Source of the DNA: Glycera tridactyla
Lineage: Eukaryota
Assembly: GCA_965644265.1 (NCBI GenBank)
Contig: OZ286466.1
Location: forward strand, 70,556,001-70,620,000
DNA length: 64,000 nt
Direction: 5' to 3'
The position numbers were made by a program, and so were the translations under genes. The notes under the pieces were generated by a model. That model saw nothing but the letters and a program-made list of their open reading frames with translations. It ran no database searches and had not been told where the DNA came from. Positions 1 through 64,000 of the stretch are shown here, in pieces (within the stretch, counting starts at the first letter, position 1; each line of letters starts with the position of its first letter).

Positions 1-405
1 CATTTTTGGTGAGTGCCCATTTTTCGAGGGGTCATCACATCGCTATGATTGGATTTCCAGCCACACCTCGAATGGTTGACATTCATGCATGTTTACCAGG
101 GGATTGTCATGGCATTGAGAGCTGTGAATCTGTGGAGGCTTGTTTGTGATTCATTTTGGTTTGGCGGGGAACTGCTTTGCATGCCATATATCCGGTGGTT
201 TCATATTTGTTTGTATTTATTGAGTCAGAGCTGCTTCAGCAGATCAAGTGATATGAAAAGTTTCATAATGATGCGCATGTGGTATTCTTGTCTGTATCAT
301 GATTTACAATCACAGACCTCTAGCAACATGCTCATTGAATTTACCCCATGTGACAGTTTGTACTGGTGTAGTGCACGACGTTGGACATGAAAAGGTAAGA
401 ATTAC

Positions 406-645
406 CTATTGTGGTGCCACAGGCTCTGTTCAGTACCCATTGGTCTACATTTGGATGGTTGGTCTGGATGTTGTCAGACCAGTTAGGATCCAGATGCAAG
501 TAACACTTGCCATTAAAGTCAATGGCTAGACAAGACTGGTCATCGAGACAGGCCTTTTTACACTCCTCAGCGTTGGATGCTGATGGAACAACGATTCCAC
601 CAAAGGCTAGCTGGTTTGGGAAAGATTCCCATGAGATGCTACAGT
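406..645 (-). CDS. Exon E49: PAN/Apple-like domain, class B; the gene continues beyond the left edge
   Basis: AG/GT, 240 nt, open; ends in phase 1 with a donor and no stop codon. Confidence 0.87.
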
Positions 646-3600
646 CTGAAAACGGATGAATTTGAAATACAAGATGTATCCATAAAAAGATGGTTTGGAT
701 TGTGGAAGATGAGGACATGACCTGAATACATGGTACACACTTCAGAATGGTGGATAATTAGAAAATATATTCCGTGGAAATCTGGACAGGAGGATTACAA
801 AACCCATCGTATTCTATTAGTTCTTTACTTCCACCCAAGTTTTAGTTTTTGGAGTATGTGACACATATTGTGATAAAAATGTGAATTACCATCTGCACAG
901 TTTTTGTCCAGCACCCATTGGTCAACCTCAGGATGATTCGTTTGGATTCTGTCTGGCCAGTTAGGATCCACATGCATGTAACACTTGCCATTGAAGTCAA
1001 TAGCTAGGCAGGACTGATTATTCAGACATTCATTCTGACATTCCTGTACATTGGATGCTGATGGGACAACAATCCCACCAAATGCTAGCTGTGATGGGAA
1101 GAAATTCCATGTAATGCTGCAGCCACCAGCTGAAATGAATAAGCATGGGTTCATCAATTGCGGAGATATATGCATGTGAGGGTTCGTGACTTTACCCAGA
1201 GATTCTTATGTCGTAATATCTTGTTCAGGGTCTCTATAGATGGCAGCCACCAATGGGCGCGGGTCATTTTCTTTAAAGTGTTGCCATCGGGGATGATGTG
1301 GCCTAGGTGTAGCATCATCCCTTCTCTTCTTCTCTATATCTTTTGGAGTGGGGGGTTGAATGGAAACATACCTTGAAATTTCTCTATCATCTGTCTAAAG
1401 GCATTTTCTACCAAAATTACACTATCACCAGATTTCTTTCTCTTCACCTCTTTCCAATCCCTCTAAGCTTTTCTTATCTCTTCAGTGAAATGGTCTCAGG
1501 TGTGGGTAGCTGACGGTTTGCCTGTAGCAGATATTGTCACTATGCAAAAAGCAGGTACCAGGCACACCAGTTCTGGGTTACTAGGGCTGCGACTAGGTTA
1601 CTAGGTTGTGTGATGGCATTGTACTGCGAGCATAGGGCATACCATGATTGTAAAGCTGGCTAGAAGGTGACAGTTTGTCATTGAACACATTGGTTGAGTA
1701 TTCTCCGAATCTAATGCCTCTCCTAGTGTCAAGTGCTGCGCTTTGCAAAAAAAAAGCATTGCTATCAGACTTGAGTGTTAACTTCCAGCCAGTTACATAG
1801 CTAGATATGCCATCATTAGATTCACTTTTTTTCATGAAGAGTAGGTAGAGGTGTGTCTGAACTGTCAGCTACTTCAACTTGACAACTTCTCAGGTTCCCC
1901 ATCATCTTGTGTCCAGGGTTTGTGAGAGTGATGTCTGCAGTGGAGAGAACATCTAGCTTTCATTGACCAGGAACATACGGCATACATAACCCTGTGGGTT
2001 GATACATGCCGTTAAACCTCAAACAAACAAACGAACAAATCGTAATATCTCGCGTGAGTATATTTGACACAGATATCAATCAGGGCAGAATGCCTTAGAT
2101 CGAACCGATTTCATATGCGAAATCGTCTACATGTCTTTAATTATGTGACAATGCAATTGATACACTTTTTACCACTATTGTATCATGCTATATCATTTTC
2201 AGCAAACGTTATGCCATCCACCAACTATTTTGTTTCATATGTCTGTTGTGTGAAACATGGCCAGCAGAAATGAGGTGAATGCATCATCAGTCAGAGACGA
2301 TACTCCCGAATTCAGACCCTGCATTGTTGAGTGATTTGAGTGCACATAATTGAAGGAGACTGCATTCTAGGGTTTGGTCATAGCCAGAAAAGGGTTGCTT
2401 TGAGGAAGATAATTACCTATTGTGGTTCCACAGGCTCGGTTCGGCACCCATTGATCAACATTAGGATGGTTAGTTTGAATTCTGTCTGACCAGTTAGGAT
2501 CAACATGCATGTAACATTTTCCATTGAAATCAACGGCAAGACACGATCGATTGTTGAGGCAAGCATTTTTACATTCTTCGACTGTAGGGGCACTAGGAAC
2601 AACGATTCCACCGAAGGCAAGTTGATTAGGGAAAGATTCCCATGTGATACTACAATCAGGGGTCGCTGAAAATGAAGAGGCATATGTACATTCCTTATGG
2701 TTGTCAAGGACCTACTTGGTTCAAGCGTTGTTTCAGTTTCCATGAGATCTGTTATCGCGGTACAGCTCATTGTATTTCCTTCATTCCTGACTCATCACAA
2801 TGGGATGCATTTTTGCTGATAGCAAATTTTCGAAGTTGTCATATTGTTTAGATCAGAGTCATATCTCGAATGAACGACATTCATGAGTGTTTACCTGTGG
2901 ATCATCATGGAATCGAGAGCTGTGGATTGGTAGGATATTGTTTGTGTGTTTTCTTGGTTCTGGTGGAGAACTGGTTTGCATTCTGATCATCCGGTGATTT
3001 CATTTTTGTTTGCATTGACTTGGAGTCGGAAACCCCTTCAGCAACGTGCTCATTGAAATCACCATATTCTGGATTTCGTGCTGGTTGAGCGTGCGGTGCT
3101 GGGCAAGAAAAAGCAAGAATTACCTATTGTGGTGCCACAGGCTCTGTTCAGTACCCATTGGTCCACATTTGGATGGTTGGTCTGGATGCTGTCAGACCAG
3201 TTAGGATCCAGATGCAAGTAACACTTTCCATTAAAGTCAATGGCTAGACATGATTGGTTATTGAGACAGGCCTTCTTACACTCCTCAGCATTGGATGCCG
3301 ATGGAACAACAATTCCACCAAAGGCTAGCTGATTTGGGAAAGATTCCCATGAGATCTTACAGTCTGAAAGTGAACGAGCATGAATTACCAAACGTGTCCA
3401 TCAAAAGATGGTTCAGATTTGACACAAACTTTGGAATAGTGGATATTTAGGACATATGCTCCATGTTAATATGGACAGAAAGAGTATTCAATTTGTTTTC
3501 TACTTTCACCTCAGTTTATGTTTACAAAGTATGTGACACTCATAGTAACATGAATGTTTCATACGTCCATCCCAGTTTCTGTTTTCAGAGTATGTGACAC

Positions 3601-6600
3601 ATATTGTAATATGAATGTGAATTACCTTCTGACGCACACACTTTTTCCAGAACCCACTGGTCAACCTCAGGATGATTTGTTCGGATTCTGTCTGGCCAGT
3701 CAGGATCCACATGCATATAACACTTGCCATTCTATTGGTTCTTTACTCCCACCCAATTTAAGTTTTTTGAGTATGTGACACATATTGTGATAAAAATGTG
3801 AATTACCATCTGCACAGTTTTTTTCCAGCACCCATTGGTCGACCTCAGGATGATTCGTTTGGATTCTGTCTGGCCAGTTAGAATCCACATGCATGTAACA
3901 CTTGCCATTGAAGTCAATAGCTAGGCAGGACTGATTATTCAGACATTCATTCTGACATTCCTGTACATTGGATGCTGATGGGACAACAATCCCACCAAAT
4001 GCTAGCTGTGATGGGAAGAAATTCCATGTAATGCTGCAGCCACCAGCTGAAATAGATATCCATGAATTCATGAAATCGTGTAATTCATATCTGTGTGGAG
4101 TTTGTGATTTCATCATGAGAATCTTCACAATTTCTTAAGAGTGGTCGTTATATGACATCATTGCATCCTGAGATTTCAAGTTAGGGTGTATGGCAATGTT
4201 GAGGTAATGGGATAATTTTGTGTGGTAGTATCTTGAGTGAGTGTGTGGCACAATTATCGATCGTAGCAGAGTGCATTAGATTGAACTGATTTCATATGCA
4301 AGATTTTGTACATATCTGAGATCAGGTGACAATGCAATATCCTCTATACCCTAATGTTTCGTGCTATATCGTTCGCAAACATTTTGCCATCCATTAGGTA
4401 CTATACTCATATGTCTAGTTTTGTACAACAAGTGCATCTGATGTTTGACTACTGTGATATTGTGTATGGGGCACTCAGCAAAAAATGAAGTAATATTCTC
4501 CAAAAGGTCCAAGATTATGCTTTGAAGATGATTCCAATGAAACAAGTGTTATGTGATGAAACCTGTGTGTACACTCAAGAGTTGTGAGGGAAACTTTTCC
4601 TTCCGTGCTGCTGTCCTTTGGAACCATCATTGCGATCAATGCCTTTATTTTGATAAAATGCCACTGAGTACTTTTAAACAAACCAAAATGTTTTGATCAT
4701 ATTTAGTATGCTATTCTGGCTGTGAAAGATAGCGTTCCAGCGTGGTTACACAATTCATAATAGTATATCTCAGCCTATATCCTACATTTCCGCATTCCAG
4801 CGTGGTTACACAATTTATATAGTATATCTCAAGCCTATATCCTACATTATCATTTTTGTCATGTATTATTAATATTATCATTTTATTATGGTCAGTGTTG
4901 TTACTATTATCATCACGCATATATGTCTCCTTATGCTGCCCTGTTAATTATCTGTCCGTATATGGACAACTCTATCTGTATATGGATTTTAGCCAGTGTG
5001 ACCCCGACATATATATTTACGACTTGTCTCAGAAATGTCAACTTATGATGAAATTTAATATTACAAATTTTATTGTTGCTCCTTTTGACACCTGGCTTAA
5101 AGATACTCTGGAAATGGTCGTTCTATGGCGGCTAATTGTTTCTATCATTTTGAAATAAAAATGTCTTATCTTTGTCTTATCTCATGTGATGTGATTCTAC
5201 CATCAGTTAAAGCCCTATTCCACCCAATTCAAGACCCTCCATTGCCAAATTAGACATGGTGAGTTTGAGTGTAACTAATCAGAGAACATTGCATCTAGTG
5301 ATTCGTGTAGTGAAGAAATGCGTCAGTTTCGGAAATGGTTGAGAATGATAATTACCTATTGTGGTTCCGCAGGCTCGGTTCGGTACCCATTGATCCACAT
5401 TCGGATGATTAGTTTGAATTCTGTCTGACCAGTTAGGATCAACATGCATGTAACACTTTCCATTGAAATCAATGGCAAGACACGATCGATTGTTGAGGCA
5501 TGCATTTTTGCATTCTTCGACTGTAGGGGCACTAGGAACAACAATTCCACCGAAGGCAAGTTGATTGGGGAAGGATTCCCATGTGATGCTACAATCGGGA
5601 GTTGCTGAAAATAATGACAGATGTCTCTTCATGTTTTTATATTACTCCACCTAGGTTTAAAGTTAGATAGGAGTCTCATCATATTGCCATATGATCGTAT
5701 CATCGATATACTAGGCCTATTCGACTGGTCGGTTTCGTTGAGTACGGCCGGTCCGTTGACTACATTTTGTATTCGAGTGGCCGCTTAACACTTTTTCATT
5801 GTGTACGAACTCAACGGTCGTTTGACTATGTTGAACTCGTTAAACGAAACCTATTTGGTTGGGCTACGGCCGTTGAGTACATTGCTGTCAACACACATTC
5901 AACAAAACCGACCAGTCGAATAGGCCTATTATATGCGTGATTTCTAGATCATTCAAGTAAAGTCAGCTGACAATGAAGGTACATTGTAAATGTGACCCCT
6001 CATAGAACCAATTGAAAATTAGGTTGGCCCTTTGTAGAGGTACATTAGCTATTCAAAGACAATCGTAGTACACCCCGCAACATGAGAGACAGAGATATTC
6101 ATATAAGAACGACATACACTGATCCCGCCTAAAATCCTGGGAACAACTCATATGGCCTTGAATTTGTTGGATAAGATAGGATGAACCAAAATGAAACAGG
6201 GTTATGTTAAGGTTTTAGGTCCACTTTCTGCACTTGAGTAGGCTAAATCGGACCACCTGCCAAGGAGGAGCGAAGATGAAGGGTGAAACGTTCCTGCATG
6301 GTGGGACCGGGGATTGAACCCCGGACCCATTGCACGCCGGCCCAGCATGCTACCACTGAGCCACCAAGGCAGGCCCGTACACGTGGGATAGTGAATATTC
6401 GAGTTCGGATGATATCATTTCAGGGATCTTCTGCTGCAGTAATTTGAAAATCACCTGCTATGATTCAAGAATTTTTTTTAAACAAGCAGTAGATAGACAA
6501 AATTCAATTTTGATTACCTATTGTTGTGCCACATCCCCGGGTAATTACCCATTGGTCTACTTCAGGGTGGTTGGTTTGAATTCTGTCTGACCAGCTCGAG

Positions 6601-9600
6601 TCCACATGCATATAACACTTCCCATTGAAATCAATGGCTAAGCATGATTCGTTGTTGAGACAAGCTGTTTTACAATCTTCAACTGAGGATGCAGAGGGGA
6701 CAACGATTCCACCAAAGGCGAGCTGTTCTGGGAATGATTCCCATGAAACTGTACAACCAGCAGCTGAAAAGAGATAAGTTCTGGGTAAGAATGTATTCTA
6801 AGCATGATAAAATATATGGTTGTGTGTGCTGACTTCTGCTCCACGTGAAGGACAATTTAGCACTGTGTGATCGGTGATGGTGATTGATATCTCATTCTTC
6901 GGGTGTGGGTTAACCTAGCTATAGCTATAGACAAGTTATAGTAACGTTGATTACCTATTGTGGTGCCACATGCTCGGTTTACTACCCATTGGTCAACGTT
7001 CGGATGATTGGTTTGGATTCGGTCAGACCAGTTGGGGTCGACATGCATGTAGCACTTGCCATTGAAGTCAATGGCTAGGCAGGAACCATTGTTGAGGCAT
7101 GCATCTTTACATTCCTCAACATTAGATGCAGATGGAACTACAAGTCCACCGAATGCAAGCTGGTTCGGAAAAGAGTCCCAGGTGATACTACAATCAGGTG
7201 TTGCTGAAATCAGATCAATATACCGTGCTTCAACATGTGTGCAATCCATTCTAGTACTTGCAAACCTCCCAAGTGTCATTTCGTTTTATGCTTGGTAAAG
7301 GCTTCGTTTCGGTAGCATCAACCACAAGCTATGTGGTCGTGAATTCGTCCAAGGAATTTTTATAAATGTGAGAGAACTTGGTATGGCCATCATACTATGT
7401 CATTAAGCAGTTATAAATAATTCATACCAATAATAACACGAAAACCTCGATCATTGCTCATAGCATTTTGATTCAGGTGTGAGGAGCAATTTTTCGAAAA
7501 AGATTACGGTACTTCAAAACGATTGAATATTTGTGTCAAGTACAGATAATATGCGGAAGATATGCATGGAGCACATGCAATTTTACCTATTGTAGTGCCA
7601 CATGCCCGATGTAGCACCCATTGGTCCACATTTGGATGATTGGTTTGAATTCTGTCAGTCCAACTAGGCTCGACATGCATATAACACTTGCCATTGAAAT
7701 CAATGGCTAGACATGAAGTATTGGCTATACAGGCATTTTGACATTCCTGAACATTAGAGGCGGATGGGACAACAATTCCCCCAAAGGCAAGTTGCTTTGG
7801 GAATGCTTCCCATGAAATTCTACAGTCTGAAATCGAAATGACAGGGAGGATTAGGTTGCTTCTAGGCGAAAGCAGGTTTTATGTGTCAATATAGATATAT
7901 TTGGATCCATTTCAAGATGGTATAATTATAAACAGTCTAAATACATATGAAACACGAACAAGTCAAACTCTGAACTAATTTATATGATCGTGCTTTGTCA
8001 GGGTCCTATGTCTTGCTGGAAAGTTATGGCGAATGGACAATGCCATTCTTGAAAAATTATGAAGCCACCACTATGGCTCATTGTTTTTTATGTGTTTTAG
8101 GCCAAAGTATCAGGACTCGGCTTGTTATGGGGAGGAAGGTTACTTTGCAATCCAGTACAAATTGATGAGGATTGGGATGAGTGGTCGAATATTATTTTGT
8201 CAATTTGAATCCAGGTGTATGTCAACCAAAGACTGATGTCTATGACTAATATTTTGACATTCTTTAACAACAGGTGGAGATGCAACATGGTTCCAAAAAT
8301 TGTCAAGCCTTCCTCTGGAATAAATTCCCCGGATATTTATAGTCTGATCACCGTTTATGACTTCACACTGCAAATATTCTCTTCGATGTTCAATATATAG
8401 ATAAGGTATCTGAACCTTTGCACTCCTCTGGATACCTGTATTAGGTTTCCGTAACCTGATAGTTCTGTGCTACAGTACAAAGCATAGGTCCACAACCATC
8501 AACATACTCATATGTGTCAGCTGTCCTTTTGATAGAGTTATCATTGAATGATGAACTGGTTTTACAAAGTTAATTTAGAGGAGATGTTGATGATAATGGG
8601 TATAGATACAAGATGACAGAAACTTTGTGTCATGCCCTTGCATCTCACCTGAGAAGATGGCAATGGTGGGTTATGAAATCTCTGGTTACCTTTTGTGGTG
8701 CCGCATGATCGGTTCGGTACCCATTGGTCAACGTTTGGATGATTGGTTTGGATTTGGTCGGCCCAGTTAGGATCGACATGCATATAACACTTGCCATTGA
8801 AGTCAATAGCTAAGCAGGACTGATTGTTCAGGCAAGCATCTTTACATTCTTCAACATTCGAGGCAGATGGAACTACGATTCCACCAAAGGCAAGCTGATT
8901 TGGAAAAGAGTCCCAGGTAATGCTACAATCAGGTGTCGCTGAAATCAAATGAAAACAACTACCTCAAACATGAAATATGTCTAAATAATCTTATCAAACC
9001 CTTGGATATAGTAACCTGAAATGCTCAATATAAAAGTGCTATCACCTTATAAAGTCCAAACAGTGATGCATTTCAGGATTCTGCACTTACCTGGGAATTT
9101 ATTAATATGGACAGAAGTCATAGCTACCTATTTTCGTTGTCTATATTTAGTCCTGATAATGGCCATACCTGCATCCATCATCCTCAATCATTGCTAATTG
9201 CTCATCGCATTTAAGTGAGAATATCCCACTTTATCACAAATTAGCTTGGATTGCTTCGAGAATGAAAAATGAAGAAAATACGCATGTTAGTCATGCAATT
9301 GCTTTACCTATTGTTGTGCCACATGCTCGGTGCACAACCCATTGGTCCACATTGGGGTGATTAGTTTGTATATTGTCGGTCCAGTTAGGGTCCACATGCA
9401 TATAACACTTGCCATTAAAATCAATGGCTAGACATGAACTATTACTTATACAGGCAGTTTGACATTCCTGAACATTTGAGGCCGATGGGACAATGATTCC
9501 CCCGAAAGCTAGCTGACTTGGGAATGCTTCCCATGAAATTCTACAGTCTGAAATTGAAATCACATGGTTGTTTAAACATGTTCCTGAGATCAGGCACGCC

Positions 9601-12600
9601 TGAAAAAGAATTCTTGAATTATTTAGATCTAATCTGAATGGTAATAGTATAGAGCAAAGAAAAATGCCAATTCCTGATTTACGATGTCTATCAGGGGCAC
9701 GTTTTGGCACTTTCGCCTGTCAGCAGCCTGTTGATCCTACACATGCGCAATGAGGACACCACCAAAACGATGTCTGTTGCTGGATTGTTAATTGACCTGC
9801 CATCTATCGGCAAAATCCAGCACAATACAATATTTTAATACCTGAGAATCCCTTGTAGAATTGTGCTTGTTAGAGATTATTCCTTCCAATGATGAAATTT
9901 CCTTCCACTGAACAAAGTCATTCAAATGGAATGGGTGCTGTGTCACATGATCGATGACGTCATCGACAGAGGAAGACTAGCTCTAGAGGTTGTCCGCGGA
10001 TTGTTGACAAGCTGTCAACAATGTTCTTGCTAACAATTCGCTGACAATAGTGACGAGTTTGTCATCGCGAAAACGTGCCCCTAGTTGTATCTCGTAATAC
10101 TGGTCCTATAAGCTATGGCTGGTATAGACATGCTAACTCATAGACCTATCCACAGTCATGTTATTTGATCAATTATTTGTCTTAGAGCTGAAGTCAACAT
10201 GAGTAGATGAATGGATTCGAAAAAAAAATGTAAGCCATGGATAAGGTTACCTATTGTTGTGCCACATACTCGGTTTAGTACCCACTGATCGACATTGGGA
10301 TGATTTGTTTGGATCCGGTCAGGCCAGTTGGGATCAACATGCATGTAACACTTGCCATTGAAGTCAATTGCTAAGCAGGACCGATTGTTTAGGCATGAAT
10401 CTTTACATTCCTCAACATTAGATGCAGATGGAACTACGATTCCACCAAAGGCAAGCTGATTTGGGAAAGGGTCCCAGATGATGCTACAATCAGGTGTGGC
10501 TGAAATCAAAGGAATACAATCCATCGCAACAAATTCTTTGAATGACCGTTTCATCTCCAGAACCGTTGCTATCATTCTTGAAAATCTTCTTACATGTATC
10601 TTAGGTTCCCGGTGGTTCTGTGATAACTTCAAATGAATTTTGATATGAATATTAGGACATTTCTCGAAATTTTGATATGATTGAGTGTTTTCGTACGAGT
10701 ACATTGTATTTTCCTGGGCGGGGATGTATTAGTTTCAGAAATATCAAGTAATCTATTCAACAGTGCTAGTGTACCTTGAATTGGAAACTGGCTCGATATA
10801 ATACCATTTTCGAGAATTTAAGGTGATCAATACAAATCGACTTTTTCAGTGCATTATATAAACTTGGCTCCTAGCGAAATACCCTATGAAGAAAACTCCG
10901 AAAAAGGTTTACCTATCGTAGTGCCACAGGCTCGATGCAGTACCCATTGGTCCACATTTGGATGATTAGTTTGAATTCTGTAAATCCAACTAGGCTCGAC
11001 ATGCAAATAACATTTGCCATTAAAATCTATAGCTAGACATGATGTATTGGCAATACAGGCATCCTGACATTCTTGAACATTAGAAGCGGATGGAACAACA
11101 ATTCCATCAAAGGCTAGCTGATTCGGGAATTCTTCCCATGAGAATCTACAGTCTGAAACTGAAATTGCATAGATGAATGAACAGGTTCCTGTCCAATTTG
11201 ACTGATAATATTTATGTGGGTTGATTTTCAGTGATATTTGTAAGAAAACGTGTTTGCAGCTTTGACTATATGAGTCTAGATACATAATTTCCATACTGAG
11301 CTTATTCTCCTGAAAGGTATGTTGAGTGAACATTTTCTTTTTTGAGATTATTCCTAGCCATAATATTCATTTCTCTTCCCTCAATCCGATGTGTCATGGA
11401 GGGTTATGCGCAATTTTCGGGTGATGCTGGCGATAAAACCAGACTCATTTCATTACATTACATGGATCATGCATATGCCCTTCTTTTTTAAAGAGGGTTT
11501 AAAGAGGATATTGCCTCTTGTTGCACATTGCAGATTCAGTATCTATCGGTCATCAATTGGATGCATTCCATGTGGTCAGTAAGAGTCCATATGCATGTAT
11601 CATTGTTCAAGGCAAGGCTGGTCGGTAAAACATACTATCTGACATTCCTCAACTATAACTGCAGAGAGAGCAATGATCCCTTCATAAGTCGGTTTTCATA
11701 TGAGATGCTGCTGCTACATCCCGCTGAACTAGTATGAGGGAAACTGCAAATTTTAAGTGACTTTCAAAAGTAAATGCCAGACTTGTCCATTGCATACAGT
11801 GCTAACTTGCGAATGGTAGCTGTCTGATAGATCAAAATTGCCTTCTCATGCATGTCATCATGTAATTTTATCATAGAATGCACGAGTTTGGTTTGATTTA
11901 TAACATAAGGGCCCTTTGGCGGAAGAGATCATCTGAAAATCAAATCAATGCAGAGTTTGGATCTGCCATGAGTTGTCAGATACTGAGATGAATAGACATT
12001 GAATATTGAATCATAAGAATAATAAGGATCCTTTCCAGTGCCAGTCACTATGGAAAGGATGTCATATAACACTACAAGTATTTGATTTGAATGGTTGACA
12101 CCAATACTATATAGAAATGTTGATTACCTGCAGTAGTGCCAGACACTATGGAAAGGATGTCATATAACACTACAAGTATTTGATTTGAATGGTTGACACC
12201 AATACTATATAGAAACGTTGATTACCTGCAGTAGTGCCAGACACTATGGAAAGGATGTCATATAACACTACAAGTATTTGATTCGAATGGTTGACAACAA
12301 TACTATATAGAAACGTTGATTACCTGCAGTAGTGCCACATGATCGATTTGGTACCCATTGATCAACATTAGGATGGTTGGTTTGAATCTGGTCGGCCCAG
12401 TTGGGATCAACGTGCATATAGCACTTGCCATTGAAGTCAATGGCTAAGCAGGACCGATTGTTCAAGCAAGCATCTTTACATTCCTCAACATTAGAGGCAG
12501 ATGGAATTACGATTCCGCCAAAGGCAAGCTGATTCGGAAATGACTCCCAGGTGGTGCTACAATCAGGTGTTGCTGAAATCAGAGATTAATACACAGCCTG

Positions 12601-14642
12601 CATTAATCAGTTCCAACTAATCTAACCTCCACTTATCGGACTACGCTGAGAAGAATTCAAAGATGATCACATAATTGTTTCGATTTTGTACATATACACA
12701 TATCTTATAGGGGTTTTGTTGAGCCGAAATAATCCTATGCTGGAATCTTTTTTTCTCAAAGCATGGACCAATCAGTCTTCGAAAGGTCAATTATTTGTTT
12801 GACAAGAATGGTGTCACCAACGTAATATATCGTATTGAAGATGAAAACAATAGTTCCATCAAACACCAACCTGTTCTGTGACTATGATCCACTTTTGTCG
12901 TGCAATTTCTATCCAGAGCCCACTGGTCAACATTGGTATGATTGGTTTGTATATTATCTGGCCAAATAACATCCACATGTATGTGATGTTCACCATTAAA
13001 ATCAATTGCAAGGCAAGAATGGTTGTTCAGACCGACGTTTCGACATTCCTCTACTGTGGGCATGGCTCGAACACCAAATGATTGTTGTGATGAGAAAAAG
13101 TGCCATGAGATGGTATCGCCTCTTTCGGAAATGGATTATCACATATGCTTATATCACGAAACAAAAAATATTCACTGTGCTCTGAACCAAACACAAAAAA
13201 ATTCTTCATTTTGATAGAATTTTGCATACTGAACTCACTGTATTACTGATACTGAAATATATAGTCTATATAACCTATGTTTGCAGCTTCGGAGCTGATA
13301 TTTGCCTCGAAATGTGATGAAAATGTAATGATGGGAAAATTTCGATAAAATAAGATGTCAATGCAAATTACCCATAGTAGTGCCACATGCTCGGTTCAGT
13401 ACGAATTGGTCGACTTCTGGATGATTGGTTTGGATGCGATCAGGCCAGGAAGGATCAACATGCATATAGCACTTGCCATTGAAGTCAATGGCTAAACAGG
13501 ACTGGTTGTTGAGGCATGCATCTTTACATTCCTCCACATTAGAGGCAGATGGAACTACGATGCCACCAAAGGCTAGCTGACTAGGGAACGATTCCCATGA
13601 AATGGAACAACCAGTGGCTGAAATGAAATTTACATTTCCACATTATTGTTTTTTGTATTATGTGATGAAGCAATCCCAATAGCTCAGATGTCTGACATCC
13701 ACCAGTTCTGAATTATAGTTGACAAGAGTATGACAGGTCTATTTTCGACGATGTGGTTTGTATATACTCAATCCCACTGCATGAATATGAAAAAGTTCAA
13801 ATGGGAAGTATCTGGCAGAACTTCTCCGTACAGTCATTTTCGAAAGTGACATAAATATCTGCCCATGCATGCTATCGTGCTTTTTAGTAGGTGAAGCATG
13901 AGATTGATTGAATTTTGTACCAAGAAAAAGGTTTCTAGCACCAGAAACCCATTTGGAAAACCCAATGTATTGTCAATCAAATCAGTGCTCTAGAAATCGG
14001 ATTTACAATGAGGTTTAAATATTGAAGAGATCATGCTGCAAATAGTGAGCTATCATTATCAAAAAATGATTCTGTTCGATGCAAAAGAATCTGAGAGGGA
14101 TATTTCTCAACGTAACGACTGCTTGATCTAAAGAGGTGACAGCATTGTGATATAGAAACATCAATTACCTATAGTAGTGCCACACGATCGGTTCGGTACC
14201 CATTGGTCAACATTTGGATGATTGGTTTGGATTTGGTCGGACCAGTTAGGATCGACATGCATATAACATTTGCCATTGAAGTCAATAGCTAAGCAGGACC
14301 CATTGTTTAGGCATGCATCTTTACATTCCTCAACATTAGATGCAGATGGAACTACGATTCCACCAAAAGCAAGCTGATTTGGAAATGATTCCCAAGTGAT
14401 GCTACAATCAGGTGTCGCTGAAATCAAATGGATACAAAGCGAATGAATACAACACGCTGGGACACATATTTCCAACAAATCAATTCATCATATAACCCAC
14501 AGCAGTCTTTCCTCAACATATCGGGTGTAGGGTAAGTTTTTGCTACTGATATGTGTTGGAAGGCATTCAAATATACAGTAAGATATGATATAATTCAACA
14601 CTCTGATGAGATTTTGACAAGGGAAATTCTCACTGTGTGATG

Positions 14643-14709
<67 letters not shown>

Positions 14710-17700
14710 GGAGAGGGAGAGAGAGAGACTCATTTGGACTTTGAGGTATCAATTATGGGTTTGAGAAGAAATGCATTGTCAGAGACTTTGCTAAATGTAG
14801 ACTTATCTTGTTAGAGGTGAAATTGTCTATACAGATTGACACTGGTGTGTATACTGTATTGCATTAGAGACCCCACAGGCACATATCTATAAGCTGGTGA
14901 ATGATTAGAAAGAGGCGAGATGCACACCCGATGCCTAACAAGATAAAGCTGATTTACCTATTGTAGTGCCACAGGCCCGGTGTAGCACCCATTGGTCCAC
15001 ATTTGGATGATTCGTTTGAATTCTGTCAGTCCAACTGGGCTCGACATGCATATAGCACTTGCCATTGAAATCAATAGCCAGACATGAACTATTGTTTATA
15101 CAGGCATCTTGACATTCTTGAACATTAGAGGCAGACGGAACAACAATTCCGTCAAAGGCTAGTTGGTTGGGAAATTCTTCCCATGATAATCTACAGTCTG
15201 AAATTGAAATTACATATTAGGTGAATGAATAGTTTTCTCACCGAGACATTAAGCTCCGAAGATTGATAACATTCTTGTGGATCTATTTTGACTGATTTTA
15301 GTGGATAAAACAGAATATCCCAGATAAATCAGATCTTATCCTCAGATCAATTATCTGAGGCCAGAATATTTGGTACATTCCATAATATCTTTCTCTGATA
15401 GAATCTTTTATTGCAATAAAAAAGTATGTCCTATGAACATTTATCACTTTTTAATGATTGTTAAACATTTTACAAGCTTCAGGTCTTTAGCTTATGGTGG
15501 ATGTGTTATGAGTAATATGACTCTTTGATTGCGCTGACTTGGACATTTGATTTATAATCATTACATCCATGGCTATTGCGAATGCGCTAAGTTTTGAGAT
15601 GGGTATTGAGCTCTGTCTAACCTGGAGAGAGGAATTACCTGATGGGCAGTTTCGATTCAGAACCCACTGGTCGACTTCTGGATGATTGGTTTGGATTCTA
15701 TCTGGCCAACTCGGATCAACGTGTATGTAGCATTTGCCATTGAAATCAATTGCAAGGCAAGACTTGTTGTTAAGACAGAAAGTTTGACATTCTTCCACTG
15801 TGGGCGCAGATGGAACAACGATTCCCCCAAATGCAAGTTGTGTTGGGAAGAAGTCCCATGAGATGGTACAGCCTCCCGCTGAAAAGAATTCCCACAAGAT
15901 GATTCATCACATAGTTGAACATCATTCCTATTACCAAACAATGAATGGTGACTTTGCTCACTGATCTGCTCTCTGGCAATATGGGATATTTCTCTAGTAT
16001 TTCAGTATTCGATGATCATTTTTCAAGGAACCTATTGTAAAAGCGATGATGAAGTTCATGTATGATGTTGACTCAACATTGCTCAAAAACTCCTAATCCT
16101 TTAGTGGTTGATCAATAATTTGTCCGGATAATTTGAAGAAAGAATTAATTGGAGGGATCTTTCGTAGAGTGTTAAGATTGCGAATTACCTATTGTGGTGC
16201 CACATGCTCGGTTCAGTACGAATTGGTCGACTTCTGGATGATTGGTTTGGATTCGATCAGGCCAGGAAGGATCAACATGCATATAGCACTTGCCATTGAA
16301 GTCAATGGCTAAACAGGACTGATTGTTGAGGCATGCATCTTTACATTCTTCCACATTAGAGGCAGATGGAACTACGATGCCACCAAAGGCTAGTTGACTA
16401 GGATACGATTCCCATGAAATGGAACAACCAGTGGCTGAAATGAAATTCACATTTGCATATCATTTCATCCTCTTTATCCTCTATATCGAGCGATGAATCA
16501 ATCCCCATAGCTCAGATGTCTATCATCCATCAGTTCTAAATGATGTACAAGTGCATAACAGGTCTTTTTCTGACAATTTACTTCAGGGTTACTTAATCGG
16601 ATTGCATGAATATGAGAAAGTACTCATGAAAGGTATCTGGTAAAATTTTGGCATATTCGAAATTGATGGGGATATTGATAATTCTTCACTATATAACTCA
16701 ATTCCATGGTTGTATATACATATAAGCTTTCTAATAGATCATAGATATCTGCTCATGCATTTAGACTGTTTAGTTGATGATGCATGAGATCCATTTCTTA
16801 ACTGGATAGAGGCTTTCAGCACCAAAAACCAAACTCGTGGAATGCCATCTAATGTCAATCAAATGAGTGCTAGAATGTAGATCTACCATGAGGTTTCAAA
16901 CATCGGATAAACATGCTGCAAACAGAGAGCTATCAGATGTCATCATTATCGAATAATAATATTTTTCCATGAATAGGTGACAGCGTTATGATATCAAAAC
17001 TTCAGTTACCTATAGTAGTGCCACATGATCGGTTCGGCACCCATTGGTCAACGTTTGGGTGATTGGTTTGGATTTGGTCAGCCCAGTTAGGATCGACATG
17101 CATATAACATTTGCCATTGAAGTCAATAGCTAAGCAGGACCCATTGTTCAAGCATGCATCTTTACATTCCTCAACATTAGATGCAGATGGAACTACAATT
17201 CCACCAAAGGCGAGCTGATTTGGGTAAGAATCCCAGGTGATGCTACAATCAGGTGTCGCTGAAATCAAATAAATACAACCGGGTCTTGACAAAGTTTTTC
17301 CGATGAATCAATCTATCACATAAAATCCACAGTAGTTCTTCCCCAACAAGTTTGGTGTACAATCAGTTTATGCTGCTGGAATGTGTTGAAAATCATTCAA
17401 ATATACAGTGAGAAATAACGCAAGTCATCAGGTCGACAATAAATGCAATAATAGAGACTGTGAGCTGTCAGCATTGCTGAAAATATACTAACCTTGTTTG
17501 ATGCATATAACCAGTGACTGGTGAATGATTCAAAGAGGGGAAAATGCACAAGTAATTCCTAACAAGATGAAGCTGATTTACCTATTGTAGTGCCACAGGC
17601 TCGGTGTAGCACCCATTGATCCACATTAGGATGATTCGTTTGAATTCTGTCAGTCCAACTAGGCTCGATATGCATATAGCATTTGCCATTAAAATCAATA

Positions 17701-20700
17701 GCTAGACATGAACTATTGTTTATACAGGCATCTTGACATTCTTGAACATTAGAAGCAGACGGAACAACAATTCCATCAAAGGCTAGTTGATTGGGAAATT
17801 CTTCCCATGAGATTCTACAGTCTGAAATCGAAATTACATAGGTGAATGAATTGTCCTGTGTCTGATACATTAAGCTCTAAAAATATTGATGATATTCATG
17901 GGGATCTATTCTGAGTTATTTTACGGTAAGAAATCTGTTCACAGAAAACTCAAGAGGAATCGGAGGTTATTTTCGAATAAAGTGTCTGAGGCTAGTATAT
18001 TTGATACATTCCAGAATATTCATCTTGAACTTAATGTTATTTCTCAACAGAAAAGCATGTTCAATGAAGATCTTCCATTTTGTATTAATTGTTAGGCACA
18101 TCATCAGATTCAGTTTTGTTGCCTCTGGGTAATATATTGTGATCCAAATGGCCCTTGAATGGTGCTGACTGGAAAATTTTATTCATAACCATTACATACA
18201 TGGCTCCAGCAACTATACTCAGTTTTGAGGTAGTCGTTAGATTCCGTAGTTTTGGAGGGAGGAATTACCTGATGGGCAGTTTCGATTCAGAACCCACTGG
18301 TCGACCTCAGGATGATTGGTTTGGATTCTATCAGGCCAATTAGGATCCATGTGTATGTAACATTTGCCATTGAAATCAATTGCAAGGCAGGACTGGTTGT
18401 TAAGACAGAAAGTTTGACATTCTTCCACTGTGGGTGCAGATGGAACAACAATTCCTCCAAATGCTAGTTGTGACGGGAAAAAGTCCCATGAGATGGTACA
18501 GCCTCCCGCTGAAAAGAATTCCCACAAGATGATTCATCGCATAGCTGAACATCTTTCAATTCACTAAACAATGACATCTCACTTCACTCTGATCTGCTCT
18601 CCTGCAATATGATGAAGGACTCCAGAATTCAATTGATCATCGATTATTCCTCACGGATAATGAGGTTGACCTATCTGTAAAACTGATTCTCTATTGCAGT
18701 AGCATTTTGTATTGTGAATCTATCATAATACTGATCGTAGAATTCATTTATGATGTAAACACACCACTGGACAGAAAATCCCTCATTGTCAGTGATCGAT
18801 CAAATATTTGTCTGGAGAATACGATGAAATGAAATGAACAGATCTGGCAAAGGGAGGAGAGTAAAGTTTGCGAATTACCTATTGTGGTGCCACATGCTCG
18901 GTTCAGTACGAATTGGTCGACTTCTGGATGATTGGTTTGGATGCGATCAGGCCAAGAAGGATCAACATGCATATAGCATTTCCCATTGAAGTCAATGGCT
19001 AAACAGGACTGGTTGTTGAGGCATGCATCTTTACATTCCTCAACATTAGAGGCAGATGGAACTACGATGCCACCAAAGGCTAGCTGACTAGGAAAGGATT
19101 CCCATGAAATGGAACAACCAGTAGCTGAAATGAAATTTAAATTTGCATATCATTTTATCCATTTTATACTTTATATCATGCGATGAATCAATCCCCATCG
19201 CTCGGATGTCTATCATCCATCAGTTCTGAATGATGTACAAGTGCATAACGAGTTTTTTTTTGACGATGTAGTTCAGAGGTACCTAATCTCACTGCATGAA
19301 TACGAGGAAGTACACATGGAAAGTGTCTGGTAATTCTTTTTGGCATATTCGAAATTAATGGGGATATTATTAATTCTTCACTATATCACTCCAACACATG
19401 GTTGTTTACACATATAAACTTTCTTACAGATGACAGATATCTGCTTATTTATTCAGCCTGTTTAGTTGATGAAGCTTCGGATCAATTTCTGTAGCTGGAT
19501 ATAGGCTTCCAGTACCATAAACCAAACTTGAGGAATATGCCATGTAGTGTCAATCAAATGAGAGCCCGAATTTAGATCTACTGTGAGTTGAACATTTAGA
19601 TAATCTTGCTGCAAATAGTGAGCAATTGAATGACATTATTATAAAATACGATCTTTTTCCATGAATAGGCGACAGTGTTGTGATATCAAAACAACAATTA
19701 CCTATAGTAGTGCCACATGATCGGTTAGGTACCCATTGGTCAACGTTTGGGTGATTGGTTTGAATTTGGTCGGCCCAGTTAGGATCAACATGCATATAAC
19801 ATTTGCCATTGAAGTCAATAGCTAAGCAAGACCCATTGTTTAAGCATGCATCTTTACATTCTTCAACATTAGATGCAGATGGAACTACGATTCCACCAAA
19901 GGCAAGCTGATTTGGGTAAGAGTCCCAGGTGATGCTGCAATCAGGTGTCGCTGAAATCAAATGAATACAACCGGATCTTGAAAGAGTTTTCAGATGAATC
20001 AATCTATCAAATCAAATCCACAGTACTTCGTCCCCAACAAATCTGGTGTAGAATCAGTTTGTGCTGCTGGATGGTGTTGAGAATCTTTGAATATACAGTG
20101 AGAAATGCTGTGAGTCATCAGCACGACAAGAAATGCTATAGCAGAGACTGTAATCTCTCATCATTGCTGAAAATACACTAACCTTGTTTGAGGCACATGA
20201 CTAGTAATGGTGAATGATTTAAGAAGGGAAAATGCACAAGTTATGCCGATCAAGATGAGGCTGATTTACCTATTGTAGTGCCACAGGCTCGGTGTAGCAC
20301 CCATTGATCCACATTAGGATGATTCGTTTGAATTCTGTCAGTCCAACTAGGCTCGACATGCATATAGCACTTGCCATTAAAATCAATAGCTAGACATGAA
20401 CTATTGTTTATACAGGCATCTTGACATTCTTGAACATTTGAAGCAGACGGAACAACAATTCCATCAAAGGCTAGTTGGTTGGGAAATTCTTCCCATGAAA
20501 TTCTACAGTCTGAAATTGAAATTACATAGGTGTATGAATATTTCCCCAACTGAGACATTAGGCACTAAGAAAGATTGATTATATTCAGGTGGATCTATTT
20601 TGAGTGATTTTACTGTGAAAAATCTGTTTACAGAAAACTCAAGAAAAATCGGATGTTATTTTCAAATCAACTGTCTGAGGCTGGTGTTTTTGATACGTTC

Positions 20701-23700
20701 CAAAATATTCATCTTGAACTGAAGGTTATTTCTCAACAAAAAAAGATTTGTTACCTCCAAAAATGACACTTGAATGGTTTTGACAGTGAAATTTTAAACC
20801 ATTACATATATGGCTCTAGCAAATATGTTTAGTTTTGATATAGACATAGGATTTTGGGGTTTTCAAGGGAAGAATTACCTGATGGGCAGTTTCGATTCAG
20901 AACCCACTGGTCGACCTCAGGATGATTGGTTTGGATTCTATCAGGCCAATTAGGATCCATGTGTATGTAACATTTGCCATTGAAATCAATTGCAAGGCAG
21001 GACTGGTTGTTAAGACAGAAAGTTTGACATTCTTCCACCGTGGGCGCAGATGGAACAACAATTCCTCCAAATGCTAGTTGTGACGGGAAAAAGTCCCATG
21101 AGATGGTACAGCCTCCCGCTGAAAAGAATTCCCACAAGATGATTCATCGCATAGCTGAACATCTTTCAATTCACTAAACAATGACAGCTCACTTCACTTT
21201 GATCTGCTTTCCTACAATATGATGAAATACTCCAGTATTCCATTGATCGTTGATTATTCTTCACGGATTATGAGGTTGACCCATCTGTAAAACTGATTCT
21301 TTATTGCAGTAGCATTTTCTATTGTGAACCTATCATAATACTGATACTGGATTTCATTTATGATGTAAACAAACCACTGGTCAGAAATTCCCTCGTAGTC
21401 AGCGATCGATCAGATATTTATCTGGAGAATACTATGAAATGAAAGGAACAAATCTTGCAGGAAAAGGGGGGGGGGGTTAAAGTTTGCAAGTTACCTATTG
21501 TGGTGCCACATGCTCGGTTCAATACGAATTGGTCGACTTCTGGATGATTGGTTTGGATGCGATCAGGCCAGGAAGGATCAACATGCATATAGCACTTGCC
21601 ATTGAAGTCAATGGCTAAACAGGACTGGTTGTTGAGGCATGCATCTTTACATTCCTCAACATTAGAGGCCGATGGAACCACGATTCCACCAAAGGCAAGC
21701 TGACTAGGAAACGATTCCCATGAAATGGAACAACCAGTAGCTGAAATGAAATTTACATTTGCATATTATTTTATTCAGTTCATACTTCATATCGAGCGAT
21801 GAATCAATCCCCATCACTCGGATGTCTATCATCCATCAGTTCCGAATGATGTACAAGTGCATAACTGGTCTTTTTCAAACATTGTTCTTCAGGGTTACCT
21901 AATCCCACTGTATGAATACGAGGAAGTACACATGGAAAGTGTCTGGTAAAATGTTTTGGCATTTTCGGAATTAATGGGGATATCGATAATTCTCCACTAA
22001 ATCATTTTACTCCATGGTTGTTCACACGTAATAGCTTTCTGATAGATCATAGATGTCTGCTTATGCATTCAGACTGTTTAGTTGATGATGCACGAGATTG
22101 ATTTTTGTATCCGGATATAGGTTTTCAGCACCAGAAATTAAACTCGAGGAATTCCATGTAGTGTCAATCAAATGAGTGCTAGAATTAAGATTCACTGAGA
22201 GTTTTCGAAGATTGAGATAATCATGTTGCAATTGGTGAGGTATCAAATATCATCATTATCGAATAATGATATTTTTCAATGAATAGTTGACAATGTTATG
22301 ATAACAAATCATCAATTACCTATAGTGGTGCCACATGATCGGTTCGGTACCCATTGGTCAACATTTGGGTGATTGGTTTGGATTTGGTCGGCCCAGTTAG
22401 GATCGACATGCATATAACATTTGCCATTGAAGTCAATGGCTAAGCAGGACCCATTGTTTAAGCATGCATCTTTACATTGTTCAACATCAGATGCAGACGG
22501 AACTACAATTCCACCGAAGGCAAGCTGATTTGGGTAAGAGTCCCAGGTGATGCTACAATCAGGTGTCGCTGAAATCAAATGGATAAAACCGGGTCTTGAC
22601 AAAGATTTTGGATAAATCAATTTATCACACAAAATCCACAGTAGTTCTTCCCCAAGAAGCCTGGTGTGGAATCAGTTTGTGCTGCTAAACTGTATTGAAA
22701 ATCTTTAAATATATAGTAAGAGAGAATGCAAGTCATTGGTCCGACAAGAAATGCAATAACGGAGACTGAAAGCTCACATCATTGCTGAATATGCACTGAC
22801 CTTGTTTGAGGCACATATCTAGTAATGGTGAATGATGTAAAGAAGGGAAAATTCACAAGTTATGCCGAACAAGATGAAGCTGATTTACCTATTGTAGTGC
22901 CACAGGCTCGGTGTAGCACCCATTGATCCACATTAGGATGATTCGTTTGAATTCTGTCAGTCCAACTAGGCTCGACATGCATATAGCACTTGCCATTAAA
23001 ATCAATAGCTAGACATGAACTATTGTTTATACAGGCATCTTGACATTCTTGAACATTAGAAGCAGACGGAACAACAATTCCATCAAAGGCTAGTTGGTTA
23101 GGAAATTCTTCCCATGAAATTCTACAGTCTGAAATCGAAATTACATGGGTACATGAATGGCTCTCCGACTGAGAGAAACAGCTTTTATAAAGCTTGATTA
23201 TATTCATATTGAACTATTTTAAGTTATTTGGTGTAAAAAATCTGATAACGGGAGAAACAAGATATATAAGACATCAAATCGAACCAACTATCTAAGCCTG
23301 AAAAATTTGATACGTTCTGATATATCTCTCTTCAATTAATTCTTATTTGTTCTATGAATGTTTTCCACATTGTATTGATTTTTATACATGTTACAAGCTT
23401 CAGTTTTCTTGCCTCCAGTTGTTATGTTGTAGGTAACATGATTCTTTGGTGGTGCTGACTAGGACATCTGATCTATAATCATTACATACATGGCCATTGC
23501 AAATGTGCTTAGGCATTGGGCTTTGTCTGTTCTGGAAGGAGGAATTACCTGATGGGCAGTTTCGATTCAGAACCCACTGATCGACTTCGGGATGATTGGT
23601 TTGGATTCTATCTGGCCAACTTGGATCCACATGTATGTAGCATTTGCCATTGAAATCAATTGCAAGGCAAGACTGGTTGTTAAGACAGTAATTTTGACAT

Positions 23701-26700
23701 TCTTCTACTGTGGGCGCAGATGGAACAACAATTCCACCAAATGCTAGTTGTGTTGGGAAGAAGTCCCATGAGATGGTACAGCCTCCCGCTGAAAAGAATT
23801 TCCACAAGATGATGCATTGCATAGCTGAACATCGTTGGTATCACCAAACAATTAATGTTCACTTCACTCGTTGATCCGCTCTCTGACAATATTGGAAAGC
23901 TCTATCTTATCTATCATTGATTATTGTTAATGGTTTTTGAGACTGATCCATCGGTGCAAGTTGTTAAGATAGTATATTATATTTTGAACCTAGTGTGATA
24001 CTGAAACTGAAATTCATAAATGATGTATACACACCACTGGTCAGAAATTACCATATCTTCAGCGAATCATCCAATATTTGTCTGACGAATGAGATGAAAT
24101 TAAATGGAATTATTCGTGGTGGAAGGGTGGGGACCTAGTTAAGCAAATTACCTATTCTACTTTTACATGAAATGGCACGGATATTAGGGATCATACTAGT
24201 GTGCTGTATTAGGCAGAATTTTCTTATCTGGTCATCTCCTGAAATTAGGGTGATACCTAAATGTATCCCACTCCACTGTGCTGAATTGCACATGGGCATA
24301 TACTAATTGATCATGATTATCTGCTTATGCGTTTCATTAGGAAATGGTAGTGTTTTTTGCTAACAGGAATGGGATTATCTGCAACAGAAATCCGACTCGA
24401 AATAACCTTGATGTGATAATTAAATCAGTGTGAACATTGAATCAGAGATGAAGTTCCAGATATTTAGATGATAGTGCACAAATTATTTCACTATAAGAAT
24501 GAGAAAACTATTGAAGTCTAATGCTGTCCGATGCTGACCCTTAAGGAGTGAAATCATTTTACTCAACTGTTCTGGAGGTATGACATAACAGATTTTGATT
24601 ACCTACAGTAGTGCCACAAGCACGGTTTGGTACGAATTGGTCAACATTGGGATGATTGGTTTGGATCCGGTCAGGCCAGTTTGGATCGACATGCATATAG
24701 CACTTGCCATTGAAGTCAATGGCTAGACAGGACCGATTGTTCATGCATGCATCTTTACATTCCTCTACATTGGAGGCAGATGGAACTACGATTCCACCAA
24801 AGGCAAGCTGATTAGGAAAAGACTCCCAGGTGATGCTACAATCAGGTGTGGCTGAAATCGAATTAGTGAAACATGAGCAGATCAATCGCCTGGCTGATTT
24901 TTTCACCTCCCACATCCCGCACCAGCCTTTTCCTTACATAGTGAGTAGACACGATGCATCTGATGTCGAGAAGCTAAAAATGTATATAATTACAAGCACC
25001 AAGTCTGACGAGCGTAGCTACCTGTGAAGTGTCAGTTATAAAATTGACAAGAATATAATTAAGATGAATTGTATGATCTGGTTATTGTGCAATACATATT
25101 GAATATATGTTTGGTGTGTGGAGAAAATGTTCTCCTCAGATTCACCTGATTCACCACAGTTTATATATACCTCCATTCAAAGTTCAATGGTGAACAATCT
25201 AGTAACTTTCAAATCATTGAATAGAAGAAAAACATCATACAATCAATGGATGCAAAATATGCAATCGCTTTACCTATGGTGGTGCCACAAGCTCGGTGTA
25301 GCACCCATTGATCCACATTCGGGTGATTGGTTTGAATTCTGTCTATCCAACTGGGCTCAATATGCATATAACACTTGCCATTAAAATCAATGGCTAGACA
25401 TGAACTATTTTTTATACATGCATCTTGACATTCTTGAACGTTAGAAGCAGATGGAACAACAATTCCATCAAATGCTAGCTGGTTGGGAAATGCTTCCCAT
25501 GAGATTCTACAGTCTGAAATTGAAATTATATGGATGAATAAATGTAGAATTAGTGCAAGTCATCTTTGATGAAGACTAATGATGAGTGTTTGGATACATT
25601 CTCTGTGATGTTAGTATGAAGATCATGATTATATAGAAAGAGCCCTGACGATTTCAAATTCATTTACTGCCTTATCAAGGTCAAGAAATATCTTTCCATT
25701 ACTGTGTCTTACTTTCCAGCTGAAAAAAACATTCTATCTTTTCCCACTTTGAGTTGATTGTTACAAGCATCAATAATCTTCCCTCAATTGGACCTATCAA
25801 AAGCAGGAAGACACTTGGGTGGTTCTGACTTAGGAATACATATCATTACTCTATATGGATGGAATGTATATACTTTTGGTTAAATGCTTCCCATGAAACT
25901 GCCTTTCAGGAAAGTTTATGAACTACATCTGTTTTGGCATGCAGAATTACCTTGGGATGGACAGTTTCGATTCAAAACCCATTGGTCAACATTGGGATGA
26001 TTGGTTTGGATTTTATCTTGCCAATTAGTATCCACATGTATGTAGCATTTGCCATTGAAATCAATTGCGAAGCAAGACTGGTTGTTAAGACAGAAATTTT
26101 GACACGCTTCAACTGTGGTGGCAGATGGAATAACGATTCCACCATATGCTAGTTGTGATGGGAAGAAGTCCCATGAGATGGTACAGCCTCCCGCTGAAAT
26201 GTGAAGTTTCACTGAATAAAGTTAAATTGAAAAATATAAGCAAAGTTTCTGGCAACACTGCACTTCATGAGTTTCAAAAGTGAAGGCGATATTGAGATTC
26301 TTCCAGTGAAAACAGTACTGAATTACAAAAAATGTATACTATTATATCACTATCCACTAGTTGTGCATGTATTTACGATAGGTATTACATGTGATTAGTT
26401 GATTAGCTGAAATAATAGCATCTTGGTGAAAATAACAGTGGAGAATTTGAGTTGGTGATGATGTCCTGAGAATTTGGATGTACAGAGCTGACTATTAATT
26501 GGCTTTGACATCAATGAATACAGATCCTGCCTGCTCGATGCCATGCACTCTGAAAAGAAAACACCATCAAAATACAACAGCTAGAACTCAATAGATGGAA
26601 GGAACTTGATAGGAAAATTTGAATTACCCATAGTAGTGCCACATGCTCGGTTCGGTACGAATTGGTCAACATTAGGATGGTTGGTTTGAATCTGGTCAGA

Positions 26701-29700
26701 CCAGTTAGGATCGACATGCATATAACACTTGCCATTGAAGTCAATGGCTAAACAGGACCGATTGTTTAAGCATGCATCTTTACATTCCTCTACATTCGAG
26801 GCAGATGGAATTACGATTCCACCAAAGGCAAGCTGATTCGGGAAAGATTCCCAGGTGACGCTACAATCAGGTGTGGCTGAAATCAGAGAAATAAAATGTG
26901 CTTCAAACAATCACCCAACTAATTTATCCCTCACACCTGGTAGTTGACTAATACATCTTGGTTATCTGCTCGTGCAGTTCTCTTCAATACACAATTCATG
27001 AGATTAGTCTATTTGCTGATCAGATAATGCTTTTCTCCAAAAGAAAACCTGACACAAGAACAACCTCGTGGTGACCTTCGTATATATGGATAATCTGGGA
27101 CTAAGATGGCATCTCGAATATGTGGATATACATGCTTTTCATATTGATGTCGAACAATGACATCACCATCATGCATGCGGAATCCTGGTCCATGTATGGA
27201 ACAAGACTTCTGAAGGACCTGTTATCACCCCATGCCATAGCATGGATATAATTATTACTGGCAATTTTCGGTCAATATTTTTCACCATCTGTACAGCCAA
27301 CATTGTCTGGGTGTTATCATATTACTATTATTAGAATGTGCCTTGTATCATATCATTACTACTTACTATTACTTGTATCACTATTATTATTATCATCATT
27401 ATTAACATCACAAAGTGTCCTACCATACAATGTGTATTAGTAGTATTCATATTGTAAGAATATGTCTCAAGATGCACACATCTTAGCTTTCCGGATTTTA
27501 TAACTCAACAATATCATCTCCATTATTATCATCCAATTATCATGATTATGACAGGGATCCTCTCTAAATGTTGGGGTATATTGGGTTTACTGCTCGCACA
27601 TATATATTTGATATATGGCGGGCTGATTTCCTCCCATATTGTATATGCATCATATGACAACAGTTCGAACTGGATGGACGACAGCGATATGATATGAAAA
27701 CTTCAATTACCCATTGTAGTGCCACATGATCGGCTTGGTACGAATTGGTCAACATTAGGATGGTTGGTTTGAATCTGGTCAGACCAGTTTGGATCGACAT
27801 GCATATAGCACTTGCCATTAAAGTCAATAGCTAAGCAGGACTGATTGTTTAAGCATGCATCTTTACATTCTTCAACATTCAAGGCAGATGGAATAACGAT
27901 TCCACCAAAGGCAAGCTGATTCGGGAAAGATTCCCAGGTGACGCTACAATCAGGGGTGGCTGAAATCAGAGAAATAAAATGTGCTTCAAACAATTACCCA
28001 ACTAATTTATCCCTCACACCTAGTAGTTGACTAATACATCTTGGTTATCTGCTCGTGCAGTTCTCTTCAATACACAATTCATGAGATTAGTCTATTTGCT
28101 GATCAGATAATGCTTTTCTCCAATAGAAAAGCTGACACAAGAACAATCTTGTGGTGACCTTCCGATATATGGATAATCTGGGACTAAGATGGCATCTCAA
28201 ATATGTGGATATACATGCTCCCCATATTGCTGTCAAACAATGACATCACCATCATGCATGCAGAATCCTGGTCCATGTATGGAACAAGACTTCTGAAGGA
28301 CCTGTTATCACCCCATGCCATAGCATGGATATAATTATTACTGGCAATTTCCGGTCAAAATCTTTTCACAACCTGTACAGCCAACATTGTCTGGGTGTTA
28401 CCATATTACTATTATTAGAATGTGCCTTGTATCATATCATTACTCACTTTTATTCGTATCACTATTATTATCATTATCATTATTATTATTAACATCACAA
28501 AATGTCCTGCCATTCCATGTATATTAGTAGTATTCCTATTGATAGAATGTGTCTCATGTTGCACACATCTTAGCTTTCCGGATTTTATTAATCAACAATA
28601 TCATCTTCATTATCATCGTCCAATTATCATGATTATGACAGGGATCCTCTCGCATTGTTGGGGTATATTGGGTTTACTGCTTGCACATATATATTTGATA
28701 TATGGCGGGATGATTTCCTCCCATATTGTATATGCATCATATGACAACAGTTCGAACTGGATGGACGACAGCGATATGATATGAAAACTTCAATTACCCA
28801 TTGTAGTGCCACATGATCGGCTTGGTACGAATTGGTCAACATTGGGATGGTTGGTTTGAATCTGGTCAGACCAGTTAGGATCGACATGCATATAGCACTT
28901 GCCATTGAAGTCGATGGCTAAGCAGGACTGATTGTTCAAGCATGCATCTTTACATTCTTCAACATTCGAGGCAGATGGAATTACGATTCCACCAAAGGCA
29001 AGCTGATTCGGGAAAGATTCCCAGGTGACGCTACAATCAGGGGTGGCTGAAATCAGAGAAATAAAATGTGCTTCAAACAATTACCCAACTAATTTATCCC
29101 TCACACCTAGTAGTTGACTAATACATCTTGGTTATCTGCTCGTGCAGTTCTCTTCAATACACAATTCATGAGATTAGTCTATTTGCTGATCAGATAATGC
29201 TTTTCTCCAATAGAAAAGCTGACACAAGAACAACCTTGTGGTGACCTTCCGATATATGGATAATCTGGGACTAAGATGGCATCTCAAATATGTGGATATA
29301 CATGCTCCCCATATTGCTGTCAAACAATGACATCACCATCATGCATGCAGAATCCTGGTCCATGTATCGAACAAGACTTCTGAAGGACCTGTTATCACCC
29401 CATGCCATAGCATGGATATAATTATTACTGGCAATTTCCGGTCAAAATCTTTTCACAACCTGTACAGCCAACATTGTCTGGGTGTTACCATATTACTATT
29501 ATTAGAATGTACCTTGTATCATATCATTACTCACTTTTATTCGTATCACTATTATTATCATTATCATTATTATTATTAACATCACAAAATGTCCTGCCAT
29601 TCCATGTATATTAGTAGTATTCCTATTGATAGAATGTGTCTCATGTTGCACACATCTTAGCTTTCCGGATTTTATTACTCAACAATATCATCTTCATTAT

Positions 29701-32700
29701 CATCGTCCAATTATCATGATTATGACAGGGATCCTCTCGCATTGTTGGGGTATATTGGGTTTACTGCTTGCACATATATATTTGATATATGGCGGGATGA
29801 TTTCCTCCCATATTGTATATGCATCATATGACAACAGTTCGAACTGGATGGACGACAGCGATATGATATGAAAACTTCAATTACCCATTGTAGTGCCACA
29901 TGATCGGCTTGGTACGAATTGGTCAACATTGGGATGGTTGGTTTGAATCTGGTCAGACCAGTTAGGATCGACATGCATATAGCACTTGCCATTGAAGTCG
30001 ATGGCTAAGCAGGACTGATTGTTCAAGCATGCATCTTTACATTCTTCAACATTCGAGGCAGATGGAATTACGATTCCACCAAAGGCAAGCTGATTCGGGA
30101 AAGATTCCCAGGTGACGCTACAGTCAGGGGTGGCTGAAATCAGAGAAATAAAATGTGCTTCAAACAATTACCCAACTAATTTATCCCTCACACCTAGTAG
30201 TTGACTAATACATCTTGGTTATCTGCTCGTGCAGTTCTCTTCAATACACAATTCATGAGATTAGTCTATTTGCTGATCAGATGATGCTTTTCTCCAATAG
30301 AAAAGCTGACACAAGAACAACCTTGTGGTGACCTTCCGATATATGGCTAATCTGGGACTAAGATGGCATCTCAAATATGTGGATATACATGCTTCCTTTA
30401 TTGATGTCAAACAATGACATCACCATTATGCATGCAGAATCCTGGTCCATGTATGGAACAAGACTTCTCAAAGACCTGTCATCACCCCATGTCATAGCAT
30501 GGATACAATTTTCACTGGCAATTTTCAGTCAAAATTCTTTCACCACCTGTACAGCCAACAATGTCTGGGTGTTATCATATTACTATTATTAGAATGTGCC
30601 TTGTATCACATCATTACTACTTACTATCATTCGTATCACTATTATTATCATTATCATTAACATTACAAAGTGTCCTGCCATTCCATGTGTATTAGTAGTA
30701 TTCCTATTGATAGAATGTGTCTCATGTTGCACACATCTTAGCTTTCCGGATTTTATTACTCAACAATATCATCTCCATTATTATCATCCAACTATCATGA
30801 TTATGACAGGGATCCTCTCTAAATGTTGGGGTATATTGGGTTTACTGCTCGCACATATATATTTGATATATGGCGGGATGATTCCCTCTCATATGGTATA
30901 TGCATTATATGACAACAGTTCGAACTGGATGGATGACAGCGATATGATATGGAAACTTCAATTACCTATTGTAGTGCCACATGATCGGCTTGGTACGAAT
31001 TGGTCAACATTGGGATGGTTGGTTTGAATCTGGTCAGACCAGTTGGGATCGACATGCATATAGCACTTGCCATTGAAGTCAATAGCTAAGCAGGACTGAT
31101 TGTTTAAGCATGCATCTTTACATTCCTCTACATTCGAGGCAGATGGAATTACGATTCCACCAAAGGCAAGCTGGTTTGGGAAAGATTCCCAGGTGACGCT
31201 ACAGTCAGGGGTGGCTGAAATCAGAGAAATAAAATGTGCTTCAAACAATCACCCAACTTATTTATCCCTCACACCTAGTAGTTGACTAATACATCTTGGT
31301 TATCTGCTCGTGCAGTTCTCTTCAAATCACAATTCATGAGATTAGTCTATTTGCTGATCAGATAATGGCTTTCTCCAATAGAAAACCTGACACAAGAACA
31401 ACCTCGTGGTGACCTTCCGATATATGGATAATCTGGGACTAAGATGGCATCTCAAATATGTGTATATACATACTTTTCATATTGATGTCAAACAATGACA
31501 TCACCATCATGCATGTAGAATCCTGGTCCGTGTATGGAACAACACTTCTGAAAGACCTGTTATCACCCCATGTCATAGCATGGATATAATTATTACTGGT
31601 AATTTTCTGTCAAAATTCTTTCACCACCTGTACAGCCAACAATGTCTGGGTGTTATCATATTACTATTATTAGAATGTGCCTTGTATCATATCATTACTA
31701 CTTACTATTATTCATATCATTATTACTATTATTATTATTATTATTAACATCACAAAGTGTTCTGCCATTCCATGTGTATTAGTAGTATTCCTATTGTTAG
31801 AATGTGTCTCATGTTGCACACATCTTAGCTTTCTGGATTTTATTACTCAACAATATCATCTCCGTTATTATCATCCAATTATCATGATTATGACAGGGAT
31901 CCTCTCGCAATGTTTTTTTTTTTTTTGGTTTACTGCTCGCACATATATTTTTTTGATATATGGCGTGATGATTTCCTCTCATATTGTATATGCATTATAT
32001 GACAACAGTTCGAACTGGATGGACGACAGCGATATGATATGAAAACTTCAATTACCTATTGTAGTGCCACATGATCGGCTTGGTACGAATTGGTCAACAT
32101 CAGGATGGTTGGTTTGAATCTGGTCAGACCAGTTAGGATCGACATGCATATAGCACTTGCCATTGAAGTCAATGGCTAAGCAGGACTGATTGTTTAAGCA
32201 TGCATCTTTACATTCTTCAACATTCGAGGCCGATGGAATTACGATTCCACCAAAGGCAAGCTGATTCGGGAAAGATTCCCAGGTGACGCTACAATCAGGT
32301 GTGGCTGAAATCAAATGAACGAAAACTGCTTAAACAAATTACCAACAGATCTTTCTCTTACAAATAATCACAGTGGAATCTTCCTCTTTTATTCATATCG
32401 ATAGGTGCTAAGGTGTTGAATTATTCCGAGGGATATTCAAATATAACCACAGGTTTGATTCATTATCACATCTCGATGTTTCGATCTCCATTCTGTCATT
32501 TAATTCGAGGACGATATGTTCATTAGGAGTAAATTTAGCCAAAACAAAGACAACATTAACAGAGATAGTAAGCCCTCTAAATTTCCAGAATATTTCAATG
32601 TGAGGAGAATTGTTTGGTTAGATAGTCTTCATTCACTGTTCTTTATATATTGGATCGCAACAGAAAAGCTCAAGGTGAATGCATTTTGAGTGGCAAATGA

Positions 32701-35700
32701 TTTAATTCAATGGGAAATAATGCACGAGTAACGTACGAAGTATACTCAATCAATTTATGTACTGTAGGGCCTCAGGCTAGGCATGGAATCATTGTCCATA
32801 TCATCCTGTGAAGTTGCTGCATAGATATGATGGAAAATACAGATGCAAAGTGGTTGGCAATATTCAGTATCAATCAAATGAAAGTTCATGCAAAATCACT
32901 CTTTTCCACTGCAAACAGTGCTGAATTGACCGTACAGCGACAGTTGAATCACCTCAGAATTCGAATATATATATCATGCTTTACGAATCGAATAGTATCA
33001 AATACTGCCCCTGTCTTATATGCCGGACTGGATGGGAAGAAATTGATCCTTTCAATCTGAGTAAATACTGCCCCTGTCTTATATGCCAGACTGGATGGGA
33101 AGAGATTGATCCATTCAATCTGAGTAAATACTGCCCCTGTCTTATATGCCGGACTGGATTGGAAGAAATTGATCCTTTCAATCTGAGTAAATACTGCCCC
33201 TGTCTTATATGCCGGACTGGATTGGAAGAAATTGATCCTTTCAATCTGAGTGGATAATATCGAAAACTCCATTTACCTACAGTAGTACCACATGCCCGGT
33301 TCAGTACCCATTGGTCAACATTTGGATGATTCGTTTGGATCCGGTCGGGCCAGTTGGGGTCAACATGCATGTAGCACTTGCCATTGAAGTCAATGGCTAA
33401 GCAAGACCGATTATTGAGGCATGCATCTTTACATAGCTCAACATTAGAGGCAGATGGAACAACAATTCCATCAAACGCAAGTTGATTTGGAAAGGATTCC
33501 CAGGTGATGCTACAATCTGGAGTGGCTAAAATCAGATAAATATAATCTGTGTCAACTGATTTTCCATCAAACATGGCAATCACGTGGATTCAATATTTGT
33601 ATTTCTTCGAACATCTTGTAGACAATTTATGTAGAAACTTGAAGCAGAGGATTTTACAATTCACCCCTAACTGAGATTGATACTGCCGATATATTTGGAT
33701 ACTGGTGCTCGAATTTGAAATTGTTTGTATCAGATCTATCACACTGATATGAAAGATATCTGTTCTAATGTAAAGCAAGTCTCAGGAGCTTTAGACTTTG
33801 TTCATTGCTCCATATATATATTGACATTGATTGGGGAGAAATTGTCCCTATAGATTCTCATTGTGTACTGTGCAATGGCAAATTGATTGGTGTGTATTGG
33901 TTTGTTAGTTTTAACAAAAAAATGCAGAAGATAGTCATGAAGGACAGGCATTCGGTTTACCTATTGTAGTGCCACAGGCCCGGTGTAACACCCACTGGTC
34001 CACATTTGGGTGATTAGTTTGGATTCTGTCAGTCCAACTAGGCTCGATATGCATATAACACTTGCCATTGAAATCAATGGCTAGACATGACTGATTGTTT
34101 ATACAGGCATTTTGACATTCCTGTACATTCGAAGCAGAGGGAACAACAATTCCATCGAAAGCTAGCTGATTTGGGAATGCTTCCCATGAGATTCTACAGT
34201 CTGGAATTAAAATTACATTTCATTGAACAGGTAGTTGTCAAATACTCGTCACCCTTAAGGTGTGATAATATTCGTTTGAATCGAACCTTAACAATACCGA
34301 CATAGACAATATTAATAAAAAAAGTAATACTGACATCATGCCCGCGTAACTGACCAAGAGAGTTTAGAAAATACATTATGTTATCAAAGTAGTTTGGCTA
34401 GATTGAGTTATATTTTTTAATCATCAATTATGTCATATGAAAGTTTCGAAATTTGTTTCTATTCTTGGACCGATAATATTGCATCAGAACTCCATTAAAT
34501 GCGCATGGAATCAATTTCATTATTCAGAATTGCCATCCACAGTGGTACTAATAATGGTTTGTGCACATATAGTGAGCTGTGGAGCAAATTGTGTGGTGTG
34601 CCTGTCATGGGCATATAATTTACCTGAAGGGCAGTTTCTATTCGGGACCCATTGGTCAACTTCAGGATGATTGGTTTGAATTCTATCTGGCCAATCAGGA
34701 TCCACATGCATGTAGCATTTGCCATTGAAGTCAATTGCAAGACAAGATTGATTGTTTAGGCAGATATTTTGACATTCCTCAGGCGTGGATGCGGATGGGA
34801 CAACAAGTCCACCGAAGGCAAGTTGTGATGGGAAAAAGTCCCATGTGATGGTACATCCCCCTGCTGAAACGAATCCCGGATAAATCAATAAATATCTGAC
34901 CACTGGTTTCTCAATACAAAATGATTACTTCGCTGTTTGTAAGGGTATCTCAATCATATGAAAACAGAGGTACATGGGCATTTCGGATTACATTGAATAT
35001 TGAGTACAACTGCCGAGGTAAAAATCCCTCCTTCAATTTCAGTGTCTTCGAAATGCAGGCCATATATTGTATACTGGTCCTACTGTATCACTGATACTCC
35101 AATTCATTACAGAAGTGGACAGAACAAAGGATGATTCATGAATATCTGCATTCTTCGGAGATTTATAGAAAATCGAATGGAGTAGAGATCCAGGAAGCTG
35201 TGTGAGAAATTAATGCCAATTACCGATGGTAGTGCCACATGCTCGGTTCAGTACGAATTGATCGACTTCTGGATGATTGGTTTGGATGCGATCAGGCCAG
35301 GAAGGATCAACATGCATATAGCACTTGCCATTGAAGTCAATGGCTAAACAAGAACGATTGTTGAGGCATGCATCTTTACATTCCTCGACATTTGAAGCAG
35401 ATGGAACAACGATGCCATCAAAGGCAAGCTGATTTGGGAAGGATTCCCATGAAATGCTACAACCAGCAGCTGCAATGGAATTAATGTCATCAAAACATTC
35501 TGCTTTGGAACAATGTCTTCCCATGAAATGCTACAACCAGCAGCTGCAATGGAATTAATGTCATCAAAACATTCTGCTTTGGAACAATGTCTTCCCATGA
35601 AATGCTACAACCAGCAGCTGCAATGGAATTAATGTCATCAAAACATTCTGCTTTGGAACAATGTTTATGTTACAACTGATGTTCTCTACATCTGATGTTC

Positions 35701-38700
35701 TCTATATATTCATTCTGCCGAACAATGTTTGAATTGTGATGCAGAATCAAAGCATATTTTCGAGTGAATATTAGCGAAACTGTGGAAGAAACGCATATGG
35801 ACAGCCTGGCTTCACTACCTGGCTTGAGGTATTTTGATGTAGGGGTTATATACAAAGATTTAATGACTCCCCGAAATACTGAATTGCACTCGATGTATCT
35901 ATTACTACCATAAAATAATATGTAGACGAAGTAGTAATGGATCGCCAATCTACCCTCTGCCACTAATGATTTGTTATGTCGCTGAATATGAAAATATTGA
36001 TTACCTATTGTAGTTCCACATGCCCGGTTCGGTACCCATTGGTCAACATTTGGATGATTCGTTTGGATCTGGTTGGACCAGTTGGGGTCGACATGCATGT
36101 AGCACTTGCCATTGAAGTCAATGGCTAAGCAAGACCGATTATTCAAGCATGCATCTTTGCATAGTTCAACATTAGAGGCAGATGGAATTACGATCCCGCC
36201 AAACGCAAGCTGATTTGGAAAGGATTCCCAGGTGATGCTACAATCAGGTGTTGCTGAAAGTGTATGAACATAATCTTATTTTACAGTTTCCCATCACTCC
36301 AAGATTTGACCAATTAGATATTATTATCCTGATCATAGGCCTCCCCGAGTTCTGTATGATGCTGGATAATTTTCAGCTAGTCAGACTCAGTTACTTTTGG
36401 TATGATTGTGAATTGTATTAACTTAATTTTGTGGCCATTATACATCCTCTAATTCAAGCACCTCTTATTCAATAGCATCGATTTCGGTACTCTCTGTCAT
36501 TTTTTGGCAAACTGCAGTGAATCAACAAGATTTTCATGAATTAGCATCAATAAACCTGCACTGAGTCGAGATTAATGTATTTTTTTTTAGACGAAGGTCT
36601 GAATAGTTACAATATCGAACGATTCCAACAAATGGAGTGAACATTTCACAGGCTTGTCATATTCCCACCAGTCTGCATGGATGTTTGAATTGAATTTCAT
36701 GAATTCACCATGATGAGATCAATATTTTCAAAATTTCCTGATCAATTGCGAATGATTCAAATGATCTATAATATGAACCCCTATATATCAAGATAAATGG
36801 CCCCGGTCCACATCAGATATGGTAATGTGAATTGTCTTTTGAAGTCATAATTACTGTTATTTGTAGGTCCTTATGGATCATTTGGTAGGTCACATTCGAG
36901 CTTTTTGGATAATGATAACAATTACCTATGGTAGTGCCACAAGCTCGATTGAGGACCCACTGGTCAACATTGGGATGGTTAGTTTGGATTCGGTCAGACC
37001 AATTCGGATCAATATGCATATAACACTTCCCATTGAAATCGATGGCCAGGCATGACCCATTGTTAAAGCAAGCTGTTTTACACTCTTCGGCTGACGATGC
37101 TGATGGAACAACGATACCATCAAAAGCTAGCTGATTTGGGAATGACTCCCAAGAAACGCTGCAATCAGGAGTTGCTGAAAGTGAAAGAAATTGCAAGTGA
37201 TGAGTTCCTGCTATGTCTCTGGATTTGTTTATATACTATTTGTTCACTTCCCTTGTTCCAGTGAGGGAATCAATCGATTTCATGATTTACTCCCCAATTT
37301 AAAAGTGAGCTTTGATAAAGTAGTTTTCTCCTGTCCCACTTTGGGATTTCATGATTAGATTGACTTCACCATTGAGAAATGGAGTTTATGGACCAAACTT
37401 TGGACTTCTGGTTTAATTGCAACATGATGTTTAAATATTGTAGTAAATGGAAGAAAATGTACCTAATGTGGTGCCACAGGCCCGGGTTAGGACCCACTGG
37501 TCTACATTTGGATGGTTGGTTTGGATTCGGTCAGGCCAACTTGGATCAATATGCATGTAACACTTTCCATTGAAATCAATGGCCAGGCATGACCCATTGT
37601 TAAAGCAAGCTGTTTTACACTCTTCGGCTGACGATGCAGATGGAACGACGATACCATCAAAGGCTAGCTGATTTGGGAAAGACTGCCAGGACACACTGCA
37701 ATCTGGAGTTGCTGAAAGGGAAAGAAATTGCAGGCGATGAGTTTCTGATATATCTCTGGATGTTCCAATATACTAGCTATCTGTCAACTTTTGTGAATTT
37801 CGATTGGAGAAATAATTTTCCCTTGTTCCAGCATGATTTACTCCTGAATTCAAAACTGAGCTTCGATTGATGAAGTAATTTTCTCCTGTTCCTGTATCGG
37901 AATCAATTGATTTCATGATTTACTCCCCAATTTAAAACTGAGCTTTGAGTGATGAAGTAGTTTTCTCCTGTCCTACTTCGGGATTTCATGATTGAATTGA
38001 CCTCACTATTGAAAAATGGAGTTCATGGATCAAGCATTGGATTTCTGGTTTAATTGCAATGTCGTGTCTGAATATTATAGTAAATGATAGAAAATGTACC
38101 TAATGTGGAGCCACAGGCTCGGGATAGGACCCACTGGTCTACATTCGGATGGTTGGTTTGAATTCGGTCAGACCAATTTGGATCAATATGCATATAACAC
38201 TTTCCATTGAAATCAATGGCCAGGCATGATCCATTATTATAGCAAGCTGTTTTACATTGTTCGACCGACGATGCAGATGGAACAACGATACCATCAAAAG
38301 CTAGCTGATTTGGGAAAGACTCCCAAGAAACGCTGCAATCTGGAGTAGCTGAAAGTGAAATACATCGCAGGTGTAAATTATTCCATGCCTGTATGATTGA
38401 AACATTAAAAGATAGTTACCTAATTGTGTTCTCGTGTTGGTGAGTTTTTTTTTATGTGATAATGCGTACAGAAATAAAAGGTATGGTTTTATGATATATA
38501 TATTCAATTTGAACACGTCCAAGTTCATTTAAGCAATAAAGAGAGCATATTCGAATTCAAATATTTGTCTTGTGAGTACTTTCAGATATCACCTCAGTAT
38601 CACTACTTATGTATGTTTTTGTTCATTAACAGTGTGATGCTCTTCCTTTATGGGAAGGAATCATGAACTTACATTTTTTCTTTAAAATTTATTATAACTC

Positions 38701-41700
38701 AATCAGAAATTACCTCATCCATATCGATTTTTTATCGAACAGTTTCTCAAAAACATATATGAACAAATATATTACATTACCTATTGTAGTGCCACAGACA
38801 CGGTTCAGCACCCATTGGTCCACATTTGGGTGATTGGTTTGGATCTGGTCAGACCAGTTAGGATTGACATGCATGAAACATTTGCCATTAAAGTCAACGG
38901 CTAGGCAAGACATATCGTTCAGGCAGGCATATTGACATTCAAGAGCTGAAGATGCTGACGGAACAACAAGCCCACCAAATGCCAATTGATTCGGAAAATA
39001 TCCCCAATTGATGCTGCAGCCAGGTTCTGAAATTGAAGCGTACGTTATTGATAATGGACATTCCTTTGGTAATTGTCCCAAACTTTGTTGTTCAATTAAG
39101 AAGAAAAATATGAGCATTCACTTTAAATTTGCATGTATGACAATGAGTTAAGAACTTCAATCAGGTTCTAACCAACTTTGTTGTATAATTCAATAAAATA
39201 CTATAAGCATTTAGTTACTAAATTGGCATGTATGACATGAATTAAGAATTTCAATCAGGTTCTAACCAACTTTGCTGTATAATTCAGTAAACTAGTTTGA
39301 GCATTTAGTTACCAAATTTGCATGCATGACATGAGTTGTGAACTTCAACCAGATTCTTTCTCACTTTGTAGTATAATTGCATAAAACACTACAGGCATTC
39401 AGTTACTAAATTTGCATGTAAGACATGAGTTAGGAGCTTCAATCAGGTTCTAACCAACTTTGTCCAATCAGCAACAGAGTTGAGGTTTCAATAGATAGGT
39501 TTAGCTTCTGAAAGGTCAGATAGCTACTTTGAAGTTAGATAAGCAGCAATGTCGGATTAACATGCCATGACATAGCATCTAAATATTGATACTGAGAGGC
39601 AGTCCTGATGGCATTGTCTCCTAAACCTTATATGGGAGCAATTCACACAGTTATAGCTAGAAATATAATGGATTAGAACAAAGTATATTTAGCTTCAGTT
39701 TATCTAGTAGATTGAATGGATATATTACATCGAGATGTGTTATTCATAATTGCTAAAAGTACGAAATTGTCCATGCTCCGTAGACAAAGAAAAGAAAACA
39801 ATGTCCCCTTCTTGCTTTTCACTGAGATCACATTTCATGGCACCCTCCTGCAGCCAATTTGTTACACCTCGAACACACAAATGAACTGATATGCAACCCA
39901 ACAGCCAGACTGAAAATCTCCCATAAAGTAAGTGTCACAAGTAACTTGATGGGCAAACATATACAAACCGGTTTTTGGTCTTGGCTGGAAATAAAAGATG
40001 TTTTAGTTGTTCCCACAGACCCATGTAACCGTCCCCAAGAATTAGACCAAATGACAAAAAAGTCGGAATATCCATTTTGTTTGCAATTTCACATAGGCAT
40101 GATGCCAGAGACGATCACTTTCCTGCTCGCTCATAGTCACAGGCCATTGAGAGGAACTCTGAGATGATAGTGTGGGAAATTGTCCATAGTTTAACACTTT
40201 GTTGTGAAAAAAAACTGCTACGGAAATTTATACATGCTGGCATCCACAGCGGATTACATGAGACTAATCACATCATAAATATATTTCAGCTCTCAATCAG
40301 ATATCAAATGATGGCCAGTCTTTTACCAACCATATGTCAATATTCGAAATGGAGATAGCAGGTGAATTTAAATTCGATTTTGAACAAAAATATATATATT
40401 CAACTCAAGACGGGCAGGTCAACGCGAGTATTTTTTGCCATTAAGATTACAAATACAATACAACAGATTAACGACATCCAGCAAGAATTATAATATATTA
40501 CAATGGATTCAACTTTGCTAGATTCGTTTACATATGGTTGAATCAAAATTTCGTTGATTTCTTCATAGTTGTCGTTCAACAGTCCAAGTGAAGCATCCTG
40601 CATACAATACTTAAGAATTGATTTTGCTCCTCATCTTCGAGAAAGCGGAATTATCACCTGAGTTGCAACTTTTATGCCAGCGTTTGATTGATCATCTGGT
40701 ACTTTTATCATTATTAACTGAAAGGCTTACTTGAGGCATGATTAGGTGTACTTTGAAGGTCCGGATAGATATTGAGACTGAGATTGATGCTGCCAAAATA
40801 TTTGGATACTGGTGCATAAATTTTTCGTATCAGATCCCTCACACTGATATGAAATATATCTGCTTAAGAGTATAACATGTCTCATAGGTTGTAGGCTTTG
40901 TTTATTGCTCAATACATATTGACTTTGATGTTAGGAGAACTTGCCCCTTTAGATTCTCATTGTACACTAGGCAATGGCAAATTAATTGGTGTGTATTCTT
41001 TAGTTAGAAGTATAAAAAAGGCTTAAATTGATGGTTGCAGAAGATCCATGACAGTTTTTCATTAATACAGATGCCTGAACAAACTTGATAAACCCAACAT
41101 ACAATCACCTGAAAGGAGTCCAATCCAATCCAGCATTGAATGACATGTTTCCCGTAGACATTTCATGAATTAACACCAATCCCAGATTCCAGTGAACGGA
41201 CAGAACCCATTGACAAATTGTGTGCATTTGCAGCTATGCAATTCTGATCATTCACGGGCTGATGTATGTTCCTCGATTGTCTGATTTACTCATCACTGGA
41301 AAGTAATGGTAGTAGTGAATCCTCTCATAATTCTACTCACAGGTCTACATGTTTTCTTACTCGAAATATGTGATTAAGTGGTATCCATGCTGATTGAAAG
41401 GCTTAAATGTAAAATAAGGCTTAAGTTAATGGTTGCTAAAGATTCATAACAGTTTCTCATTAGTACAGATGCCTGAACAAACTTAACAAACAAGCATGAT
41501 TTGTGTTGATTTAAGATGAAAATACCCAAAAATAACTTTTTCAATTTTTCACTCAAATATTTGTCCATATTCGAATAATCCTGCCTAGATTGAAGATATG
41601 TTGAGCCCTACTCGATCAATCAATCTTTGATTAACACCACTATTTCCCCTGCGACAAATGCTATGAGTGATCCAGATACTATCAAAAGAGCCCATGGAGT

Positions 41701-42597
41701 AGAATTCATGATCAGAATAATCACATGAATGATGAGGCTGAATGAAAGCTAGAAAACTGAAAAGAATTTCAAATGTATGTTAATGAGTGCCTTTCCACTG
41801 TTGACCAACATCTTCCTCTGTACTTACTGGGTGTGGTTCCTGTAATTTTTGGCGTCGTGTTGCCTGAAATTTAGTTTGTTAAAAAGGTCATTTTGTCTGC
41901 ATGTGGTCCCTGCAATTTACTTTGTGGACAGGGTCGATTTTAATCCCATGATTAGCATGGATAATGTTAATTACAATCTGATGATTTGTAAGATCAAATC
42001 AGGTACAAAATTATCCAATATGATGCAATTCAACAAGTAACTCATCTATCAATCTTTGTACTACTTGTACTCCGCATGAGAATCATCTGCGAAGAAAAAT
42101 CAAATAAAGAATATTAATCATCATGGCATTGATTCAAGCTCATATTTCAAACAAGAGCGTGTCTTTTAGAGATACTTTTCACACATTACATTCAGTTTCA
42201 AGAGCTCAATTGATATACATGAAAATTAGAATATTGCATCACCTCGATCGTTCATTAGGCCATCAATTTTCTTCAACTATTCATCTCACGAATTTAATTG
42301 ATATTGGCAGATAAAAAGGGCATCCAATGATGAAACTGGACTTGAACCTACTTGTGCCTGTGCAATCTCGGTTTAGCAACCACTGATCGACATTGTCAGT
42401 ACTGGTTACTATAATCTGAGGCCAACCGGAACTGAAGTGAAGGAAGCACTGGGAAAGCTGATTGAAGTCTATGGCCTGACAGGACACATTTTGTACACAA
42501 GCAGCTTTGCACGCAGGTAGTGTTGTCATTGGTATATATAGCACAACTCCATAAGTGAGGCGCGCAGGAAGATTTTGCCAGCTGGAGCATCCACGTT
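406..42597 (-). CDS. Multi-exon gene (partial) encoding a giant tandem PAN/Apple-like domain protein; 49 domain exons, ~4,003 aa if all are spliced in; 5' start and 3' end not identified in the window
   Basis: 49 paralogous exons of 240/243/246/249 nt, each flanked by a pyrimidine-rich AG acceptor and a GT donor (mostly G|GTAA), all phase 1-1, all open. Six conserved Cys with C-x3-C-x5-C-x8-C core spacing, as in PAN/Apple domains. Many third-position differences with conserved protein sequence. Confidence 0.88.
890..1129 (-). CDS. Exon E48: PAN/Apple-like domain, class C
   Basis: AG/GT, 240 nt, open. Confidence 0.87.
1833..2040 (+). mobile_element. SINE-like/LINE-3'-end dispersed element, copy 1, with (AAAC)n tail
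   Basis: caggttccccatcatcttgtgtccagggtttgtgagagtg...catgccgttaaacctcaaacaaacaaac; homologous copies at 47.2, 55.4 and 59.4 kb. Confidence 0.7.
2417..2665 (-). CDS. Exon E47: PAN/Apple-like domain, class A
   Basis: AG/GT, 249 nt, translated manually and open. Confidence 0.87.
   Translation of the reverse strand, partial: RPLIVVSHGNLSLINLPSVESLFLVPLQSKNVKMLASTIDRVLPLISMENVTCMLILTGQTEFKLTILMLINGCRTEPVEPQ
3124..3363 (-). CDS. Exon E46: PAN/Apple-like domain, class B
   Basis: AG/GT, 240 nt, open. Confidence 0.87.
3626..3731 (-). pseudogene. 5'-truncated class C pseudo-exon (NGKCYMHVDPDWPDRIRTNHPEVDQWVLEKVCASEG)
   Basis: 3' half of the domain with an intact G|gtaat donor, joined directly to the intron downstream of E45; 106 nt, not a multiple of 3; no polypyrimidine tract. 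Confidence 0.75.
3807..4046 (-). CDS. Exon E45: PAN/Apple-like domain, class C
   Basis: AG/GT, 240 nt, ...EKNCADG. Confidence 0.87.
4733..4849. repeat. 60-bp tandem duplication
   Basis: ttccagcgtggttacacaatt...gcctatatcctacatt present twice. Confidence 0.8.
5356..5604 (-). CDS. Exon E44: PAN/Apple-like domain, class A
   Basis: AG/GT, 249 nt, open. Confidence 0.87.
   Translation of the reverse strand, partial: QLPIVASHGNPSPINLPSVELLFLVPLQSKNAKMHASTIDRVLPLISMESVTCMLILTGQTEFKLIIRMWINGYRTEPAEPQ
5712..5928. mobile_element. MITE with 28-bp terminal inverted repeats and a TA target-site duplication
   Basis: TA|GGCCTATTCGACTGGTCGGTTTCGTTGA ... TCAACAAAACCGACCAGTCGAATAGGCC|TA, 1 mismatch. Confidence 0.85.
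6200..6376 (-). mobile_element. tRNA-derived SINE (tRNA-Gly-like head)
   Basis: Minus strand GCCTTGGTGGCTCAGTGGTAG (A box) ... CCGGGGTTCAATCCCCGG (B box/T-arm) followed by an unrelated tail; acceptor stem does not pair. Confidence 0.75.
6518..6763 (-). CDS. Exon E43: PAN/Apple-like domain, class D-like (AAGCTVSWESFPEQ...)
   Basis: AG/GT, 246 nt, translated manually and open. Confidence 0.86.
6955..7203 (-). CDS. Exon E42: PAN/Apple-like domain, class A
   Basis: AG/GT, 249 nt, open. Confidence 0.87.
7587..7826 (-). CDS. Exon E41: PAN/Apple-like domain, class B
   Basis: AG/GT, 240 nt, translated manually and open. Confidence 0.87.
8144..8343 (-). pseudogene. Decayed class C pseudo-exon
   Basis: Remnants ASPPVVKECQNI and YIHLDSN*QNNIR..HPN..QFVLD align to the class C exon; contains a stop and deletions; lies at the expected C position next to E41. 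Confidence 0.62.
8690..8938 (-). CDS. Exon E40: PAN/Apple-like domain, class A
   Basis: AG/GT, 249 nt, open. Confidence 0.87.
9308..9547 (-). CDS. Exon E39: PAN/Apple-like domain, class B
   Basis: AG/GT, 240 nt, open. Confidence 0.87.
9693..10082. mobile_element. Probable MITE with 13-bp terminal inverted repeats
   Basis: AGGGGCACGTTTT ... AAAACGTGCCCCT; internal palindromes at 9950-9965 and 10000-10022; no clean TSD. Confidence 0.55.
10251..10499 (-). CDS. Exon E38: PAN/Apple-like domain, class A
   Basis: AG/GT, 249 nt, open. Confidence 0.87.
10913..11152 (-). CDS. Exon E37: PAN/Apple-like domain, class B
   Basis: AG/GT, 240 nt, open. Confidence 0.87.
11515..11723 (-). pseudogene. Decayed class C pseudo-exon
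   Basis: ttcag|CG GGA TGT start; remnants VEECQIVCFTDQPCL and YMHMDSY*P; frameshifts and stops; donor changed from GT to GC. Confidence 0.65.
12037..12337. repeat. 98-bp tandem repeat x3 that duplicates the E36 donor site
   Basis: ttac|ctgcagtagtgcca recurs at 12128, 12226 and 12324. Confidence 0.9.
12324..12572 (-). CDS. Exon E36: PAN/Apple-like domain, class A (triplicated donor)
   Basis: AG/GT, 249 nt, open. Confidence 0.84.
12895..13125 (-). pseudogene. Class C pseudo-exon with an open frame but lost splice sites and three lost Cys
   Basis: GDTISWHFFSSQQSFGVRAMPTVEECRNVGLNNHSCLAIDFNGEHHIHVD...; acceptor AG changed to CG, donor lost, 9-nt deletion. Confidence 0.75.
13372..13617 (-). CDS. 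Exon E35: PAN/Apple-like domain, class D
   Basis: AG/GT, 246 nt, translated manually and open. Confidence 0.87.
14169..14417 (-). CDS. Exon E34: PAN/Apple-like domain, class A
   Basis: AG/GT, 249 nt, open. Confidence 0.87.
14646..14729. repeat. (AG)n microsatellite
   Basis: Direct reading. Confidence 0.95.
14958..15197 (-). CDS. Exon E33: PAN/Apple-like domain, class B
   Basis: AG/GT, 240 nt, translated manually and open. Confidence 0.87.
15639..15878 (-). CDS. Exon E32: PAN/Apple-like domain, class C
   Basis: AG/GT, 240 nt, open. Confidence 0.87.
16189..16434 (-). CDS. Exon E31: PAN/Apple-like domain, class D
   Basis: AG/GT, 246 nt, open. Confidence 0.87.
17010..17258 (-). CDS. Exon E30: PAN/Apple-like domain, class A
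   Basis: AG/GT, 249 nt, open. Confidence 0.87.
17582..17821 (-). CDS. Exon E29: PAN/Apple-like domain, class B
   Basis: AG/GT, 240 nt, open. Confidence 0.87.
18269..18508 (-). CDS. Exon E28: PAN/Apple-like domain, class C
   Basis: AG/GT, 240 nt, open. Confidence 0.87.
18879..19124 (-). CDS. Exon E27: PAN/Apple-like domain, class D
   Basis: AG/GT, 246 nt, open. Confidence 0.87.
19702..19950 (-). CDS. Exon E26: PAN/Apple-like domain, class A
   Basis: AG/GT, 249 nt, open. Confidence 0.87.
20270..20509 (-). CDS. Exon E25: PAN/Apple-like domain, class B
   Basis: AG/GT, 240 nt, open. Confidence 0.87.
20879..21118 (-). CDS. Exon E24: PAN/Apple-like domain, class C
   Basis: AG/GT, 240 nt, open. 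Confidence 0.87.
21495..21740 (-). CDS. Exon E23: PAN/Apple-like domain, class D
   Basis: AG/GT, 246 nt, open. Confidence 0.87.
22320..22568 (-). CDS. Exon E22: PAN/Apple-like domain, class A
   Basis: AG/GT, 249 nt, open. Confidence 0.87.
22889..23128 (-). CDS. Exon E21: PAN/Apple-like domain, class B
   Basis: AG/GT, 240 nt, open. Confidence 0.87.
23549..23788 (-). CDS. Exon E20: PAN/Apple-like domain, class C
   Basis: AG/GT, 240 nt, open. Confidence 0.87.
24060..24180 (-). pseudogene. Deletion scar of a class D exon (orphan donor plus exon termini)
   Basis: Intron homologous to 18740-18878 ends in aattac|ctatt at 24152, followed within ~15 nt by catgaaatgg (D-exon ISW codons); the exon body is absent. 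Confidence 0.55.
24603..24851 (-). CDS. Exon E19: PAN/Apple-like domain, class A
   Basis: AG/GT, 249 nt, open. Confidence 0.87.
25274..25513 (-). CDS. Exon E18: PAN/Apple-like domain, class B
   Basis: AG/GT, 240 nt, translated manually and open. Confidence 0.87.
25951..26193 (-). CDS. Exon E17: PAN/Apple-like domain, class C (one extra codon, ...NCPSQG)
   Basis: AG/GT, 243 nt, open. Confidence 0.87.
26628..26876 (-). CDS. Exon E16: PAN/Apple-like domain, class A (6x block)
   Basis: AG/GT, 249 nt, open. Confidence 0.87.
27711..27959 (-). CDS. Exon E15: PAN/Apple-like domain, class A (6x block)
   Basis: AG/GT, 249 nt, open. Confidence 0.87.
28798..29046 (-). CDS. Exon E14: PAN/Apple-like domain, class A (6x block)
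   Basis: AG/GT, 249 nt, open. Confidence 0.87.
29885..30133 (-). CDS. Exon E13: PAN/Apple-like domain, class A (6x block)
   Basis: AG/GT, 249 nt, open. Confidence 0.87.
30966..31214 (-). CDS. Exon E12: PAN/Apple-like domain, class A (6x block)
   Basis: AG/GT, 249 nt, open. Confidence 0.87.
32056..32304 (-). CDS. Exon E11: PAN/Apple-like domain, class A (6x block)
   Basis: AG/GT, 249 nt, open. Confidence 0.87.
33000..33251. repeat. 63-bp minisatellite x4 just downstream of the E10 donor
   Basis: aatactgcccctgtcttatatgcc recurs at 33001, 33064, 33127 and 33190. Confidence 0.9.
33277..33525 (-). CDS. Exon E10: PAN/Apple-like domain, class A
   Basis: tttag acceptor, G|gtaaat donor, 249 nt. 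Confidence 0.87.
33961..34200 (-). CDS. Exon E9: PAN/Apple-like domain, class B
   Basis: ttccag acceptor, G|gtaaac donor, 240 nt, translated manually and open. Confidence 0.87.
34624..34863 (-). CDS. Exon E8: PAN/Apple-like domain, class C
   Basis: AG/GT, 240 nt, AGGCTITW...NRNCPSG. Confidence 0.87.
35224..35469 (-). CDS. Exon E7: PAN/Apple-like domain, class D (triplicated acceptor)
   Basis: cattgcag|CT acceptor, G|gtaat donor, 246 nt. Confidence 0.82.
35445..35663. repeat. 74-bp tandem repeat x3 that duplicates the E7 acceptor site
   Basis: cccatgaaatgctacaaccagcag|ctgcaatgg recurs at 35446, 35520 and 35594. Confidence 0.9.
36005..36253 (-). CDS. Exon E6: PAN/Apple-like domain, class A
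   Basis: AG/GT, 249 nt, phase 1-1, open. Confidence 0.87.
36926..37174 (-). CDS. Exon E5: PAN/Apple-like domain, class A
   Basis: AG/GT, 249 nt, phase 1-1, open. Confidence 0.87.
37463..37711 (-). CDS. Exon E4: PAN/Apple-like domain, class A
   Basis: ttcag acceptor, G|gtacat donor, 249 nt, open. Confidence 0.85.
38100..38348 (-). CDS. Exon E3: PAN/Apple-like domain, class A
   Basis: ttcag acceptor, G|gtacat donor, 249 nt, translated manually and open. Confidence 0.85.
38781..39026 (-). CDS. Exon E2: PAN/Apple-like domain (EPGCSINWGYFP...)
   Basis: tttcag acceptor, G|gtaat donor, 246 nt, open. Confidence 0.85.
39125..39462. repeat. ~94-bp degenerate minisatellite, ~3.6 copies
   Basis: aaatt(t/g)gcatg(t/c)a recurs at 39125, 39220, 39314 and 39408. 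Confidence 0.8.
42352..42597 (-). CDS. Exon E1: divergent PAN/Apple-like domain (ERGCSSWQNLPARLTYGVV...QWLLNRDCTGT)
   Basis: ttttgcag|AA acceptor, A|gtaggt donor, 246 nt, six Cys kept. Confidence 0.72.
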
Positions 42598-44478
42598 CTG
42601 CAAAATTCCACCACATGTTCATCACTCGAAACACCCCTTATTGCTTTATCGTAATGCACCCAATAGCTCCATGGATGATCTCAGCGATTGATTTCATAAA
42701 AAACACATGTTGGTCTCTTTTTAACTGACATATGTGCGAAGACCAGGCTAGGACAGATAATCATTATTATGGCAAATTTCAATGACATCATATATTTAGG
42801 AGCCTAACCCCCCCCCCCCCCCCGGTCACAAAAGAGCCCTAAGAAACTTCCAGGCAGAATTCTGCTTGCCGAAGTGACTTAATTTGTTTCGAGAACTCCA
42901 ACACCCTACTCTCCAAGTGAAAAGGGACTTTCAGTGGACACTATTTTTTTTCCAGGTGTTTGCTTTGTGTTTTTTTGAGGTTTTGAGATGGATCCCGCGG
43001 GCGGGATCTGCTGGTGATGCTTTGGAGACCCAAACTTACTCGACCTATTTCAGACTTTTAGACTTTTCAGATATTGCCCCGAATTCACTTTTCCGATAAG
43101 TATGCAATTAGCAGTATTTGAGTATTCATCATAAATCTCTGGTGATACAGTAATCCATTTAATGGGGATATAGGTATGTGTCTGTATGTTTGTGTTTGTA
43201 TGCGTGTGTGTGATGCACATCGTAATCAGACATGAATAGAATTGCCATTCTCATCATACTTGTTGTTTCTATCAAATTAGTTTATTACTCAGAAAGCAAA
43301 ACCTCCCTTCTGATTTAAAAAAAACTAATTACTCGATATGATCCTCAGAATAATATAGTGAATACATTGTTCCCAGTACATATATACATATTGGATATGA
43401 ATTCAAGAAATTGAATAAATTCAAAATAATGTAGGATTATACTCAGGTATAAATATTTTATATACACTTTTCCAATATATATGCCCAAAGATGTAGACGA
43501 AACACGCCTGTCCCTGTACTCACGTACCTAATGTAGTTGGAATTTTTACTGAAATAAAATCAACAGATTTATATCAATATTTCATGATTTGACAGATTTT
43601 GTTCAGATGAAATGTAAGGTATGTACACTCAATTTGAATTATGATTGACATTAAAATATTTCTAAGCTATCAACTATATCAGCTTTGAGTGGCAAATGTT
43701 GCTGATTAAGTAATTTATGTCATTGCCCTCATGGCCCTGGCTACTTCATCTAGTCACATACTATCGAACTAGCATTAACTGAGACAGGTGATTTTTGAAT
43801 TATCAGGTACTTTTATAATCCAGCTAACGGTGATACATGGCAGCTTAAGGCAGAGGTTTATCAGTTATGCTCAAATTAGGTTCCACTGAATGTCAATGTA
43901 CCGGTCAACAGTCTTGTATAATTGATAAGTTTGCCCAATTTTGCATTCAAATTTGTTTGGCAGGCCTGTTCATAGTCGAGCCTTTCCAAACATCCTGAGT
44001 CTACTACGCACTCCACAATTATGCTGACTACCTATAGTCAAGTACCTATTCACACCTAGGTGAAGTAAAGTGGTAGAGTATAGTGATCTTACTCAGTTAT
44101 CTCCACAAGTAGGAGCTTCCTGATTCACCCCATGTAATGGACCTTGCAACCTGTGACGAGAGATCATCCCAGATATGGTCGTATAGTTGGCCCCTGAGGA
44201 AGGTGGTCCTTGATCAGGGACCTGACAGGCCTGTTCAACCTCAACGAGCCTGCATTGCCAGAATTGAAGATCAAAACAATTTGTTTTACAGGCAGGTGAG
44301 GCATCCAGCAAAAGCTACAATTGCCAAGAAGTATTCAAAATAAAACCATGCTTTTCAACCTCTGATTTTTTCAATATTTCTAATTTGAGGTCTGCATACA
44401 ACCTGTCTCCCCTTTTCCCTACCAGTTTCTGCCTGCTTGTCTCTCTTCCTTTCCCCTTTCTTTATATATCTAGTCCTT

Positions 44479-44646
44479 NNNNNNNNNNNNNNNNNNNNNN
44501 NNNNNNNNNNNNNNNNNNNNNNNNNNNNNNNNNNNNNNNNNNNNNNNNNNNNNNNNNNNNNNNNNNNNNNNNNNNNNNNNNNNNNNNNNNNNNNNNNNNN
44601 NNNNNNNNNNNNNNNNNNNNNNNNNNNNNNNNNNNNNNNNNNNNNN
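44479..44646. other. Assembly gap (N)
   Basis: N run. Confidence 1.
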
Positions 44647-45802
44647 TCTGTTTGTCAGCCTATTGTTCTATCAGTCTTCCGGTATCATCACAAATCAAAA
44701 TTGATCATCTACATTTGATAATTTCTGCATCGCACTTGCAATGAATTCACATGTAAGAAAAAGATCGAATGACATCATCTGTATCCCATTTATTTCTCAT
44801 GTAAAGCGATGTAAAAGCCCAACCATGGATAGATATGAATAGAAATCTTGCCACTGAGAAGAATACATTCGAAGATAGTTGAGTCACCCTTCGATATATG
44901 ATTGAATGAATTCAAGAGTCTCATTTAGGAATTACCTTGAGTGTTTGGGAATCTCATAAATTCTCACCTGTCAGAGACCCTGAAGCAGGAGTCTTGAATA
45001 ACATGACCACTGCAAGGGTGTCTCAATATAATTAACTGGAAATAATACACCCAAAGACTAGGATGTTATTCAGTTACATAATTTCAAGCAGCTGTTTGTA
45101 TTATTTCATATCAGGAGGAAGGGTATTGAGCCGTCCCGCCCATGCCCAATGCATTGTATTCTGATATAGCTACAACTGTGAGGGGAGAGCGAACAACTAG
45201 TTGACCGATCGAATGGCTATGATCTATGATGCAGAAAACCCTAGTATAGCTAAAGAGGAGTATGCTTCTTCAATGATGGAAAGGCTTCATTATAGACAAC
45301 TCTCTGATCTGTTGCTTAGTTGAATCTTTCTTGTATGTTTGTAGAGATCTTTTTACCCTACAGACTGAACCATTCGAATGGGATATTGTTAATCGCATAA
45401 AATCTTGCGATGGATACATGTGACATCTTCAGTGAAGATAAGGTAGGAGGTGGTTTGGCCATTTGGTTGGTGTTTCAACTAGTTGATAAAGGCATCTTGA
45501 TTATATCATAGGATTATATCATAGGATATCATAGGATACAGTATTACCTGACCTATGCCAAAATCAGGGATGGCAGTGAAGTTTGATTCAGTGAAGAAGT
45601 TCATCACCGTGCCCAGGCAAAGTATCACTGCAGAGTGAAGATACTGTGCTTTTATGAAATACCCTTTGATAACTCCAACCAAACAGGAAAGAGAGAATGT
45701 AGAAAGAAAGACATGGAAGGAATAGGAGGGGTGGGTTGGCAGTGGTGGCAGGAGATGCCCCGGTATGGATGATGGTTGTAGTTGCGATTTTGTGGTAGCA
45801 GT

Positions 45803-64000: not shown

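Follow-up and report, generated by a model that had tools for sequence, protein, structure and literature searches.

PAN/Apple modules occur in a handful of copies per protein, and in about a dozen at most in the cases that have been studied. The multi-Apple micronemal adhesins of apicomplexans have 2-11 modules, and in the vertebrate factor XI and prekallikrein genes each apple is split over two exons. The leech anti-platelet protein LAPP binds collagens I, III and IV (PMC7191736), and the PAN domains of LET-653 tether this protein to the luminal fibrillar matrix (PMC4970718). The window analyzed here (the whole stretch of 64,000 nucleotides of contig OZ286466.1 of Glycera tridactyla) contains what is probably one very large protein-coding gene, transcribed from right to left, with at least 49 PAN/Apple modules.

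All 52 module-like stretches detected by tblastn with one module as a query (span 407-42583) are on the minus strand. Boundary analysis showed that 49 of them are intact exons, each with an AG acceptor and a GT donor, in phase 1-1, with six cysteines and no stop codon. Their lengths are 240, 243, 246 or 249 nt, every one divisible by 3. The first-pass annotation, which was made from the letters of the DNA, had described 49 AG/GT-bounded, phase 1-1 exons of 240-249 nt with six cysteines each, and we re-derived this set exactly, including its ends at 406 and 42597. The exons and the related features are given below in the order of transcription, with A-D denoting the four main module types.

42707..42791, minus strand, candidate signal-peptide exon; ORF opening with ATG and a hydrophobic, signal-like segment, MMSLKFAIIMIICPSLVFA, 110 nt upstream of PAN exon 1
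42352..42597, minus strand, PAN exon 1, 246 nt; divergent N-terminal module, 41% identity to the others, PAN_1 21.2 bits
39027..42351, minus strand, longest intron, 3,325 nt; separates module 1 from the array
38781..39026, minus strand, PAN exon 2, 246 nt
38100..38348, minus strand, PAN exon 3, 249 nt; source module of the structure model
37463..37711, minus strand, PAN exon 4, 249 nt
36926..37174, minus strand, PAN exon 5, 249 nt
36005..36253, minus strand, PAN exon 6, 249 nt, type A
35224..35469, minus strand, PAN exon 7, 246 nt, type D
34624..34863, minus strand, PAN exon 8, 240 nt, type C
33961..34200, minus strand, PAN exon 9, 240 nt, type B
33277..33525, minus strand, PAN exon 10, 249 nt, type A
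32056..32304, minus strand, PAN exon 11, 249 nt; opens a young exon-plus-intron repeat of six copies with ~1.09 kb spacing
30966..31214, minus strand, PAN exon 12, 249 nt; one-exon repeat
29885..30133, minus strand, PAN exon 13, 249 nt; one-exon repeat, core same as in exon 14
28798..29046, minus strand, PAN exon 14, 249 nt; one-exon repeat
27711..27959, minus strand, PAN exon 15, 249 nt; one-exon repeat
26628..26876, minus strand, PAN exon 16, 249 nt; one-exon repeat
25951..26193, minus strand, PAN exon 17, 243 nt, type C
25274..25513, minus strand, PAN exon 18, 240 nt, type B
24603..24851, minus strand, PAN exon 19, 249 nt, type A
23549..23788, minus strand, PAN exon 20, 240 nt, type C; opens the higher-order repeat of four exons
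22889..23128, minus strand, PAN exon 21, 240 nt, type B
22320..22568, minus strand, PAN exon 22, 249 nt, type A
21495..21740, minus strand, PAN exon 23, 246 nt, type D
20879..21118, minus strand, PAN exon 24, 240 nt, type C
20270..20509, minus strand, PAN exon 25, 240 nt, type B
19702..19950, minus strand, PAN exon 26, 249 nt, type A
18879..19124, minus strand, PAN exon 27, 246 nt, type D
18269..18508, minus strand, PAN exon 28, 240 nt, type C
17582..17821, minus strand, PAN exon 29, 240 nt, type B
17010..17258, minus strand, PAN exon 30, 249 nt, type A
16189..16434, minus strand, PAN exon 31, 246 nt, type D
15639..15878, minus strand, PAN exon 32, 240 nt, type C
14958..15197, minus strand, PAN exon 33, 240 nt, type B
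14169..14417, minus strand, PAN exon 34, 249 nt, type A
13372..13617, minus strand, PAN exon 35, 246 nt, type D
12890..13114, minus strand, decayed pseudo-exon; two cysteines lost, no usable AG/GT pair
12324..12572, minus strand, PAN exon 36, 249 nt, type A
11519..11686, minus strand, decayed pseudo-exon; in-frame stops and a deletion
10913..11152, minus strand, PAN exon 37, 240 nt, type B
10251..10499, minus strand, PAN exon 38, 249 nt, type A
9308..9547, minus strand, PAN exon 39, 240 nt, type B
8690..8938, minus strand, PAN exon 40, 249 nt, type A
7587..7826, minus strand, PAN exon 41, 240 nt, type B
6955..7203, minus strand, PAN exon 42, 249 nt, type A
6518..6763, minus strand, PAN exon 43, 246 nt; isolated divergent type
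5356..5604, minus strand, PAN exon 44, 249 nt; opens the three-exon repeat
3807..4046, minus strand, PAN exon 45, 240 nt; three-exon repeat
3630..3731, minus strand, partial pseudo-exon; C-terminal third of a module only
3124..3363, minus strand, PAN exon 46, 240 nt; three-exon repeat
2417..2665, minus strand, PAN exon 47, 249 nt; belongs to the second copy of the three-exon repeat
890..1129, minus strand, PAN exon 48, 240 nt
406..645, minus strand, PAN exon 49, 240 nt; last in the window, canonical donor, open frame

Spliced in silico, the 49 exons gave 12,009 nt that encode 4,002 aa with no stop. The splice sites are strong throughout. The acceptors have TT at -6/-5 in all 49 exons and C at -3 in 48 of them, and the donors are GTAA in most, mostly G|GTAAT (GTAATT in 25). 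The introns are 191-1,309 nt long, except for that of 3,325 nt which follows the first module. A 94-bp tandem repeat (~4 copies, 79% identity, 39081-39463) occupies the 3' end of this first intron, just upstream of PAN exon 2. No runs of N are present within 406-42597. The start codon, a signal peptide and the stop codon are not carried by any of the 49 PAN exons. Since exon 49 (645..406) ends with a canonical donor and its frame is still open, the gene exits the window at the left edge, in agreement with the first-pass annotation. In the left flank (positions 1-405), only 84 nt could be aligned with a paralogous intron, at 70% identity.

On the strand of the gene, the only signal-peptide-like ORF upstream of PAN exon 1 is the one that starts with MMSLKFAIIMIICPSLVFA (42791..42707). 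It is a doubtful candidate for the signal-peptide exon: its sole phase-1 donor leaves a terminal T, so that splicing to the strong acceptor at 42597 would create the stop codon TAA, and the frame is kept only if a weak acceptor at 42624 is used. ORFs of this kind are expected by chance about once per 1.8 kb. A tblastn search with T1FVV8, P0001 (both described below) and 148 other relatives detected no C1q, VWA, FN2 or other domains of these relatives outside the PAN exons in the window, and no ZP domain was seen in the window either; the 3' end of the gene, which lies beyond the left edge, may still encode ZP, VWA or C1q domains, a membrane anchor or a protease. An Rfam scan revealed no RNA families in the window. 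The region upstream of the gene contains four N runs of 865 bases in total (44479-44646, 45803-46128, 49547-49686 and 62991-63221), which are flanked by simple CT/GT-rich repeats, and a 93-bp minisatellite at 56577-57504 (10 copies, 95% identity), which is open on both strands, so that ORFs of 340 and 347 aa arise spuriously. Arrays related to it, with periods of 93 bp and 31/124 bp, are present at 50224-50573 and 58247-58787. Between 60000 and 62000, the plus strand has a G-over-C skew of 0.37, and the minus strand contains low-complexity Pro/Leu/Ser-rich ORFs for which no homology was found.

The modules are PAN/Apple domains by sequence, profile and predicted fold, as had been proposed initially from the spacing of their cysteines. 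Five of the six modules tested matched Pfam PAN_1 (PF00024) with 24.7-29.6 bits, above the cut-off of 21.4 bits, and the divergent module 1 scored 21.2. The C-x3-C-x5-C-x8-C spacing and the two terminal cysteines on which the proposal was based are present in the modules: the 48 regular modules share C28-x3-C32-x5-C38-x8-C47 without exception, the terminal cysteines were found in 49 out of 49, and the distance from C1 to C6 is exactly 75 residues in 48 of 49. In a profile alignment, the cysteine columns of the modules coincide with the cysteines of kallikrein and factor XI. Moreover, the family profile matched, among solved structures, the heavy chains of plasma kallikrein and factor XI (~1e-10), LAPP (3e-6) and MIC4 (4e-5).

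The AlphaFold2 model of the PAN exon 3 module points to the same fold. It was obtained with an alignment of 103 sequences, composed of domain slices from the profile-search matches and of the modules of the window, and replaced a poor model (pLDDT 58) from a shallower alignment of 30 modules of the window itself. Its pLDDT was 93.9 and its pTM 0.83, and its elements follow the order strand-strand-helix-strand-strand-short helix-strand-strand. Foldseek comparison with the PDB placed LAPP first (1i8n; TMq 0.74, rmsd 2.3 A, 28% identity). The rest of the top 50 matches were nearly all structures with PAN/Apple modules, including the HGF N domain, the plasminogen N-terminal domain, the apples of factor XI and prekallikrein, SML-2 and MIC4. 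LAPP was also first in the search of the Swiss-Prot part of the AlphaFold DB, where LET-653 was among the matches, and the nearest clusters in the ESM Atlas were all PAN. Thus, the Pfam and single-module AlphaFold checks suggested in the first-pass annotation both supported its assignment. Because the terminal cysteines are located in the first and the last strand of the model, an Apple-type C1-C6 disulfide is likely; by alignment, the complete pairing would be C1-C6, C2-C5 and C3-C4.

The modules differ widely at synonymous positions and little in protein. Over all module pairs, the mean pS is 0.64 and the mean pN is 0.11, with a median dN/dS of 0.08 and a maximum of 0.27. Between the four main types, pS reaches 0.70-0.75, which is saturation (0.48 for the A-D pair), and pN is 0.11-0.16; within the types, pN/pS is 0.02-0.09 and the proteins are 97-100% identical. 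Among the 75 core positions, 34 are invariant in 48 modules and 45 are conserved in at least 90% of them, with their codons scrambled; one invariant serine is encoded by TCN as well as by AGY codons. In the paralogous copies of a four-exon unit, the identity of exons is 0.94-0.97 vs 0.75-0.84 for introns. As gene conversion would also homogenize synonymous sites, the identity of the modules is maintained by purifying selection on the protein, and the same conclusion drawn initially from the sequence is borne out by these values. Old tandem domains normally drift apart, keeping only their cores, and the retention of ~80% protein identity after synonymous saturation is unusual for them. About 60% of the positions, many of them polar, are kept in at least 90% of modules. 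Such near-uniform conservation suggests that all modules present one and the same face, to a ligand or to their neighbours, and that a shared ligand or a regular packing functionally constrains the whole surface of each of them.

The array grew in blocks. A four-exon unit is present in ~4 copies at 13.4-23.8 kb, one exon-plus-intron unit in six copies at 26.6-32.3 kb (~1.09 kb apart, intron identity 93-99.5%), and a unit of three exons twice, at 0.4-5.6 kb. These three block duplications, of 1-, 3- and 4-exon units, are younger than the old module types that underlie them. Their coexistence with three pseudo-exons identifies the locus, as judged from its sequence, as a birth-and-death array that is shaped by the unequal crossing-over of exon blocks and by exon loss. 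With its old types, nested 1/3/4-exon duplications and dying exons, the locus displays how giant extracellular proteins are constructed. Could the array be non-functional, i.e., an assembly artefact or a decaying satellite-like exon repeat? Exons 13 and 14, together with the introns around them, are 99.5-100% identical, which could result from the mis-assembly of a duplicate, and three exons within the array are decayed. However, between most copies 3-25% of the intron positions differ and synonymous sites are saturated, which no assembler would create, the array is free of assembly gaps, dN/dS is ~0.08, and none of the 49 exons has a stop or a lost splice site. We regard this explanation as highly improbable.

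The exon structure raises the question of whether all modules enter one mRNA. Any of the 49 exons could be skipped without breaking the frame, as they are symmetric (phase 1-1), so that the locus could in principle be a cassette or mutually exclusive exon array, whose mRNAs carry one module or a variable subset of them rather than encode a 49-module protein. We consider this improbable. Modules of the same type are 97-100% identical, and a choice between them would create almost no diversity; all splice sites are strong; and relatives hold 17-18 modules in a single ORF. Moreover, when the 10- and 12-mers of intron 1 were searched for as reverse complements (exact matches only), none was common to many downstream introns above the level of shuffled controls, so there is no sign of docking/selector pairing of this kind. 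A Dscam-like mutually exclusive array was rejected on the basis of this result and of the within-type protein identity. Instead, we favour the serial inclusion of all exons in one mRNA, which we infer from the strand, phase and strong splice sites common to all exons, from the many modules that the closest long relatives hold in one ORF, and from the lack of diversity that exclusive choice would give. Some exon skipping is possible, and would yield isoforms of differing length.

A profile search of 1.84 billion representative proteins with the modules gave 419 matches. The closest sequences (43-51% identity) were single-exon fragments from metagenomes and one draft assembly, and the best named matches were leech proteins. 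One module per phase 1-1 exon was also found in all three fragments that were checked (P0009, P0010 and P0012, three unrelated environmental or draft-genome sequences, each a short single-module member of the subfamily). Two longer relatives share a domain order. P0001 (L001 712-6621, JGI 3300036474) is an uninterrupted ORF of 1,969 aa on a 6.9-kb contig, in which 17 PAN modules are followed by a (PAPAT)n linker and then by C1q-like domains, and T1FVV8 of Helobdella robusta (2,524 aa) has 18 PAN modules, then C1q, plus a VWA domain. This PAN-then-C1q order suggests an uncharacterized family of PAN arrays that end in C1q. In two further relatives, L002 (Logan SRR14460572) and L003 (JGI 3300033572), 5-6 fibronectin type II domains precede 4-5 PAN modules, with Thr-rich mucin-like linkers.

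Nothing near an orthologue with 49 closely related modules was found in the representative protein library. A search for close homologues of one 82-aa module, which covers only proteins of 45-143 aa that share exact words, returned none, a metagenome scan with the module alignment yielded no confirmed locus, and no description of a giant annelid PAN protein was found in the literature. The statement of the first-pass annotation that ~50 apples are far beyond known examples is right for studied proteins; the longest relatives, from Helobdella, Octopus and the dinoflagellate Polarella, are uncharacterized predictions with 17-21 PAN modules. Its authoring model had not recognized a named gene, and the homologue and literature searches likewise returned no named or studied orthologue.

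The part of the product encoded in the window, 4,002 aa and 442 kDa, has a pI of 4.5, and every module is net negative. The linkers from C6 to the next C1 have 3-8 residues, most commonly GTTIATPD. In 46 of 49 modules, an N-x-S sequon immediately precedes C4, and the sequons total 74. For the part encoded in the window, a mucin was rejected, as its linkers are just 3-8 residues long, unlike the long O-glycosylated Pro/Thr/Ser-rich stretches of mucins. These properties point to an acidic, presumably glycosylated, multivalent extracellular binder. We think it probable that this one giant gene encodes a secreted multivalent binder or cross-linker of extracellular matrix or adhesion, with PAN modules acting in series. 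The product would be a secreted glycosylated chain of rigid, closely spaced, disulfide-locked beads, and would bind or cross-link an extracellular partner that is itself repetitive (collagen or a glycan, for example) in a multivalent manner and with low affinity. Nearly the same residues in each module would present the same binding or packing face each time, and avidity would rise with the number of modules. The site of action could be the cuticle, mucus, a tube or another apical matrix. The collagen binding of LAPP may be a hint to the ligand, although at a similarity of only 28% it is not confidently transferable. The matrix tethering by the PAN domains of LET-653 is a second precedent for such a role (PMC4970718).

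The main functional rival is that the same giant protein is a soluble humoral immune agglutinin, i.e., a lectin for microbial glycans, and not a structural matrix protein. Some PAN/Apple domains are indeed lectins, Sarcocystis SML-2 (solved with a galactose analogue) and Toxoplasma MIC4 are among the fold matches, and high valency fits agglutination. On the other hand, immune recognition families usually diversify, whereas here the modules are held near-identical by purifying selection, and the closest characterized relative binds collagen rather than sugar (PMC7191736). We consider an agglutinin unlikely, if worth keeping in mind, and prefer the matrix or adhesion binder. A bolder version of the latter, which strikes us as rather doubtful, is that the gene extends to the left to ~100 modules and more than 0.9 MDa, and that its product is a main structural polymer of annelid cuticle or mucus, with near-identical modules bound periodically along the giant cuticle collagen or a glycan polymer as a cross-tie or ruler; LAPP would then be a salivary single-module offshoot. 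If the product is a major component of cuticle, mucus or adhesive, it would be a new biomaterial protein and would place the origin of LAPP in a wider context.

Among known systems, LAPP of Haementeria officinalis (PDB 1i8n, UniProt Q01747) is both the best structural match and the best single-sequence match in the PDB. It is a secreted annelid protein and shares with the modules the C-terminal motif P-N-V-x-Q-W-x-L ... A-C. However, LAPP has a single PAN domain and, as a small protein of the saliva, is specialized in blocking collagen-mediated platelet adhesion, in contrast to the at least 49 modules encoded here. Factor XI and plasma prekallikrein resemble the modules in the aligned C-x3-C-x5-C core and C5/C6 positions, in the profile match (~1e-10) and in the modelled fold, but have four apples arranged in a disc and followed by a serine protease, and their C4-C5 spacing is longer. 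Additionally, while vertebrate apples are two-exon units, one exon corresponds to one module in this gene. Toxoplasma MIC4, Eimeria MIC5 and Sarcocystis SML-2, which appeared among the structural and profile matches, are likewise built of serial Apple modules and act as multivalent adhesins or lectins, but they are parasite invasion proteins of another kingdom-level lineage, and their modules are mutually divergent.

The PAN-ZP proteins, such as C. elegans LET-653 and Drosophila NompA, are similar in that their PAN domains anchor them in a luminal or apical matrix of fibrils (PMC4970718), but they contain 2-5 PAN domains and a ZP polymerization domain, for which the window, ending before the 3' end of the gene, has no counterpart. 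The nearest in architecture are the uncharacterized arrays T1FVV8, T1FVK1 (769 aa), T1FVK0, P0001, Octopus sinensis XP_036361601 and Polarella glacialis A0A813KS19, which are tandem PAN proteins belonging to the same subfamily, their modules being joined by linkers that are short or rich in Thr. They have 9-21 modules vs at least 49 here, the modules are 20-50% identical to those of the window, and the C-termini of T1FVV8 and P0001 carry VWA and/or C1q domains, for which there is no exon in this window. Multi-PAN secreted proteins are thus known; what is new in Glycera is the scale, the PAN-only architecture with short linkers, and the intensity of selection on every module.

Follow-up and report, generated by a model that had tools for sequence, protein, structure and literature searches.

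Collagen, heparin, proteins or galactose serve as ligands of single PAN/Apple domains (PMC7191736 for leech antiplatelet protein, LAPP, and for factor XI). The same fold is found in LAPP (1i8n), the HGF N domain, plasminogen PAp, factor XI apple domains, and the apicomplexan lectins MIC4 and SML-2. We describe here a long tandem array of such domains in a stretch of 64,000 nucleotides from Glycera tridactyla (GenBank assembly GCA_965644265.1, contig OZ286466.1, positions 70,556,001 to 70,620,000), referred to below as the window. LAPP consists of one domain and factor XI has four, compared with about 90 in the Glycera array. Identity to LAPP is 24%, and the comparison concerns the fold.

The best named sequence relatives are two proteins of the leech Helobdella robusta, T1FVV8 (16 PAN domains, VWA and C1q) and T1FVK1 (Apple domain-containing). 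As in Glycera, their PAN/Apple domains stand in tandem with the same six-cysteine pattern, and VWA lies downstream. In the gene model of T1FVK1 most PAN domains occupy their own exon of about 240 nt, with phase 1 donors where these were read. They also differ: identity is just 29-36%, the leech proteins have 9-17 PAN domains against about 90, and near-identical repeat units like those of the Glycera array were not observed in the leech proteins. Another relative, on a JGI contig, encodes 17 PAN domains and C1q in one uninterrupted ORF of 1,969 aa.

In human LPA, multi-exon units of kringle IV type 2 are arranged head to tail with their introns and with the frame kept, as in the Glycera array, and in both cases the exons are far more uniform than their number would predict. 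The size of the LPA protein is set by germline copy number, giving more than 40 isoforms (PMC6314250). The LPA unit is a two-exon kringle of 5.6 kb, whereas the Glycera units cover 1.1-2.7 kb with one, three or four PAN exons each; moreover, copy-number polymorphism is documented for LPA, while the Glycera array is known from one assembly. DMBT1 (salivary agglutinin) likewise carries tandem near-identical cysteine-rich domains, here in a secreted pattern-recognition glycoprotein, and its binding capacity is altered by germline deletions and copy-number changes (PMC5435793, PMC9038570). It differs from the Glycera array in its domain type (SRCR), in domain number (8-13), in the SID linker exons interspersed between the domains and in having an established immune role.

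Two further systems are relevant to the question of exon choice. The exon clusters of Dscam resemble the Glycera array in that equal-sized tandem duplicate exons reside in one gene. In Dscam, pairing of docking and selector RNA elements picks one exon per cluster. The Glycera introns, unlike those of Dscam, lack such elements, and inclusion of all exons yields a sensible protein. The aggregation factor genes of sponges are large, with extracellular products; 154 of their 155 introns are in phase 1 and their domains lie in repeated exon modules (PMC5400394). That such symmetrical exons might aid alternative splicing is a speculation of the same authors (PMC5400394). The sponge domains are of other types (Calx-beta and Wreath, each spread over three exons), and their high allelic polymorphism contrasts with the conserved Glycera modules.

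Organization of the array

Forty-nine intact one-exon PAN/Apple modules (42597..406) are encoded on the minus strand of the window. Forty-eight of them lie inside 39026..406, a range whose ends are exon edges: read on the minus strand, one exon opens at base 39026, and the window's final exon closes at base 406. One further, divergent exon (42352..42597, minus strand, 246 nt, phase 1-1) matches the HMM with 113 bits. This exon, 42597-42352, has a ttttgcag acceptor and a CAA/gtaggt donor (the slash marks the exon boundary), and it is the most 5' module found for the array. The array extends beyond the window start and totals about 90 modules, or at least 7,250 aa. Within the 234 kb examined, all 131 PAN matches are on the minus strand. 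The set of 89 modules used below was defined automatically over the window plus 30 kb on its left side.

Whole exon-intron units are repeated head to tail with the frame kept, all exons being multiples of 3, and the repeats are nested: a one-exon unit (C, seven copies, about 1.08 kb), a four-exon unit (C-D-H-F, three copies, about 2.7 kb) and a three-exon unit (L-M-C, 14 copies, about 1.99 kb). In the direction of reading, and everywhere on the minus strand, the main array begins with eight single PAN exons of classes A B B B C D E F (33961..39026), delimited by the exon table, the class map and Pfam PAN_1. These are A at 39026-38781, B at 38348-38100, 37711-37463 and 37174-36926, C at 36253-36005, D at 35469-35224, E at 34863-34624 and F at 34200-33961. 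A monomeric sub-array of seven class-C exons follows (26628..33525), each of 249 nt, with a period of about 1.08 kb (33525-33277, 32304-32056, 31214-30966, 30133-29885, 29046-28798, 27959-27711 and 26876-26628); their peptides are 88-90% identical to the query module.

The four-exon repeat region (C D H F; 13372..26193) contains 19 exons with a period of about 2.6-2.8 kb. It opens with G 26193-25951, F 25513-25274, C 24851-24603, H 23788-23549 and F 23128-22889, continues with the three C-D-H-F units (22568-14958) and closes with C 14417-14169 and D 13617-13372. Next come ten irregular single exons (5356..12572), whose classes run C F I J C F C K C C, among them 12572-12324, 11158-10913, 10499-10251, 9547-9308, 8938-8690, 7826-7587, 7203-6955, 6763-6518 and 5604-5356. 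At 406..4046 the three-exon repeat L M C sets in, with a period of about 1.99 kb and exons at 4046-3807, 3363-3124, 2665-2417, 1129-890 and 645-406. About 12 further L-M-C units lie to the left of the window and reach about -24224. Near-identical neighbouring introns and exons of this kind could favour occasional skipping.

The array also tolerates dead exons, as the first-pass annotation had proposed, and all three candidates on the minus strand proved to be dead. The class-H exon at 12871..13121 has lost cysteines 1, 3 and 5 and suffered a 9-nt deletion; this exon, 13121-12871, has neither a pyrimidine-tract acceptor nor a homologous donor. The relic at 11519..11686 (11686-11519) contains three in-frame stops and retains about 33% identity to a module. 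The partial exon at 3626..3731 is a duplicated 3' half of a class-L exon, with the donor present and the acceptor absent; 3731-3626 belongs to a 178-nt x1.8 tandem duplication.

Exon phase, splice sites and introns

Exon boundaries were fixed by homology. Exons measure 240, 243, 246 or 249 nt. A pyrimidine tract and CAG precede every exon and GTA follows it; each has two leading bases and one trailing base, which is phase 1-1. The symmetry and divisibility by 3 claimed earlier for all exons hold in 89/89 modules (window and 30 kb to its left). It is also correct that the frame survives whichever exons are joined in order, and the situation is even cleaner than was thought: G is the last base of 87 of the 89 exons, so the junction codon of the downstream exon is rebuilt at every junction. 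Splice sites are uniform, with TTTCAG in 95-100% of exons and G/GTAA in 94-100% (typical donor G/GTAAT); the donors have no G at +5 and are good, not maximal. Introns of the 89 exons range from 191 to 1,960 nt. The shortest, between 6955 and 6763, has exactly the 191 nt that had been given as the minimum. Boundary candidates that were rejected include an internal AG 7 nt into class-F/M exons and a CCAG within the T-P-D codons. Alternative exon boundaries shift by multiples of 3, with the exception of the frame-breaking 7-nt AG.

Identical phase in 89/89 exons is far beyond chance, and it is due to common descent by tandem duplication, not to 89 independent events. The same layout (phase 1-1, about 240 nt, one domain per exon) recurs in a divergent PAN cluster 40-60 kb upstream. 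Since the neighbouring cluster and the leech homologue share it, phase 1-1 is inherited and not a special adaptation. In the literature, 1-1 exons are described as the standard units from which secreted modular proteins of metazoans are assembled (PMC7259759).

We searched the introns for complementary elements and found nothing above the shuffled control, in agreement with the earlier remark that docking/selector pairing is absent. In 43 kb there are just 10 inverted pairs with a length of 18 nt or more, and none of them recurs. No shared intronic 8-12-mer is present in half of the 26 junction types, and the lengths of intronic complementary runs equal those of the shuffled control.

Module sequence and predicted fold

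Five of six array modules tested score 24.8-28.0 bits with Pfam PF00024 PAN_1, above the gathering cut-off of 21.4 bits. Module 39026 (20.8 bits) and the divergent exon 42597 (21.2 bits) fall just under 21.4. The six cysteines follow the Apple pattern: in 33 aligned modules and relatives C31, C35, C41 and C50 never vary, while conservation of C4 and C78 is at least 90%; among the 69 unique array modules all six are invariant. Every one of the 89 exons has an open frame, six cysteines and intact splice sites. Modules carry a conserved N-x-S sequon and are joined by inter-domain linkers of 6-9 residues.

The discrete variable sites listed in the first-pass annotation, together with differences in linker length, are real and can be counted. 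The FGG/FDG position has G in 56 cases and D in 13, QW/QF has W in 58 and F in 11, and HP[N/E]VD has N in 48, E in 19 and D in 2; the positions of V[L/P][N/H]R vary too. N-terminal linkers vary by 0-3 residues between modules.

The AlphaFold model of a module (pLDDT 92.7) has a helix packed on a curved antiparallel sheet, a predicted PAN fold. In the PDB it comes closest to 1i8n, the leech antiplatelet protein (TM 0.74, rmsd 2.1 A); next in rank are the HGF N domain, plasminogen and factor XI apple domains. Foldseek gives these matches weak E-values (no better than 1e-3), which is to be expected of a query of 82 residues.

Selection on the modules

Pairwise dN/dS lies at 0.05-0.17 and exceeds 1 in none of 2,306 module pairs. 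Between classes dS amounts to 1-2.3 with a pairwise dN/dS of 0.05-0.10, and dN is 0.05-0.19 while dS is above 1; tree counting over the array modules gives a dN/dS of 0.13. Thirty-five of 75 residues are invariant, most of them with several synonymous changes (up to 17 at one site). A codon-by-codon test of the array modules for nonsynonymous excess returned nothing significant (minimum p 0.16). Variation is highest at the free middle position of the N-x-S sequon.

Comparison of exons with introns gives the same picture. In 12 regular L-M-C units exons diverge by 0.94% and introns by 6.0%, with 23/729 variable columns in exons against 238/1,265 in introns; the 36 near-identical exons of this youngest repeat are thus conserved about 6 times better than their own introns. 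In the C-D-H-F units the values are 4.6% for exons and 22% for introns. The modules are under strong purifying selection. This shows that each exon is used, though not necessarily in every transcript.

Surroundings of the array

A VWA domain (PF00092, E 3.4e-37) is located at window position -119.7 kb, on the same strand and about 120 kb downstream. It is the genome-wide best match to the Helobdella VWA. The search for a C1q domain like that of T1FVV8 reached 120 kb downstream and gave no match in the 234 kb examined or in the vicinity of VWA. Word-index protein searches with one 82-aa module and with a 200-aa stop-free module ORF returned no close proteins, transcript-derived or otherwise.

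Discussion

We consider it likely that this stretch forms the central part of a single giant Glycera tridactyla gene on the minus strand, encoding a secreted multivalent PAN/Apple protein of some 90 or more constitutively concatenated domains. The inclusion of the exons, a 5' end with a signal peptide and continuity with the VWA exons are inferred. In the proposed course of events, the array would have grown by unequal crossing-over between tandem units. Its exons would be spliced in order, essentially all of them included though with some skipping possible, to give a rod or a string of beads of at least 7,000 residues. Function might then depend on the number of identical binding domains, which would provide avidity for a carbohydrate or a collagen-like matrix ligand. 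Further on, the array would continue into divergent PAN domains, glycosylated linkers and VWA, as in the Helobdella PAN-VWA-C1q proteins. Array copy number is probably variable in the germline, and length variation, if there is any, would most likely reflect such copy-number change of units and not programmed exon choice.

An unlikely alternative is that several tandem genes, or a gene with pseudogene arrays, each with its own start and end, are present. A 23-kb PAN-free gap (42.6-66 kb, with masked N runs and satellites) does part the array from the upstream PAN cluster (+66 to +104 kb), donors of that cluster are of a different type (A/GTGAGT), and larger gaps of 6.8 and 11.7 kb occur left of -30 kb. 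However, from 39026 to -30070 introns are short and each exon is flanked by a phase 1 acceptor as well as a phase 1 donor, so none of them can start or end a protein. Furthermore, no other domain type and no terminal exon were detected inside the array.

A different possibility is that in-frame skipping, combinatorial or stochastic, is a designed means of diversification, so that cells or individuals would carry isoforms varying in module number and class mix. We find this quite improbable. Several observations speak for it: ordered subsets stay in frame with junction codons kept, module classes differ at discrete positions, splice sites are interchangeable, and the same idea was raised for sponge aggregation factor genes with their all-phase-1 introns (PMC5400394). 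Against it, the 1-1 phase is common to the divergent neighbour cluster and the leech homologue. The dN/dS is low, no site has a nonsynonymous excess and the most variable site is the free residue of the sequon. We reject diversifying selection, given that no module pair has dN/dS above 1 and no codon a significant nonsynonymous excess. The roughly sixfold exon-over-intron conservation in 36 exons would be hard to keep if any exon were rarely included. A Dscam-like docking/selector scheme is rejected as well, with neither recurrent inverted pairs nor a shared intronic motif, and with complementary pairing not beyond the shuffled control. That exons can be skipped in frame is a by-product of their 1-1 ancestry, and by itself should not be taken to indicate a Dscam-like diversity system. 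Of the earlier combinatorial-skipping proposal, the in-frame subsets stand and the diversification system finds no support, given purifying selection, uniform splice sites and the missing pairing elements. Constitutive concatenation had been called equally plausible; plausible it is, but as the better supported of the two it is not equally so.

A broader variant would see in the locus a generator of length diversity, in which germline change of unit copy number and seamless skipping together produce PAN proteins of differing valency and class mix. The sequence is compatible with it. If true, the annelid could use such proteins to recognize microbes or to tell self from non-self, in parallel to DMBT1, LPA or the sponge aggregation factors. 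As a programmed system it is opposed by strong purifying selection and by the lack of any regulatory element found, and we give it little credence.

Finally, a decaying, unexpressed and functionless tandem duplication, to which the three dead relics inside the array and the lack of matching expressed sequences among the word-index protein search results might point, is hardly credible and we reject it, since 89 exons with open frames, six cysteines and intact splice sites, dS above 1 against dN of 0.05-0.19 and an exon/intron divergence ratio of about 1:6 contradict decay.

The array, at about 90 Apple domains in one gene, is far longer than the PAN arrays of all relatives retrieved (9-17 domains), and it is a clear case of satellite-style nested repeats built from coding exons. 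Although its module classes are old (dS above 1), 35/75 residues do not change, which points to a predicted, strongly constrained binding surface that is repeated along the protein. Read as one giant gene, the locus lends itself well to the study of unequal crossing-over as a route by which avidity proteins lengthen.

Domain identity and relatives

The window occupies positions 70556001-70620000 of its contig in a eukaryotic genome of 2.04 Gb, and its minus strand translates into many copies of a module of ~80 residues. Pfam places the module in PAN_1 (PF00024): of six copies tested, five score 24.8-28.0 bits and the remaining one 20.8, against a cut-off of 21.4 bits. Six cysteines of the Apple pattern are conserved when the module classes are aligned with distant relatives. 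The AlphaFold model of a single module is confident (pLDDT 92.7). Among solved structures it comes closest to leech antiplatelet protein (1i8n), with a TM of 0.74 and an rmsd of 2.1 A; next in rank are the HGF N domain, plasminogen, the apple domains of factor XI and kallikrein, and apicomplexan PAN lectins. The identification as a PAN/Apple domain is secure.

Every module carries an N-x-S sequon at residues 35-37 from the first cysteine; of 69 modules, 63 have the N and all 69 the S. No position of the domain varies more than the middle residue of this sequon. With the sequon retained in all modules, about 90 N-glycans per protein could be possible.

An exhaustive profile-free search returned 137 relatives, the closest at 59% identity. 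The best named ones come from the leech Helobdella robusta: T1FVV8, with 16 PAN stretches, VWA and C1q, and T1FVK1. These relatives point towards an annelid origin of the sequence. A 6.9-kb JGI contig holds an uninterrupted ORF of 1,969 residues with 17 PAN domains and C1q; a single reading frame thus spans many PAN modules, in that relative at any rate.

Extent and organisation of the array

The array crosses the window edge. Its contiguous high-identity part runs from 42597 to about -30070 (negative coordinates lie left of the window start) and comprises ~90 exons, or at least 7,250 residues. A search with the module profile over the window, 120 kb to its left and 50 kb to its right gave 131 PAN matches, all on the minus strand. 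When peptides are clustered into classes designated by letters, the order reads Z A BBB C D E F, C x7, G F C H F, (C D H F) x3, C D [dead H] C [dead] F I J C F C K C, (L M C) x14, N O P. The array is therefore composed of one-exon (~1.08 kb), four-exon (~2.7 kb) and three-exon (~1.99 kb) repeats. The alternation of ~1,991-bp and ~1,979-bp units in the three-exon repeat may reflect a super-unit of six exons. Masked runs of N lie at 44479-44646, 45803-46128, 49547-49686 and 62991-63221.

Farther downstream of the array there are divergent PAN exons with Ser/Thr/Pro-rich tails. The same strand also carries a VWA domain at -119.7 kb (PF00092, E 3.4e-37), and nothing else in the genome matches the leech relative's VWA as well. 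We infer exon continuity between array and VWA, the 5´ end of the array and exon usage from genomic sequence. Upstream, beyond a 23-kb PAN-free gap, a second minus-strand PAN cluster (+65974 to +104240 from the window start) contains ~25 divergent exons with ~35% identity to the array. They are mostly 237 nt long and of phase 1-1, and their donors (A|GTGAGT or GTAAGT) differ from those of the array. This cluster could form the 5´ portion of the array gene or be a paralogue.

Clusters of PAN-like matches with 30-47% identity to the module were also seen elsewhere in the genome (C42:73.16-73.48 Mb, C42:45.73-45.90 Mb, C28:31.6 and 33.1 Mb, C32:47.04-47.07 Mb), which suggests a large PAN family arranged in tandem arrays.

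Exons and splice sites

Each module is encoded by one exon; a short pyrimidine tract with CAG lies directly before it, and GTA directly after. Placing the boundaries at the homologous site gave 89 exons defined automatically; they measure 240, 243, 246 or 249 nt, apart from a few divergent ones of 237-276 nt. With two bases before the first full codon and one after the last, all 89 are symmetric (phase 1-1) and divisible by three in length, as the first-pass annotation had described for the exons of 406-39026. The window holds 49 intact exons (42597..406), summing to 12,015 nt or 4,005 codons. Consensus is strong at the acceptor (TTTCAG| at 95-100%) and at the donor (G|GTAAT(T), 94-100% for +1 to +4). 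Because 87 of the 89 exons end in G, the codon of the downstream exon is restored at any exon-exon junction.

Other details of that annotation were borne out as well. Its limits, 39026 and 406, are both exact exon boundaries, and we obtained the same intron minimum of 191 nt. The discrete variable sites are real (G/D in FGG, W/F in QW, N/E in HP.VD, L/P and N/H in V.NR, linker length). The dead exons it noted correspond to three minus-strand relics without usable acceptor, at 13121-12871, 11686-11519 and 3731-3626.

The leech T1FVK1 gene model has a signal-peptide exon followed by ~240-nt exons, most of them containing a single PAN domain; four donors read by eye are all of phase 1. Together with the 237-nt phase 1-1 exons of the upstream cluster, this indicates that the one-domain phase 1-1 exon is the inherited layout of the family. 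It agrees with the general rule for secreted proteins of metazoans, whose modular domains lie mainly on 1-1 exons (PMC7259759).

Several small repeats were observed in and near the array. At 35444-35664 (minus), an exact 74-nt x3 tandem duplication covers the acceptor and first 26 nt of the exon starting at 35469 (attccattgcag|CTGCTGGTTGTAGCATTTCATGGGAA). It creates two decoy acceptors upstream, use of which adds 74 or 148 nt with loss of frame; as the copies are 100% identical, the duplication is either very recent or an artefact of assembly. At 12037-12337 (minus), a 98-nt x3.1 duplication (98% identity) includes the last 13 nt and donor of the exon ending at 12324 (GGCACTACTGCAG|gtaatcaacg), giving the intron two decoy donors, at 98 and 196 nt from its start, both frame-shifting. 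A further 178-nt x1.8 duplication lies at 3581-3909, and together these cases suggest that small duplications concentrate where exons and introns of the array meet. A 63-nt x4 tandem repeat (33000-33251, 96% identity) starts 26 nt past the donor of exon 33525-33277 and accounts for the 200-codon open frame of that exon. An intronic 43-nt inverted repeat at 5699-5941 (arms 88% complementary, 157 nt apart) has the appearance of a small insertion of foldback or MITE type. The upstream PAN-free gap contains a 93-nt satellite at 56577-57504, with 10 copies of 95% identity, as well as a degenerate 31/93/124-nt repeat (58247-58787); 93-94-nt repeats resembling the satellite occur at 39081-39463 and 50224-50573.

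Selection on the modules

Nei-Gojobori dN/dS is 0.05-0.10 in most class pairs, with dS of 1.0-2.3 between classes, and dN exceeds dS in none of the 2,306 module pairs with dS above 0.05. Site-wise counting over a tree of 69 unique exons gave 541 synonymous and 268 nonsynonymous changes (ratio 0.13), and at no site was there a significant nonsynonymous excess (minimum p 0.16). Invariant residues make up 35 of 75, most with several synonymous changes and up to 17 at a single site. In the 12 regular units of L-M-C, the youngest repeat, divergence is 0.94% in exons versus 6.0% in introns (23 of 729 versus 238 of 1,265 columns variable). Each of these 36 near-identical exons is thus constrained individually.

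How is the array used?

We consider that the exons are probably joined by constitutive concatenation, judging from the genomic sequence. A division of the array into several genes is unlikely.

A programmed exon-skipping system, with an outcome like that of Dscam, had been raised as a possibility for this locus, and we regard it as improbable. One part of the proposal stands: the architecture allows any ordered subset of exons to stay in frame. This property follows from exon ancestry, however, and is not evidence of design; symmetrical exons of sponge aggregation factors were likewise speculated to bear on splicing (PMC5400394). The idea of a diversification system found no backing: all sequence-level tests point elsewhere. 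Constraint on every L-M-C exon is hard to reconcile with rare inclusion of any one of them. Splice sites are uniform and near consensus, so that no exon is marked as weak. The lack of docking/selector pairing noted in the first pass was confirmed by a search of introns for conserved complementary elements, where nothing was recurrent or above shuffled control: inverted pairs of at least 18 nt numbered only 10 in 43 kb, none recurrent, no 8-12-mer outside splice-site regions was common to half of the 26 junction types, and the longest complementary runs between intron pairs were as in the shuffled control. Some background skipping is likely in a gene of such kind. That the array is dead is very unlikely with modules so conserved.

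Returning to constitutive concatenation, the nearest functional parallels are found in the LPA KIV-2 and DMBT1 SRCR arrays, in which germline copy number varies protein length (PMC6314250, PMC5435793, PMC9038570). The array would have grown by unequal crossing-over. Every test made at the sequence level favours a protein that is conserved and multivalent, presumably structural or adhesive, in which the number of identical domains would be what matters.
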